IMG/VR virus record: IMGVR_UViG_3300035698_014689 | Location: 1 to 64,000 of that record | DNA from: a virus | DNA length: 64,000 bases | Direction: 5' to 3' (one strand) | Position numbers and translations under genes: made by a program | Notes under the pieces: generated by a model | The model's input: the letters and a program-made list of their open reading frames with translations, nothing else | What the model was told of the DNA's origin: nothing | The model's database searches: none | Part shown: positions 1-64,000 of the stretch, one piece after another | How the letters are laid out: each line of letters starts with the position of its first letter | How positions within the stretch are numbered: position 1 is the stretch's first letter

Positions 1-302
1 AATGCAAGTCGTTTTAAAATTATTTTCTCTTAAATTTTCCAACCACTTTTTTATTGGCACGATTGCACTTGCGTGCATTCACATGATCAGACTCCTCCGA
101 ACGAGTTTGTACATCCTTAACCGACTTCCCATAACGTCTTTCCTGCTTAGTCATCATCCACTCCTATTTAAACGACTATTTAAAAACATGACCACAGCCC
201 ACGAATATGCACACAAACCACATACATGCACACACACGCATGAGCTGGGATCATTCTTTAAATGATTTTTTTCATAATACACCTCCTCCTTTTATTTTCT
301 TT

Positions 303-578
303 TCAGGCTCCCTCTGTCTCCTTTTCCATTTGATTGATCAATTCCATAGCTTCCGTAAAATCCCTCCCACAAATATCAAGCATTGCAGGGAAAGAACCAC
401 AGACTCTAGGCCTATCAGGACTTTCAAATAAATTACAGAGATTCTTTTCCGTCAAGTGCACACAGCGTTCTCCAGCTTTCTTCCCTTCAGGTAATGCAGG
501 AAAGGCAGGACTAATACTGATTGCTATACAACAAGCTCCACAGGCCCTGCATTCTAATCTGTTTGCTTTCTCCATCAT
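303..578 (-). CDS. YkgJ/YeiW-family cysteine-cluster (Zn/Fe-chelating) protein
   Basis: CRACGACC...GERCVHL...CNLFESPDRPRVC...C pattern; GGGGAGG RBS. Confidence 0.85.
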   Translation of the reverse strand: MMEKANRLECRACGACCIAISISPAFPALPEGKKAGERCVHLTEKNLCNLFESPDRPRVCGSFPAMLDICGRDFTEAMELINQMEKETEGA

Positions 579-590
579 TTCCTCCCCAAA

Positions 591-827
591 TTATCTACCA
601 TTTTTCAAATGTCTCAGCAGTTTCCATACTTTATAGTCAGCCACTCCCTCGACCTCACTGAAATCCAACTTCCCGAATACTTCCAAGATTTCATTACACT
701 CCACCTCGGAACCACCGAACACAGTGTTCCAGTTTCGATACTTGTCCTGCTGTTCCACATGATGCGTGTTAACTAGACTTGGATACTCCATCTTACTCAC
801 TTTCCTGTCAATGATGTGCTTACTCAT
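591..827 (-). CDS. hypothetical protein
   Basis: ORF with AGGAG RBS, co-oriented with neighbours. Confidence 0.6.
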   Translation of the reverse strand: MSKHIIDRKVSKMEYPSLVNTHHVEQQDKYRNWNTVFGGSEVECNEILEVFGKLDFSEVEGVADYKVWKLLRHLKNGR

Positions 828-999
828 CTTTTACTCCTATTTTAAAATGCTCCACAATCACGAGGTCTCACAGTATAAATTTGTCTGATGGAACGATTCA
901 ATATGATCCAGCCCACAGCATCAGCTCTGTTCTTTGCTGGTATCACAGTGCGAACCATTTCACCAGCCCCGTCCATATATCGTACAGTCCAACTCATCA

Positions 1000-1100
1000 T
1001 TTCCTCCTATTTAAAAACATAAAACACATTTCACATACAGAGAATATACGTGTATCAAAAACATTTACAAGTACTGAAACTAACAAATTTCTTTTATTTT
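1000..1100 (-). promoter_or_regulatory. phage promoter/leader motif, copy 1
   Basis: AT-rich UP tract, GTACTTGTAA, TTGATA, TATTCTCTGTATG, then TTTAAATAGGAGG RBS; closely similar to 15193-15290. Confidence 0.6.
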
Positions 1101-1946
1101 TAAATAGGTGTAATCCTCTTTATATAATAGGGAGGGAAAAACAAACAACACACACGAGCAAAAATTTTAGAGGATAAGACTTTTATAACTCTGTGTGAAC
1201 ACGTTTGGTTTATTGATCCACAGTCCAGTCCAGTAACAACGTCTCAGTACGTGCCCTTACGTTCAATCAACATCACACAATTTTATACTTGCCCTTACGT
1301 GCCCTTACGTTCCAGAACGGTTGATGAAATAGTCTAACGTATCACTCTATCGATTGGCAACCAGAAAAAAAACAAAAAAACAAAAAAAGAATAAAGGTGC
1401 TTAGTTACACCTCGGATCGTCTCCTAAAATAAATGGGCATCTCTCTCATATTTTCACTCTCATCGGAATCGTATCACATCATTCACTACACTATATATAG
1501 TAGGTCTATGTCGTCCCATACGTAACAGACGGTACAGATCAACATATAAAGTTATACGAATACGTGCTCGATGTTGTTACAGACAGTACAGAACGGAACA
1601 GAACTACATATGGTATAGTCTAAACGTAGCGAATAGAAGAGAGAGAGAGATAGAAGGAAAGCGTTCGAGAGAAAGTATACTTAGTGATACGACGTCCTTA
1701 TGACGATGCAGGCATAGCATAGCATACACAACGTATCCAACGTATGATCATCTCAATAGTCATCAATATATCATCATCAATAGTATCTCTATCTCTATAT
1801 AGTTATAAGTCATACCGGCCCACGTACTCTAGTCATAGTCATATAGTCATGCCTCCCGCCCTTAGCACCATATATGTGTGTGCAAGAGCATTCTTTCGAT
1901 ATGTCGTATTCGGCCTTATCAGCTTATGTCATCATCACCGCAATGT

Positions 1947-1962
1947 GTGCAATCATGTGCAC
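1947..1962. promoter_or_regulatory. 16-bp palindrome GTGCA-N6-TGCAC
   Basis: GTGCAATCATGTGCAC, identical to 34384-34399. Confidence 0.7.
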
Positions 1963-2176
1963 AGGGGGTCTTATACTCTTATGTCGTTCCATACGTCCCA
2001 TACGTAACAGCTGTATAGGACTGTATAACTCATATCACACATGTGTCATAGGGATCAAGTGGAGGGGGTCTGGATATATACCCATACAAGGGTCTTTATC
2101 ATCCCGCGGTAGATCAGGGACATAGGGGGCCTTTTCATCGTCTCTTAAATAACAGGGGGGCAGGGGTCTTTTATCC
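1963..2176 (+). repeat. five imperfect AGGGG(G)(T/C)CT direct repeats
   Basis: Copies start at 1963, 2063, 2089, 2124 and 2162. Confidence 0.65.
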
Positions 2177-2418
2177 ATGCTTCGATACCATCGTATTAAC
2201 TCGTCATCCCACCCCCCCTCCCATGCACGTCCATATGAGCAGATGTTTTCAGGAGCTTCTGTCTCTTATGATAGAACCATTACTATAGTTCGCATGATTC
2301 TCACATTTGCAGGTGTCAGTGCAATCAGTTTTAACTCCTTCCACGGCAAGATTTTAGCGTGCAATCAACGTAGTTTTGAGTATGTTAATATACAAAATAT
2401 CTTAATTGCACGAATAGA

Positions 2419-2434
2419 GTGCATTTAATTGCAC
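2419..2434. promoter_or_regulatory. 16-bp palindrome GTGCA-N6-TGCAC
   Basis: GTGCATTTAATTGCAC at the stop codon of the SLOG gene. Confidence 0.7.
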
Positions 2435-2784
2435 TAATTAACGGTGATTTTCGTCACTTTCAGGTCGTGTTTTTCGGCAAGATTTATCATGTGAGAAGTG
2501 CCTTTAGAATAACCATCCCAAAGAGCCAGCAGAGCATCGGCATATTCGGCCATTTGAGCGTTCCTTCTATACCCTGCGGACTTTCCATATTCCTCCCATT
2601 CAGCAGGGAAGAGTTTTAGCGGAATATCAAGCTCTTTCGCCAATCTCTCACCAAGAGCATCAACACCCCTTGCCCCTCCTGAGACAATCTCAGTAATCTC
2701 GCAGATGTCGATGTTTCCCTCCACCATGAGACAGAGGTAATCATAATCAGTGAATGTTCTAGTTCCCGCGATGATCAGTTTCAT
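2434..2784 (-). CDS. SLOG-superfamily protein (DUF2493/YspA-like)
   Basis: IIAGTR, IVSGGARGVD, AGYRRNAQM, WDGYSKGT motifs. Confidence 0.85.
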   Translation of the reverse strand: MKLIIAGTRTFTDYDYLCLMVEGNIDICEITEIVSGGARGVDALGERLAKELDIPLKLFPAEWEEYGKSAGYRRNAQMAEYADALLALWDGYSKGTSHMINLAEKHDLKVTKITVN

Positions 2785-2977
2785 TTCTTCTCCCCCTTAT
2801 TTATCGCCCGCCGTTATCGCATCTTTCATTGCTGATCCACACCAATTACAAAAATCGACGCTAAGCCTGCAATGATAATTACATTCTGGATCTGAACAAA
2901 TCATCATTAAAGGTTCACGTCCTTCAAACATTTTTTAAGTTTCAATCGTCGTTCTTCATCTATTTGTTTTTTTGCGT

Positions 2978-3244
2978 TCATGCTATTTCTCCCTCTATTT
3001 TGTCATATTTATCGCAAGTGCCGCACAAGCCCTCTTTTAGCTCATGCTCTTCTATATACTTTTCATACTCTGTAAACATCTCCTCGCTAGGTTTTGCGCC
3101 ACGCTGGCAGTCAAAGGGGTCTTCTGGGATCTGCTTGCCGTCTTTAGTGCAAATCCAGCTCCCCATGTAGGTAGCTACTTCACATGTAGATTCGCAAAAG
3201 ACACAATTTCCACAGCACTCGGCTTTTCTGTAATTATTTTTCAT
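2978..3244 (-). CDS. small Cys-rich hypothetical protein
   Basis: CCGNCVFC...C...CGTCDKY. Confidence 0.6.
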   Translation of the reverse strand: MKNNYRKAECCGNCVFCESTCEVATYMGSWICTKDGKQIPEDPFDCQRGAKPSEEMFTEYEKYIEEHELKEGLCGTCDKYDKIEGEIA

Positions 3245-3245
3245 G

Positions 3246-3410
3246 CTATTTCTCCTCTTGAATGTTTTTCGCTTCTCTTCGCTCTTTTCTGGCAGTCAAT
3301 CGTTTAGTGTATTTACCTGTCGCTTCGCCTCCTGAATGCAGTCTGGATTTCCAATATTCCCGTCCAACTCCTATTTTAGCGCGCTTTTCCTTGTGTCGAG
3401 TCCTGCTCAT
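3246..3410 (-). CDS. small basic hypothetical protein (54 aa, not in ORF track)
   Basis: Manual translation MSRTRHKEKRAKIGVGREYWKSRLH...; GGGGAG RBS; abuts neighbours. Confidence 0.55.
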   Translation of the reverse strand: MSRTRHKEKRAKIGVGREYWKSRLHSGGEATGKYTKRLTARKERREAKNIQEEK

Positions 3411-3699
3411 TTCTCCCCCTTTATCTTTATCTTCAGCACGAGTTCGTATAGTGCGTCGATTAATTCATCCTCACTTATCAGTATTGCCGAAATCATATAT
3501 TTATAGTAATGTAAATTATTCTCGCGGATCCACTCAATCAGCTCGCCGATGGTGGGGGCTGGGGTTAAATGGTCTCTGCCATTTATTAATTGCGAATAGA
3601 AACAGCAGTATTTAGGACATGTATAGACATAGGTGTTCCGATATTTATTCCAGCGTCCATTAGGCTTTTTGCCTGTTCAAAATTTACTTTCTGTTTCAT
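3407..3699 (-). pseudogene. hypothetical gene with single frameshift near 3635 (probable sequence error)
   Basis: MKQKVNFEQAKSLMDAGINIG continues in the adjacent frame as ...PAPTIGELIEWIRE...KGEK; both ends overlap neighbours as ATGA. Confidence 0.5.
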
Positions 3700-3971
3700 T
3701 TCTCCCCCTTGAGTGCTTCGTCTGCTATTTTACATAGTTCTGTATATCCATTCTCTCCGTGATGGTCTCTCATCTCCTCCAGCGCCGTGCGGAGGCATAC
3801 AACTTTCCCCCTTAATTCATTACGTGCGTGAATCGTTCCCAACAAGGTTTTATCCAACTCCTCGTTGCGCTTCTGTAGCTCTATTATGGCGTTACTCGCC
3901 CAATCTGGCTCCGCTCTACACAGCCTTTTTATCGAAATTTCTTTCCCATCTATATCAAAATACTTTTTCAT
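3696..3971 (-). CDS. hypothetical coiled-coil protein
   Basis: ORF with ATGA overlaps. Confidence 0.6.
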   Translation of the reverse strand: MKKYFDIDGKEISIKRLCRAEPDWASNAIIELQKRNEELDKTLLGTIHARNELRGKVVCLRTALEEMRDHHGENGYTELCKIADEALKGEK

Positions 3972-4159
3972 TTCTCAACCTCCCTCATTTTTTGCGCTAT
4001 TTCTTTTAGCTTTTGAGCGCAATCGTCAAAAGCCTTATCTACATACCCCATAGACCACCCATTCGCCACCGACTGTTGATTGTCGGCCACCATGCCCGCA
4101 ACTTCAGCATTTACTGCAAACGCCTCTACCATCAATGATTCTACTGTTTCAGTTTTCAT
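3968..4159 (-). CDS. hypothetical protein
   Basis: ORF overlapping next gene by ATGA. Confidence 0.55.
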   Translation of the reverse strand: MKTETVESLMVEAFAVNAEVAGMVADNQQSVANGWSMGYVDKAFDDCAQKLKEIAQKMREVEK

Positions 4160-4310
4160 CTTTGTTCCTTTTTACATATCGGACACCTTGTCTCATCCTT
4201 ATCCAACCACCAATTGCAGTGGGGGACACCGTTTTTTAGTTTCAATTTTCATACCTCCCCCCTTTTCTCAGCTAGCGTGTCCGGTGCTTGAGCGGCCCAT
4301 TTAGCGTGTA

Positions 4311-4502
4311 TCAACTCCGCTTGCTTCGTGTGTCTTTGAGGGAAACAACTGGTTGCACATCATTCTCCAGCCTCTCCTTTTGCAGAGTAGTCAAATCCCC
4401 GAACGTCAACGGAACGTCATAACCAGCCAGCAGTGCCTCCTCATGCGATTTGAACATTCCCACATTCCCAGTTTCACTTTGCATCGTCAGCCTCCTTTGC
4501 AT
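4311..4502 (-). CDS. hypothetical protein (likely start MQSETG)
   Basis: AAGGAGG RBS before internal ATG. Confidence 0.45.
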   Translation of the reverse strand: MQRRLTMQSETGNVGMFKSHEEALLAGYDVPLTFGDLTTLQKERLENDVQPVVSLKDTRSKRS

Positions 4503-4738
4503 TTAACCAGCATTTCTCACAAATCAAAGTTCCTTTCCAAAAGTGCAGAACCTTCGGATTTTTCTTCTTACATTCATTGCAATCATTATAACTCATAGCA
4601 CTCCATTTTCTATGAAAAGATTCGGATGTTCTCCCGAGCGCATCTCACGATCCAACTCAAACCAGTTTCCCACAACAAAGAACTCCCTCTCTTGCATCTT
4701 TGAAAGCAAGAACAGCACATATAATATCAATAAAAATA

Positions 4739-4966
4739 TCATTCTTTTTCCTCCTCCATTCTACGCCTTCTTATCCTTTCCTTCAGTCTCTTTAGCGTTC
4801 TTTGTCGCGATCTCTCCCTGATAATCGTGTGAACCGTCTGATCCGATACCCCGCATGTCTTGGCGATTTGTGAGACATTCTGCGTACTCTCATAATAGAA
4901 TTGCAGTGCAGATTCCTCCAATTCCTCACGAGTGGCGTATCTTCCTGTTGTCTTAGGTCGTCCCAT
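4739..4966 (-). CDS. helix-turn-helix DNA-binding protein
   Basis: NVSQIAKTCGVSDQTVHTII HTH signature. Confidence 0.75.
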   Translation of the reverse strand: MGRPKTTGRYATREELEESALQFYYESTQNVSQIAKTCGVSDQTVHTIIRERSRQRTLKRLKERIRRRRMEEEKE

Positions 4967-5312
4967 CTTCCCTCCCCTGCTCTTTGAAGGCCTTTCTTCT
5001 CGCCATCAAAACATCAACAGCCCTCATCAATAAGTCACTCTCATCCCCGTGGAAATAATTCCTACCGTGTGTCAATTTAGAGATACCATCAATCACGCCT
5101 TGTATCTCCTCGACAGCCTCTTCACAAGTACGGGTAGAACCTTCGGAGACCAACTCCTTGAAACGTGATCTTGCGAACCACTTGGGAGACTGATCAAGCA
5201 GGACTATTTTAAATAACCCGTTCACCTCGTCCAAAACAGTATAACAATCCTCATCACATAAATAATTCGAATCCCTATCAACACACTTGACTGTTCTGAT
5301 TTTCGTCATCAT
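4953..5312 (-). CDS. hypothetical protein
   Basis: ORF with AAGGAG RBS, overlapping neighbours. Confidence 0.6.
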   Translation of the reverse strand: MMTKIRTVKCVDRDSNYLCDEDCYTVLDEVNGLFKIVLLDQSPKWFARSRFKELVSEGSTRTCEEAVEEIQGVIDGISKLTHGRNYFHGDESDLLMRAVDVLMARRKAFKEQGREDGTT

Positions 5313-5695
5313 TTACTCCTTCTTTTACATGTGGCGAGGACTTTCTGATAAATCTTCTCCGTATCAAAAAACGCTTTTCTGCTTTTAGCCCACGGAGACC
5401 GTAGGTACTTCAAGTATTCTTTCCAAGCCTGTTTCTTAGTTGTTCGAATTCCCACAGGCAAGTCATCCCCGACTGTGAATTTATCCCTCCACATCGGATC
5501 GATTGACCGAACCCAGCCATAATCATAATGCTTCTTGGACATCTTCCCCCATGTGCAAACATTCTTTTGAATCAGATAAACCACATCCTTTCGTATGCTG
5601 GACACCACATGAATTCTCGTCTCACACTTTCCATCGTCATCCGCACGGACGGAATACAGTTCTTTTCCAACTGTCATCTTAGGTGCTTTCATCAT
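5309..5695 (-). CDS. hypothetical protein
   Basis: ORF with TTTAAATAGGAG leader. Confidence 0.65.
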   Translation of the reverse strand: MMKAPKMTVGKELYSVRADDDGKCETRIHVVSSIRKDVVYLIQKNVCTWGKMSKKHYDYGWVRSIDPMWRDKFTVGDDLPVGIRTTKKQAWKEYLKYLRSPWAKSRKAFFDTEKIYQKVLATCKRRSK

Positions 5696-5718
5696 TTTTC
5701 TCCTATTTAAAACACAAT

Positions 5719-6260
5719 TTAACCTGCAATGATTGAAATACAGACAACATGAGCCATCTCTAATTTATACAAACAATACTTGAACGTCCCACCCGTATTA
5801 AAAAAGTCGTCAACAACTAGCACATTCTTACTCGCACACTCATAAAGAAGTCCAGTATCAAGTAGTGACGTGTCAAACTTCCTTCCGATACCATAACGAG
5901 TCCCCTCAGTGCTCCCGAAAAGTTTTACATAAGGAATATCAGAATACTTACTGATATATCTTGCTATGGAAACAGAAGAGCCTGACTTCTGTGGAGGGGT
6001 CGTTATAACATCAAACCTCCCCCTCACTAAATGTGCAATCAGTTGCATCTTTTTCTTAACAAGCCAAAACTGGGTGAAACTTCTATCCTTTTTGCACTTC
6101 TTCAGCATTCGCAATATAGACTTATGCTCAGACCCCCGCAGTGTGCAATATGATATGACCTCGTAAACCCTGCGAGGGGTGAGAGAACCAACCAGCAGTA
6201 AGTCAGCGCCAAGAACTCTTTCCCTTTATATTTATCTATGATTTCAGGAAGCATTGCCAT
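5719..6260 (-). CDS. type I phosphoribosyltransferase-domain protein (ComF-like); frameshift near 6219 separates the N-terminus
   Basis: VLVVDDFFNTGGT PRPP-binding loop; frame open upstream to ~6225; adding one A joins MAMLPEIIDKYKGK (GAGGAG RBS) to RVLGADLLL. Confidence 0.7.
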
Positions 6261-6551
6261 CACTTCTCTCCTCGTTATGCCTTTCCTTAAATTTGTCAAT
6301 CTTACTTTCAACAGGATTCTTGGCCCTCCAATCTTCAGCGGCGCACAGTAAAGGAGCCCACTTCATATAATCCCGTCTCGTCCTCGGGTCTTGGAAAAAC
6401 TGTTTGAAATCACCTAACCGATAAGCCTTCGGATCGGTTCACGGTCTAACGGATCATAGTGCCAATACCAATCACCTACTGAAACCACTCTTTCCTCACC
6501 ACGAACCGAGGACACTTTTGGCACTGCTTTCGTTATTTCAGCTTTTGTCAT
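6244..6551 (-). pseudogene. hypothetical gene with single frameshift near 6437 (probable sequence error)
   Basis: MTKAEITKAVPK...WYWHYDPLDRE continues in the adjacent frame as DPKAYRLGDFKQFF...DGNAS. Confidence 0.5.
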
Positions 6552-6565
6552 ATTTTCTCCAATTC

Positions 6566-6581
6566 GTGCAATTGAGTGCAC
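6566..6581. promoter_or_regulatory. 16-bp palindrome GTGCA-N6-TGCAC
   Basis: GTGCAATTGAGTGCAC in the short intergenic gap just upstream of the RBS for ATG 6551. Confidence 0.75.
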
Positions 6582-6590
6582 TTTTAATCA

Positions 6591-6854
6591 TCACCTTCTC
6601 CTCTTAATGAAAAACTTTTTAATCAATTCCCGAGCGGTCAGTTCCTTGGCTCCCCACATCACGGCCTTCTCCCGTTTCTTCAATCCAACCTTGTAATGCG
6701 TGACAGGGCCTTTCTGACGCTTATCCAATATGGACAGTCCAATTCCATGAGCCAACTCGTCAAGCTCCTCGGAAGTGTCCGCACATAAATGGCAGAACTC
6801 ATCACCGTCACGAGGTTCGTACATAGTGTCAACATAAACCATACGAACCCTCAA
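6591..6854 (-). CDS. DUF4031-family protein
   Basis: VYVD...CHLCADTSEEL...HY...AVMWGAKELTAREL pattern. Confidence 0.7.
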   Translation of the reverse strand: MRVRMVYVDTMYEPRDGDEFCHLCADTSEELDELAHGIGLSILDKRQKGPVTHYKVGLKKREKAVMWGAKELTARELIKKFFIKRRR

Positions 6855-7063
6855 ACAGATTTGCAGTGATCTGCTTCGAATTGCTTACGCTCATCCTTTC
6901 TGCGCTTCTCTTTCATGGCACGATCAGATTGAATGGCTGACTCATGCGTACTGCATACAGGCACTTCAGTGTGATCCTTCTCAACACTTGACATGAAAAT
7001 AGTCGGTACATCCTTCCCACAAATAGCACAGACAGCTGTATTCTTTTTCCAGCGTTTTCCCAT
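6851..7063 (-). CDS. small zinc-finger-like hypothetical protein
   Basis: CAICG...VCSTH. Confidence 0.55.
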   Translation of the reverse strand: MGKRWKKNTAVCAICGKDVPTIFMSSVEKDHTEVPVCSTHESAIQSDRAMKEKRRKDERKQFEADHCKSV

Positions 7064-7083
7064 AATCTCAATCTCCTTTTTTG

Positions 7084-7281
7084 TTATTCTACAAACTGGA
7101 AAACCGAAATGATTTCACTCTCTTCTACTCCCAACAAATCAGCCGCCTCACACAGCTCTTTTGCCAATACAATGGCATCCCCATTACACAATCTGCCTTC
7201 AATCCCGCCTTCATCCAAACAACTGTCTGATTCAACTGTTTCCCAGTAATACTCACCTCGTAATTTGAAAACTAAAAACAT
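7084..7281 (-). CDS. hypothetical protein
   Basis: ORF with GAGGAG RBS. Confidence 0.55.
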   Translation of the reverse strand: MFLVFKLRGEYYWETVESDSCLDEGGIEGRLCNGDAIVLAKELCEAADLLGVEESEIISVFQFVE

Positions 7282-7490
7282 TTTCTCACTCCTCTATTAT
7301 TTTAAAACCTTCACCACACACGGACGTATACCCAGATCACCAGAGCAATTTAAACTCTTTCTTATACTCGGAGAGAGCACAGGCATTCACTTTGATTAAC
7401 CCCTCAAGCCTTTTCTTTTCAATCTTATCCTCAGCGTACAGAGGGACGCACAGGATAGCCAGCAGTAACATCAACGACAGCTTTCTCATC

Positions 7491-8126
7491 TTAACCTCCT
7501 AATTTAAAGATTACGTTCTTAAATTCTTTCGTCTCATCAAACTCAAACCATTTGCTGAAACCATACAAAGACAGCACAGAGGACAGGGACTTCTCAGAAG
7601 GCTCACCACAACGTCGTGGGAGCTTCGAAACCTCTACGAGTACCCATTTGATGCAACCCGATCTCAACGTCCTCACACCTCCTTTCAGAACGTTCAACTC
7701 ACTTCCCTCAATATCCATCCACAAAAAAGACTTTCTCGAAATGGGAACCACACGAGCGAATGTGTCCAATGTATAGAATGGAGCGAGTTGAACACCATCA
7801 CCAACCACCTTCAATCTCTTTTTAGGCTCCAAGAGACTCGTGTTTCCCTGATCCTTAGTCAAGAGCAGAGACAACAACTGATCAGCCTTGTGAAGCCCGA
7901 AAGGATATAGTCTCCCCTGATAATCATCAACCCTCTGCACAAAGGTAATAATCTGTGGCTCGAAGCCGATGATTTCAATGTCAGGGAACCACTCCTTGAA
8001 CTGCTCTGCTTCATTATGTGGTTTCTGTCCCACTCCAACATTCAGGAGCAAACTAGGAGCCACGTCTAATTTATGCAGGATTGCGGATATATCAATCTTA
8101 TGCTTTTTTCTTGGTAGCTTTGCCAT
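7491..8126 (-). CDS. FkbM-family SAM-dependent methyltransferase
   Basis: LNVGVG, IIGFEP, TLDTF, FLWMDIEGSELNVLKGG, VLVEV motifs. Confidence 0.85.
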   Translation of the reverse strand: MAKLPRKKHKIDISAILHKLDVAPSLLLNVGVGQKPHNEAEQFKEWFPDIEIIGFEPQIITFVQRVDDYQGRLYPFGLHKADQLLSLLLTKDQGNTSLLEPKKRLKVVGDGVQLAPFYTLDTFARVVPISRKSFLWMDIEGSELNVLKGGVRTLRSGCIKWVLVEVSKLPRRCGEPSEKSLSSVLSLYGFSKWFEFDETKEFKNVIFKLGG

Positions 8127-8147
8127 TTTTCTTTTCCTGTTTCTCTT

Positions 8148-8522
8148 TCAATGTAACAGCGGATTGATCCAGCACAGAACTCTTTTCAATGCCTTCTTTC
8201 TACGTCCAGCGGCATTTGATGTTTCAGACAGTTCCTTGAGTGAAGGCTCATCCTTTTTCACCTTATCAGCCAGCTTCTTCCGAAGCTCTTTGGCCATCTT
8301 CTGTGCGGCTTCATCTGCCTCACGCTTTTCCTTGGAACGTTTCTGCAATGCCAGCAACAAGTCATTCATCAAGTCATCCGCAATCTTTTGCGCATGGTCG
8401 TCTTGACCTGAAGCGGATAAGAACGCACAACCTTTCTGATCAATTCCCAGCAGTATAGCGCCCTGCGCTTTCGTATCCCTTCTGAACCTCACGCACCATC
8501 CCTTCACATTTGATTCCGTCAT
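8148..8522 (-). CDS. hypothetical protein
   Basis: ORF; likely start MTESNVKGW with purine-rich RBS. Confidence 0.55.
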   Translation of the reverse strand: MTESNVKGWCVRFRRDTKAQGAILLGIDQKGCAFLSASGQDDHAQKIADDLMNDLLLALQKRSKEKREADEAAQKMAKELRKKLADKVKKDEPSLKELSETSNAAGRRKKALKRVLCWINPLLH

Positions 8523-8538
8523 CCTTTTTCTCCCTTTA

Positions 8539-9467
8539 TTAAAACGGAGGCTCATCCTCCACAATTGCTTCATCCTCAGACATAGTCTTATCCAATAGAA
8601 CTATCGCCTCCTCAGCATCAAAATGTTTGCGCAGTTTCGCCAAAGCTTCCATCTTATTTCCTGCTTCCGTCAAATACCTGCTAATCTCAACAAAAGGATC
8701 AGCATCAGAGATCGCCTTCATCAATCTTTTGATACCCTCCTTTTGCTTTTCAACGTGGACTATTTTATCATTCTGTTTCATTACCATTGTCAGGAGCATC
8801 TTTAACATTAGCACAGCGGAGAAGATATTCTCATCACAGTAGTAGTTTCCTGTTGCGAGAATACCAACCGTCTCCAGCCCATTTGTAATCAAGGAGTCGA
8901 ACTGCTCAATGTTATCAATGCAATCATCCGATGCACGTGTTGACAGCTTCTCCATAGCGTCAGTAAATTGTTTCACCAGCTCATCAATTAAGGCGTTAAT
9001 CTCATCCGTGGTGAAGGGACGACGAAGTAATTCACACGTGATGCTGATGCCTAAGTCAGCATTCTCATACTGATCCTTCGTGAGTGAATATACGCATCCT
9101 GTAGCGTCCAATAATCGATGAAGACTGGAAGCAATTCCATCCCCTTTTCTCTTCATTGTCAATTCCTCTTTTGGGATACATGTCTTATCATCAATATCGT
9201 AAAATCTTCGTTCTGAAAGAGCCTTGACACTCTCCTCTAAAAGCTCTCTCGATAACACGGGGGAGTCACTTGACGACTCCTTTTCCATAAGGGCCAAAGT
9301 GTCGAGGGAGTCTTTAACAAGAGTCGTGCACTCGGGCATCACAGCAGAGGGAACTGCCGTTGACTTCAACATGGTGCACTCCAAGTGCTTGCGAAAAGGC
9401 CCCAGCAGAGCCAATGTGTCACCGAGCTCTGAGGGGTCAGTCCTGATGTTTTCCTTTTATCAGTCAT
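8539..9467 (-). CDS. hypothetical helical protein; true start probably ATG 9467 with a one-base deletion near 9456
   Basis: 291-aa ORF lacking a good start; ATGA overlap with the upstream gene is restored by one extra A in AAAA. Confidence 0.6.
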
Positions 9468-9847
9468 CTCACCATTTTCAGTGAGGGAGCACCCTGCTTC
9501 ACAGTCCGAAGGGCAACGAGTTCTTTAGAAGCCTGTGTGTCCGCTTCAATGAACTTCTCAACCTCGCTTAGACGCTCTTTCAAGTCAATCCTGAACAATT
9601 CCAGTCCATTCGGCATATCCTCCACCAATTTCTCCAATGCGTCCTTATCCTTATAGGACACGTTCTGACGGAATGTGACCTCAAAGGCATGTTCGTCACC
9701 AGTCACTTTCTCAACACCACGGGCCTTGTATGGAGCGTGACTCAACACGCCCTCAATCACTGCCTGCTTACGCTTTTTCAGATGTGCCTCTTCAATAAGA
9801 ATGGCAGACCAGTCCTCAGCGAGTTTGTCGATTCTGTCTCCTGACAT
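9464..9847 (-). CDS. hypothetical phage protein (N-terminal coiled coil, loosely Gam-like architecture)
   Basis: AGGAGTAAGGA RBS before MSGDRID; family assignment weak. Confidence 0.55.
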   Translation of the reverse strand: MSGDRIDKLAEDWSAILIEEAHLKKRKQAVIEGVLSHAPYKARGVEKVTGDEHAFEVTFRQNVSYKDKDALEKLVEDMPNGLELFRIDLKERLSEVEKFIEADTQASKELVALRTVKQGAPSLKMVR

Positions 9848-9874
9848 ATTCCTTACTCCTTTTACTAAATAGAA

Positions 9875-9890
9875 GTGCATTCAGTTGCAC
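9875..9890. promoter_or_regulatory. 16-bp palindrome GTGCA-N6-TGCAC
   Basis: GTGCATTCAGTTGCAC between a terminator and the next RBS. Confidence 0.75.
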
Positions 9891-9900
9891 TCCTGCGACC

Positions 9901-9929
9901 AAAAAAAGAGGCCCTTGAAAAAGAGCCTC
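9901..9929 (-). terminator. rho-independent terminator
   Basis: GAGGCTCTT-loop-AAGGGCCTC followed by T7. Confidence 0.8.
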
Positions 9930-9942
9930 ATAAACGGTGATT

Positions 9943-10314
9943 TTACATCAACCAAGTAGTGGCAAAGGATTTCCCTTTTATCATCTGTACTTCTTGGGAA
10001 ACATGCTTGTTGTTAGACCAGTTGGAGTTTTCCAACCCATAACGTTCTAGTTCCAAAATCCGAGAAAACTCCCAGCCCCTGACTATCAAAAAACTTTTGT
10101 ACAAGTTAAGTGTCTCCTGACCATAAATTCCGAAGAGGTCAAAAAGCTGTTTGAAAGTACGAATAACCCATTGCATATCAGAAGACTCTTCCTCGGAAGC
10201 ATTCAGGAAAACAGGCTCTGATCCTTTTTCCTCAACATAAGTCTTAATCCACTGATCCAACTCCCTGACTGTCTTTGCGATTAACATCTCAATTTCCTCC
10301 AATTTAAAACACAT
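9943..10314 (-). CDS. hypothetical protein (likely start MLIAKT)
   Basis: GGAGG RBS before internal ATG. Confidence 0.6.
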   Translation of the reverse strand: MCFKLEEIEMLIAKTVRELDQWIKTYVEEKGSEPVFLNASEEESSDMQWVIRTFKQLFDLFGIYGQETLNLYKSFLIVRGWEFSRILELERYGLENSNWSNNKHVSQEVQMIKGKSFATTWLM

Positions 10315-10334
10315 TTGACAGGGAACCTTTCCCC

Positions 10335-10385
10335 ATCATCTAAAATAAGGATGACTCGTGTCAATTCTTTTGTCAAATCTTTTTT
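10335..10385 (-). promoter_or_regulatory. sigma70-type promoter candidate
   Basis: Two TTGACA hexamers 12 bp apart after an A-tract; -10 not cleanly identified. Confidence 0.45.
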
Positions 10386-10687
10386 CAATTTTTCGTCGAA
10401 GTTTCGTCAACAAGGTCATCAGATTCGATTCTTCTTCTCTCATCCAGTGTGATGTAGAAGTCACGTTCGAGTTTCTCAAGAGCGGGTTTTTCAGAGTAGA
10501 AGACTTCAACACAATCAGCTGATCTACGGGGGAAGTGTGAGCGGAGTAACAGCAAACGCTCTTTATACATGCAACGTGTGATCTCCTCTTTCATGGGGGA
10601 GCCTTCTTTTGTGTCCACCCACGCAACTCCGTACTGAGTTTCCATGAACTGCTTAAATTCAGGTATCAAGTTCTTGTCTAAATTCAT
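10385..10687 (-). CDS. hypothetical protein
   Basis: ORF with AAGGAG RBS. Confidence 0.6.
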   Translation of the reverse strand: MNLDKNLIPEFKQFMETQYGVAWVDTKEGSPMKEEITRCMYKERLLLLRSHFPRRSADCVEVFYSEKPALEKLERDFYITLDERRRIESDDLVDETSTKN

Positions 10688-10690
10688 TGC

Positions 10691-10903
10691 TTACTCCTTT
10701 TTTGTTATTTCTATACCACGGGCTTTGGCCTTGTCCTCCAATTCCTTAACCCGTTCAGGATTGAAAGCTCTGTGCAATTCACGAGCTATTTCAAACCCAA
10801 GGGAGGTGTCTATTCCCAACTGCGACTTTACTGTAACCGTTCTTTTGATTTCTTCAATGAGCCACATGTCTTTTTGTCTGACATTTATCTTTATTTGGGG
10901 CAT
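10691..10903 (-). CDS. small putative DNA-binding protein (ribbon-helix-helix-like), paralog of 10891-11103
   Basis: N-terminal alternating beta strand QIKINVR, then D.WL.E.I...V and TS.G.E motifs shared with neighbour. Confidence 0.55.
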   Translation of the reverse strand: MPQIKINVRQKDMWLIEEIKRTVTVKSQLGIDTSLGFEIARELHRAFNPERVKELEDKAKARGIEITKKE

Positions 10904-11103
10904 TCTCCGTACTCCTTTTTATAGTCTTTCACCAGTTCCTCTTTAAGAATCCTTTTCACTTCAGCACCAACAGATGTTTTCTCCCCTGCGGCTTCCCGCA
11001 ATTGTACTCGCTGTTCAAGCATTTCAAACAGCCAGTTGTCATCATCGTTAACCCACGTTGACAAGTGCTTACCCTTTCTTTTATACCCGCCGAATTTAAC
11101 CAT
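10891..11103 (-). CDS. small putative DNA-binding protein (ribbon-helix-helix-like)
   Basis: HLSTWVNDDDNWLFEMLEQRV...TSVGAEVKRIL. Confidence 0.55.
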   Translation of the reverse strand: MVKFGGYKRKGKHLSTWVNDDDNWLFEMLEQRVQLREAAGEKTSVGAEVKRILKEELVKDYKKEYGECPK

Positions 11104-11104
11104 A

Positions 11105-13465
11105 TCAGAATCTTTCCCTTCCTACTCCGAAAATCATTTTCTGGAGAAGCTTAGACAGTTGCGGAATCAGCGAGCCCATATCCTCAAACTTGATATAATG
11201 CTTGAACATTGATTCAGGATTAGCGGCTCCTATCGCAATCTGCATAATATGAACACCCTTCTTGGCAATATCATCCACGGATTTTTTCGTGGCCATCTTC
11301 GCCTCGTGACCTCCATAAGCACGACCGCTGGGCATTCCATCAGACAGCACCAGCATGAGCTTATTCGAGTGATCTGCATTTGCTAGAAATTCCTTCCCCA
11401 CAGTCTCTATCGCCTTATGGTCGTAGTTTTCCATGCAGTCCCGCCCGAAAAATGCAAGAGCCGACCTATCCTTTCGTTTTTTGCTGTAGTAGCGTCTGAT
11501 CAAACAGTTTTCGTTGTTTTCCCCGTAGGATGTGTGACTATAAATATGCAGGTCAATCCTCGGGATAGTCAACAGTGCCTCTTGCATTGCGAAGGCCATT
11601 GTCAAGGCTTTCTCAGCTTTGCATAATCTACCCTCAAAGTCTCCAACATAACCCATTGAACCACTTTCGTCGAGCAATAAACAAATACTCAAACCAACAG
11701 CCCGATGTCGCTCGGTAGTGCAGAACAAACGGGAAGTTGTTTTCGCCAAAGCCAGTCTTCGCTTATCCAGTTTCCCCTCACGCTTATCCCGAAACTTCCT
11801 TTCCAAGTCAGCCAGTCTCATACTGAAAACCCGTTGCATCTTCCTGATATGTGGACGACAAACCTTTTTCAATTTCTTGTAGGTCTCGTCAGTGTCTCCC
11901 TTTATCTTTGGCTCAACAGTAGCAACAGCACGTTCCCGCCCGAACTCATATCCCGTTTCCTCTACTGTGAATTTCTCCTCCTCAAGTGAACGAACACCAG
12001 CCCTGATTTTTTCCTCAACGGCATCAGCAAGAGTCATCTCGTCAATTCTCGATGCTTTGGTGAACTCCTCACCTCCATAACAACCCAGTTCCTTCCTCAA
12101 TTTCTCCGCGGCCTCAACATCCGCTTTCAATTCTTTAATCTCCTTTTTCAACTCTGCCTTTAGCTTCTCCTCCTCATGCTCAAGTTTCGCATCAGAACCC
12201 GCTTCAATTTTACGACCCATCTTTTCAGCATACTTTTTCTCTTTCTTGGCAATCTCAGTTTTAGCTCTTCTCAACTCCTCCTCAAGTTTCATCTCCTCTT
12301 TGATTGCTTTGATTTCTTCAGATGTGAAGGGCGTGGAAGAGGGGGAGCCACCACAGGACTCGCCCTCACCATCCGACCCTTCAGATTCAGGGGAGGGCTT
12401 TTCCTCAGTCCCACCATCCGAATCATCTCCCGATTCAGGCTTCCCAGCGCCTTCAGAGCTCTCAGACCCTCCCTCCGAGGTATCAGAGGATGGATAGCCT
12501 GAACCTCCCTCAGGTTTTCTCATTTCCTCGGGTTTGATCAATATCCCGAACATATCCAACAAGCTGTGAATCAATTGCTCTAATTTCAGAACATCCTCCC
12601 ACGTCTCCAATTGTCCGGAAGCGTCCATCATAAATTCATATGGATTGACTCCATCCCGTTCGAATTTTTTCATGGCGATTGTCAGCAACTGGGGACTCCT
12701 GAGAGCCATCATAACAATTGCGTGCGCTTTACTTCTTGGAGTCATGGGAGGATGCTCTTCACCAGTCTTCTCATCCGTGTAACCATCCCACTGCTTTATG
12801 ACATCAATAAGGTTATCCTCAAAAACAGCCTTTCTTGTTGCGGCTAGATAAAAGGCGAATCCATCACTTCTTTTAACGGCTATTATCTCAATTCGAACAT
12901 CCTCCACCAAGTTCAGACGCCCCTTCTTCTCAAAAACCTCATAGAAGTTTTCGTGCAACGGATGTGCCAGTATCCCCTTCCTCTCTTCAATCCACTTCGT
13001 AAACCCTTGGCTGGATAAAAGATGTTCAGCCTCGTGTATTCCGATGCCAGCATAAACATTCAATCTTTCTTTCGGATCAACTTTTTCGTACATTTCTTTT
13101 CCTAGGAATATCTGAGCACGCCCTCCGAGAACACCCTTGGCGGCTGATCCGCCAACCATATCAGTAGTGCAGATTTTAACGTCCACAGGAGCGGGAACAC
13201 CATGTATTCTTATCAGGTTATAGACGAAGTTTCGAATCTTTGTTAATTCGATTGCATCAGCTTCAGGAGTCATCTCTTTATGAGAGTCACGAAAACCAAA
13301 AAAGCTCCTTCCGAAGTAACCCTCCATTCTGTCTAGAGAATCATCAATCTCCCACCGATCAAAAAGCTCATCATTCTCATCGGCAATCCGCTTTGCCAGT
13401 TTCTTAGGTGCTTTCTTTTTCCCAGCGCCTTTCACAGCTTTCTTTATTTTTTCAATCATTGCCAT
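11105..13465 (-). CDS. CobT-like vWA protein with N-terminal zincin-like HEXXH domain
   Basis: HEAEH and NLVEDVRIE; acidic linker; MIDAS LLLDESGSM and VLSDGMP. Confidence 0.85.
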   Translation of the reverse strand: MAMIEKIKKAVKGAGKKKAPKKLAKRIADENDELFDRWEIDDSLDRMEGYFGRSFFGFRDSHKEMTPEADAIELTKIRNFVYNLIRIHGVPAPVDVKICTTDMVGGSAAKGVLGGRAQIFLGKEMYEKVDPKERLNVYAGIGIHEAEHLLSSQGFTKWIEERKGILAHPLHENFYEVFEKKGRLNLVEDVRIEIIAVKRSDGFAFYLAATRKAVFEDNLIDVIKQWDGYTDEKTGEEHPPMTPRSKAHAIVMMALRSPQLLTIAMKKFERDGVNPYEFMMDASGQLETWEDVLKLEQLIHSLLDMFGILIKPEEMRKPEGGSGYPSSDTSEGGSESSEGAGKPESGDDSDGGTEEKPSPESEGSDGEGESCGGSPSSTPFTSEEIKAIKEEMKLEEELRRAKTEIAKKEKKYAEKMGRKIEAGSDAKLEHEEEKLKAELKKEIKELKADVEAAEKLRKELGCYGGEEFTKASRIDEMTLADAVEEKIRAGVRSLEEEKFTVEETGYEFGRERAVATVEPKIKGDTDETYKKLKKVCRPHIRKMQRVFSMRLADLERKFRDKREGKLDKRRLALAKTTSRLFCTTERHRAVGLSICLLLDESGSMGYVGDFEGRLCKAEKALTMAFAMQEALLTIPRIDLHIYSHTSYGENNENCLIRRYYSKKRKDRSALAFFGRDCMENYDHKAIETVGKEFLANADHSNKLMLVLSDGMPSGRAYGGHEAKMATKKSVDDIAKKGVHIMQIAIGAANPESMFKHYIKFEDMGSLIPQLSKLLQKMIFGVGRERF

Positions 13466-13486
13466 TTTCTCGTCCTCATATTAAAC

Positions 13487-13502
13487 GTGCAATCAAGTGC
13501 AA
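13487..13502. promoter_or_regulatory. 16-bp palindrome variant
   Basis: GTGCAATCAAGTGCAA in the 48-bp gap between the AAA and vWA genes. Confidence 0.7.
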
Positions 13503-13513
13503 TCCACAAACTC

Positions 13514-14908
13514 TTACATATAACTTTCTTTCTGAAAAATTTGGATCACTTTCACCCGTTCAGAATCCTCCCCACCCTCCTTCTCAAAACATCCAAAGAT
13601 GGAGGCTTCAATTGCGGCCTTTCTTGAAACGCTGTCATTCAGCATCTCACAGCAGTCTAAAAGCATTCTCGTCGAGATCATGGTATTGTACTCACCCTCC
13701 ACCGCCAGACTTCTCTGGGATGCGGCTATCTTGACCAGCTTTTTGATTTCGCCTGTCGGAACTGTCGGGAATCGGAGACGAATAATACGCTCCTCCTCGG
13801 CCTGAGGGGGATAGTCTAAATCAATTTTTACTTTGAATCTATCCAGAAGAGCCCTGTCCAAGGCCATCGTTCCAGTATACTCAACCCCGACGTTCGCTGT
13901 CGCCATGAAGGAAACTGCTTTCCCCTTATAAATTACAGAACCATCCTCCGACTCATCTAAGCTCATATATTCCTGTCTATCCATCAAGGGGAGTATCAGA
14001 TTAAAAGCATCGCTAGGAGCTCGTGTAATCTCGTCCCACAGCATAACACCCGAGGGCTTTTGCACAGATTGAACAAAACGGGATTGATTGAAGAACGTCC
14101 CTTTTTCAGCATTGAAGTGCGTGCTTCCTATCAAACTGGTTCTAGCTTCAGTCATTGCTCCGAAGTTGAAAGGCTCACATTCCACACCAAGGGCCTCAGC
14201 AACCAAGTAAACCAACTCGGATTTTCCTGAACCTGTCGGGCCTGTCAGGATTGCGTGTTTTCCACGATTACCACACCATAAGAGCTTCTCCCAGTTTTCC
14301 TTGGTGACGAAGAACTCTTCGGGAGTCTTCAAATCTTTCCAAACCATTCCAGTAGGTTTCGCGGGCTTGATCTCAGTCACATCTTTCTCAACAACAGGAG
14401 CACCCTCATTCTTCACAACCCGTTCGACAAAATCATCGGTCTCAATAGCCTTTGTCACATCGTCATTCACTAAGGGAAGGTCACGCATGAAAGCGTTCGT
14501 CAACTCCCTAGAAATTCTTGAGTGCGTTCTTATATCGCCCTCACCCATAGAGGAATAATTCTTCCCCTCCTTCATAGCTTGCAATATCTGCCATAGGTGA
14601 ACATCTTCTTTCGGCGGAGTCAAGAGAAAGAGTGAATCAGCTTCCAAGTTCTCAAGGACTCCTATGTCCTCTTTCTTTTCAGATAAGTCAAAGATAGTGT
14701 TTTTCTTCCCATCATTAACTCCCGACCATAACCCTCTCTTCACAATTGCAACATGCTCACAACTGCCCTTGACTCGGTGAGCGGCGCATTGGCAAGTCAA
14801 CTTTGTCTTATCTGATTTCACAGCAAAACCAATTTTAAGCGTCATGTCTGTGTTAAGAGCATGAACCACATATTTGATCCCAGCTTCAATTACTTGTACA
14901 AGATACAT
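13514..14908 (-). CDS. MoxR/CobS/CbbQ-type AAA+ ATPase with N-terminal SWIM zinc finger
   Basis: Walker A GPTGSGKS, Walker B MLWDE, ATAN, LDRALLDRF, ISTR; CQC...CEH near the N-terminus. Confidence 0.9.
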   Translation of the reverse strand: MYLVQVIEAGIKYVVHALNTDMTLKIGFAVKSDKTKLTCQCAAHRVKGSCEHVAIVKRGLWSGVNDGKKNTIFDLSEKKEDIGVLENLEADSLFLLTPPKEDVHLWQILQAMKEGKNYSSMGEGDIRTHSRISRELTNAFMRDLPLVNDDVTKAIETDDFVERVVKNEGAPVVEKDVTEIKPAKPTGMVWKDLKTPEEFFVTKENWEKLLWCGNRGKHAILTGPTGSGKSELVYLVAEALGVECEPFNFGAMTEARTSLIGSTHFNAEKGTFFNQSRFVQSVQKPSGVMLWDEITRAPSDAFNLILPLMDRQEYMSLDESEDGSVIYKGKAVSFMATANVGVEYTGTMALDRALLDRFKVKIDLDYPPQAEEERIIRLRFPTVPTGEIKKLVKIAASQRSLAVEGEYNTMISTRMLLDCCEMLNDSVSRKAAIEASIFGCFEKEGGEDSERVKVIQIFQKESYM

Positions 14909-15007
14909 TCGAATTTCCTCCTATTAAAACTATTACTACAGGTTTCACCATCACTATTTCCTCACAAAAATAAAATTTCCCTCCTATTTGAAACATAAAA
15001 TAATCAA

Positions 15008-15037
15008 GGGGTAGCCTCACTTTATTGTGAGACCACC
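15008..15037 (-). terminator. stem-loop, possible terminator
   Basis: GGTGGTCTCAC-AATAAA-GTGAGGCTACC hairpin; U-tract weak. Confidence 0.45.
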
Positions 15038-15049
15038 AGTTTGAAAATT

Positions 15050-15190
15050 CTAGTGACCTGTGAGACTAACAACCATATAACCACCAACGGGCGAGGCATT
15101 AAAAGCAATGCACTCCCTAACTAATTGAGCTGTGAAAATTGACAACGCCTTGAGCCCCTCGGAATCCATTTCAAATTTAACAGTACCCAT
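15050..15190 (-). CDS. small hypothetical protein (46 aa, not in ORF track)
   Basis: MGTVKFEMDSEGLKALSIFTAQLVRE...; AGGAGG RBS directly after promoter motif. Confidence 0.6.
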   Translation of the reverse strand: MGTVKFEMDSEGLKALSIFTAQLVRECIAFNASPVGGYMVVSLTGH

Positions 15191-15192
15191 GA

Positions 15193-15290
15193 TTTCCTCC
15201 TATTTAAAACACATTTCAGCATACAGAGAACATATGTGTGTCAATAAATAATGCAAGTACTTTAACGAAGAAATTTCCTTTTATTTTTCA
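15193..15290 (-). promoter_or_regulatory. phage promoter/leader motif, copy 2
   Basis: AAAATAAAAGGAAATTT...GTACTTGCAT...TTGACA...TTCTCTGTATG...TTTAAATAGGAGG; similar to 1000-1100. Confidence 0.65.
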
Positions 15291-15321
15291 CATTTCTCTT
15301 TTTTAGGTTGGAGCGGCTCCT

Positions 15322-16104
15322 CTACCAATCAGTCAAACCATCTCCTTCAACTTGCCCCGTGGACACCCTGTCCTTCAAAGAGACTCCTAATCGTCCTGAA
15401 TCATGGAACTCCCTGACCCTGTTCCAGTGTATACTAGAGCCAATTATGGAAATAGTGGGACGGGGATCGCTTATACCGAGCTTTCCCTTCAGCTTAGTCC
15501 AGTTTTCAAACAGGAACACGAACACCTTGTCAACGTAGTCATAATCGTTATTCGTCCACTTCAAGGGCCTACCCATATAAGTAAGTGTTTTTCCATCAGC
15601 GAATTGCTTACACTCCTCCCCGAATTTCATTTCATACAATTCTTTGAAGCGATTGAATAAAGCTGTGGCCGTTCCTTTGGAGACTTTCTTTTCGGGCTTC
15701 TTACCCATCGACTTGGCGATTCGGATAGCGGAGATATTTTTCTGATCATCCTCCATCTTTATGCGTGCTTTTTGGACGTTATTCAGAATGACTTTCTCAT
15801 CCCGCTTTTTCTTGGTCTCGTACTTCTTCACCCCAGCTTGGAGAATCAAATCTAGGAAATAATCATCCGCTGTCTTTAAGATGATATTATCGTCAACCAC
15901 TTTCACCCAGTTAAGTCTTTTCAAAGTATCGAAATGTCTTTTAACAGTTGTACTATTCAGCCCTGATTGAGTCACTACATTCTCATACTCCACAGCACCG
16001 TAATAAACATCCTGAGCCCTACAAAGTAAGTACAGGAATACAGCTTCTTTTTTGACTGACGTGATGGTCTCGGACTCAAGAAGCTCCTTCGTGAAAATCT
16101 GCAT
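15322..16104 (-). CDS. winged-HTH protein, possible replication initiator
   Basis: VFLYLL...VVTQSGLNSTTVKRHFDTLKRLNWV wHTH; Lys-rich linker; helical C-terminal domain. Confidence 0.55.
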   Translation of the reverse strand: MQIFTKELLESETITSVKKEAVFLYLLCRAQDVYYGAVEYENVVTQSGLNSTTVKRHFDTLKRLNWVKVVDDNIILKTADDYFLDLILQAGVKKYETKKKRDEKVILNNVQKARIKMEDDQKNISAIRIAKSMGKKPEKKVSKGTATALFNRFKELYEMKFGEECKQFADGKTLTYMGRPLKWTNNDYDYVDKVFVFLFENWTKLKGKLGISDPRPTISIIGSSIHWNRVREFHDSGRLGVSLKDRVSTGQVEGDGLTDW

Positions 16105-16213
16105 CGTTTCCTCCTATTTCTCGCAATTTAAACCCCATTCTCAAAATAACCATAAACTCTGTTCGGATAAAAGCAAGTAGACAAACCTTATTTGTCTCGA
16201 TTATTATCCACCT

Positions 16214-17614
16214 CTAAGTGGGCGTGTTATTCAGCCTGACGAATCCATAAGAAGACTCCAACGTGGCACTTGCTGAATTATATGACATACCGATGGAATA
16301 CAGCAGACACTTATATGACAGGGACTCGACTAACAGTGGAACTTGTACGACTGTATTCAACTCCATCAAATCAGGAATAAAAGGGCCTTTGGCTGACAAA
16401 GTACGACCCGACAGCAGAGCATCAAATAACGCCCTCTCACCGATCTCAGTTGCCTTAGCCGTGTCCTGAATATAAACGTTGTCAATAGTCATATAACGAA
16501 AGCCCGAAAGAGCCAGTTGAGCCGAGTCAGTAACGAGAACCTCAATCCTGTGCTCCGTCTGCTCGTCATCATGTTTCGCTATCTGCTCATCCCTTCTCCG
16601 TCCCATCATAGGGCCGTCGATACTCGCTTTCTTATCCATCGTCTTATTCGTTCCCTCTCCCAGTCCCGCAACACTGGAAGGGGCTCCAGCAGTAGTTCCA
16701 ACCTCGGGACGAGCTTCGATAGTGAAGACGACATTATTCATTGACGTGGAGCTGAACGTTCCAGTGAGCGCAACGTTGATCTGATTTCCCACAACACTCT
16801 CGACGACCCCCGAGTCCGCATCCCCCGAAATGATCGTCACCAGTGCGTTCATTGCCTGCTCTCGTGTGAAATTCCCCACCCCAGTGACAGCGACAACTGC
16901 GGTCGTGGTACTCGTAGATGAAAATTCCGTGGATTGACCATCGACTAAAGTTGACTTTCCTATATCTGAGCCAACAACATATCTTCCTCTCACCCTACAG
17001 AGGCTCGCCGTATAATTCTCAGAATCGGACAGACTCACCGGAGCCTGCAAGTCACCCTCGTCCAAAGTATACTCGACAGCGGAAGCATCATCCTTCTTCA
17101 AAGCCGTCACCAATTGACCCTGTCTGTTGATAAACATTTCAACATTACAAGCGTCCGCTATCTTCCTCACAGCGGTCAACAAAGAGTTCTCTGATATGTT
17201 GATGTCGCTAAAGGTCTCGGAATTATCGACAGAAACATCGAAATAAGCTGGGAGGACTCCTCCATAGGTTCCAAGTATGTATGCGAGTAAAGCGGAGCCA
17301 GTCATCGACTCAATCGTCTCCGACGTGATGGGACGGTGTCCCAGCAATTCAGGAATTGTGTTGACACCAATACTCACCGCCGAACTTCCCAGCAAATCAA
17401 AGGGAGGGGAAACGGAAACAACCCTTCCCAGAAAAGCCACGTATTCAGTGACTCCCCTTATAGCTGTCAGTGTCACCCGTTGACCGATGAGATTCTCAGT
17501 GTGTAAGGAATACTTGTTATCAGTATTATTAAGAATCACGGAAGCTGACGAACTGCTTTTTAAATCACGGCCCGTCCTCCAACTAATTATATCCTGCTTT
17601 ATTACACTAGCCAT
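16214..17614 (-). CDS. tail tip/baseplate hub-like structural protein
   Basis: AVRKIADACNVEMFINRQGQLV and IDNVYIQD...A..IG motifs; last gene of tail module. Confidence 0.65.
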   Translation of the reverse strand: MASVIKQDIISWRTGRDLKSSSSASVILNNTDNKYSLHTENLIGQRVTLTAIRGVTEYVAFLGRVVSVSPPFDLLGSSAVSIGVNTIPELLGHRPITSETIESMTGSALLAYILGTYGGVLPAYFDVSVDNSETFSDINISENSLLTAVRKIADACNVEMFINRQGQLVTALKKDDASAVEYTLDEGDLQAPVSLSDSENYTASLCRVRGRYVVGSDIGKSTLVDGQSTEFSSTSTTTAVVAVTGVGNFTREQAMNALVTIISGDADSGVVESVVGNQINVALTGTFSSTSMNNVVFTIEARPEVGTTAGAPSSVAGLGEGTNKTMDKKASIDGPMMGRRRDEQIAKHDDEQTEHRIEVLVTDSAQLALSGFRYMTIDNVYIQDTAKATEIGERALFDALLSGRTLSAKGPFIPDLMELNTVVQVPLLVESLSYKCLLYSIGMSYNSASATLESSYGFVRLNNTPT

Positions 17615-20600
17615 CTAACAAATCTCCTAATTTCATAACTTTTCTATTCACAAAAACGACCTCTTCCATTGAGAAAATACCTGACCCTCTCAACCTCTCA
17701 GGAGCTTTTCTCACAGCAACGAGAAACTTCTCATACAAAGGCGTTGCCACTCTGCGTAAAGTGCAACCTACACACCTTTTTCCAATAGCCTGAAAACCCT
17801 CCACCTTCTTCCTCACGTCATCAAAAGCGGGAAGCAGTTCGGGATAAACTCCCAAAACGGCGGTCTGCTTTTCCCAAAGCATGACACCATCCAGAGGCTT
17901 TTTTTCAACAGTCCGAATACGATGAGCTCTGTCAACAGGAGGGATAGGCGTAGGAGCGGGAGAGGGAAAGTGAGTTGGATCGTACGAACCACCCTTAAAC
18001 GGATCAACATTCACAGGCAGGCCAACCAACGCTGGTCGCACCACACCTCGTTTTTCCCCAGCAGTTTTACTCGGAGCATTCTTCTTGATTACGGATGCTT
18101 GAACGGAAGCGTTCACCCTCTTAGCTTGACGCTTCTTTTTCAATGCTAGATACATACCATCGGTACGCTCTTTCTCACTTAAATAAGTTTTCTTCTCAAC
18201 ATAGGTTACTGCTTCCTGCAAATCAACATAATCAAAAGCAGTCAAACCGCTACTCTCAACACAATTAAAAACTTGAACATTGTAAAAATCCAACTGCTCT
18301 TTAACAAGACTGAAAAATGTGTTGAGCATTCGATACGTTCTATTATTCGAACGACAACCTCCAGCGGATTTCCCCTGATCAAAAGCGTAAGGCTGTTCAT
18401 GTTCCATCTTGAAATCAGCACCAACAAGGAAAATCTTACGAAATCCTAGAACAACGAGCAACTTCATAGCAACCATCATAACACTACGAAGATTCGAGTA
18501 TGATTCTTTCCTATCCTCATCATTGATCTTAGTTGAACCAGTCAAACCCCACGAAAATTTATCATCGTCCAGCCACTGATCAACAACTGATGTTTTATTA
18601 CGATAATACTCAAGGACATTCGGACAATTCTTAGGTCGTATATTCGCTTCCTCATCCTTAATGGAATCCCATAAAGCTTGTTTGCTATGACCTCTTGATA
18701 TAAATTTCGTGATAGTCGGGTCTTTCCAAATACTCAGACAAAATCTGCTCGGTTCATCCACACATGTCCACAGGTCTGGACGAACCACCGAAGGACTGTT
18801 ATTCACTCCCATTTTCATGACTTTAGACTTATTCAAAAGGGAAGCTCTATCCTCCGTGGTACTTGGGCCGCTCAATATGAGGAAACACGAGGCATCCTTA
18901 TAAGAATCAACAAAGTCAATTGGAGTGGTAACACCCTCCCTGATGAAAACTGGATGTGAAGAGTCCTTTTTCCTGAGTGATTTGAAGGGCATATCCTCCA
19001 CTTCGAATTTCGAGAATAATTCCTGATAAAGAACCACATCCTCACCTATCCATGAACGTAATACACTCCAGTCAGGAGTATCAAAAGGCCAACCCTTTCT
19101 CGGATTGTGACCGATAGTATGTCCTTTTCGACAATCAGGCAGATTCTTAATTCCAACCGTGTACTTGACTTTGGAGGAAAACATCTTTTTCCTACCCTCA
19201 AAAGCATTCCAAAGAAGACGATCAACATACATGGACTTCTTCCCACAAACTCTCAACAAATCAGAAATAACAGACCGTCTAAAACCAGTCTGACACCATG
19301 CGGCATTGCTCTTGCTTCCTACCACCTTATACTGAGGAACGTCCCCCTTAAAAGAATAATAAGGAACGGTCTTCTGTCCATACAAATCAAACTCGTTCAA
19401 ACCCTCTGCAACCGTCTGAAGGTATTCAGGGTGATACCAGTCATCATCCTCGACAATAATCACTTTCTCGCCCGTCACATGCTTCAGAGCCTCCATCATA
19501 TTAACAGGCAGAGTATGTTTTGGATCATCCTCCCTAGGCTCCCTCCTAATATACTGAATGTTCATGCCCTGAACCAACTCCTCGGGGAGAGGTGTTTTAC
19601 CATCATCTACAACGATCCATTGAATGAAAGATTGCGTCTGTCTACTCATCCAAGTTCTACACAAAGTGAATGCTGATAATCTATCACCAGTGGGCGTGAT
19701 AATTGTGATACTCTCTTTCACCTTCGTTATATCGTCCACTCGAACCACTGAAAAGGCATCTCCGCCCTTCCCAGCTAAAAGGGGTTTTTCAGGGAAGCTC
19801 CAAGCATTGAAATAATTGATAAGCTGTTCTGTCTTCCCCTTGATGTTTCTAAGAGAGGGAGCATTCAATATCTTAGACGAAATATCATCGCGAACATAAC
19901 TCAAGTGGTGCATCTCTAACTCATCTCTTTGAAATTCCCTGACTTCTCCCTCGACTGACAAACCTCTTGAAGGATCGATATGAAAACTTGACTGATACTT
20001 GACATCAAAAGAAACACCACTACGAATTTTTTGAATAAAAGGAACATAGTATTCTTGCTTGGGCTCCAGTCGATAATAAGGTTTTTTCCAATAAGTGACC
20101 ATCCTACAAACAGACGTGTCAAAACCCTCTTTCTGCATCAAGCTCTTCGCTGAAGCAAATTGAATCGGCTCATAAAGCTCATCGGCTCCCATAAGCATGA
20201 AGTGAGTCATACCGAGTTTTCTCAATCTCTCCAGTCCTATATTCGCCTTAGTTATCTCCTGCCTTTTAGCACAGGCTTTCGTTGGAGTGTACTTGAGCAT
20301 TGAATCTATTCGACCCTCTTTTTTCAGGCCCCTCAATAAAGGCAGAAGCCTCTCAGTGCAGGGATTTCCCACAAAAGACTTCTCCTGATAAAGAACAAGT
20401 ATATGATCAGCGTTCTCCCTTACGGAAGTGATCGAAAGAGGTAGATTTTCCTCCCCATTGAAAACGGTGTAGATTATTCCCAACCTCATCTTTTTCCCCT
20501 CATAAAAAGAGGTGTGAAGCCAGTCCTCACCTATGTCAAAAAAAGACCTCATCTCATCCGAGACAGCATTATCAATCATGCCTATTTTCTTTTGCTCTTC

Positions 20601-21266
20601 ACGAATGATTTTACTTATCCCCTCAACAGTGAAATCGTGGGGAATTGAGGCTGGAGTATCTGTATTGCAGACAGTCTTAATTCCCATCAAACCCATCTCT
20701 ATGACACTGTTCGGCAAACCATCTTTTTTAGTCAAACGTAAACCCAAAAAGCATTGCTTATAAAGAGAGTGCATCTCCTTCCAGTCAAAACTCTGCAAAG
20801 AAGAGCAGAGAAACTCTATGTCGGGGTGCTTCGCCATCACAGCTTCACACAAATCAAAACCAAAACTCTTTTTTCTTCTTTCAGACCCGTAATAAATATA
20901 TATCTTATTCCCTTTTTTGACTGGAACAAATGGATCATGTAAAGTGTGAGTGACATGCAATAAAATACTTTCGCTGGTAAACATCTCAAGGCGAGCTTTC
21001 ATCTGATTAGAGATAGCAATATGAAATATGTTTTCTCTTTGAAAAAGACTGGGGTGTTTCTGCGCAACTGCGAGGTCGGAACCCATCCAAACAATCACAA
21101 CGAGTCCTTTATGATCCAACACAAAAGAAACGTCACTACTGTCATAAACTCCGAAACAGACGACAGGGTTGGAACTAGACGTGCAATCTGAAAAGCCAAA
21201 TTTTTTCCTCAGATGTGGCTCAAAGAATCGAACGGAATCACTCACATGAAATTGCGTTATTTTCAT
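17607..21266 (-). CDS. four-domain glycosyltransferase (GT-B-like + GT2-like + GT2 + Maf/DUF115-like) with C-terminal CxxC domain
   Basis: DGLPNSVIEMGLMG; IIYTVFNGEE..ADELY; ITIITPTGDR..WIVVDDG..VEDDDWY; LILSGPS..GVNN..PDLWTCVD..LGFRKIFLVGADF. Confidence 0.85.
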   Translation of the reverse strand: MKITQFHVSDSVRFFEPHLRKKFGFSDCTSSSNPVVCFGVYDSSDVSFVLDHKGLVVIVWMGSDLAVAQKHPSLFQRENIFHIAISNQMKARLEMFTSESILLHVTHTLHDPFVPVKKGNKIYIYYGSERRKKSFGFDLCEAVMAKHPDIEFLCSSLQSFDWKEMHSLYKQCFLGLRLTKKDGLPNSVIEMGLMGIKTVCNTDTPASIPHDFTVEGISKIIREEQKKIGMIDNAVSDEMRSFFDIGEDWLHTSFYEGKKMRLGIIYTVFNGEENLPLSITSVRENADHILVLYQEKSFVGNPCTERLLPLLRGLKKEGRIDSMLKYTPTKACAKRQEITKANIGLERLRKLGMTHFMLMGADELYEPIQFASAKSLMQKEGFDTSVCRMVTYWKKPYYRLEPKQEYYVPFIQKIRSGVSFDVKYQSSFHIDPSRGLSVEGEVREFQRDELEMHHLSYVRDDISSKILNAPSLRNIKGKTEQLINYFNAWSFPEKPLLAGKGGDAFSVVRVDDITKVKESITIITPTGDRLSAFTLCRTWMSRQTQSFIQWIVVDDGKTPLPEELVQGMNIQYIRREPREDDPKHTLPVNMMEALKHVTGEKVIIVEDDDWYHPEYLQTVAEGLNEFDLYGQKTVPYYSFKGDVPQYKVVGSKSNAAWCQTGFRRSVISDLLRVCGKKSMYVDRLLWNAFEGRKKMFSSKVKYTVGIKNLPDCRKGHTIGHNPRKGWPFDTPDWSVLRSWIGEDVVLYQELFSKFEVEDMPFKSLRKKDSSHPVFIREGVTTPIDFVDSYKDASCFLILSGPSTTEDRASLLNKSKVMKMGVNNSPSVVRPDLWTCVDEPSRFCLSIWKDPTITKFISRGHSKQALWDSIKDEEANIRPKNCPNVLEYYRNKTSVVDQWLDDDKFSWGLTGSTKINDEDRKESYSNLRSVMMVAMKLLVVLGFRKIFLVGADFKMEHEQPYAFDQGKSAGGCRSNNRTYRMLNTFFSLVKEQLDFYNVQVFNCVESSGLTAFDYVDLQEAVTYVEKKTYLSEKERTDGMYLALKKKRQAKRVNASVQASVIKKNAPSKTAGEKRGVVRPALVGLPVNVDPFKGGSYDPTHFPSPAPTPIPPVDRAHRIRTVEKKPLDGVMLWEKQTAVLGVYPELLPAFDDVRKKVEGFQAIGKRCVGCTLRRVATPLYEKFLVAVRKAPERLRGSGIFSMEEVVFVNRKVMKLGDLLDG

Positions 21267-21275
21267 CTCTTTTCC

Positions 21276-21893
21276 TTACTTTAATACTTTCGCACAATGC
21301 TCTTTCGGCAACATCAAATGCGGAAAGAAAGGTGCAACCAATTGCATCGCATCCTCATCTGCTTTCTCCAATCCACCTTTCTCTCCATTCGTGGTCATAT
21401 CAAGCCATGATTGAATGAAAACAGACTCCTTCTTAAAACCTATGATCCGTGGATCAATAGGAACCTTGAAATTATTCACAACTGAATTGACTGAAGGAAA
21501 AATGCTTGCCCATTTTAAAAGCCTTTTATACTTCACGTGATCAGTCAGTAATATATGCTCAGTATTCATAAAAAGCAAACCGGAATCATCAAGCTGTTTC
21601 CAAATAGTGCTAGGGAAACTTTTGAAAATCGTGCCGTTCCGCACAAAAAGAGTCAACTCAAAAGGAGTGTATCTCAAACCTCTGACCAACAGAATCCTCG
21701 GAGAAATACCTGCCGCTTTAATTACCTGACAATCAAGATCGAATCTTTTCTTCAGATCAGCTACGACGAGAAGGTCAATGCCATCCATATACACCTTCAC
21801 TGGTCCATCATAAAATAGCCTCAAAGATTTCAGTGTGTCTTCAAATTCACTCGCTTCGTCAGCCATCACGAACATCAAAATTCCCTTACTCAT
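21276..21893 (-). CDS. GT-A fold (GT8/nucleotide-diphospho-sugar transferase-like) protein, DxD apparently degenerate
   Basis: LKSLR...YTPFELTLFVRNG...FIQSW...DEDAMQL pattern. Confidence 0.55.
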   Translation of the reverse strand: MSKGILMFVMADEASEFEDTLKSLRLFYDGPVKVYMDGIDLLVVADLKKRFDLDCQVIKAAGISPRILLVRGLRYTPFELTLFVRNGTIFKSFPSTIWKQLDDSGLLFMNTEHILLTDHVKYKRLLKWASIFPSVNSVVNNFKVPIDPRIIGFKKESVFIQSWLDMTTNGEKGGLEKADEDAMQLVAPFFPHLMLPKEHCAKVLK

Positions 21894-21907
21894 TCTGTAC
21901 TCCTTTA

Positions 21908-23809
21908 TTAAGTGTAAATCGGCGGATAAGTTCCAGCACAAGCGTCCTTCGGAGACGATACCGTCCAGTCGGAGGTGATCGGCCCCTGTCTACGAACCTT
22001 CAGCACTGATCTTGGATCACCTGTGGCAGGGCTTGAATAATTCTCGATCACAGGACAGACATCATCTCTAAAAACAATAGTCGGCCCTACGACTATACAG
22101 TCATCATGACCCATGATCGTCCCAGTTGCATTCAGTCCACTATAATAATAATAAGACCAATAATAATAACCTCTAACCCACGGCCCGTCAATAGGCTCCA
22201 AACCACGCGGCTCAGGAACAGATGAAAGACATAAACAAGTCGATAAATCGGGCAGAGCATCCACCGCCTCGGAACTTGATCCGTCAGGGGGACAGACATA
22301 ATCCTCGGGACTCCAATCATCATAAGAAGACTCTGAACTGTTGACTGGTATTTCTCCTGACAACTCCTGTGTTCCCTCCCCATTATTATATATGCCAAGA
22401 ACATCTTTAAATGGTAATCTCTTTCCAATAAATCGAACATCATCAAGCTCAATCAAAACAGTGCTATTTGCGGAAAAAATGGCGGATGTTCTCAAGGGCT
22501 CCTGAGTTAAGTCCGTGGGCCAGTCATAAGTCTGATAAAGCTGGGTTATATACTGGCCTAACCACATATCACTAAACGTCCAAAATTCGTCCATGAAATA
22601 AACATCATTAGTCTGCGTGTAACTAGACCAAGGAGTGAGCTTCCTCGCATCGAGATAAACCTCCAAACCATCTTCCTCGGAAACATTCGCCACTACATTA
22701 TAGAATGTGTCGGGATCATAGTCCTGAGGCGTTGACATAAATACCGCTCTTGATCGCATAGAGGGGGAGTAACTAACATTCACAGCCAACTGTCCACCAG
22801 TGATCACGAGCGAGATTTGAAACTGACTTCTGTGATCATGTCGATAGTAATCCGTCCAACGACAATCCATAGCACAGATATACTGAGCATAAGGACGAGT
22901 CTCGCCACTGGGAAAGTCGGGAATCATCGCCCAAGCTGAGACGGAAAAAGCTTTCCCCATTGTCTCATTGAACCGCTGACGCAACTGGACTGCTGGACTT
23001 GCTTGAGAACCTGACAAACGGATAGCACCTGCGATTTTACCCTCAACACCCTCAACATTACCAGTTACAACCGTACCATCTATCCCAAGGTCATTCCCTA
23101 TGACTTCACTGCCTGCAACAGCTGATTCTGAAGGCTGTGAAACACTGCTGTCGAAGTCATCCATTCTATAATGAGCCACAATATCGTCAGCAACAGTCCA
23201 CAACGTGTCCTTAACACACAAATCACCCCACCAGTGCCAAGTGCAAACACCCTCGTCACAATCCTCGTAAATCCACTTATTCGCATCATCCTCATTCTGC
23301 TTCTTTTCACATGTATAAATCAAACTTTCAGCTGTGTAACTCCAAACATCAAAAACAGAATCGTATGTCACATCAGTGTAACACCTAAGCTCCTCCTCAA
23401 ACTCCTGTGATGAGAATGAAGAAACAGGATCATCAGATTCATCTACACTGATTGAATCACCACTACTCAATTCGGGCCAGTCACAAATTCCACATTCAGA
23501 ATAATCTGGCCACGATGAGGGTCGCGCCTCTCCTATGCAATCAGGATAAACGAAAGTCTCACCACTCACCCATGTCCATTGACACGTTCCCGCCTCTACA
23601 TCCAAAGCCGAGAGAGTCCATGTATCTATTCTTGATTCTCGGTCACTTTTCGTACAACCAGCGGCTGTCTTCACAGCAGTCTTAACCTCATCACTCTCAG
23701 AGCAATAAAGTGTTACATGCCATACTGGATGACTCAACGTCGCATCCGCTAAAGTGCAGTCACCTATCGGAGGCATCGTATCAGGTTGGTCGTTACATTC
23801 ATAAGCCAT
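21908..23809 (-). CDS. Cys/Trp-rich modular virion protein with LamG/concanavalin-like domain
   Basis: N-terminal modules shared with the next two genes; VAHYRMD, GKIAGA, FSVSAW, LEVYLD, LDDVRF LamG motifs. Confidence 0.7.
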   Translation of the reverse strand: MAYECNDQPDTMPPIGDCTLADATLSHPVWHVTLYCSESDEVKTAVKTAAGCTKSDRESRIDTWTLSALDVEAGTCQWTWVSGETFVYPDCIGEARPSSWPDYSECGICDWPELSSGDSISVDESDDPVSSFSSQEFEEELRCYTDVTYDSVFDVWSYTAESLIYTCEKKQNEDDANKWIYEDCDEGVCTWHWWGDLCVKDTLWTVADDIVAHYRMDDFDSSVSQPSESAVAGSEVIGNDLGIDGTVVTGNVEGVEGKIAGAIRLSGSQASPAVQLRQRFNETMGKAFSVSAWAMIPDFPSGETRPYAQYICAMDCRWTDYYRHDHRSQFQISLVITGGQLAVNVSYSPSMRSRAVFMSTPQDYDPDTFYNVVANVSEEDGLEVYLDARKLTPWSSYTQTNDVYFMDEFWTFSDMWLGQYITQLYQTYDWPTDLTQEPLRTSAIFSANSTVLIELDDVRFIGKRLPFKDVLGIYNNGEGTQELSGEIPVNSSESSYDDWSPEDYVCPPDGSSSEAVDALPDLSTCLCLSSVPEPRGLEPIDGPWVRGYYYWSYYYYSGLNATGTIMGHDDCIVVGPTIVFRDDVCPVIENYSSPATGDPRSVLKVRRQGPITSDWTVSSPKDACAGTYPPIYT

Positions 23810-23820
23810 TTTATTTTCCT

Positions 23821-24738
23821 TTATTCACAACAACACATCGCCACATAATAACCGCCATCATATATCACATAATGCGACTGAGAACAGGCCCCTGTATAAC
23901 CATACCAAGGGGGAAATACAGTAGCGCAATAATTATCACAATCAGCGGCTCCAGCGGCATCCGCTTCAGCATAAGTATCATAACCAGCATAAAGTTCGGG
24001 AGAACAACCAGCTGTGCAAGCAGTGGGAGGCTCCGGTTCTGAACTCGGTGGCGGATCAGAACTCGGTGGTGGATCAGAACTCGGTGGTGGATCAGAACTT
24101 GGTGGTGGTGGTGCTGAACCACTTGAATCATCTGAATCAGAAGGTTCTATACACTCGTCGCCCCACCAGTGCCAATTACATACTCCGCCCGTCTCACCAT
24201 CATAAATCCACTCATGCAGAGGTTCATTGAGATACCCTCCCGACTTATTCACACACGTCATCGTCAGGTTAGCCGGATTATCTTTCTTCCATTGATTGAA
24301 AGTCGCATCAAACCACTGCTCCGTATAACAACGCATATCCTCATACGCGTCCGTCTCCTCCTCTCCCGACGAATAGTCATCACTGCCGTCCGACAACAGA
24401 ATTGAATCACTTGAGTCAACGCAAGTGCATTGCGAATAATCGGGCGTTGACGTCGGACTATCGTTTCCAAGGCATTCAGGCCATTGATACTCCTGCGAGC
24501 AGACCCATCTCCACACACACGTCGTATCATCGTCTAGGATCAACTCCCACACGTCGTAATCGTAATTCGAGTAAGTTGTACAAGTGGAACTCGTTTTGAC
24601 CGCCACATCCGCTCCACAGAGCAATGTCACCTTCCAAACAGGATGACGCATCGTCGGATCAGCGGACGGACAAACCCCTGTGTCGGGATATGCCGAAGGT
24701 GTCTCCGCATTACAAACTTTTCCTGTACAATCAGCCAT
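23821..24738 (-). CDS. Cys/Trp-rich modular protein with Pro/Ser repeat
   Basis: HPVWKVTLLC; CYTEQWFD; WIYDG..GVCNWHWWGDEC; PPPSSD repeats. Confidence 0.7.
   Translation of the reverse strand: MADCTGKVCNAETPSAYPDTGVCPSADPTMRHPVWKVTLLCGADVAVKTSSTCTTYSNYDYDVWELILDDDTTCVWRWVCSQEYQWPECLGNDSPTSTPDYSQCTCVDSSDSILLSDGSDDYSSGEEETDAYEDMRCYTEQWFDATFNQWKKDNPANLTMTCVNKSGGYLNEPLHEWIYDGETGGVCNWHWWGDECIEPSDSDDSSGSAPPPPSSDPPPSSDPPPSSDPPPSSEPEPPTACTAGCSPELYAGYDTYAEADAAGAADCDNYCATVFPPWYGYTGACSQSHYVIYDGGYYVAMCCCE
24041..24112. repeat. 18-bp tandem repeat x4 encoding PPPSSD
   Basis: GAACTCGGTGG(C/T)GGATCA units, last one degenerate. Confidence 0.9.
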
Positions 24739-24756
24739 CTTCTTTTCCCCTTTTTC

Positions 24757-25605
24757 CTAGAACATACAATCGTCGTCTTGACAGAGAGTATGCGTCGCAT
24801 AAGGACCACTAATAATCTCTCTGACAGTGTGGATCATACACAACCCTGTGCCGGGGTTAAACATTGAGCAGAAGCAAGGGTCTTCGCCTTCAGTGAAATA
24901 AATGCAGAACGTATCCAAACCAACCAGATCGCCAGCAGTAGGATCGGTGTAGCCTGGAACATAACTCCAAACCTTGCAACAGTACCAGCCAGCTTCAAGG
25001 GGCTCGGAACTACTTACGTCTACACATTCATCACTCCACCTATGCCAGTAACAAATCCCGCTAGAACTATTATCTCCATCATAAATCCAAACATTCAAAG
25101 CCTCAGCTTTCGTCCTCACTCTACATGACCAAGTCAACTTATCCAAACTAGACTTACTCCATTGATCAAATATCGCATCATAATTAAGAGTCGTATAACA
25201 ATTACATTCTTGTTCCTCAGAGGGAATATCAGAAGGGGGCGGTTCAGGAGAATCGGACGGAGGCACAGATATCGATGTCTCACAATCACAATCAATAGGG
25301 AATTCGGGAGGTGTCTTCAAACCACCTCCCCCTTCACAGTCCTCCCCAGCTTGACAACCAAGAGAACCATCCCCGCAGGTTATCAACTCATATAAACATA
25401 AAACACTCGTCTGTGATTTCAAATACCAAGGGACTTCAGTACAAGCGGAAACACATTGAGAACTTACGGCTGAAACCGTTCCCCATGTGCCAGCAACGCA
25501 ATCATACGTAACCTGATAAGTCCACATGCAGTAACGCACCTCGGACTCACTTGTTCCGCCACTCGACTCACAACAGTCACACTGATTTTTAATTTGTAAT
25601 GCCAT
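24757..25605 (-). CDS. Cys/Trp-rich modular protein
   Basis: CYTTLNYDAIFDQW; WIYDGD..GICYWHRWSDEC shared with the two downstream paralogs. Confidence 0.7.
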   Translation of the reverse strand: MALQIKNQCDCCESSGGTSESEVRYCMWTYQVTYDCVAGTWGTVSAVSSQCVSACTEVPWYLKSQTSVLCLYELITCGDGSLGCQAGEDCEGGGGLKTPPEFPIDCDCETSISVPPSDSPEPPPSDIPSEEQECNCYTTLNYDAIFDQWSKSSLDKLTWSCRVRTKAEALNVWIYDGDNSSSGICYWHRWSDECVDVSSSEPLEAGWYCCKVWSYVPGYTDPTAGDLVGLDTFCIYFTEGEDPCFCSMFNPGTGLCMIHTVREIISGPYATHTLCQDDDCMF

Positions 25606-25612
25606 TCCATAC

Positions 25613-26623
25613 CTATCCTACAAAAGCGATACCATTTCTAAACTTAAGCGTCAACGCCTCTATTAAATAACAGCCATCAACCTCCCCAGTGATAACGGCA
25701 AAATCCCACGTGCCAGTCAATCTATCACCAACCTGTTGATCAGAGCCTCCCGAACCCCCTCCCGAACCCCCTCCTGAACCTCCTGAACCACCCGAATCCT
25801 CATCCAGTCCATCAACTGTGACATCAATCGTGGTAACGCACTCTACGCCCACGTCTATTTCGTGAACATATTCAATCGTATATGTGCCTTTTTCAGTGTC
25901 GGGGCCTATGGAATAAGACGTGCCAAGTTGATTCGTCGTGGAGTCTAACGAGAACGGCCCTGCGGGATTTCCCGAGGCCATCCTCCAAAAAACCGTATTC
26001 ACTGGTGAGCATTCAGTATCATAAGAAGGGGCGGCGATCAACGAACCCCCTACATCAGTGTCCCTATTCACGGACTGCGCTCCTGACAAAGCGACTATCA
26101 CTGAAACACAAGAAGTGCAGGCAGGTGAGGGGCCTCCACTCTGATCCGTATAAGAAAAACTTGTTTCCTGAAAACTACTCCCACTTGGCTCATCACTAGA
26201 CTCCTCAGTCTCAGGCAAACCAACACCACCCGAAGGAATATACAACTTGAACGTCCATGCTTCGGAAGCTTCAGATGCGCATCCGTCATCACTATAAGCG
26301 ATCACCCGCCAATAATGGGCTGTATCAAGAAAAAGATCTTCCCCATATTCAAAAGTTTTCGCTAAAGTCTCAGAGGATAAAATCTTATAACCCTTGGTCT
26401 GCGTTCCTCTGAAATCCGAAGACAGTCCAAATTGCAAAACATAAAAATCCGCATCAACTACAGCTTGCCATTTTACAGTAACATCATTTCCTGAATAAGC
26501 TACGACAGTCTCAGCTTGATCCAACGGAGACAAAAGAAGTGGCGTTGCGAGAATGCAGTTACTAAATAACGTCTCATCCTCAATTAAAACAATCGTATCA
26601 TTTATCAGCAATTCAGTGCTCAT
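25613..26623 (-). CDS. minor tail protein with FN3/Ig-like domains and Gly-Ser linker
   Basis: P.LLSP...VKWQAV..Y.LQ...HYWRVIA FN3-like pattern; GGSGG repeats at 25746-25797. Confidence 0.65.
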   Translation of the reverse strand: MSTELLINDTIVLIEDETLFSNCILATPLLLSPLDQAETVVAYSGNDVTVKWQAVVDADFYVLQFGLSSDFRGTQTKGYKILSSETLAKTFEYGEDLFLDTAHYWRVIAYSDDGCASEASEAWTFKLYIPSGGVGLPETEESSDEPSGSSFQETSFSYTDQSGGPSPACTSCVSVIVALSGAQSVNRDTDVGGSLIAAPSYDTECSPVNTVFWRMASGNPAGPFSLDSTTNQLGTSYSIGPDTEKGTYTIEYVHEIDVGVECVTTIDVTVDGLDEDSGGSGGSGGGSGGGSGGSDQQVGDRLTGTWDFAVITGEVDGCYLIEALTLKFRNGIAFVG

Positions 26624-26994
26624 ACAGCCGTACCCCAGCTAGACGTTGAAATTATCTGAAAAGAACCCGACACATCGAAAAGACCAGCGGCATACGCCTT
26701 CGGAGAGTCAAAGATCAAGAATTTTACCGTGTGTGCGTCTCCCCAGTAGCCTGTGAACGATAAGTCGGGACTAAGGGGATCATTGAACAGTGTCAGGAGT
26801 TCAACGTATTCAGCCCTCGTAGCGGCTTGAATATCCCACCCTATCGAAGAGTCACCCGCCACAATCGTGGGAGCAGTGTGTATTCTGATCCCTCCAGCAG
26901 TCTGAACAACCTTCTTTCTTTTGGAAGGAACAGCGGGCTTATAAGAAAACTGACAGGGCAGTGTCACCGAACCAATATGCGCTTGTAACATCAA
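26620..26994 (-). CDS. distal tail (Dit-like) protein
   Basis: Size and position immediately after the tape measure gene. Confidence 0.55.
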   Translation of the reverse strand: MMLQAHIGSVTLPCQFSYKPAVPSKRKKVVQTAGGIRIHTAPTIVAGDSSIGWDIQAATRAEYVELLTLFNDPLSPDLSFTGYWGDAHTVKFLIFDSPKAYAAGLFDVSGSFQIISTSSWGTAV

Positions 26995-29900
26995 ATACCT
27001 CCGTTAAATGCTTTCTTCTCAAACTCGTTTTGAATAACCCGTTTCAACTCCTCAACGTCCACATTATTATTCACGTTCATATCCAGTTTACGATTATCGT
27101 TTAGATTTCTCACACCCTGAGAACCATGTCCACCTATTCCCCCAACATTAGACGAGGCCAAACGATCCACAGGACTTGAACCCGCTCCAAGCAGTTTGGA
27201 GAGTTGTGACGAGGGTGACTGCGGGAGAACGTACTCCCCAGCATGAAGCAGATAATCCTGTGTCTTATCAATAAATCCGCCAATAGCTTTCGAACGCTTC
27301 TTCTCCTTTGAAGCAGAATCCACGGAACTCTTCAACTCAGTGGCTTTCAGCATCAAAGCCTCTATCCTAGCCATTGCCTGAGTGACGAATGCTTCGACGG
27401 CTCCCCAACCAGTCTGTAATCCCGTCAGCAAAGCGTTCATCATGGAGATACCAGCCTCGGTCATCTTCGGAACCTGAGACATCACGACCTCTTGTATTTT
27501 AACAACAGTTTCCTGCACGCCAATCTCAGTCTCTGCGGAAGCTGTTTTAATTCCTTCCATGTCAACCTGAGTCTCTTCCTTCTGAACCTCAACCTTCGCC
27601 TTAATCTCATCTGATTTGGCGGCCAATTCATCCCAGCGTGCCATCTCTTTTTCTGTCATATCCTCTTTCTGAGATAAGTCCTCGAATTCCTTGGCATCCT
27701 CCTTGCTCAATTTCTTGGCAGGAGCATCCTCGGCATCAGGGAGAGCTGTAGGCTTAGAAAGAGTTGAGTCGGCCTCCGTCTTATCATCACCAGTCAATTT
27801 CTTTTTCGCACCGTCGATAAGATCATTTGTAGCCTTCGCTAATTCTTTCATACTGGCTTTCAAGTCATCCTGACGTTTCATCTCCAATTGATGCGCTTTC
27901 TCAGCTCCTGCGAGTTGAGCCTTCAGATCGTTGAGTTTCTTCGTCCTAGCAACCTCGGCCAATCTAGCCAGTTCCTTCTCTGCGGCAACTGCGGCTTTCT
28001 TAGCATCAGGAATAGCCTTACGAGCTTTTTTCTCATCAGACCACATCTTCCTTCGTTCCGCATCAAGGTCACGAAGATCAGACTTATATTTTGCGATCTT
28101 ACGATCCTGTGTTGCCTCCCCTCTGCCATCCTTAGGACGCTTCTTTTGTCCCTCTTCAAACATTCTTCTTTGAATGGCCTGCATTTTCTTTTCTATGGAC
28201 AAACGCTTACGATGTGACTGCGTGGCAACACGTTCATTAGCACTAATCTTTTTGTTGGCTTCGGAAAGAATATCCTGAGTGGCTTTTTTATGTGCGTTAT
28301 CCTGTAAACGAACTACCTCTGAAGCAATCTGTTCACGCAAAGACAAAATCGTAGTCATCAAGTCATGTGTCTTTTGAACGGAGTCCTTAAACTCAGCGGC
28401 ATTATCATTCATCTTTTGTTGATGAAGATCAATCTGCTGTTGATTCTTCTGATCCGCACTTGCTTGGGCCTGTTCTACGTCCGCATCATAATACTCATTG
28501 AGCATGTCGAGTTTCGTCTGCTGTTGAAAAGACAGTCCCTCAGTACCCGAAGCGATGGCATCCAGTTTCCCCTTCTCGGCAATACGCTCATCAGCAGATA
28601 ATCCAACCAACTTCGCACGAACGCTTTCCTGATTCTTCAAGTCACCTAATTGCCGTTTCGTGAGTATCAAGGCTTTCTGCTCCTCATCGGTCAACCATCC
28701 ACGTGCTTTTTTGATGTCATTGAGACGCTGTATCTGAGCATCTAATTGAGCCGTCCCCATACCTCCCACATTCATGCTGAAAAGGGCTTGGAATTGTTTC
28801 AATGTATTCTTCGCTTGACCGCTGACCTTTCCTAGTAGGTCATAAATATATTCGATACCACCAGTCATAACCTTAATAGCAGTTTGAACGACGGGACTAT
28901 TAAAAACGGAAACTAAGACAGCCCCGAATTTAACGAAATACGTCATAACCTTGATCAGGACTTCGATAAGTGAGAGAAGCAGGCCTATCACCATTCCTAA
29001 CGATTTTCCCACGACCGTACCCATCCAACCCATGACACCCTTAATTGAATCTCCGAAAGAGCCAAACTCTCCCCCAGCAAATCCAAGTAACTCACCAAGA
29101 GAAGAGAAAAATTCACCAAGGGCTTGACCAAGACTATTGAAAGAGTTTTTAATCGGGCCCCAAAAGCTAAGAAGCGCCTGCCAAAAGTTCTTGAAATATC
29201 CAGTAGCGGCTTCTACTCCAAATTCTATCACTCCCCACACGACACTTAGAACACTGGCAAAAGCTCGAAAACCTTCCTCAACAACAGACATCCCACTTGT
29301 CAAACCACTAAAGTCCAACTCCCCAAACATCTGCTGAACCTCGGCAATCGTTTTAACGATGGTATTGAAAATCCGCATGACGATAGGGCCAATAGCAGAC
29401 CACACGATCTCTATACCTGTTTTAATCACATCAACGAGACCGCCGATCAATCCGATAACCATTGCGATCCCGCCTTGAACGACACTCACCACAATTTTCC
29501 ATAACTGCTGAATTCTCAGGAGAAACTCTTTCCCAGTATCGGTGGCGAACATCTTTTTCAATGTTGCGATGATTGTGTCAGCAACAGAGACAACACCAGC
29601 GGCTAATGCTTTGAATATGCCTATCACACCGCCTATCATGCTCTTTATTCCGTTCATCAGTTCCATTTGTTTCATAAAGCCTAAAATCGCTTTGTGCGAC
29701 TTTATAATAACAGTGGCGAAAACAGCGAACGCCGCTCCGATAGCGACAACGACCGCAATAATAGGAGCCAAAGATGCAAGGCTAACACTTCCGACTGCCG
29801 CTAAGATACCTCCAACGAAAGAGATCGCACCAGCAACGGCAGTGAGCAGAAAAGAGACCAGTATCAAAGAGCCTCCGATACCCGCCAAAGCAGTTCCCAC

Positions 29901-31121
29901 AGCCGTACCTATTATAAGAATTGAACCAACGAGCTCCTGATTCAATTTGATCCAACGAACCATCGGCTGAATGATATTATAATTCAGGAACGTAATCATC
30001 TTCTTCATACCCGAAGATTCCAAGGCTTTTCCTATCGAAGCAAACATCGCCTCCATCGTAGAGGAAAGCAGAACCATCGAACCCTCAAGAGTATCGAGGT
30101 TGTCGCTCTCTCTTTGTGCGGCTGAAGCGGCTCCATCCATAGCCCTCATTATATTATCGGCCTCTGCTGGCATAGCTTGCATCACAGCGAGAGTAGTCAA
30201 ACCCCTGACCCCGAATAAACGGGAAGCTTTCGCCATACGTGTCAAACCCGCTTCAGCAACGTTCTCCATTGCTTTCTTCAGACCAACCGCCTTAGGATCG
30301 ATGTCCTCCATCGTTTTCCCAACCGAGGCAAGACGTGCTTTTACGAGATTCAAATCCTCGGCACTTCTTGCGGGAAGGGCTACTAATTTCTCATACACTT
30401 GACGTAAACCAGTGGCGGATAGACGACCTGATCCAATAATCTTATTCACAGCTCCAAAGGTTGCGAGAAGTTCTCTTTGTGATTGATCCGTTTTTCCCAC
30501 CTGAACAGCAACCCCCGCCATCTGCTTCATAAAGAATTCAAGGTCGGGAGCCTCTACACGTGCGGCGGCTTGTAAGTCGGTTAAGTTATTAACAACACGT
30601 GAGATATTTCGTGCGCTGTATTTCGCTGTCTTATCCATACCAGCTGAAAACATCTCGATACTTGAGATTGCTATTCCAGTGGCTTGGGGAAGTTCTACTC
30701 CAAGAGCTCCAGCGAGCTGTAAAGTATAAGTATTCATTTGCAGAATGGCTTCTCTATTAGTTATCCCCGAAGAGACAATAAGACGAGTCGCCTCCCACAG
30801 CTGTTTTTGCGTCCATTTAGTCTTTAAACCAAGTTCCTCAATTGAATCACCCAGTTTATTCCAATCGCCCTGAGAGGCCCCTGCAATTGATCGTGCCTCC
30901 TGCATTTGCTGTTGAATACCAGCCCACGTGGATAAGCCCTTCTTAGCGATCAGTCCAAAGGTTCCAGCAATTGCGGCTCCCGCCATTGTGAATTGCATAC
31001 CAGCGGAACGCATTGCGGCTCCAGCGGAAGCGACCTTTGCGGATAACGCACTAAGCTGTGTAACTGCCATCGTGGTATCAGCACGAACAGTTAAAATCGC
31101 TTCTCCTAGAGACTTAGACAT
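26991..31121 (-). CDS. tape measure protein (TP901-like core)
   Basis: 1376 aa, Ala/Gly-rich helical; LGEAILTVRAD N-terminus; DNLDTLEGSM..LSS motif; follows chaperones. Confidence 0.92.
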   Translation of the reverse strand: MSKSLGEAILTVRADTTMAVTQLSALSAKVASAGAAMRSAGMQFTMAGAAIAGTFGLIAKKGLSTWAGIQQQMQEARSIAGASQGDWNKLGDSIEELGLKTKWTQKQLWEATRLIVSSGITNREAILQMNTYTLQLAGALGVELPQATGIAISSIEMFSAGMDKTAKYSARNISRVVNNLTDLQAAARVEAPDLEFFMKQMAGVAVQVGKTDQSQRELLATFGAVNKIIGSGRLSATGLRQVYEKLVALPARSAEDLNLVKARLASVGKTMEDIDPKAVGLKKAMENVAEAGLTRMAKASRLFGVRGLTTLAVMQAMPAEADNIMRAMDGAASAAQRESDNLDTLEGSMVLLSSTMEAMFASIGKALESSGMKKMITFLNYNIIQPMVRWIKLNQELVGSILIIGTAVGTALAGIGGSLILVSFLLTAVAGAISFVGGILAAVGSVSLASLAPIIAVVVAIGAAFAVFATVIIKSHKAILGFMKQMELMNGIKSMIGGVIGIFKALAAGVVSVADTIIATLKKMFATDTGKEFLLRIQQLWKIVVSVVQGGIAMVIGLIGGLVDVIKTGIEIVWSAIGPIVMRIFNTIVKTIAEVQQMFGELDFSGLTSGMSVVEEGFRAFASVLSVVWGVIEFGVEAATGYFKNFWQALLSFWGPIKNSFNSLGQALGEFFSSLGELLGFAGGEFGSFGDSIKGVMGWMGTVVGKSLGMVIGLLLSLIEVLIKVMTYFVKFGAVLVSVFNSPVVQTAIKVMTGGIEYIYDLLGKVSGQAKNTLKQFQALFSMNVGGMGTAQLDAQIQRLNDIKKARGWLTDEEQKALILTKRQLGDLKNQESVRAKLVGLSADERIAEKGKLDAIASGTEGLSFQQQTKLDMLNEYYDADVEQAQASADQKNQQQIDLHQQKMNDNAAEFKDSVQKTHDLMTTILSLREQIASEVVRLQDNAHKKATQDILSEANKKISANERVATQSHRKRLSIEKKMQAIQRRMFEEGQKKRPKDGRGEATQDRKIAKYKSDLRDLDAERRKMWSDEKKARKAIPDAKKAAVAAEKELARLAEVARTKKLNDLKAQLAGAEKAHQLEMKRQDDLKASMKELAKATNDLIDGAKKKLTGDDKTEADSTLSKPTALPDAEDAPAKKLSKEDAKEFEDLSQKEDMTEKEMARWDELAAKSDEIKAKVEVQKEETQVDMEGIKTASAETEIGVQETVVKIQEVVMSQVPKMTEAGISMMNALLTGLQTGWGAVEAFVTQAMARIEALMLKATELKSSVDSASKEKKRSKAIGGFIDKTQDYLLHAGEYVLPQSPSSQLSKLLGAGSSPVDRLASSNVGGIGGHGSQGVRNLNDNRKLDMNVNNNVDVEELKRVIQNEFEKKAFNGGI

Positions 31122-31473
31122 TTTCCTCTCCTTTTACATCAAAACCGAGTGTACCCATTTGAGAAGCAGTATGGGGCTCAACCTCAGATTCTCCATCCCC
31201 GTTCATCATGCCCACGTATCTATCAAACTCATTCTTATCTGCATGATACGCCATCCTGACTGACTGAGACAGAGCTAAAAGAAAACGTCCTTCCTTCTTC
31301 TGAGATTCCCGAATCAAGATTCGAAATTGACCTAATGTAAGTCTCCATACATGCTCCAACCTATAACTGGGACAGTCGTGTAAGACAGTAAAAATTTGTT
31401 CCGAGATAGTGACTTGAACTTGAGCCTCATCCGACAGCTCGTCTAGTTCGTCATCAGCATCTCCTTCAGATCG
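31114..31473 (-). CDS. tail assembly chaperone, -1 frameshifted extension (gpGT-like)
   Basis: -1 frame is open from the slippery site through ...EHVWRLTLGQF... Confidence 0.8.
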   Translation of the reverse strand, partial: RSEGDADDELDELSDEAQVQVTISEQIFTVLHDCPSYRLEHVWRLTLGQFRILIRESQKKEGRFLLALSQSVRMAYHADKNEFDRYVGMMNGDGESEVEPHTASQMGTLGFDVKGEENV

Positions 31474-31832
31474 AAAAAAACGTTCTTCAATTCCATGATG
31501 TCATTGACCTGTAAAAAGGCTTTGATAACCTTCATAACATCAACGATTGAGAACTGATCATAAAACGTCACTTCCTTATCTGTGACCTGAGCGAGAATCC
31601 TTTTGAAAGTCGGGATCATTACAGGACTCGAAAATAGTGCGATAATCGTCGCTGAATCATTTCCTTTCAAAGACTTGTCATCGACGGCTCCGAAAATCGT
31701 TATGAATTCCGAAATCAGAATCTGAATATCCTCAAGAACCAACTCTCTAACAGAAATCTCGCCACGAGCGGTTGTAACCTCTTTTTTACTAGCGAACAGG
31801 CTGTCCTGCTTCTTTGCTTTTTTCAGTGTCAT
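31443..31832 (-). CDS. tail assembly chaperone (gpG-like)
   Basis: Between tube and tape measure genes; ends ..KNVFFDLKEMLMTN over a slippery site. Confidence 0.8.
   Translation of the reverse strand: MTLKKAKKQDSLFASKKEVTTARGEISVRELVLEDIQILISEFITIFGAVDDKSLKGNDSATIIALFSSPVMIPTFKRILAQVTDKEVTFYDQFSIVDVMKVIKAFLQVNDIMELKNVFFDLKEMLMTN
31473..31479 (-). other. programmed -1 ribosomal frameshift heptamer T TTT TTC
   Basis: X XXY YYZ in the correct frame, with an open -1 frame downstream. Confidence 0.8.
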
Positions 31833-31850
31833 AATCTGATATTCCTTTGC

Positions 31851-32120
31851 TTACTTTTTTTGACGAAGAGCTTCATGCAGAATGTTCCGAACATCCACGC
31901 CTGCTCTTGCGAAATCTTTCGGTTCTACGAGTGAGTTTCGATTGTAATAATCCTTACGGATCAGACTGATCTCCTCAGGCTTCAGCTTCGAGGAGAAAAC
32001 AAAGAAAATTGTCACCCCACGAGTTCCTCTTTCCCTTGTCTCCACTTTCTCGAAATCGATCGCTTCCTGAACCCACAGGAAGGATGCCTCTTCAACGTCT
32101 TTCGTTTCTATCCGTACCAT
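31851..32120 (-). CDS. DUF5659-like small protein
   Basis: ETKDVEEASFL...IFFVF...YYN..LVEPKDF pattern. Confidence 0.6.
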   Translation of the reverse strand: MVRIETKDVEEASFLWVQEAIDFEKVETRERGTRGVTIFFVFSSKLKPEEISLIRKDYYNRNSLVEPKDFARAGVDVRNILHEALRQKK

Positions 32121-32167
32121 ACCTTACTCCTAACTTTTAGGAAATTAAACCATACTCATACCAGCTA

Positions 32168-32635
32168 TTAAGCGGCAGGAGTACTGACGAGTGTTCCAAA
32201 CTGACCAACAGAGTTCTTCAGGCATTCGAATTCGACTTCGAGTGCAACCTCCGCCTCACGACTCCACATGACTTCGGAGTTTCCGATAGAGACGGCTCTA
32301 TCAAAAGCGAAAGTGAGCGTTGCACCAGCAGGGCCCGGCCCCACTACCCCGACAGTGTGCTCATTGACCACATTTCCCCACCCCGCTCCTAAAGAGCCAA
32401 GAGGCAAATCCCACGACATATAAAGGTTCGCAAGCGAGGCCTCCAACAGCGTGGTCTTAACCAACATTTTTTCCATTGTCTTCGACTTCTTGATCAAACC
32501 CACAAGCTGATCGCAAGCCACGTCCAAATACTCACGTTCACTGCGAACGGAAATTCCATCTTTGGTGAAACCGATGTCTACGCTATCAACTGTGATGACA
32601 GCAGGCCCAACTACCACATTAGCTGTGTTACCCAT
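32168..32635 (-). CDS. major tail tube protein
   Basis: NVVVGPA...DIGFTKDGI...TTLLEASLANL; position. Confidence 0.8.
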   Translation of the reverse strand: MGNTANVVVGPAVITVDSVDIGFTKDGISVRSEREYLDVACDQLVGLIKKSKTMEKMLVKTTLLEASLANLYMSWDLPLGSLGAGWGNVVNEHTVGVVGPGPAGATLTFAFDRAVSIGNSEVMWSREAEVALEVEFECLKNSVGQFGTLVSTPAA

Positions 32636-32646
32636 GATGCTACTCC

Positions 32647-33084
32647 TTATTTATACGACCACTTAACGGTGACGATCATCCTACATTCCCACTTGTCTAG
32701 CTCATCATTGCGTACTATTTTGCCTACTTCGTCAATCTCTGACCACCTACAATACACCTGTGCGTTTGAAAAGTCAAGGAAAGCTTTGCTTTCATTTGCA
32801 TTTTCGAACAAAGACTCAATCTGCCTGACCACATCCGCACAGTCTACTTGTGTACCTGAATGACAGAGAAAAAAGTATAGATCAGTCTCTCTCAATTTAT
32901 TTGTATCCGAACCTCCTGTTTTAATAGTATAATTCTCTTCAAAGAATAAGCCCGTTTTATAAGGGGCGGTCTGCGAATCAGAACGTGTTATATTTATCTT
33001 ACTTGTCGAATTATAACCAAGGAGAGTCGTCAACGTGGAATCCGCCACGAGCTTATCAGATATTGCTTTCCAAAAGTACTTCAT
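32647..33084 (-). CDS. tail terminator/completion protein
   Basis: AISDKLVADSTLTTLLG N-terminus; position before tube gene. Confidence 0.7.
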   Translation of the reverse strand: MKYFWKAISDKLVADSTLTTLLGYNSTSKINITRSDSQTAPYKTGLFFEENYTIKTGGSDTNKLRETDLYFFLCHSGTQVDCADVVRQIESLFENANESKAFLDFSNAQVYCRWSEIDEVGKIVRNDELDKWECRMIVTVKWSYK

Positions 33085-33086
33085 AA

Positions 33087-33578
33087 TTATGTTCCTAATC
33101 TAACCCTCATACGCAAAACAAAGTCATCGGCAAGACGGCCCTCCTCTGTATTAAACGCTTTCATTAAATATGGACGAGCCTCCACACCTTTCTTCTCTAT
33201 TGATTGAAAAATTCTGAAGGCGGTCAACCCTACGTGTTTCGGCTGTAACTTCCGTGCAACCCACGCTCTCAACTTAGCCAAGTCAGGAGAGTGAGGCCCA
33301 CGTCCCTGCTCAACATCCAAACCGTAATCAACTCCAATCGAGCCCACATCAATCGCGGCGCTAAACACGGATGCAGAAAAACCAATACGTGTGCGGATAT
33401 TTCTGAATAAGTTGCCTGAGTCCACAGACTTGTTCTCTCTTATGTTTCGTCTTATCTGAGGAACGAGAACAGCTTGAACAGACGTATTGAGAATCGGTGC
33501 AACAGCGGGAGCTCCCAAAGCTGTGACTAAGGACTTTATATGAACCTTGGACGTATCAAATTTTACTGACATTATCAT
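33087..33578 (-). CDS. HK97 gp10-like neck/tail-completion protein
   Basis: VDSGNLFRNI, YGLDVEQG, GVEARPYLMKAF motifs. Confidence 0.8.
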   Translation of the reverse strand: MIMSVKFDTSKVHIKSLVTALGAPAVAPILNTSVQAVLVPQIRRNIRENKSVDSGNLFRNIRTRIGFSASVFSAAIDVGSIGVDYGLDVEQGRGPHSPDLAKLRAWVARKLQPKHVGLTAFRIFQSIEKKGVEARPYLMKAFNTEEGRLADDFVLRMRVRLGT

Positions 33579-33925
33579 ATCTGCTCCACATGAAGGGTAA
33601 CGTGATGATACTCACCACTGGCATCCCTCTGCCTCTGTGCAAAGAGAACATCATATTTAAACGTGCCGTCATCCACCTTATACACTCTACCTCGTACGAA
33701 CTTATCCGTATTCGTCGTTATAACTTGCCACATCTTCTCCGAATCTTTCCCAGCATAAGTTGTGAGCAGTTCGGCTTTCATTTTCGTAAAGCGACACAGA
33801 AGCGTCTCTTGAACGGTGCTTTCCGTAGGTATGACAGTACCGAAGCTGGAGTCAGCCTTTCCAATCTCAATCACATCTATCGTATCTGTTAGGCCACTGG
33901 TAAACATTTTTTGTACCTCGCGCAT
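33575..33925 (-). CDS. head closure/head-tail joining protein
   Basis: Small beta-rich protein ending HHVTLHVE; position. Confidence 0.65.
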   Translation of the reverse strand: MREVQKMFTSGLTDTIDVIEIGKADSSFGTVIPTESTVQETLLCRFTKMKAELLTTYAGKDSEKMWQVITTNTDKFVRGRVYKVDDGTFKYDVLFAQRQRDASGEYHHVTLHVEQI

Positions 33926-34335
33926 TCCTCCGATCCTTCAACAAAAGAATCCCACCCGTCATCCGTCTCAGTTCCAATATAATACTTGTTCGTTCTCAGG
34001 TATCTCAACGTCCGCATAAATTCGTTATTGCTTTGATAGCGCACTATCTGATTCATATTAAAAAGCAAGTGCAAATTAGCTATGTGATATTCCCTTTTCG
34101 TTTTCTCGAAAAAGAAGCTTATATCATGTGGCAAAGAAGCCAGTGTGACATCTACACCGTAAACAGTCTTAGGTATATAATCATTCCACCAATCCCCCGT
34201 GGCTCCGATACCATTCCAAATCTCATACAATTCGTCGTTCGTTACGTGCATGAAGTACTCAGGCAAAAGAAAGTCATACCTCTGACAGGCTAATTTCAAA
34301 TCATACTCATGTCTATTATCATATCTGAAATTCAT
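33889..34335 (-). CDS. phospholipase A2-like/DUF1353-related protein
   Basis: WNGIGA...IPKTVYGVDV..ASLPHDISF......AN..L..NM; HD dyad; AGGTGAGGGGG RBS before MNFRY. Confidence 0.55.
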   Translation of the reverse strand: MNFRYDNRHEYDLKLACQRYDFLLPEYFMHVTNDELYEIWNGIGATGDWWNDYIPKTVYGVDVTLASLPHDISFFFEKTKREYHIANLHLLFNMNQIVRYQSNNEFMRTLRYLRTNKYYIGTETDDGWDSFVEGSEECARYKKCLPVA

Positions 34336-34383
34336 TGAGTCCCCCTCACCTAAGTAAAAACACCTACGAACGTACGAGCGGAA

Positions 34384-34399
34384 GTGCAATCATGTGCAC
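34384..34399. promoter_or_regulatory. 16-bp palindrome GTGCA-N6-TGCAC
   Basis: GTGCAATCATGTGCAC, intergenic upstream of the PLA2-like gene. Confidence 0.75.
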
Positions 34400-34406
34400 G
34401 CCACAC

Positions 34407-34823
34407 CTATTCAGGAACGAGCTTTTTCGGAAAAGGTTCACGCATCTTCGAGCCCGCACAGACCATCTTGACAAACTCAGCTATTATCTTAACTGATTCT
34501 GCTGGTGACTCATTCGATCCTGCAATATATACTATGCAGACATTTCCAGCACTGAGATCACTAGAAAACATTCCCCACATTGACTTCCTTCTTGAGTAAG
34601 CGAACATGGCGGGAAATTTCTCCTCCTCCTTATACGGACGCTGAAACAGCAGAGCATTAGCACCCCCACCAGCGACAACCTCGGGAATAAATTTATCTGT
34701 GAGCGTCACCTTAAAAGCATCCGATGAACCAGCGGCTCCCCACGATTTCTGACCAATTGAACAGCCAGTCAAAAAAATCAAAGCCACACTGAATAGAAGC
34801 ATGAATAAAAATCTCATAAACAC
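34407..34823 (-). CDS. lipoprotein (possible spanin-like lysis accessory)
   Basis: Hydrophobic signal peptide with lipobox LTGC. Confidence 0.65.
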   Translation of the reverse strand: MFMRFLFMLLFSVALIFLTGCSIGQKSWGAAGSSDAFKVTLTDKFIPEVVAGGGANALLFQRPYKEEEKFPAMFAYSRRKSMWGMFSSDLSAGNVCIVYIAGSNESPAESVKIIAEFVKMVCAGSKMREPFPKKLVPE

Positions 34824-34845
34824 TCCTTCTTTATTTACTTACTAT

Positions 34846-34932
34846 TTAGCGAGGGGGAGGACAACCACCACGTCCTCTACCCGTTCCTCTTCCACCACCG
34901 CCTCTTGGCCCCGTCCCATCTCTGTTCGGCAT
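34846..34932 (-). CDS. DUF5320-like Gly/Arg-rich micro-protein (28 aa, not in ORF track)
   Basis: MPNRDGTGPRGGGGRGTGRGRGGCPPPR with AAGGAG RBS; resembles MPxxDGTGP..G..TGRG.G.C. Confidence 0.65.
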   Translation of the reverse strand: MPNRDGTGPRGGGGRGTGRGRGGCPPPR

Positions 34933-34947
34933 CTCACACACTCCTTT

Positions 34948-35208
34948 TCACGCACAACCGTGATGTCTATCTATCATATCTCTTATCAACGGAACACACT
35001 GCTCTTTATGCTGGGCGACTTTTAAGTCGAACGTATTATGGAGCTCTTGATCAGTCCTAACGTTCGTCAACTTCGACTTGATTTCCTCTATATCATCCTT
35101 GAGAGGTGTTATCATAAGTTTCACGATGAAAAACGTAGCACCCGAAATCGCTGAGACCAGCATAATTCCAAATGCACCGGCACTGAAAAACAGACTCCAA
35201 TCCATCAC
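34948..35208 (-). CDS. single-TM membrane protein, holin-like
   Basis: N-terminal hydrophobic helix then charged coiled coil; AAGGAGG RBS. Confidence 0.5.
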   Translation of the reverse strand: MMDWSLFFSAGAFGIMLVSAISGATFFIVKLMITPLKDDIEEIKSKLTNVRTDQELHNTFDLKVAQHKEQCVPLIRDMIDRHHGCA

Positions 35209-35217
35209 GCCCTCCTT

Positions 35218-35565
35218 TTACTCAAAGTCACTCATTGACAACTGATTTCTCCAATAACCAACAGAGGTTATCGCTATCTTGACTCCTGACGCTACGAGAG
35301 CATCAAAATACTGAAGCGGATCATCCATTTCAGGTGTGATGGATTTCGCCGCTGTGATTAACGGCGCGAGTTCATCTAAAGTATACACCTTGTCTGAACC
35401 ATTACCACCAAGCAAATCACATTCTTCTCCAGTAATCGCATAAGCATCAACAACTATCCGCATACCCTCCTGAGAACGGTGATACCAAAAATGGAATTCA
35501 AGTCGATTCTTGTCATCGGTTTGCAGACTTGTTGGAACCTCTTTCGTCGTTCTGAATTTCAACAT
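35218..35565 (-). CDS. hypothetical protein
   Basis: ORF with AAGGAG RBS. Confidence 0.6.
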   Translation of the reverse strand: MLKFRTTKEVPTSLQTDDKNRLEFHFWYHRSQEGMRIVVDAYAITGEECDLLGGNGSDKVYTLDELAPLITAAKSITPEMDDPLQYFDALVASGVKIAITSVGYWRNQLSMSDFE

Positions 35566-35566
35566 A

Positions 35567-36034
35567 TCAAACTCCTTTTATTTTACGTTTCACCGCATCT
35601 ACATCCATATCTACAGCTTCGACTGCGGCTACGGTAAGCGGATGTTCCATGTCCAAATCTGTAGTAGCTACCCAGCGTTCAGCGAATTTAGCATCTTGCA
35701 TTAAGACGTCAAATTTAGCACGTTCCACAGGAAGCTCATCAAGTGCTTCAAGAATATCTAACTTGGATAACTTGATCATAGCGTCAAGTTTTTGCTGTAT
35801 GGTCAAATGTGAGCCAGCTACTTCATCTATGACCCACTGAATAGATTCAGGATTACGAAATCCCTGTCCTTCATATACCACAAATGGAAAAGCTGTAGGA
35901 ATAGGCTGATTAGACAATCTATACTGCAATTGTGCATTAGTATCACCATACCAATCAATTACAAGATTACCTTGACTGAACTGCTCAACAAAATCTCTGC
36001 TTACTGCGTCATATTTATTATGTAAAATTATCAT
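35567..36034 (-). CDS. hypothetical protein, possible fibre assembly chaperone
   Basis: Overlaps the end of the fibre-like gene. Confidence 0.55.
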   Translation of the reverse strand: MIILHNKYDAVSRDFVEQFSQGNLVIDWYGDTNAQLQYRLSNQPIPTAFPFVVYEGQGFRNPESIQWVIDEVAGSHLTIQQKLDAMIKLSKLDILEALDELPVERAKFDVLMQDAKFAERWVATTDLDMEHPLTVAAVEAVDMDVDAVKRKIKGV

Positions 36035-38517
36035 AATTGTATATCCTGTATTGAACCTGCACCACCATCACCACCATCATGACTAGAAACAGATATTCCT
36101 GCTTCCCCACCATCTACATTCATAGTATTTTCATTCTTACCTTTATGAGCAACAACGACAGAACCACCACCACTTGCTCCACCTGTGCATTGAACCCAAC
36201 CTGTAAAACCAGATGAATTACTACCTTTACTTGTTATAGTTCCATCACCTAAAATATCACTAGCACAGCATATAATAAGTAGTCCGCCAACTCCCCAACC
36301 GCCTCTAGTTGTAAGACTCCTGGACGGTGCATAATTACGTGATGGATTACCTACACCAGGAGATGGTCCTGTCTCACTGTTTCCTCCACCTATACCCCCA
36401 TATGGTTCAGGTGGCGAAGAAACCCACCCCTGATTACCAGAACTAGAAGGCCCACCTGCAAAACAAGTACCTGCTATACCATCAAATAAATAAATGTTAT
36501 TACCATAACCCCACCCACCGCAACCACCGCCCCCAGTCTGACCAGTCATTCCTGCTACACCATCAACACCAGCCCCAATAGCTATTTGCTTAGTAGCACC
36601 TACGCCACCAATCCTAGGAATTGTCACAAGTTGACCATTACCACGTAAAGCAGGAAACAATCCTTGTATTAATTTCATCGCATTACCGCATCCGTCAAAT
36701 ACAGCAGATTCCTGTACGTCAGTACCTACAACATTACGGAATGTAAATTGAATGCCATCTATGTCAACTGAATTTCCATCTGTAGGAGCTACAGGAGTTT
36801 CAATAGTATACAGGGTTGTGCTATTGCCAAAAAGCAAAAGTTGTGAAATAGCAAGTCGAGTCCCGTCATCTGCAACTATCTTCACCCTATAATACCGATA
36901 TTCCCAATATGTACTCGCTGTAAATGTTTTTGTCAAACTATTACTAGCATCAACAAAAGTCTGTTCACTTAGGTCATTCATATCAGTTAAAAAATTATCA
37001 TCAGAACCTTGAAGCGTTATAGTAATATTATAATACCCAACATATCCATAACCATGACCAGATGGGCCGACAGTCTGTGCTTTATATATCTTTTTAGAAA
37101 CACCGAAATCTACTCCAACATACATAGTAGCGTAGGGTTGTATATAAGTGCAAGAAGAGCCTGTTTTTACCAATGTGCCGTCAAAAGCGTTAGACAATGC
37201 GGATGTTGAAGTACCAATTAATGTATAACCATCAGTAGCAACATCTATCCAGCCACCTTTTTCAGGGCTAACAGGATTAGCATGACAACCACGTGAGGTC
37301 ATAGTAATATCACCATGATTAACCAATCCTGTTTTAGTATTAATGCCAATGGTCAGCCCACGACACCTATCAGACGTTGTGTATAAATGACCTTCAGGAA
37401 TTGTAACAGTAGAGAATTGTTTAACTACCATATCACCATCTTCAACACTGCTCGCAAGTACACCCTCAAAAAACTCGATTTCAGATATAATAAAATAATT
37501 AGGATTAACTGTCCCACTCATACGAATTGCATGATAAAGATAAGAATCTGACGAATCAGCACAAATTTCTACAATATCATCAAGAGTATAATCCGATTTA
37601 ATAGTCTGACTGCCTAAATCTGTCCAGTCAGTACCATTATTTGAGCTCATTAATGTCAGTGTTAGCACCCCTGTATATAAAGCAGGATAGGAAAATCCAT
37701 AATCAGTAGAAGCATAACAAAGAACTCTCGATACAATCTTGGCATCCTGCCATTGTTTGCCTACATAAAAATCATTAGGACCATAACATGATGCTGTTGA
37801 TGTTGCTGTAGTACTTCCATTAAAAGCATTTAATTCTCTAGCTGTTGCTGTATCTATAACACTACCAACATAAGGAGGTAATTGCTGAACACCTACAGCA
37901 TTTTCAACGGGTTCATAAAACTCCATCTCAACAATTTGCATTTGTCCTGCCACATCAACTACAAGCCTGACTCTATGATAAAGATAAGGTGTAATTGAAG
38001 AAGAATTAATTTCACAGCAGGTAATGCGAGCAAACGTGTAATCAGTATACGATTGAGAACCTAAAGAAACTTCTTCTCCTGCCCATGCACCAGTATCACT
38101 CCCCTCTAAATAAAACGTCATCGAAGAATTTATACTATATTGAAATCCTCGGTCACTTGCGCCAAACAAAATAGCCCTGCTAATGACTCTTTTAGTAGCC
38201 CACGCTTTCCCTAAATAACAAGTAAGACCTGACGTTGTATAAGATGTCAGCCCTCTAGTAGCGGTTCCAACATACACTCCATTCCACGCAAGATAAGCGT
38301 CTATCATAGTTGCATTTGATATAACTGTACCATCAGATGCCGAAATAAATTGATTAAGAGTCTGTCTATCTCCATCGTCAGAACCATCACCATACCAGTT
38401 TCTACCTTCAGGAGGGCGTCTACGCATCTTATATTCCCAAGCATTATTAGACCGTTTCCATTCATCGGAAACAGTCTCCTTCTTAGGAATAATTATAGCA
38501 TGTGATTCATTAGACAT
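36031..38517 (-). CDS. Gly-rich fibre/appendage protein with three discoidin (F5/8 type C)-like repeats
   Basis: Three Y(L/V)G..(W/F)...L.GS...L.(S/E)Q...Y.Y.R repeats; GGASGGGSV Gly-rich C-terminus; AT-richer than flanks. Confidence 0.7.
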   Translation of the reverse strand: MSNESHAIIIPKKETVSDEWKRSNNAWEYKMRRRPPEGRNWYGDGSDDGDRQTLNQFISASDGTVISNATMIDAYLAWNGVYVGTATRGLTSYTTSGLTCYLGKAWATKRVISRAILFGASDRGFQYSINSSMTFYLEGSDTGAWAGEEVSLGSQSYTDYTFARITCCEINSSSITPYLYHRVRLVVDVAGQMQIVEMEFYEPVENAVGVQQLPPYVGSVIDTATARELNAFNGSTTATSTASCYGPNDFYVGKQWQDAKIVSRVLCYASTDYGFSYPALYTGVLTLTLMSSNNGTDWTDLGSQTIKSDYTLDDIVEICADSSDSYLYHAIRMSGTVNPNYFIISEIEFFEGVLASSVEDGDMVVKQFSTVTIPEGHLYTTSDRCRGLTIGINTKTGLVNHGDITMTSRGCHANPVSPEKGGWIDVATDGYTLIGTSTSALSNAFDGTLVKTGSSCTYIQPYATMYVGVDFGVSKKIYKAQTVGPSGHGYGYVGYYNITITLQGSDDNFLTDMNDLSEQTFVDASNSLTKTFTASTYWEYRYYRVKIVADDGTRLAISQLLLFGNSTTLYTIETPVAPTDGNSVDIDGIQFTFRNVVGTDVQESAVFDGCGNAMKLIQGLFPALRGNGQLVTIPRIGGVGATKQIAIGAGVDGVAGMTGQTGGGGCGGWGYGNNIYLFDGIAGTCFAGGPSSSGNQGWVSSPPEPYGGIGGGNSETGPSPGVGNPSRNYAPSRSLTTRGGWGVGGLLIICCASDILGDGTITSKGSNSSGFTGWVQCTGGASGGGSVVVAHKGKNENTMNVDGGEAGISVSSHDGGDGGAGSIQDIQL

Positions 38518-38518
38518 C

Positions 38519-38944
38519 TTAGAGATTTCCTCCAATAGCCGTAAGTGTTACAGTCTTTGCGGCTGTGACGGTTGCGACAGCCCCAACTTGTATCTCTTCG
38601 CCTACGCCAAGAAGGATCGCACCATCATCACGCTTGTTAAGAAAAGGAAGGTCTACTACATTAAGCAGAGAAACTGCTGGTACAACTCCATCAGTCCCTG
38701 ACAGTGTAGGAACATTTACCGAACCTATCAGCCAAGCTGTCGCTCCATCATAAAAATACACCTGCAGGATAACCGCGGCAGTGTCGTCGGATACCGCAAC
38801 GATGTCTTGAATAATTGTACCATCCGTTGCTCCTTCCACTACTGATTTCAAATCGGTAGTGTCAGCGGGTACTATTGTATTTCCTACTTGCGTATTGTCC
38901 GCGACTGTTAAAGCACTCGTTATAAATTGCGGTGTTGCTGACAT
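38519..38944 (-). CDS. putative structural protein
   Basis: Val/Thr/Ala-rich beta protein in the head-neck module. Confidence 0.6.
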   Translation of the reverse strand: MSATPQFITSALTVADNTQVGNTIVPADTTDLKSVVEGATDGTIIQDIVAVSDDTAAVILQVYFYDGATAWLIGSVNVPTLSGTDGVVPAVSLLNVVDLPFLNKRDDGAILLGVGEEIQVGAVATVTAAKTVTLTAIGGNL

Positions 38945-38946
38945 GA

Positions 38947-39330
38947 TTAAAATCCTCCATAAAGATTTCTTGCTGTTAATAAATTGGCGGCCATTCCCCC
39001 ACCACCACTCGATGTGGCTACCTCGTCGATAGCCGCTTGAACCTCATCGGCAGTTAATCCCGAAGTCGAATTATCATAACTTATAGCAGTGGCTGGATGA
39101 CTATCTGAGTTCGTACGTCCAGTCAAACTATTATGATCAGGAGTCTCACTCCCACCACTTACTTCTCCCCACGCGCCATTCCCCCACGCATACAAAGAGG
39201 GCGCTCCAGCGATATTCGCCACGAAAGCGAAATCTCCATCTGTCCCCACAGAAACCAAAGTAGTCAACTCCAGCAAAGTCGGGAAAGATCCACGATAAAA
39301 TTTGAATTGAAAACCTTTTTCTGTTATCAC
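38947..39330 (-). CDS. putative fibre/structural protein
   Basis: HNSLTGR..DSHPATAI and YDN..SGLTA..VQAAIDE phage fibre motifs. Confidence 0.65.
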   Translation of the reverse strand: MITEKGFQFKFYRGSFPTLLELTTLVSVGTDGDFAFVANIAGAPSLYAWGNGAWGEVSGGSETPDHNSLTGRTNSDSHPATAISYDNSTSGLTADEVQAAIDEVATSSGGGGMAANLLTARNLYGGF

Positions 39331-39334
39331 AAGA

Positions 39335-39631
39335 CTACCTCTTATTTATAGAGAAAAATAAACTTACTTCTCTCGAACCCGACACCGAACGCAACATAAG
39401 AAGATTCGAAGCGGTATGAACGTCAAAATCAATCCCCAGTTCCAAACCACCACCAAGATTAACCCAGTCATCACTAGCATTAGCACCACGCATCTCAACA
39501 CTTGAAATAACCTGAGGCATGATCATAACAGCTAGAACATCCTCACCGTGTAAAATCTTCGTGACATCCAGCACTACGGGAGTCGTGGTAACTGTCTGTA
39601 CTATCGTCCTCATTCCATTTGCTTGCAACAT
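39335..39631 (-). CDS. putative structural protein
   Basis: Beta-rich ORF with AGGAG RBS in the structural operon. Confidence 0.55.
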   Translation of the reverse strand: MLQANGMRTIVQTVTTTPVVLDVTKILHGEDVLAVMIMPQVISSVEMRGANASDDWVNLGGGLELGIDFDVHTASNLLMLRSVSGSREVSLFFSINKR

Positions 39632-39648
39632 GACATTCTCCTATATAA

Positions 39649-40371
39649 TTAAACAGCCATAAATAAATCCGCGTAATTGACAAAACCCGAAAGGATGCGG
39701 TCAACTTCAACAAAGCCCGTGATCGTGACAACTCCATCATCTCTGCTCACGACACCAGAACCACCCTCTCCCCCAGCACTATAAGAAACTTGATAATCCG
39801 TCCACAATTCCTGAGTCTTATTCCCCTCTACCATATCTGAAAAGGACTTCTCTCCGATACCCGCTTTATCAGGGCCGAGAGAAAGGCAGATAGTCAAAAG
39901 AATCGTGGCTTTTTTGATCAGATCAGGGACGGTCGCTTCGCCGAACGTTCCAACTACTTTAATGTTTCGACGGCCTCTAGGCCAAACGCCTGCGCCTGAA
40001 CGTGAACGTATGTTATACGTGCCCGTGTTGATCAAAATAGAATGAACCTCGGAAACGTAATCAGTGGGTTGCAGATAAGTGTGCTCAACGGAGCCATCGA
40101 AATCAATCTCTTGAACGGAGACAAGGGAAACTATTCTGTAAGGATAACCACCATCTTGGGCGAGGAAAAGACTCTCCCCTCCATTTCCATTGACGATGAC
40201 GGTATCTTCTTTCGGATAAAAAATGTCATTACAGCCACTCTCGATCTTAACCTCAGACTCGTCAATCAAGGCTTGCAGTTGCACATCCGACCAACCAGTG
40301 AAATCGAGAACAGTGGAGCTCTCTGTAGGGCGATAATCCTTCACCTCTTGGACTGTGGCATAGTTACTCAT
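39649..40371 (-). CDS. head-tail connector (gp6/gp15-like adaptor)
   Basis: YATVQEVKDY, WPRGRRNIKV, VPDLIKKATILL motifs. Confidence 0.8.
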   Translation of the reverse strand: MSNYATVQEVKDYRPTESSTVLDFTGWSDVQLQALIDESEVKIESGCNDIFYPKEDTVIVNGNGGESLFLAQDGGYPYRIVSLVSVQEIDFDGSVEHTYLQPTDYVSEVHSILINTGTYNIRSRSGAGVWPRGRRNIKVVGTFGEATVPDLIKKATILLTICLSLGPDKAGIGEKSFSDMVEGNKTQELWTDYQVSYSAGGEGGSGVVSRDDGVVTITGFVEVDRILSGFVNYADLFMAV

Positions 40372-40408
40372 TGTGAAACTCCGTTAACGATAAGTGAAAC
40401 GGGAAACA

Positions 40409-43372
40409 TCATCCCGTCAATGTCCTGAATGCTTTCAATACCGTATCCGTACTTAGTTTCTCCATGCACTCTACTTTACAGTCGCTCTTAACCAAGTCCT
40501 TTTTGACTGATCCCCAGCAGTGGCAATCGTGCTCTGACTCAACGTTCACCAGCGTGTCATAAGAGGACAACCACGCCTTACTGCTTCCCCCGAATAGTGC
40601 CACTGTGGGCTTATCCAAAGCGAAAGCCAGATGAATCGCTAAAGTGTCAACGCTAACAACATACTGCATAGACTCGATATTTTCAACCAATTCTTTGAAG
40701 TTTTTTGATCTTTTATCCTTCAGACCCCGTATCAAAGGCGTTTTGGCTAATCCTAATTGATGACAGGTGAACCCGTCCGCTTTCAGTCTCCTCGCTAATT
40801 CCAGCCATTTGGACTTGGGCCACTCTTTTATTCGTCGATCAGCATCTTGGTTCATTTGCATGAAGAAGCCAACGCTTTTCTCCAAAGGCGTGGCGGAAAT
40901 ACGTTTTGGCAGATCAGAGATTGAACCACCCATTCCATTGACTATATGAACCTTCTGCTCCCAGCAACCGTTGTAATCCACTGGAATCTCCAAAGAGTCC
41001 TGAAGCGGATCAACGGACACCGATACATTATCCAAGAACATCTTGACGATCTCAAAACAGCCTTCACGTGTTTGATAATTTATCTTGGCTAAAGGGAAAA
41101 ATTCCTGTGTCTTTTTAACGAGGGCGAAGGACATATAAATATCTCCAGCTCCATACTCACGATGGAAGTTCACCCGCCCTTTTCGATAAGCCTCGGGATA
41201 AGAATCACCAAGTGTTTTCCGTATCAATTGGCGATACTTCGGAATGACAGAATCAATCGTACATTCCGCCATAACTTTTCTTTGCAGTTTGATGCCGTCA
41301 GTCTTCCTTATACGTGTGATTTCACTCCGTAAGGAGTCCAAGACAGGCATCCCAGCTTGCGACTCCACAAACCTCATTTCCTTCTCGAAAAAGATGGGAA
41401 GCGCACCAACTTTTGTGGCGATGACAGGAACGCCAAAATATCCAGCCTCAAGACAGACCATAGGAAAGCCCTCTTCCCTTGACAAAACAACGAGTGCGTC
41501 AATGCTTTTAAAGAACGTTCCAATATTGCGGCTTCTCGGCAGAAATTTAACTCTATCCGCATAACCTCCATCCTTGGCTATATTCTCAAGTAAAGTCAGG
41601 GAAATTTCATCGGTCTCCATTCCCTGCACGACAAGATTGCAATCAAGTGCACTCATGTTCTCTACAAGCCAACGGACGTTTTTATTGTAATCAAATCGTC
41701 CTAAGAAGCCTATCGTCGTGCCTTTCTCAAACATCTTTTTACTCTCGCCTGAAAAGGCCGTTACTGGCAGAGGATTCGGAATAAAGATAGACTCGGGAAT
41801 CTTCTCACTTATAACAGGGGACACACAGGTCGTGGAGTCGATAACGTCTCTCCACTTCTCAGTGAATTTCACGCCCTCCTCGTCATAGTGAGTATGAACT
41901 ACCCTGATTGATAAGGGTCTGAGATTTCTCATTGTCTTCAATGAGATGGGAATCGCTTCATTCATACCATACCACAGAACAGCATCCTGCTTCTCGAACT
42001 CATCAGTTGCCAGTTCAGAGCCACCTTTGAAGATAACGTTGTCAAAACGACTCAGGAGCTCCTCCTTGATTGACATCTGTTTTCTTGGTTCGATCGAATC
42101 AAAGGCGATCACGGTAACATCAAAGAACTTCTTCAGGCCCTCGGCGATCGTCATCATGCAGGTCTCCCCTCCACCTAGAACCATATGAGGGAAAACGACA
42201 GCTATCTTCTGAACCCGCTTAATAAAATTCAAATCTCTTTGGCGACTACTCTTCAAAGGCTGGCCCTTACGATCTTGGAACCACTGAGACTCGTGCTCAA
42301 TAGGCCCGACCGTTCCCTTAATGGCTTGAACCACATCCTGAGGACTTATCGACAGCATACAGGAGTAACCGTTATTGCAATCGGAAGGCCTCCTCCTTCG
42401 ACAACCCACACAATCAAAGCTGGACTTCAGCGGATGAACAGTAGCGTACCTTCCAGCAACAGCATGAGGACTTGAAGGGCCAAACAAAGCAATCGTCTCC
42501 AGTCCGATCATTCCAGCAAGATGCAGAAAACAGCTATCAACGCAGACGAAATAATTGCAGACAAACATTAAACGAACCTGCTCAAGAACGCTGAAACCAG
42601 TGCAGTCCACAACACCCTCTAATCCGAGACTATCCTGACCGAAAACAAGCACTTCGAAATCACTCCTCTTAACAATCTCTATGAACGCCCTCCAATTTTC
42701 CGCTGACCAGTCTCTGTGCAAAGCGGAGGATTTCGGATGTATTCCAATCACTTTTCTCTTTCCAAAATTGTGAGCTATCTCCAGCGTCTTGTCCAATGTT
42801 CTAGGCATGTTTATAGGAACCTTGGCGACTGGACAGTTATCAAGCCCTACCATCTGATACGCTCGTTCGTAATAATCGTGACCTGTGATTGTTTTATCCG
42901 TCTCAATCATAAAATCGGACAAGTCCAAAATCATATCAAACTGATCTTGGAAACGCACGTCGTTAGTTCGCTGTATGTCAACGAATTCATCGACAAAGGG
43001 GAATAATGGGGTGAAGGGTATAAAACTCTCACAAACGGCTAATACGACTCTGCATTCGACCTTTTTCAGGTATCGTACAACAGAGGTCACAATCAGAGTG
43101 TCTCCAATCCCACCAGCATTCTTAACGAGGATCGTCATCTTATGCCAATTTTTTGGTAAGGTTCTAAACACGTCCATAGGAGGCTTCGAGAATCCCTCAA
43201 GAAGTGTTTCCCCTTCAGAGGCTGGCTCGATAACTTCAATGAATTTACCTGTGAGTAAAAGCTTTCTTCCCTCGGGGGAACTGACCTCAGTGGGCTCCGC
43301 ATCGTCCAAACTGAGAACCTGCTTGGTGAAAGGCGTAGTATATCCTGATGCTCCAACTAGACGAATTAACAT
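40409..43372 (-). CDS. triple-domain glycosyltransferase GT9-GT4-GT9
   Basis: GGIGD..VDSCFLHLAG..ALFGPS (GT9); GGGE..FLGRFDYNKN..EGFPMVCLEA..PVIATKVG (GT4); GAGD..KEWP..VDTLAIHLA..ALFGGS (GT9). Confidence 0.9.
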   Translation of the reverse strand: MLIRLVGASGYTTPFTKQVLSLDDAEPTEVSSPEGRKLLLTGKFIEVIEPASEGETLLEGFSKPPMDVFRTLPKNWHKMTILVKNAGGIGDTLIVTSVVRYLKKVECRVVLAVCESFIPFTPLFPFVDEFVDIQRTNDVRFQDQFDMILDLSDFMIETDKTITGHDYYERAYQMVGLDNCPVAKVPINMPRTLDKTLEIAHNFGKRKVIGIHPKSSALHRDWSAENWRAFIEIVKRSDFEVLVFGQDSLGLEGVVDCTGFSVLEQVRLMFVCNYFVCVDSCFLHLAGMIGLETIALFGPSSPHAVAGRYATVHPLKSSFDCVGCRRRRPSDCNNGYSCMLSISPQDVVQAIKGTVGPIEHESQWFQDRKGQPLKSSRQRDLNFIKRVQKIAVVFPHMVLGGGETCMMTIAEGLKKFFDVTVIAFDSIEPRKQMSIKEELLSRFDNVIFKGGSELATDEFEKQDAVLWYGMNEAIPISLKTMRNLRPLSIRVVHTHYDEEGVKFTEKWRDVIDSTTCVSPVISEKIPESIFIPNPLPVTAFSGESKKMFEKGTTIGFLGRFDYNKNVRWLVENMSALDCNLVVQGMETDEISLTLLENIAKDGGYADRVKFLPRSRNIGTFFKSIDALVVLSREEGFPMVCLEAGYFGVPVIATKVGALPIFFEKEMRFVESQAGMPVLDSLRSEITRIRKTDGIKLQRKVMAECTIDSVIPKYRQLIRKTLGDSYPEAYRKGRVNFHREYGAGDIYMSFALVKKTQEFFPLAKINYQTREGCFEIVKMFLDNVSVSVDPLQDSLEIPVDYNGCWEQKVHIVNGMGGSISDLPKRISATPLEKSVGFFMQMNQDADRRIKEWPKSKWLELARRLKADGFTCHQLGLAKTPLIRGLKDKRSKNFKELVENIESMQYVVSVDTLAIHLAFALDKPTVALFGGSSKAWLSSYDTLVNVESEHDCHCWGSVKKDLVKSDCKVECMEKLSTDTVLKAFRTLTG

Positions 43373-43413
43373 TTCAGTCTCCTATTTCATTATCCGTTAC
43401 TTACCATTCATTA

Positions 43414-43441
43414 AGAATAACACACAACTTTTAAAATACAA
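43414..43441 (-). promoter_or_regulatory. promoter candidate for the GT9-GT4-GT9 gene
   Basis: TTGTAT-N16-TATTCT with TGn extended -10, just after the capsid terminator. Confidence 0.45.
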
Positions 43442-43443
43442 AT

Positions 43444-43476
43444 AAAAAAGCCCCTCTTTCCGAAGAAAGAAGGGCT
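43444..43476 (-). terminator. rho-independent terminator after major capsid gene
   Basis: AGCCCTTCTTTC-TTCG-GAAAGAGGGGCT followed by T-tract. Confidence 0.9.
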
Positions 43477-43500
43477 GAACCAAGGTAGAGAGATTCACAC

Positions 43501-44496
43501 TTATCCAGCGTAGTCCGTTCCAGACTCGGAAACGTTATGCGCTATTACACACATATCTCTGTTCTCGACTTGGAAGTCCGCACGGAAGTGGATTGTAACT
43601 TCCCACATATCTTTACGAGGCTGACGATCCCACTCAATCGTGATGTCACGCTGAATGAAATAAATCAGGTTCTGCAAAGGTGTCAGGATTATCTTCGTTC
43701 CATCGGAGACAGATGTTCCGATCGAAAGGTCTTCAGGCATCAACGGAACGTCCACCATCGGAATTCCAAGAGGACTCCGATTAACGTTACCCTGAGTAGC
43801 TGTATCACCAGCTCCAGTCTCAACTTCCGATATGTCCCACATCCACTTGTCATACACTGACGTAGGAGTCAGGAAACGATAAGCGGGCTTCGCAACACGA
43901 TAGCGTGATGGAATCTTGCGCTTCATGTCATAGAAGAGCTTCTTGGAGGAAGCTTTCCCACCAGCATTGATCTGCTGTGCGGCAGGCGTATTGTCGGTCA
44001 GTATCTTGACGATACCATCATTCGGGCCGAGAAGGTTATTCTCTTTCGATTGCAGATCACCAGTGGTGAGAGACTCATCACCTTCGATAAACGCCATCTC
44101 ACTGTCGATGGAGATACGCTTCGAGAACATTGTCAGGAGCGTGTCACGAATGCTACGCCCTTCCAAGTTGTCCTCAGTGAAGTCGGTGGTCAAATCAAAC
44201 GCAGAACGGTACTTCTCAGTACTGTAATGAATCTTACTCTCAGACGGCACATTCGTCGTGACGGAAGTAGTGGTATCAGCACCCTCTGTCACGATGTTAC
44301 CGAGATCAAGTTTATTTATGTCACCTTTCTGATGATTGATTCTGCGAGTACGAACCTTTTTGATAAGGGTCGAAGTATCGATAACGAGATCGATGAAACG
44401 GTTCGCTTGCTGGGTATTCAGAACGGAGTTGGGAAGGTTTGCTTCGTCAATCTCGCTCTTCGTCATCAACTTGTTCACATCTAGTTTGTCGCTCAT
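43501..44496 (-). CDS. major capsid protein (HK97 fold)
   Basis: LNTQQANRFIDLVID..L, EDNLEG, LTPLQNLI..IQRDI motifs; follows protease, precedes strong terminator. Confidence 0.9.
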   Translation of the reverse strand: MSDKLDVNKLMTKSEIDEANLPNSVLNTQQANRFIDLVIDTSTLIKKVRTRRINHQKGDINKLDLGNIVTEGADTTTSVTTNVPSESKIHYSTEKYRSAFDLTTDFTEDNLEGRSIRDTLLTMFSKRISIDSEMAFIEGDESLTTGDLQSKENNLLGPNDGIVKILTDNTPAAQQINAGGKASSKKLFYDMKRKIPSRYRVAKPAYRFLTPTSVYDKWMWDISEVETGAGDTATQGNVNRSPLGIPMVDVPLMPEDLSIGTSVSDGTKIILTPLQNLIYFIQRDITIEWDRQPRKDMWEVTIHFRADFQVENRDMCVIAHNVSESGTDYAG

Positions 44497-44554
44497 TTTT
44501 CAGTCCTCTTTTTCAAGTTTAAAATCACACATTCATTCGACGATCAGCCCTCTG

Positions 44555-46531
44555 TTAAAAAGGCCACGTATCCGAGAAGACATCATTCTTGGATTTCGAA
44601 ACGACTGGAGGAGTGTTATCCTCTTCCCGTGCGTCATCACCAACAACGGTTTTCTTCATCTCCTGCATCTCCTCAGTCACATCTTGCAGACCTTTAGAGA
44701 GCGTTGTCAACGCACCCAAGAAAGCCCCATGTTCTTGCCCTGCGGGAGTTCCCAGAGATTTCACCAACTCAGTCGCTGGCACATCCTCGGTCACTTCTTT
44801 CTTGGCATCCACTGATTTCGTCTCGGGCTCAGGGATAGGCTCAGTCTTCGTTTCCGTTTTCAATTTCGTATCTGTTTCCTTACTGATGACTTCGGGAGTT
44901 TCCCCAGCTTCCTTCATCGCAGTCGTGTTAGAATCCCTTCCACCAGTATTAGCGGGGAGAGTCTGACCTGACGGAGCAGGAGCTGACGGTTTCTCTTCTA
45001 AAAGGGCATCTTCCTTTTTAAGAGTCAAACTTTCATCCATAAGACCCGCTGAGTTCGCCATTTTAGCAATCTCGGGTTTTATGGCATCAAGTACTTGAGC
45101 GGCGACTGTCTTACCCATTTCAGTAAGAACGGTTTGATGATCAGCGGCTTTGATCTGCGCCTGCTCTGTCGTTAGAATCACACAAAGCTCTTTCACGAGA
45201 TTCTGAAGGTCAGGAACCTCATTTGGTGCATCCCAGACAGCCTCTTCAAAAGCACTGAAAGATTTGAAGATTTCTGCTACACGCGACCACTTGGTGCTAT
45301 TCATTATATCCAACTGCTCAGTCACGCCTTTCGCCACGGGCTCCTTAGCAGGTACGTCATCCGTTTTTTCCGCAGAACCCTCGGCCTCTTTTTTCTCGGA
45401 CTCCTCAATGGGCTCTTTTTTTGGTTTTTCCGCATCCTTCGTTTCAGGAGAGGTTTTCGTCTCTTTTTTAGCCGCTGTTTCCTTGGCGGGAGTTGCCTCA
45501 GTTTCAGTCTCAGCGGATTTCGTTTCAGGAGTCGTTACTGCTTCTTTTACCGTCACAGAAGATTCCTGACCGTCCTTCGTCTTTTTGTTCGCCATTTCTT
45601 GACTCCTTTGTTCTAACATTTCCAAATCCTGTAAAAACTTAATCCTTTCGGAGAACTCTCCGTGGGATTTCATCATACCATCCGTGATTTCTTTCCCTAC
45701 TATTAACTGTACTCCCGTCGCCATTTGCATGGATAACAGAGGGCACTCCTCATCAAAACACTCTTTCTTCAAATTAGTGTGAACCAATTCCCCGCCAGTT
45801 TTATCGACAGCGACGGACGAAGAAAAAGAATGATCAGCCAGCCATGTCTTCGCAGTTGCCTGCTCAAAAATAGTCGGCGAAAATCTGATCTGATGTATAC
45901 TCAACAAGTCGATTGACGTTTGCTTCTCATATTTCATTAAGTCCGAACCGAACTGAACGCCCTTGGCAATTTCAAAAGTAGAGGCGAAATTGTCAGGAAT
46001 ATGAACTAGGGAACACTCCCACAGGTCAATCGTCTTAGTTACGAATTTTTCCACCCCTCCAATAACAACTTTGGCTATTGAAGCGAGCCCTCTCCATGAG
46101 AACGTATTCAGAGTACCATTCTCAACCTCTTTCCATACCTCGGGAATAGTAACTTGGGCTTTGACCCAAAGGCCCCGACTTCCCACTACAACGTCAGGAC
46201 TTATTTCTTTGGAAAAAGTATCAATCGGAGAGCCGTCTTCTAAAGATATTCCCCACACGTCATCGGAGTCAATATCAACTATCTTTGCGACGGACGCTTG
46301 AGTGACAAGGCCTATGTTCACGTCGTTACCATTTTCATCTATCCACTTCTTGTGATTTCTTTGCAGTTGCGGATTGACCATAAAGCGGTCTAATAGGAAA
46401 GATTCAGGAGCAATTAAGTCCTGAGAACGGTCTGCGTTATTCATAGAAGCAAATCCTTTGACGATGTTGTTTCCTTCATCATCAACGGCTTTTTGCATGA
46501 TCGCATGGAACGTGAACGGTTGTCTAATCAT
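44555..46531 (-). CDS. HK97-type prohead protease fused to scaffold region
   Basis: VKGFAS..DRSQD, NH, GLWV, FSWRG, LWECSLV..PDN; long acidic low-complexity C-terminus. Confidence 0.85.
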   Translation of the reverse strand: MIRQPFTFHAIMQKAVDDEGNNIVKGFASMNNADRSQDLIAPESFLLDRFMVNPQLQRNHKKWIDENGNDVNIGLVTQASVAKIVDIDSDDVWGISLEDGSPIDTFSKEISPDVVVGSRGLWVKAQVTIPEVWKEVENGTLNTFSWRGLASIAKVVIGGVEKFVTKTIDLWECSLVHIPDNFASTFEIAKGVQFGSDLMKYEKQTSIDLLSIHQIRFSPTIFEQATAKTWLADHSFSSSVAVDKTGGELVHTNLKKECFDEECPLLSMQMATGVQLIVGKEITDGMMKSHGEFSERIKFLQDLEMLEQRSQEMANKKTKDGQESSVTVKEAVTTPETKSAETETEATPAKETAAKKETKTSPETKDAEKPKKEPIEESEKKEAEGSAEKTDDVPAKEPVAKGVTEQLDIMNSTKWSRVAEIFKSFSAFEEAVWDAPNEVPDLQNLVKELCVILTTEQAQIKAADHQTVLTEMGKTVAAQVLDAIKPEIAKMANSAGLMDESLTLKKEDALLEEKPSAPAPSGQTLPANTGGRDSNTTAMKEAGETPEVISKETDTKLKTETKTEPIPEPETKSVDAKKEVTEDVPATELVKSLGTPAGQEHGAFLGALTTLSKGLQDVTEEMQEMKKTVVGDDAREEDNTPPVVSKSKNDVFSDTWPF

Positions 46532-46543
46532 AGTCTCCCTCTA

Positions 46544-46585
46544 ATTATAACACTTCAATTATACCACCTCTTTGGAGAAAAACAA
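46544..46585 (-). promoter_or_regulatory. sigma70-type promoter for the protease-capsid operon
   Basis: TTGTTT-N16-TATAAT with TGn extension, plus a second TGTTATAAT. Confidence 0.65.
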
Positions 46586-46658
46586 GTCGCCTCAATAAAA
46601 ATACTGTAATTGCACTTTGAACAAAAACAAGCGGAAAAATGAAAAAACCTTGAAATCA

Positions 46659-46674
46659 GTGCAACCAAGTGCAC
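46659..46674. promoter_or_regulatory. 16-bp palindrome GTGCA-N6-TGCAC
   Basis: GTGCAACCAAGTGCAC about 75 bp upstream of the capsid-operon -35. Confidence 0.75.
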
Positions 46675-46715
46675 TTCTGGTATCATGTCTAAAGTCAAAA
46701 CAAAACCAAATTCTT

Positions 46716-46931
46716 TCACCTCTTTCCAAATAATGCGTGTCTTTTAGCGGTGACTTCCATATCAAAATCAATATAAGAAGTCAACGTCCAATAATCAAAA
46801 ATAGCTCGCAATTCACTGACAATCTCTTTTATACTCAATTCATAATAAACACCTCGATACTCAGGAATCATTCTATGAACAAAAAAATCTCTTTCCTCCC
46901 CTTTTTCAGGCTTTCTCCAATCATTTAACAT
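46716..46931 (-). CDS. small protein, candidate immunity protein for the MuF toxin domain
   Basis: 71 aa, overlaps the 3' end of muF; role inferred from position. Confidence 0.5.
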   Translation of the reverse strand: MLNDWRKPEKGEERDFFVHRMIPEYRGVYYELSIKEIVSELRAIFDYWTLTSYIDFDMEVTAKRHALFGKR

Positions 46932-49626
46932 ATAAAACCTCCTTAACTACCCATTCTTTCTCTGGAAATGGGGTTGGAAATACTCGATGGCTAATCAAAA
47001 CATCATCTAGTTTGACCTCTACATTATATTTAAAAATCTTCTCCCCTTTCTGAGCTACTTTAGCCGCTTGAGTAGAACCACCACTAAATTCAGAGACTCC
47101 TATTCCTCCTACCTTCTTAACTACTAAACCTAAATGGCCCTCCGTATCTGCTCTACCAAGTATTCCAATATCTCCATACATCTGTGAAAATACTTTCTGC
47201 GATGTATCCTGCATCAACGATGCCGCTAATCTGAATTTCTCACCATGCGCACCATCAAGTGCCGCTTCAAAAATCTTCAAAGAACTATGACTGGCATCAT
47301 CACCAAAATAATTCTGCAAATTAAAACTCTTAGCATAATTCGTCGGATGAACCTTATACGCCAATCCTTCAGGAACCCACGAAGCTGTTACATTATAATC
47401 ATTCCCATATACAGTCCACTCCCCTTTAAAACCTTCAATATAATCGTCCCATCCTTTCTGTTTCGCATAAGTAGACGCTTCAGCTCTTGTTGCAAAGGAT
47501 TTCGATTGCAAATGAGGATATGAAACATTCTCCGCACGTACCATTTTATCTATATCAGCAGTCCCATTAAGCAAATCGAATTCAGTGCCTACACCCAATT
47601 TTGATGCCTCTTCTCTCATCCCTGTTCTAAGGGCCTGAGCCGCACTATAAGATTGCTCCTCTGTTTCAGCCAAAGCCGTCTTATCAATCAATCCATCCAA
47701 TGGCGAAACCACAGGAATCATAATTCCACCTGCTGGCCCACCAGTCCACGGCTGTAAAACAAGAGCCGGATCACTTAAATCAGGCTCTTCCACACATCTG
47801 CAATTATGACTTATTACACCATTAGCAATATAACTAAAATTATCTTCAACATGAAAGTTATAGAGGGACTGAACCCTAGATGTTTTCTTATATTCAATAC
47901 TTTTAATAGGAACCTCAATAAACTCATAAGCTCCTTCATGGTTCAAAGATAATAAAGACTGCTCATCTGATTCAATAAATTCATTTTTCCTCCCATATAA
48001 CCTATGTACAATCACATGGTCGGGGAATGCACTTAAAATCTCCACATCTCTTTTATGTTGCTTCTCTTTATCCTGATGCCAATACCATCCATCTATCTCT
48101 ATAAACCTCTTTTCGGATGGAACATAAAAATCTACAAATCTATTCCCTACAGAAAACTGTTCCTGAAAAACAACACCGCTCTTAACCAAGGAGTCACGAA
48201 ACAAAACCTCAATTTTCGTGGGGCCTTTCTTATTCCAACATGCGGGCTTACCTATTTTCCATAAATCAGAGGCTTTCATATAACCCCCTTCTCCATACTT
48301 CTCAACCAAACATTTGCGAGCACGTAAAGTTATACCATCAGCGTCTCTTACTCCTGAAGCATATTCACTCTTTAATTGCTCAGTCGTTTTCTTAGATGTA
48401 TTCTTTCGATGCTCAGGGTCCTTCCATTGATTAGAAGATGAGACATGACTTGAACAACTACGAGAACAATACTTGCGATAGTAGGGCATTTTCTTTCCAC
48501 ATAAAGGGCATCTACTTGCTCTCACATAAAGGACATCCTCAAGAGTCAGATTCTCAGCATTAACCCATCCCCCAGAAGTCAAGAATGGATGCTCCTCAGT
48601 AACAACTAAACTATTAGAAGCATACTTATTCTTCTCTCCAAATTTAATCCTCACAATTGGACGACCACTAGGAATCTTATACTTTCCTAAATAAGTCTCA
48701 AGAACCCTCTTATATTCTCCTGAATGAGTTAATACCAAATTTCCTACTTGAATATCCTTAATCTGCTTCTTCCCTTCTGAAGTCCAAATACCTACCTGAG
48801 GGTCAATGAAGCAATTTATTGCATCCGGTCCGTCTCCTACGTGCATCGCACCACTAGGATAAGATTCGGCAATTGGAATAAAACCCACGCTCTCATTGGC
48901 CTCGTGAGCGGGTCTGACACGCAAATCTCCCACAGTGAACCAACGTTTTCTCTCCACTCCAGAACGTTTGAACATCTCATAACGAGCCGTTCCAATAGCT
49001 GTCTGCACCTCTGTCTGCACAATCTTATACGCCCTTGCTGGATCAATACCCATCACCTCGATGACTTTCATCGTATCATAAACAGTATCACCGTTCTTAA
49101 AAATACCAGTGGCAATCTTCGCCTGAGCATTGTGAACCATTGTGTCAGTTGTGATCTTTGCCATCTCCAAAGCTCGTTGATCTAATTGCAGAATCAGCTC
49201 CTCGTCGGTCAGATCGAAAACGTAGGTGACTGGATCAGCCTTGCGTAGAACCCTCAAAGACTCAAAGGAGGAATCAATGCCAAATTCGAAGGCTTCCTCG
49301 TTCATTTCTCTCAAGAACTCTTTTACAGGCGTTGTGTCGGGATAATCAAAGGTCTTAAAGATGTCCTCGGCAAATTTCAGCCCTGCCTGCCTACGACTGG
49401 TTGGATTACGTATAACAGTGGACTCTTTATACGCCTCAAAGAACGCACGCTGTATTTTCAGCTGAAGTAATTGATCTGTGATAGGTTTCCACCACGAGGC
49501 GTATGTCTTCATAGTGGGAGGAATATAAGACCGTTCAAGCGTCATCCTCTCACCGCCAGTAGCAACCTTACTCAGCAAATAAAAATGAATCTGCCGACGT
49601 ATCTCATATTTCTCGGTACTATTCAT
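46921..49626 (-). CDS. MuF/SPP1 gp7-like head morphogenesis protein with intein and C-terminal ART-like extension
   Basis: RAYKIVQTE, KRWFTVGDLRVRPAH, IN/CRC (split by intein); C-terminal R..SEFS..EKE. Confidence 0.85.
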   Translation of the reverse strand: MNSTEKYEIRRQIHFYLLSKVATGGERMTLERSYIPPTMKTYASWWKPITDQLLQLKIQRAFFEAYKESTVIRNPTSRRQAGLKFAEDIFKTFDYPDTTPVKEFLREMNEEAFEFGIDSSFESLRVLRKADPVTYVFDLTDEELILQLDQRALEMAKITTDTMVHNAQAKIATGIFKNGDTVYDTMKVIEVMGIDPARAYKIVQTEVQTAIGTARYEMFKRSGVERKRWFTVGDLRVRPAHEANESVGFIPIAESYPSGAMHVGDGPDAINCFIDPQVGIWTSEGKKQIKDIQVGNLVLTHSGEYKRVLETYLGKYKIPSGRPIVRIKFGEKNKYASNSLVVTEEHPFLTSGGWVNAENLTLEDVLYVRASRCPLCGKKMPYYRKYCSRSCSSHVSSSNQWKDPEHRKNTSKKTTEQLKSEYASGVRDADGITLRARKCLVEKYGEGGYMKASDLWKIGKPACWNKKGPTKIEVLFRDSLVKSGVVFQEQFSVGNRFVDFYVPSEKRFIEIDGWYWHQDKEKQHKRDVEILSAFPDHVIVHRLYGRKNEFIESDEQSLLSLNHEGAYEFIEVPIKSIEYKKTSRVQSLYNFHVEDNFSYIANGVISHNCRCVEEPDLSDPALVLQPWTGGPAGGIMIPVVSPLDGLIDKTALAETEEQSYSAAQALRTGMREEASKLGVGTEFDLLNGTADIDKMVRAENVSYPHLQSKSFATRAEASTYAKQKGWDDYIEGFKGEWTVYGNDYNVTASWVPEGLAYKVHPTNYAKSFNLQNYFGDDASHSSLKIFEAALDGAHGEKFRLAASLMQDTSQKVFSQMYGDIGILGRADTEGHLGLVVKKVGGIGVSEFSGGSTQAAKVAQKGEKIFKYNVEVKLDDVLISHRVFPTPFPEKEWVVKEVLYVK
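47803..48813 (-). mobile_element. intein (337 aa) with zinc ribbon and DUF559/Vsr-like endonuclease
   Basis: Starts CFIDPQV, block B VTEEHPF, ends SYIANGVISHN before Cys; PTKIE..VDFY..IEIDGWYWH. Confidence 0.9.
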
Positions 49627-49627
49627 T

Positions 49628-52414
49628 CTATCCTTCAGCCATCTTCTCGGCGATTTTATTCAATTTATCCCCAGCCAATTTCATCTCCGCTTCTGTTGGC
49701 ATCGCTTGAATCTCATCAACGAATAAAGGAATACCGCCAGTGAGAATAAAAGGCTTGTCCCCACCTTTAACTGGAGGCCCTAATTGAGCTATGTCACGGA
49801 TGTCATTTATACTGATCACACCCTTCTCCATGAACGCCAGCAGGTTCTCCCGCTGATTCGCTTTATCTGTGACATCCAAAGATTCGAAAACGATCTTAAC
49901 TGAAGTCGTTCCAAGTCCGTAATGGAAAAGCCTAGAAAGCATCTTCTCCCATCTACGTTGAAGAGGATCGACAATACGGTTCTTATAGTTGCTGGACTGT
50001 GCATCACCTTTACCAGAGCCAAGACTGGCTGAATCGGTCATCCCGACAATCGCGGCAGACATACCATGAGCAACCAAAATTGCTTCTTGATTATTCTTGC
50101 GTGTATCCTGAAAAGAACCCTCCTGCGTATCATCGGTCAACTTCTTAAATTCAACCTTGACATCCCCTCCAGCGGCTGGGATAGGAATGACGAGTGTTTT
50201 ATGCGCCTGCCCTTTTATATCCTGAGCGAAGTAACGCTGGATGACTTCCTTGACTTCGTTGGAAAGTTTCGCCCCAGTGATAATGACTGCATACTGCGGA
50301 ACTGCGTTATGATCGAAAAACTGCAAGAAAAAATCACGTATGTTGATATTCCCCATAATACTACCTATCGCAGGAATCACGTCGGGGACGCCATAATACA
50401 TCGACTTCGGATGTGGCTTTGTCAGCATCATTACTTCCGTCGCTGAATCTTGAAGTCTCGATACATCACTATTCAAATCATCCTTACCTTTCATGTTCCA
50501 TTTTCCAGCACTGAATTTGCCGTCCTTAGCGGGGTCGAAAGGCAGAGGATTATTATTTATGTCGGTTCTGTTCGGACTCAAAAGTTTTCTTCCAAAAGGC
50601 AGGTAGTAACGATAAGTGCCACTCTTGCCCGAATTTGCTCCCCCCAGTTCCGCGAAACCCGTCCAACCTTTAAGGACGCGCATCCGAGCCACAGGAATAT
50701 GATAGAGCCTTCGGATTTTCTTGTCCAGTGCTCGAACAACCTCTATAAAGCAATAACCCACAGACTCATAGTCAGTGGCGGCTTTTTCGAGCACACCCTC
50801 GAAGCGGTCGTTCTCATTGCAGTTCTCAATGAAATCCTCGACCTCAACACTCTGAGACGAGGATTCTGTGTCCTTCTCATCCTTATTCTTTTTAGCGATG
50901 ACATATTCACGACCAACGGCATCCATAACTTTCGTCTTCACGCAATTGTGAGTGACCAAGCCATTCGCTACAAAAGTGTGTGAACCCTCGACCTCAAGAT
51001 TGTAAACAGAGCCAGAAAAAGATTTCTGTTCAGAACTGATGACTTTTCTCAAAAGAACCTCACCAATACCTAATAGTGAAGTAAAACAATTTCTTTTCCG
51101 AGAATTAGTACATGACCCCACAGAATTGGAAAGGAAATCCTTAGCATCCTGACCTCTCAAATCAAGTCTATACACTCTTCTTTTTGAAATGGGCTGTTGC
51201 TCATAGACAGAAACATCATATCTCAAATAAGATAAAAGTGTGAATAACTGTTTAGATAATTCTTTGGAGGTAGTAACGAAAATACAATCACCATTCTTAT
51301 TGATATGGCCATCACCATCAAAATAAGAACGCAGAAGAATTAAAATCTGTCTCAACTCCAAACGAGCTAAGAAGTCTTTCTGAATTCTTTTTCCATAGCA
51401 AAACTTTCCACCCAAAAAGGTCATTAACTTATGAACATACGGTTTCGAACAAACAATCTTGCCTGTATTTTTCTCCTCATCAAAGTAAACCTTCGAAGTG
51501 GAGTCGAAACAATTACTTAATCCATTCATCACTCTTTGATGATAATCCTTCTCATCTTTGTGAAAAGTGAATACAGTCGAATAATTACATTGATATAAAT
51601 TACGTTTATTTATGAACTCATAATCAGAGCAACTTCCTTCCGCCAAATAAAACCCCAGTAATTCACAGAGCTCATCCGAGGCGACAATCTTCTGTCCCTG
51701 AAAAACGAGTGCTGTTTCATCAACCATTTTCCATAAAGGCAGGGAACCAACGATAAAATCCCCCACAGCAATCTCGGATGCGTTTTTCCAAGAAAGTAAT
51801 TCATTCGCCTTATCACTTAAAAGTACACCCTCTCCCGATAAGCCACTGACTCTTTTTTCTCTTGTTATCTTCGCTCTAAAATCAGCAAATGAACTGTCAA
51901 CTACTAAATAAGGATGCTCTGATGTAGAACTTATTGTTCTCAATCCATGAACATCTAAAAGAACAAGCTCCTCCTCCACATCAAATTTCATTACATCTGT
52001 TACTTCATAAAAATCATTGTTATGTGAAAGAACTCTTTCCCCCTTCTTAATAGAAGCAATAGAACGACTCTCTAAATCTTTCGTTAAAACAGTGACATCA
52101 TCGGTAAAGCAACGATAATGAACCTCGTCAACATCCAAAAACTTCGCCATCGTCTCAGGATCAAAGGGAGGGTAAACAATATCTTGTGACGTGACCTCGT
52201 CATCCTCGTCCTTGGTGTCGGGCTGATTAGAACCTTCCATCTCCTTCTCGATCAACGTCTTGGCTTGCTGACCCTTCTTCATCAAATCCTGTGCCGATAT
52301 GACCTCTCCATCCGACATAATAAAAGCAGAGTCCACAATCGGCTCATCACTTACAGAACTTTTCGTCATTACCTTATCTCTTTTCCGACCTACGCGTCTG
52401 TGTAACTTTCTCAT
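49628..52414 (-). CDS. portal protein (PBSX-like) with intein
   Basis: PPFDP, GYCFIEVVR, LYHIP, YYGVPD, FFDHNAVP, GVISINDIR motifs. Confidence 0.9.
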   Translation of the reverse strand: MRKLHRRVGRKRDKVMTKSSVSDEPIVDSAFIMSDGEVISAQDLMKKGQQAKTLIEKEMEGSNQPDTKDEDDEVTSQDIVYPPFDPETMAKFLDVDEVHYRCFTDDVTVLTKDLESRSIASIKKGERVLSHNNDFYEVTDVMKFDVEEELVLLDVHGLRTISSTSEHPYLVVDSSFADFRAKITREKRVSGLSGEGVLLSDKANELLSWKNASEIAVGDFIVGSLPLWKMVDETALVFQGQKIVASDELCELLGFYLAEGSCSDYEFINKRNLYQCNYSTVFTFHKDEKDYHQRVMNGLSNCFDSTSKVYFDEEKNTGKIVCSKPYVHKLMTFLGGKFCYGKRIQKDFLARLELRQILILLRSYFDGDGHINKNGDCIFVTTSKELSKQLFTLLSYLRYDVSVYEQQPISKRRVYRLDLRGQDAKDFLSNSVGSCTNSRKRNCFTSLLGIGEVLLRKVISSEQKSFSGSVYNLEVEGSHTFVANGLVTHNCVKTKVMDAVGREYVIAKKNKDEKDTESSSQSVEVEDFIENCNENDRFEGVLEKAATDYESVGYCFIEVVRALDKKIRRLYHIPVARMRVLKGWTGFAELGGANSGKSGTYRYYLPFGRKLLSPNRTDINNNPLPFDPAKDGKFSAGKWNMKGKDDLNSDVSRLQDSATEVMMLTKPHPKSMYYGVPDVIPAIGSIMGNINIRDFFLQFFDHNAVPQYAVIITGAKLSNEVKEVIQRYFAQDIKGQAHKTLVIPIPAAGGDVKVEFKKLTDDTQEGSFQDTRKNNQEAILVAHGMSAAIVGMTDSASLGSGKGDAQSSNYKNRIVDPLQRRWEKMLSRLFHYGLGTTSVKIVFESLDVTDKANQRENLLAFMEKGVISINDIRDIAQLGPPVKGGDKPFILTGGIPLFVDEIQAMPTEAEMKLAGDKLNKIAEKMAEG
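50945..52111 (-). mobile_element. intein (389 aa) with LAGLIDADG homing endonuclease
   Basis: Starts CFTDD, TSEHPY, LLGFYLAEG, LRSYFDGDG, ends FVANGLVTHN before Cys. Confidence 0.92.
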
Positions 52415-52427
52415 AACTGACTCCCAT

Positions 52428-54110
52428 TTATCCTACTGAAATATCCGCTAAAGTGTCGATAGAATTTACCATCATTTGAGATGCAATCAGATCATAATTG
52501 TCGGCATGACGTTGATGATCTTTCCGCTCCTTGCTCCAAATATACCGCACGTTACCACTTTTATCAACCTCTGATTGTCTTTTAGCAACCAACATCTCTT
52601 CAGTGTAATCCCCTCCCATGATAGCAGAGTAGTTCTCAGGCAGTACAACCTTCTGTTTTTTCATGGCAGAAAAAGAGCGGTCAAGAGAGGACGTTCGATC
52701 CACGGTAACAACACGAGCTTTCTTATCTTTCTTCAGTCTTGCGTCTTTACCCTCGCTTCCATATCGACACAACCACACAAAACAAGTAAACTCCTCCTGA
52801 ATCTCCTGAACCAATTTTGCTTCGGGCATACTGTCGATAACCATGCACCCCACATTGTACATATTTGAGAGCTCAAACAGCTCGGACTTATCTGTGACCT
52901 CACCAATGAAAGCGGCTATACGTGTTCCGTCATCCAAAACCCTTGATATTTTAACATCGAAATTCTTACCTACATCAACACCCATTGAACACGGCCCGAT
53001 ACTGCGGTTTCCTTCGACGTGAGCGCAACGACCATCCATCACGAATCGATACCCGTCCTCCTTTAAAGAATCAAGCAGTAAGGCCGAAAGGCACATCCCC
53101 GCTGGGCTGTAAGGAATACCTAAATCGGAATTGTGAAAATGCTGGTAAGCGGCATCATCCCCAAAAGAGTCCTCAAAGCGTTCAAACATCTCCGAGATGG
53201 AGTTGAGACGAGAGTTCATCATCGTCATAAGCCAACCCTCAATTTTACTATCGGGATTCTGCTCCAACCACTCACCTCCCCCATATCTGCTAAATGGATT
53301 GCCACAGTGACGACATACTGGACGAATCTCTTTCCCTGCTCTCCATGAATCATCCATAAGATCATAACCAGTTGGGAGACCTTCAATATCGTATTTTATA
53401 TCGACAATAGTACTGAACCAGTCCAACGAAACAAGTTCGTGGCAGGTGTCGCAAGCGACATGCCATTCCTGACGTGTTGACCGCAGGTAGTGCTTATTGA
53501 TCCCGTAGCCTTCTGTAGAGGGGTTTCCTATCCATCTTTTAAACTGAAAACGTGATCCCCTGAGTCTGTCCTCACCGTACTCAAGATTCAACTGGTCACA
53601 CTGGTCAACCTCCTCCACGTAAATAGCATCTGCAGGGAACTCTTTAAAATCTGAAATAACATTAGAACCCACATACTTGATTGTTCCTTTCCCGAACGAT
53701 TTCATAACCACGTTATCAACTGAGATCACCTCTGTCTTACGCTTCTGATATTCCTTGACCATTTGAAAACATTTATCAATACGATTCTGCACATAAGCAC
53801 CACGGGACTCAAACTTAGGTAGAACGAAAAAAACTGACATGCCCGTAGCGGCGCACGCAAAATGGTCGATAACTACGAACTCGGATTTCATGGATTGAAC
53901 AGAGCCTTGAAGAACCATCTGCGGAGCCGTCGATTCATACAGGGGGAGCAAGTGAGGATTATCTTTAAAATTCATGCGCTGACCATGCGTATTCAAGTGG
54001 TGATTTTTCGCAAAGTCAATACGCAACTCCTTCATCTTTAAAAGACGATCAACACGCTCAAGTGCCAACTCATCATCCATCTCATCGATAAAAGAGAATT
54101 CTTTAGACAT
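52428..54110 (-). CDS. terminase large subunit (lambda gpA-like)
   Basis: QSMKSE Walker A-like, YVEEVD Walker B, GNPS, Zn knuckle CDTC/CRHC, nuclease MGVDVG and DHQRHAD. Confidence 0.88.
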   Translation of the reverse strand: MSKEFSFIDEMDDELALERVDRLLKMKELRIDFAKNHHLNTHGQRMNFKDNPHLLPLYESTAPQMVLQGSVQSMKSEFVVIDHFACAATGMSVFFVLPKFESRGAYVQNRIDKCFQMVKEYQKRKTEVISVDNVVMKSFGKGTIKYVGSNVISDFKEFPADAIYVEEVDQCDQLNLEYGEDRLRGSRFQFKRWIGNPSTEGYGINKHYLRSTRQEWHVACDTCHELVSLDWFSTIVDIKYDIEGLPTGYDLMDDSWRAGKEIRPVCRHCGNPFSRYGGGEWLEQNPDSKIEGWLMTMMNSRLNSISEMFERFEDSFGDDAAYQHFHNSDLGIPYSPAGMCLSALLLDSLKEDGYRFVMDGRCAHVEGNRSIGPCSMGVDVGKNFDVKISRVLDDGTRIAAFIGEVTDKSELFELSNMYNVGCMVIDSMPEAKLVQEIQEEFTCFVWLCRYGSEGKDARLKKDKKARVVTVDRTSSLDRSFSAMKKQKVVLPENYSAIMGGDYTEEMLVAKRQSEVDKSGNVRYIWSKERKDHQRHADNYDLIASQMMVNSIDTLADISVG

Positions 54111-54111
54111 A

Positions 54112-54684
54112 TTACATCCTTCTTCCGTGTTTCAGGAGGCGTTTAATCGAGGCCCTGATTTCGTCGGGTGTTCGCTGTTCATCAAGTAACTGTTGCTCGG
54201 TATCCTGATTCTGCTCAAGTGAGTCAAACAATTTCTCGGGAACATTCTTAGGTATTATACCAGTGTCCATCATAAGTTTGATCTTCATATCACGAGCTTT
54301 CAACGCGGCTGAATGAAATTTACTTTTATTCGGATCAACAACCTCAACCTCAGTGACTACCCCAGTAGAAGGATCAACAACTTTTTGTATCTTCTTATTT
54401 GACGTTGCAATCTCATGTAAAGCGACAGTTTCCATTTCATCAAGCCAGTGCAAGTGATCCGCGATTAACGTGACAGGATCGGTTTTAATGATCTCCTCAC
54501 GATACCTACGACCCAGTTCCTTGATGTCACGATAAATAGTGGCTGTGGAAACGCCTAACGATTTCGCTATTGCAGGAACGGACGCACCGCGCATTCTAAG
54601 ACTGGAAATCGTGTCCATCCTTTTCTCGCGTTCATCCTCCAGCAACTCCGTCTGAAGTGCAGGCATATTATTCGTCTCTTCCAT
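54112..54684 (-). CDS. terminase small subunit (HTH)
   Basis: GASVPAIAKSLGVSTATIYRDI HTH; directly upstream of the large subunit. Confidence 0.75.
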   Translation of the reverse strand: MEETNNMPALQTELLEDEREKRMDTISSLRMRGASVPAIAKSLGVSTATIYRDIKELGRRYREEIIKTDPVTLIADHLHWLDEMETVALHEIATSNKKIQKVVDPSTGVVTEVEVVDPNKSKFHSAALKARDMKIKLMMDTGIIPKNVPEKLFDSLEQNQDTEQQLLDEQRTPDEIRASIKRLLKHGRRM

Positions 54685-55444
54685 TTTTCAGCACCTCTAA
54701 CAAGTAGTCATTTATGTTCAGATCATTCTCTTTGATTACTTTGACCATCCCCTCTACCTCAAGCTTCAGCTCCTCCTGCATCATAACAAGCAGATGCGTT
54801 CTTCCCTTATAAGCGAAAAAGAGAAAATCACTTGGGACGGTCTCACCGTAATCCGCAAAGATATTATTCAGAACATCAGAAACCGCATCAACGGCCTCGA
54901 CCTCCTTCTTGCTATCCTTCATCAAAGTATCCATCCAGCTCTTATCTTTCTCCTCTTTATCCTGCAAGAGGTGCTTAGTGAATTCCTCCTCCGTATCAAA
55001 ACCCATCAAAGAGGGCATATCCTCTATGTCAACGGAATCACTTAACGAATTAACGAGCTCGGTGAACTTACGGTCGTTCAAATCACCTGTGAGCAGGTTT
55101 TTTCGGACTGTTTTCAGCTTCTGCTTTTCAACGTCATCCCACGGCTTGACAATAACAGGAATCTCCAACCAACCGAGAACACCAAGAACCTTCCATCTGT
55201 GCTCGCCTCCGATGATCATATAATGAGGGCCTTTTATTTCCGAACAGTTGCAGTTGACAACCTCAATCGCTCCGTCGAAGCCCTCCTCCTCGATCTCCTT
55301 GACGAGCTCGTTGAACTTTATGGCAGTCTGCTCATTCGGATTCCAAGGGTTCGGGTGAAGCTTGTCAACCGATACCATGATACTCTCATTGATTTTTCCG
55401 ACTGCTGGGACAACGTCCGCCTTCTTCTTTTTTTCCTTATCCAT
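54668..55444 (-). CDS. ParB/Srx N-terminal domain protein
   Basis: LHPNPWNPN, IIGGEHRWK, IPVIV motifs. Confidence 0.85.
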   Translation of the reverse strand: MDKEKKKKADVVPAVGKINESIMVSVDKLHPNPWNPNEQTAIKFNELVKEIEEEGFDGAIEVVNCNCSEIKGPHYMIIGGEHRWKVLGVLGWLEIPVIVKPWDDVEKQKLKTVRKNLLTGDLNDRKFTELVNSLSDSVDIEDMPSLMGFDTEEEFTKHLLQDKEEKDKSWMDTLMKDSKKEVEAVDAVSDVLNNIFADYGETVPSDFLFFAYKGRTHLLVMMQEELKLEVEGMVKVIKENDLNINDYLLEVLKNGRDE

Positions 55445-55474
55445 CGCCTATCTCCTTTTTCTTACATGTATATA

Positions 55475-55690
55475 CTATAGCCTGCTTTTGATCATTTGCA
55501 TCTGATTCTTTACAAAAATGTCCGCACTCTCACACATCTCCGACACTAACTGGGGAAAAGAGCATTCAGGCTCCCACCCCAACTCCTCCCGAACACCACT
55601 GCTATCACCGCATAAAACATCAATCTCAGCCTCACGAAAAAACTTGGCATTGATTGAAACAACGGAGCCATCTAAATCGAAGAAAGCCAG
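55475..55690 (-). pseudogene. gmd: C-terminal fragment of GDP-mannose 4,6-dehydratase
   Basis: INAKFFREAEIDVLCGDSS..REELGWEPECSFPQLVSEMCE matches the GMD C-terminus; Rossmann N-terminus absent. Confidence 0.7.
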
Positions 55691-55937
55691 CCAATAAATG
55701 AATCTGATGAACATCCGCACTGCCAAAATTCTTCCACAGAAGAAGTGCCTCTCCTTCGACACAAAGAAAATACTCTTTGAATTCAGGGTGAGAATGAAAT
55801 CCTCTTTTCTTCCCTTTCGTAATATGAACAAGACTGAACTCTAAAACAGGCTCGTCGGGGAGCCATGTGAAAATACCTCCTCTGCCATCAATAACGGTAT
55901 TCTTATTACACGTAGAATAAATTATTTTAGTAGACAA
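55690..55937 (-). pseudogene. truncated cupin (RmlC/FdtA-like sugar epimerase/isomerase)
   Basis: DGRG, RGFHSHPEFKEYFLCVEG cupin motif 1; motif 2 missing at the junction with the gmd fragment. Confidence 0.65.
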
Positions 55938-55938
55938 G

Positions 55939-57096
55939 TCACGCCCTCCTACATTCTGAAGCAAGTTCGAAGCAAGCACACCTGACATCATCTTCAGTCA
56001 ATGATGGACTGCTTGGCAAGCAGACTATGTTTCTCCACAGAAAATCAGCCTCCCCAGTACACAAAACATGTCTCGCCTCTGTTGGAGCGAGTGTTTCAAT
56101 CGGATAAAATCCGGGCCTACACTCTATTCCCTTCTCTATTAAAGCGAGTCCAATACTCTCAGCGGAACGTCCACCATCCTTCAAAACAAAGCAGTTCAAC
56201 CAAGCAACAGCATAAACGGAGTCATCACTTAAATAATCAGAGGGGGACTGGAAGTAACCAAACTCGGTTAACCCAATACTCTCAGCCTCTCTACGATAAA
56301 GCTCAGCAATACACCTACGTCTATGCAAATGCTTTTGAACATCCTCAACGGCGGCAAGAGCCACAGCTGACACTAAATTTGACAGCAACCAGTTGTTTCC
56401 CTCGACATTCGTGAAATACTTGTCCCACAGTCCCTTCGCCACACGTCCCCTGTCAGCGATAATATCAGCTTGTTTAATCAGCTCCTCATCAAAAGAGACA
56501 ATCACCCCAGCTTCACAGCTTCCAACCAATTTTTCCGCCCTGCAAGAAAACGTGGCAACACCCCCTATACGTGCAATTGAGTGCATCTCTCCCGATTTCC
56601 TTATTTTCGCCCCGTGAGCCTCCGAACAGTCATTCACTAAAAAGATGCTATTCCGATCACATAAGGAATCTATTGCAAGCGTGTCCTTTGCTGGCGTGCC
56701 ATACAGGTGAACAAGGATCACAGCCGATATATCATATTCGAGGATTGCACGTTTCAAAAGACGCACATCCATACCAAACGTATCCCTCTCCACATCCACA
56801 ACTACTGGTACGAGACCTGCACCCTTAACAGCCTGCCCTATTGCAGAGCACGTATAACTGGGAATAACCACCAACGATCCCTTTGGCAAGCCCCGAGTCA
56901 TAAGAGCAATCTGCAAGGCGGCAGTCCCAGTATTCACGGCCTTGGCGAAGGGAACATCCACAAACTCAGCAAACGCCTTTTCAAATCTCTTAGAGAAATC
57001 TCCTCGACAAGCTAACCAAGTGGTATCAAAAACCTCCGATACGTACGCACGCATTTTCAGCGTGACGGAGGGCTCATTCAGACGTAACTTTTTCAT
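55939..57096 (-). CDS. DegT/DnrJ/EryC1/StrS PLP aminotransferase (perosamine synthase-like)
   Basis: NTGTAAL, VHLYG, DCSEAHGA, FSCRAEK (PLP Lys), CRPGFYP, CLPSSP. Confidence 0.9.
   Translation of the reverse strand: MKKLRLNEPSVTLKMRAYVSEVFDTTWLACRGDFSKRFEKAFAEFVDVPFAKAVNTGTAALQIALMTRGLPKGSLVVIPSYTCSAIGQAVKGAGLVPVVVDVERDTFGMDVRLLKRAILEYDISAVILVHLYGTPAKDTLAIDSLCDRNSIFLVNDCSEAHGAKIRKSGEMHSIARIGGVATFSCRAEKLVGSCEAGVIVSFDEELIKQADIIADRGRVAKGLWDKYFTNVEGNNWLLSNLVSAVALAAVEDVQKHLHRRRCIAELYRREAESIGLTEFGYFQSPSDYLSDDSVYAVAWLNCFVLKDGGRSAESIGLALIEKGIECRPGFYPIETLAPTEARHVLCTGEADFLWRNIVCLPSSPSLTEDDVRCACFELASECRRA

Positions 57097-64000: not shown

Follow-up and report, generated by a model that had tools for sequence, protein, structure and literature searches.

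Mycobacteriophage virions are reportedly O-glycosylated. In the mycobacteriophages Che8, Corndog and Myrna, capsid and tail(-tube) subunits carry glycans for which phage-encoded glycosyltransferases (GTs) have been proposed or shown, and the enzymes are soluble and cytoplasmic (Freeman et al. 2023, Cell Host Microbe 31:1216, as cited in PMC12619734 and PMC11256854). The chlorovirus PBCV-1, a eukaryotic giant virus, encodes multi-domain capsid glycosyltransferases (A111/114R and A064R), with three transferase activities in one polypeptide, that build the N-linked glycan of its major capsid protein independently of host ER/Golgi-type machinery (PMC7826918, PMC9614988). TibC and Aah (BAHT; PDB 4RAP, 4RB4), GT-B enzymes of the heptosyltransferase family with GT9-like sequence, O-heptosylate Ser in the cytoplasm with ADP-heptose (PMC4358343), and the Maf enzymes, which transfer nonulosonic acids to flagellin, attach O-glycans to Ser/Thr of this self-assembling structural protein while it is still unassembled in the cytoplasm (PMC11339370). 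The sugars that phages place on 5hmC DNA are also diverse and include heptose and Kdo (bioRxiv 10.1101/2023.12.21.572611).

Here, we analysed a window of 64,000 nucleotides from a 94.9 kb virus record (completeness ~79%) of an uncultured, tailed phage in which every gene is on the minus strand. Our best reading, with a probability of roughly 0.6, is that virion proteins of this phage are glycosylated in the host cytoplasm, with targets and sugars that we infer. As in the mycobacteriophages, the proposed enzymes are phage-encoded, soluble and cytoplasmic, whereas this phage differs in its GT9 and Maf-like enzymes, its three- and four-domain fusions, its conserved head and tail slots and probably its host type; among control genomes, GT9 was confined to Gram-negative-type organisms. 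Multi-domain fusion and, as proposed here for the phage, virus-encoded glycosylation independent of host machinery are common to PBCV-1 and this phage; the transferase families are different.

Results

A GT9-GT4-GT9 fusion follows the major capsid gene

The head island contained the following features (window positions).

43501..44496, minus strand: major capsid protein, HK97-type, 331 aa (PF05065 27.5 bits; phrog_1623 E 1e-64)
43449..43476, minus strand: terminator-like hairpin between the capsid and GT genes
40409-43372, minus strand: GT9-GT4-GT9 fusion, 987 aa, after the major capsid gene and hairpin
43202..43372, minus strand: N-terminal extension of the 987-aa protein, ~57 aa
42278..43201, minus strand: GT9 domain 1, about residues 58-365 (PF01075 best stretch 195-322)
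41273..42220, minus strand: GT4 (Glycos_transf_1) domain, about residues 385-700 (PF00534 67.1 bits; PF13692 64 bits)
40412..41233, minus strand: GT9 domain 2, about residues 714-987 (second PF01075 stretch)
39649..40371, minus strand: head-tail adaptor homolog, downstream boundary of the island (phrog_442 E 1e-12)

A sequence-only reading had placed a 987-aa GT9-GT4-GT9 fusion right after the capsid gene, and Pfam and gene order bore this out. The protein matched Glyco_transf_9 in two stretches (88.5 bits; Pfam cut-off 22) and Glycos_transf_1 over residues 547-659 (67.1 bits; cut-off 26.4), and alignment to P0001, a 660-aa GT9-GT9 protein whose second GT9 domain is 31% identical to GT9 domain 2, set the GT9 domains at about residues 58-350 and 714-985, with the GT4 inserted between them; the match to PDB WlaC (6eji) spanned residues 388-652. 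In the alignment, the ~57-aa extension was conserved only in three-domain orthologs (L011, L009) and was absent from P0001 and single-domain GT9s. Catalytic signatures were present throughout, with GxGD and D(S/T)xxxH retained in both GT9 domains and E-x7-E (EGFPMVCLE) in GT4. GT9 domain 1 carried GGIGD (D91), HPKSSxxxRxW, DSCFLHLAG and a Cys cluster (CxxC...C...C), and domain 2 carried GAGD (D744), KEWP, VDTLAIHLA and a Cys cluster.

The LPS core is the main acceptor of characterised GT9 enzymes. The LPS inner-core heptosyltransferases WaaC and WaaF (PDB 2GT1, 1PSW) have Pfam GT9 and the GxGD, K/RxW and DSGxxH motifs in common with the phage GT9, whereas the phage protein holds a GT4 between its two GT9 domains, is encoded in a head operon and has a presumed acceptor. 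The GT9 family profile matched TibC with E 5e-4, no better than the LPS enzymes (WaaF 1psw E 2e-8, WaaC 1.4e-3), and was nearer WaaF than TibC; as groups, the relatives that act on LPS and those that act on proteins were similarly close to GT9. A C-terminal Cys cluster is a further likeness of the window's GT9 domains to TibC/Aah and was not conserved in single-domain relatives; unlike TibC/Aah, the phage enzyme would modify a protein of the phage.

The terminator noted before the GT gene was found as a strong hairpin with a 12-bp stem and T-run, and GT expression is thus probably below that of the capsid protein. The additional call of a candidate promoter for this gene was unsupported, since no minus-strand promoter-like site lay between the hairpin and the gene start. 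In an alignment of capsid proteins, a Ser/Thr-rich stretch at about residues 69-93 (TEGADTTTS..TT) was conserved and is among the possible acceptors.

The linkage of capsid and GT9 genes held across the lineage. One PF01075 gene over the cut-off, always between the capsid and adaptor genes, was present in 18 of 21 related virus records, GT9 was the gene immediately after the capsid gene in 18 of the 19 readable loci, and adaptor homologs were present in nearly all relatives. Within the same lineage the GT9 proteins were ~24–37% identical, compared to 55–66% for the capsid proteins (across 22 viral contigs), and such divergence in a fixed slot beside a conserved capsid gene points to long vertical linkage rather than recent insertion. 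The cassette 3' of GT9 varied (GT2 in L018, GT8 in L019, sulfotransferase-like in L009), which is the appearance expected of glycan diversification.

A four-transferase fusion adjoins the hub-like tail gene

The distal tail module and its transferases were arranged as follows.

26991..31121, minus strand: tape measure protein, start of the distal tail module (PF10145; phrog_28, phrog_58)
25613..26623, minus strand: Dit-position tail protein, 336 aa, conserved in relatives
21908..25605, minus strand: three Cys/Trp-rich tail proteins (282, 305 and 633 aa) with Ser/Asp/Pro linkers (sequence and composition)
21276..21941, minus strand: GT-A-like protein, 205-221 aa (protein atlas model, lead only)
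17607-21266, minus strand: four-transferase fusion, 1219 aa (GT-B, GT-A, GT2, Maf-like and helical domain)
20493..21266, minus strand: D1, residues 1-258, compact GT-B, GT4-like (AF2 pLDDT 90)
19719..20492, minus strand: D2, residues 259-516, GT-A fold, GT2-like (ThuS 7msk Z 14.9, 166 aligned)
18987..19718, minus strand: D3, residues 517-755, GT2 (PF00535 37.3 bits, cut-off 23.3)
18117..18959, minus strand: D4, Maf / CstII / MptE-like (DUF115-type) transferase domain
17610..17909, minus strand: D5, C-terminal helical domain, aligns with the Maf C-terminal domain
16214..17614, minus strand: hub-like tail protein, 466 aa (atlas TM ~0.6 to Phage_GPD and gp44-like clusters)

The tail transferases (GT-A-like gene and 1219-aa fusion) lay between the Cys-rich tail proteins and the hub-like gene, and the GT-B/GT2/GT2/Maf-like architecture first proposed for the fusion was upheld as D1–D5 were identified by Pfam, Foldseek and VIA. 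The D1 model aligned with BshA (3mbo) over 248 residues (VIA Z 17.7, rmsd 3.0); its structural matches were BshA, PglA and PimA, and P0122 and P0151 are stand-alone homologs. D2, which also has stand-alone homologs (~260 aa), matched SpsA and SunS in Foldseek, and D3 retained DDG and EDDD motifs and was 35–42% identical to many GT2 proteins. For D4+D5 (residues 770-1219), the top structural match was the flagellin glycosyltransferase Maf (5mu5; Foldseek E 6.8e-4), followed by CstII, and in VIA its central and C-terminal domains were matched over both phage domains (Z 13.9, 270 aligned; model residues 13-435). D4 matched the CstII profile (E 5e-4), and 22 of 28 D4 homologs matched MptE-like PF01973 at E ≤ 0.01, with the window's own D4 at 19.9 bits, under the Pfam cut-off of 34.6. 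D5 was conserved in L027 (422 aa), L030 (423 aa), P0060, P0068 and P0117 and, judging from the model, may be an acceptor-binding domain. Compared to Maf systems, the N-terminal domain is missing, D4 is fused behind three other transferases and the flagellar context is absent.

The earlier call of a GT-A-like gene beside the fusion agreed with the fold of its atlas model (TM 0.74–0.88 to GT8, Nucleotid_trans, GT2 and Mannosyl_trans3 clusters) and is treated as no more than a lead; homologous segments occurred in tail-module proteins L027 (871 aa) and L030 (506 aa). None of the transferases had transmembrane segments. Overall, the domain-by-domain assignment came out positive, and the predicted total of about eight transferase domains inside structural modules was matched by eight, verified by Pfam, predicted structures and structure comparison, that look intact and lie within the capsid and tail-tip operons.

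The hub-like protein had a weak phrog_196/1887 match and homologs in 10 of 19 relatives, and the ATG of its gene overlapped the stop of the 1219-aa gene (ATGGCTAG). As anticipated from the window, Maf-like and GT2 modules adjoined the hub-like gene in three other phages (G008, G024 and L100), here as separate genes; most relatives were without a Maf-like tail island. In the closest relative, G008, the island comprised a GT-A-like segment, one GT2 (70.9 bits), another gene that is GT2-like, and a Maf-like gene for D4+D5 that overlapped the hub-like gene by the same 8 nt as in the window (ATGNCTAG). Gene order in the G024 tail island was as in G008, and the capsid gene of G024 adjoined an open frame of 1004 aa that matched GT9. 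The more distant L100 had D4-like and D3-like genes just upstream of a hub-like gene.

The Cys/Trp-rich tail proteins are, by sequence, candidate O-glycosylation acceptors. The 305-aa protein contained (PPPSSD)x4, with 84% S/T/P across 25 residues. Among phages with tail transferases, 4 of 5 (the window, G008, G024 and G006) had extreme S/T/P tracts, with a fraction of at least 0.72 in 25 residues, in adjacent tail proteins, compared to 0 of 5 that lack such transferases (G001, G003, G004, G005 and G012), a correlation from few, phylogenetically related genomes; G009 had a tail GT-A-like gene, yet was without such a tract. Homologs of the Dit-position protein came after the tape measure and a 124-aa gene in G001, G003, G005, G006, G008, G009 and G012.

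Sugar-related genes outside the islands

7491..8126, minus strand: FkbM-family methyltransferase, outside the virion modules (PF05050 41.4 bits)
55939..57096, minus strand: DegT-family sugar aminotransferase near the terminase (PF01041 206.9 bits)

The FkbM methyltransferase proved real, and any link to the glycan is hypothetical. The DegT aminotransferase, which could be a source of an amino-sugar donor, and a dehydratase fragment were the only donor-sugar genes; no nonulosonate or heptose-nucleotide pathway, including NeuB or CMP-sugar synthetase, was found in the ~79% complete genome. A transferase pair reported near the terminase (57256-58143 and 58567-60084) was not supported, with GT1 matches that were sub-threshold (E ~7e-4) and no solved-structure match.

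Discussion

We propose two glycosylation islands whose enzymes would be made along with the phage's own virion proteins and would modify these in the host cytoplasm. Behind the capsid gene, read-through of the terminator would yield low levels of the soluble GT9-GT4-GT9 enzyme, which would start and lengthen a short glycan on a protein of the head (the capsid protein being the simplest candidate), drawing on host sugar nucleotides (ADP-heptose is the family-typical GT9 donor). In the tail, the GT-A-like protein and 1219-aa fusion would build an O-glycan either on the hub-like protein or on the linkers, rich in Ser/Thr/Pro, of the Cys-rich distal tail proteins, with Maf-like D4+D5 as the protein-recognising transferase, made beside its client via translational coupling to the hub-like gene. 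The original interpretation of virion glycosylation is partly supported: its domain calls and both synteny results hold, whereas virion proteins as acceptors, distinct head and tail glycans and 'LPS-core-like' or 'flagellin-like' chemistry are parts that we infer. Gene position is not in itself proof of an enzyme's target, and any glycan on virion proteins is a putative one.

It is unlikely that the enzymes instead modify other molecules (a phage or host protein from outside the virion, or an oligosaccharide, free or lipid-linked), or that some domains are inactive and have a structural or assembly role. Proteins with a GT fold can be co-opted for binding and GT9 diverges fast (down to ~24% identity), but the catalytic motifs are invariant across the GT9 family and several transferase activities stay together in fused and split forms, as would be expected of a working pathway more than of domains in decay.

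Late remodelling of the host envelope (LPS core, O-antigen or other surface glycan), with virion-operon location serving late timing only, would mask receptors so that progeny escape loss on debris, or exclude other phages. The classical acceptors of GT9 (LPS inner-core intermediates), its best PDB match (WaaF), its restriction to Gram-negative-type control organisms and the typical role of GT2, GT4 and GT8 as surface-polysaccharide families all suit this explanation, which we nonetheless consider distinctly unlikely. Fresh LPS would have to be exported during the late period; the genome had no flippase-like, polymerase or other multi-pass membrane protein and no integrase or lysogeny module, and no prophage relatives were found among 185,579 species genomes with the patterns used. 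Across the lineage GT9 keeps its slot beside the capsid gene, the Maf-like and hub-like genes are translationally coupled, and Ser/Thr tracts in tail proteins accompany the tail transferases.

Glycosylation of phage DNA (hypermodified bases) during packaging would explain closeness to head genes, and phage GT-A/GT-B enzymes do hypermodify 5hmC DNA (bioRxiv 10.1101/2023.12.21.572611) and a ParB/DegT/GT-like cluster lies by the terminase, but it is very improbable given that the genome had no ThyA-family (thymidylate-synthase-family) hydroxymethylase and no TET/JBP match (a search without positive control), that a hub-adjacent tail island has no logic for DNA, that the two-domain layout shared with Maf is typical of an enzyme that glycosylates proteins and that related head islands contain sulfotransferase-like genes.

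The analysis establishes what the domains are, that their motifs are intact, where the genes lie and that these places are conserved. The acceptors and donors, the order in which the enzymes would act and the gain to the phage (shielding, stability or adsorption) are proposals, and shielding or mimicry as the benefit is speculation. Most likely, the enzyme types here have not yet been reported for phage particles, and the novelty is the tail island together with the multi-domain fusions. With eight intact-looking transferase domains in slots that are kept in relatives, this phage most likely sugar-coats its own particle.

Glycosyltransferase domains lie within the virion modules of the phage

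Eight transferase domains were found inside the head and tail modules of the window, as the sequence-only reading had proposed, and were identified by Pfam matches and predicted structures. Long ORFs of the window lay nearly all on the minus strand, and the parent record was a single record of 94,886 bases, estimated by CheckV to be ~79% complete. Genes followed the order of a small terminase-like HTH protein and gpA-type large terminase; portal with intein, MuF with intein and a 658-aa protein; major capsid protein, 987-aa enzyme, adaptor and neck proteins; and Ig-like tail protein, chaperones, tape measure protein and distal tail genes. Regions of the window considered here were as follows.

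55475-55831, 118-aa ORF
46921-52414, portal and MuF genes
43501-44496, major capsid gene
40409-43372, minus strand, 987-aa GT9-GT4-GT9 transferase (head island)
33925-39649, eight genes between adaptor and neck genes
17607-21266, minus strand, 1219-aa transferase fusion (tail island, preceded by a 221-aa GT-A-like gene)
16214-17614, 466-aa hub-like gene
11105-14908, AAA+ ATPase and vWA protein genes
7491-8126, FkbM methyltransferase gene

The FkbM methyltransferase that had been named beside the transferases was real and situated outside the virion modules, while two supposed GT-B genes near the terminase received sub-threshold support only. A DegT aminotransferase was also real and outside these modules; the 118-aa ORF adjoining its intact gene matched GDP-mannose 4,6-dehydratase over its final 44 positions alone and is thus a gene remnant. 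The 928-aa portal protein and the 901-aa MuF protein carried one intein each, with a LAGLIDADG endonuclease signature in the former and a DUF559/Vsr-like signature in the latter. Just downstream of the tail module, a MoxR/CbbQ-type AAA+ ATPase (464 aa) was paired with a CobT-like vWA protein (786 aa).

No close relative was found in the cultured-phage collection, either by DNA or by the 987-aa protein. The nearest capsid proteins among cultured phages were those of Streptomyces BE-type phages (28% identity), and Streptomyces phage Enygma, the sole BE-type phage checked, had no annotated transferase after its capsid gene. Capsid-protein profiles were run twice against 185,579 species genomes and returned no relative, giving neither a host clue nor a prophage form; a tyrosine integrase was absent from the record. 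Viral-contig scans with the single 987-aa or 1219-aa protein likewise gave no match, and relatives came from alignment-based scans, in which 22 viral contigs with capsid identity of 55-66% were retrieved by capsid-protein profile. One relative had its capsid gene broken into 227- and 126-aa ORFs by a 255-aa ORF (locus L002, 9618-11483), which may reflect an intron or homing-endonuclease insertion. The large terminase of another relative, G001, comprised 1210 aa (locus L001, 245-3877), of which residues 9-176 and 812-1210 were homologous; the ~630 aa between them suggest a large intein or other insertion.

A GT9 gene follows the capsid gene in nearly all readable relatives

The fusion of GT9, GT4 and GT9 domains predicted behind the major capsid gene was confirmed by Pfam and by alignment to a shorter homolog. 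The GT9 family (PF01075) matched ORF 40409-43372 in two stretches with 88.5 bits (cut-off 22), and GT4 (Glycos_transf_1, PF00534) matched residues 547-659 with 67.1 bits (cut-off 26.4). A 660-aa metagenomic GT9-GT9 protein from a 118-kb contig (P0001) aligned to residues 58-427 and 714-985 and was without the middle stretch, indicating an architecture of GT9, inserted GT4 and GT9. Full-length orthologs of 973 and 1007 aa occurred in two related contigs, and in a third (G024) the capsid gene was followed by an open frame of 1004 aa that matched GT9.

Invariant columns of both GT9 domains included the GxGD Asp (D91 in the first, D744 in the second), a K/R-x-W segment and D(S/T)xxxH. D91, D744, DSCFLH and DTLAIH were invariant or conserved in two alignments and aligned to VGD and DSGLMH of WaaF; we take the GxGD Asp to be catalytic, at the position of WaaC Asp13, and the C-terminal D(S/T)GxxH to be the WaaC Asp261 region. 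The GT4 domain kept its E-x7-E motif (EGFPMVCLE). Cys clusters, compared here with the iron-finger Cys motif of the BAHT protein heptosyltransferases (TibC, Aah), were present in both GT9 domains of the window and unconserved in single-domain GT9 relatives. A profile of the capsid-linked GT9 family matched WaaF (E 2e-8), the protein heptosyltransferase TibC (5e-4) and WaaC (1.4e-3). From these sequence comparisons the 987-aa protein clearly belongs to GT9, at the level of family, and the profile points to no acceptor class.

A 12-bp terminator-like hairpin was located behind the capsid gene, as described previously. The separate promoter that had been suggested for the transferase gene was not recovered, as no promoter-like site was found ahead of it; together, these observations fit expression by read-through, at a level expected of an enzyme and not of a structural protein. 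The three-domain head enzymes, and only these, also had a conserved N-terminal extension of ~50-57 aa with the pattern LV..SGYTTPxTKxV...EV...E..LL.TG.F (window 43202-43372; loci L011, 9620-9790, and L009, 8314-8480, of relatives), which may be a targeting or head-binding module.

The expected synteny of capsid and GT9 genes was evident across the relatives, since, of 19 loci whose downstream DNA could be read, 18 had a gene homologous to the first GT9 domain immediately after the capsid gene. PF01075 scored above cut-off in 18 of 21 records, each time in one gene of the capsid-adaptor interval, including one locus (L006) with the gene ~5.5 kb downstream. Two of the three remaining records were contigs that stop just past the capsid gene, and the third (G001) encoded a divergent 315-aa protein that kept the DTxxxH segment. 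The GT9 proteins shared ~24% identity and were far more diverged than the capsid proteins. The interval between GT9 and adaptor genes varied among relatives, with extra genes that differed: a GT2 (47.5 bits), a GT8 (29.1 bits), a sulfotransferase-like gene and many unknowns. Sulfotransferase-like genes (PF00685, 22-23 bits, at cut-off) were seen in one head island (L009, 13547-14794) and one tail island (L027, 8314-9390), which hints at sulfated glycans. The eight window genes at 33925-39649 were missing in G001. The 834-aa product of one of them had a Gly-rich C-terminus and matched F5/8 type C (discoidin) weakly, and the set is a possible cassette for a carbohydrate-binding fibre of the head or neck.

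A multi-domain tail transferase gene overlaps a hub-like gene

An exhaustive HMMER search divided the 1219-aa protein into modules at residues 1-255 (D1), 260-516 (D2), 517-755 (D3) and 770-1050 (D4) and a C-terminal piece (D5), each of which had stand-alone homologs, and AlphaFold2 models built from such homologs were confident (pLDDT 90.2 and 86.6). The predicted structure of D1 was a compact GT-B fold (248 residues aligned with GT4 enzymes, Z 17.7), and that of D2 was GT-A, with ThuS at Z 14.9 and SpsA and SunS matched by Foldseek. Sequence profiles built for D1, for D2 and for the hub-like proteins found no match among solved structures, and D1 and D2 are classed here from their predicted folds. 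D3 matched GT2 (PF00535) with 37.3 bits (cut-off 23.3) and contained a DxD motif (VVDDG, EDDDW). By Pfam score and motif, the domains belong to the GT9, GT4 and GT2 families. The 221-aa gene upstream had a GT-A-like predicted structure, and the 466-aa gene downstream resembled baseplate-hub proteins.

For D4 and D5 together, the Maf structure 5mu5 was the top match in both Foldseek (E 6.8e-4) and VIA-align (Z 13.9, rmsd 9.0, 270 aligned; model 13-435 vs chain 254-631), and the alignment extended through the C-terminal helical domain. HPPK (Z 10.5), CstII (Z 10.2) and other sialyltransferases ranked lower, and the D4 family profile matched CstII at E 5e-4. PF01973 (MptE-like) matched 22 of 28 D4 homologs at E ≤ 0.01 (best 1.3e-7) but scored the window D4 at 19.9 bits, under the cut-off of 34.6, indicating membership at the superfamily level only. 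NeuB and CTP_transf_3 (nonulosonate pathway, CMP-transferase) were absent from the record. Among the matches obtained for the record, no heptose-nucleotide genes were noticed that would supply ADP-heptose, the donor typical of GT9. The earlier designation of a Maf-like part therefore stands as to fold, but since the Pfam cut-off was missed and the gene context was a tail module rather than a flagellar one, we describe the unit as Maf-like and not as Maf. In IMG/VR (loci L028-L107), the Maf/MptE-like D4 module was very common in viral contigs, with one peptide pattern leading to at least 181 confirmed stretches, many of them in contigs of 100-300 kb; the context search covered hub-like neighbours.

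Tail transferases were sought across the relatives with GT2, GT9, the D4 profile and the 1219-aa protein only. The proposed synteny of GT2 and Maf-like genes beside the tail tip was found in three other phages (G008, G024 and L100), all next to the hub-like gene, while most relatives were missing 1219-aa homologs. G008, which shares the three-domain head enzyme, encoded a GT-A-like segment (in an 871-aa protein), GT2 (70.9 bits), a GT2-like gene, a sulfotransferase-like gene and a 422-aa D4-D5 gene. The stop of this last gene lay within the second and third codons of the hub-like gene (ATGCCTAG). The stop of the 1219-aa gene and the hub-like start overlapped in the window (ATGGCTAG) exactly as in G008. 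G024 had the gene order of G008, with a gap of 1 nt (TAAGATG) in place of the overlap. In the more distant L100, the D4-like and D3-like modules were encoded by separate genes immediately upstream of a hub-like gene. These loci indicate that the window fusion corresponds to split genes elsewhere, at a conserved position; at head and tail loci alike, phage-encoded transferases were conserved together with virion genes.

Tail modules of G006 (L112, 4683-5795) and G009 (L110, 11232-12197) contained orthologous GnT-I-like GT-A candidates (37% identity) with an N-terminal RPxYL motif, a VVEDD motif and weak Pfam GT2 matches only. Comparison of the 370-aa G006 protein with the D2 family by hhalign was negative; its weak PF00535 matches and EDD motif point weakly to a putative GT-A.

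Candidate acceptors and probable target of the transferases

Tail proteins encoded beside the tail transferases had extreme Ser/Thr/Pro tracts in four phages.

Ser/Thr/Pro tracts of tail proteins
Window: (PPPSSD)x4, in the 305-aa tail protein
G008: SSLSS-type repeats
G024 (L030, 28-3541): at least 25 consecutive Ser, in three adjacent genes
G006 (L112, 5814-8120): ~15 Thr, in the Dit-position protein, directly before the weak GT-A-like gene

Five relatives with no detected tail transferases had no such tract, and G009 had the GT-A-like gene with the tract absent, in a comparison whose sample is small and not phylogenetically independent. A Ser/Thr-rich segment of the capsid protein was conserved across all members; it does not discriminate. 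Judged by composition and position, the tract-bearing tail proteins and this capsid segment are candidate acceptors.

We consider it probable, at roughly 60%, that the targets of the transferases are virion proteins. Remodelling of the host envelope would agree with the classical LPS role of the GT9 family, but the fixed position of the genes and the coupling to the hub-like gene argue against it, as do the record, in which no membrane, flippase or lysogeny genes were found, and the scanned species genomes, which held no prophage relatives. The acceptor could also be something other than virion proteins, envelope or DNA. Glycosylation of phage DNA is known for phage transferases, but no hydroxymethylase-family (ThyA-family) gene was found in the record, TET/JBP gave no match in a search without a positive control, and the tail island would be left unexplained.

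Virion-protein glycosylation could take a specific form, which as a whole we regard as unlikely, in which glycans would be built from LPS inner-core precursors of the host. The capsid-linked GT9 domains would attach heptose, and the Maf-type unit would place a Kdo-like or nonulosonic-type sugar on Ser/Thr-rich linkers of distal tail proteins, being delivered there via translational coupling with the hub-like gene. If true, the virus particle would be the first with heptosylated protein or with ulosonic-acid glycosylation, and phages of probably Gram-negative hosts would have a 'glycan coat' system that spans the lineage and diversifies within it.

Implications for virion glycosylation

To our knowledge, glycosylation of phage particles has been demonstrated only in some actinobacteriophages. 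GT9 enzymes are known from LPS-core modification and Maf-like enzymes from flagellin modification. The window system would work like mycobacteriophage virion glycosylation and the multi-domain capsid transferases of PBCV-1, and it may use a TibC-like and Maf-like logic of protein glycosylation. No description of GT9 genes fixed behind phage capsid genes was found in the papers searched. New features are the GT9-GT4-GT9 fusion, a further island at the tail tip that holds a four-transferase fusion and whose coupling to the hub-like gene is conserved, and the link between tail transferases and Ser/Thr-tract tail proteins.

Conserved gene pairs provide testable enzyme-substrate hypotheses (capsid and GT9; Ser/Thr-tract tail proteins and tail transferases; hub-like protein and Maf-like unit), and the fusions might serve as tools in protein glyco-engineering. 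If this lineage glycosylates head and tail, virion glycosylation would be more widespread and chemically more diverse than its demonstration in some actinobacteriophages suggests, and the GT9 and Maf-like families would serve it, from rapidly diversifying glycan islands inside structural operons. Such islands could influence adsorption and stability, as well as how hosts, grazers or immune systems recognise the phage.
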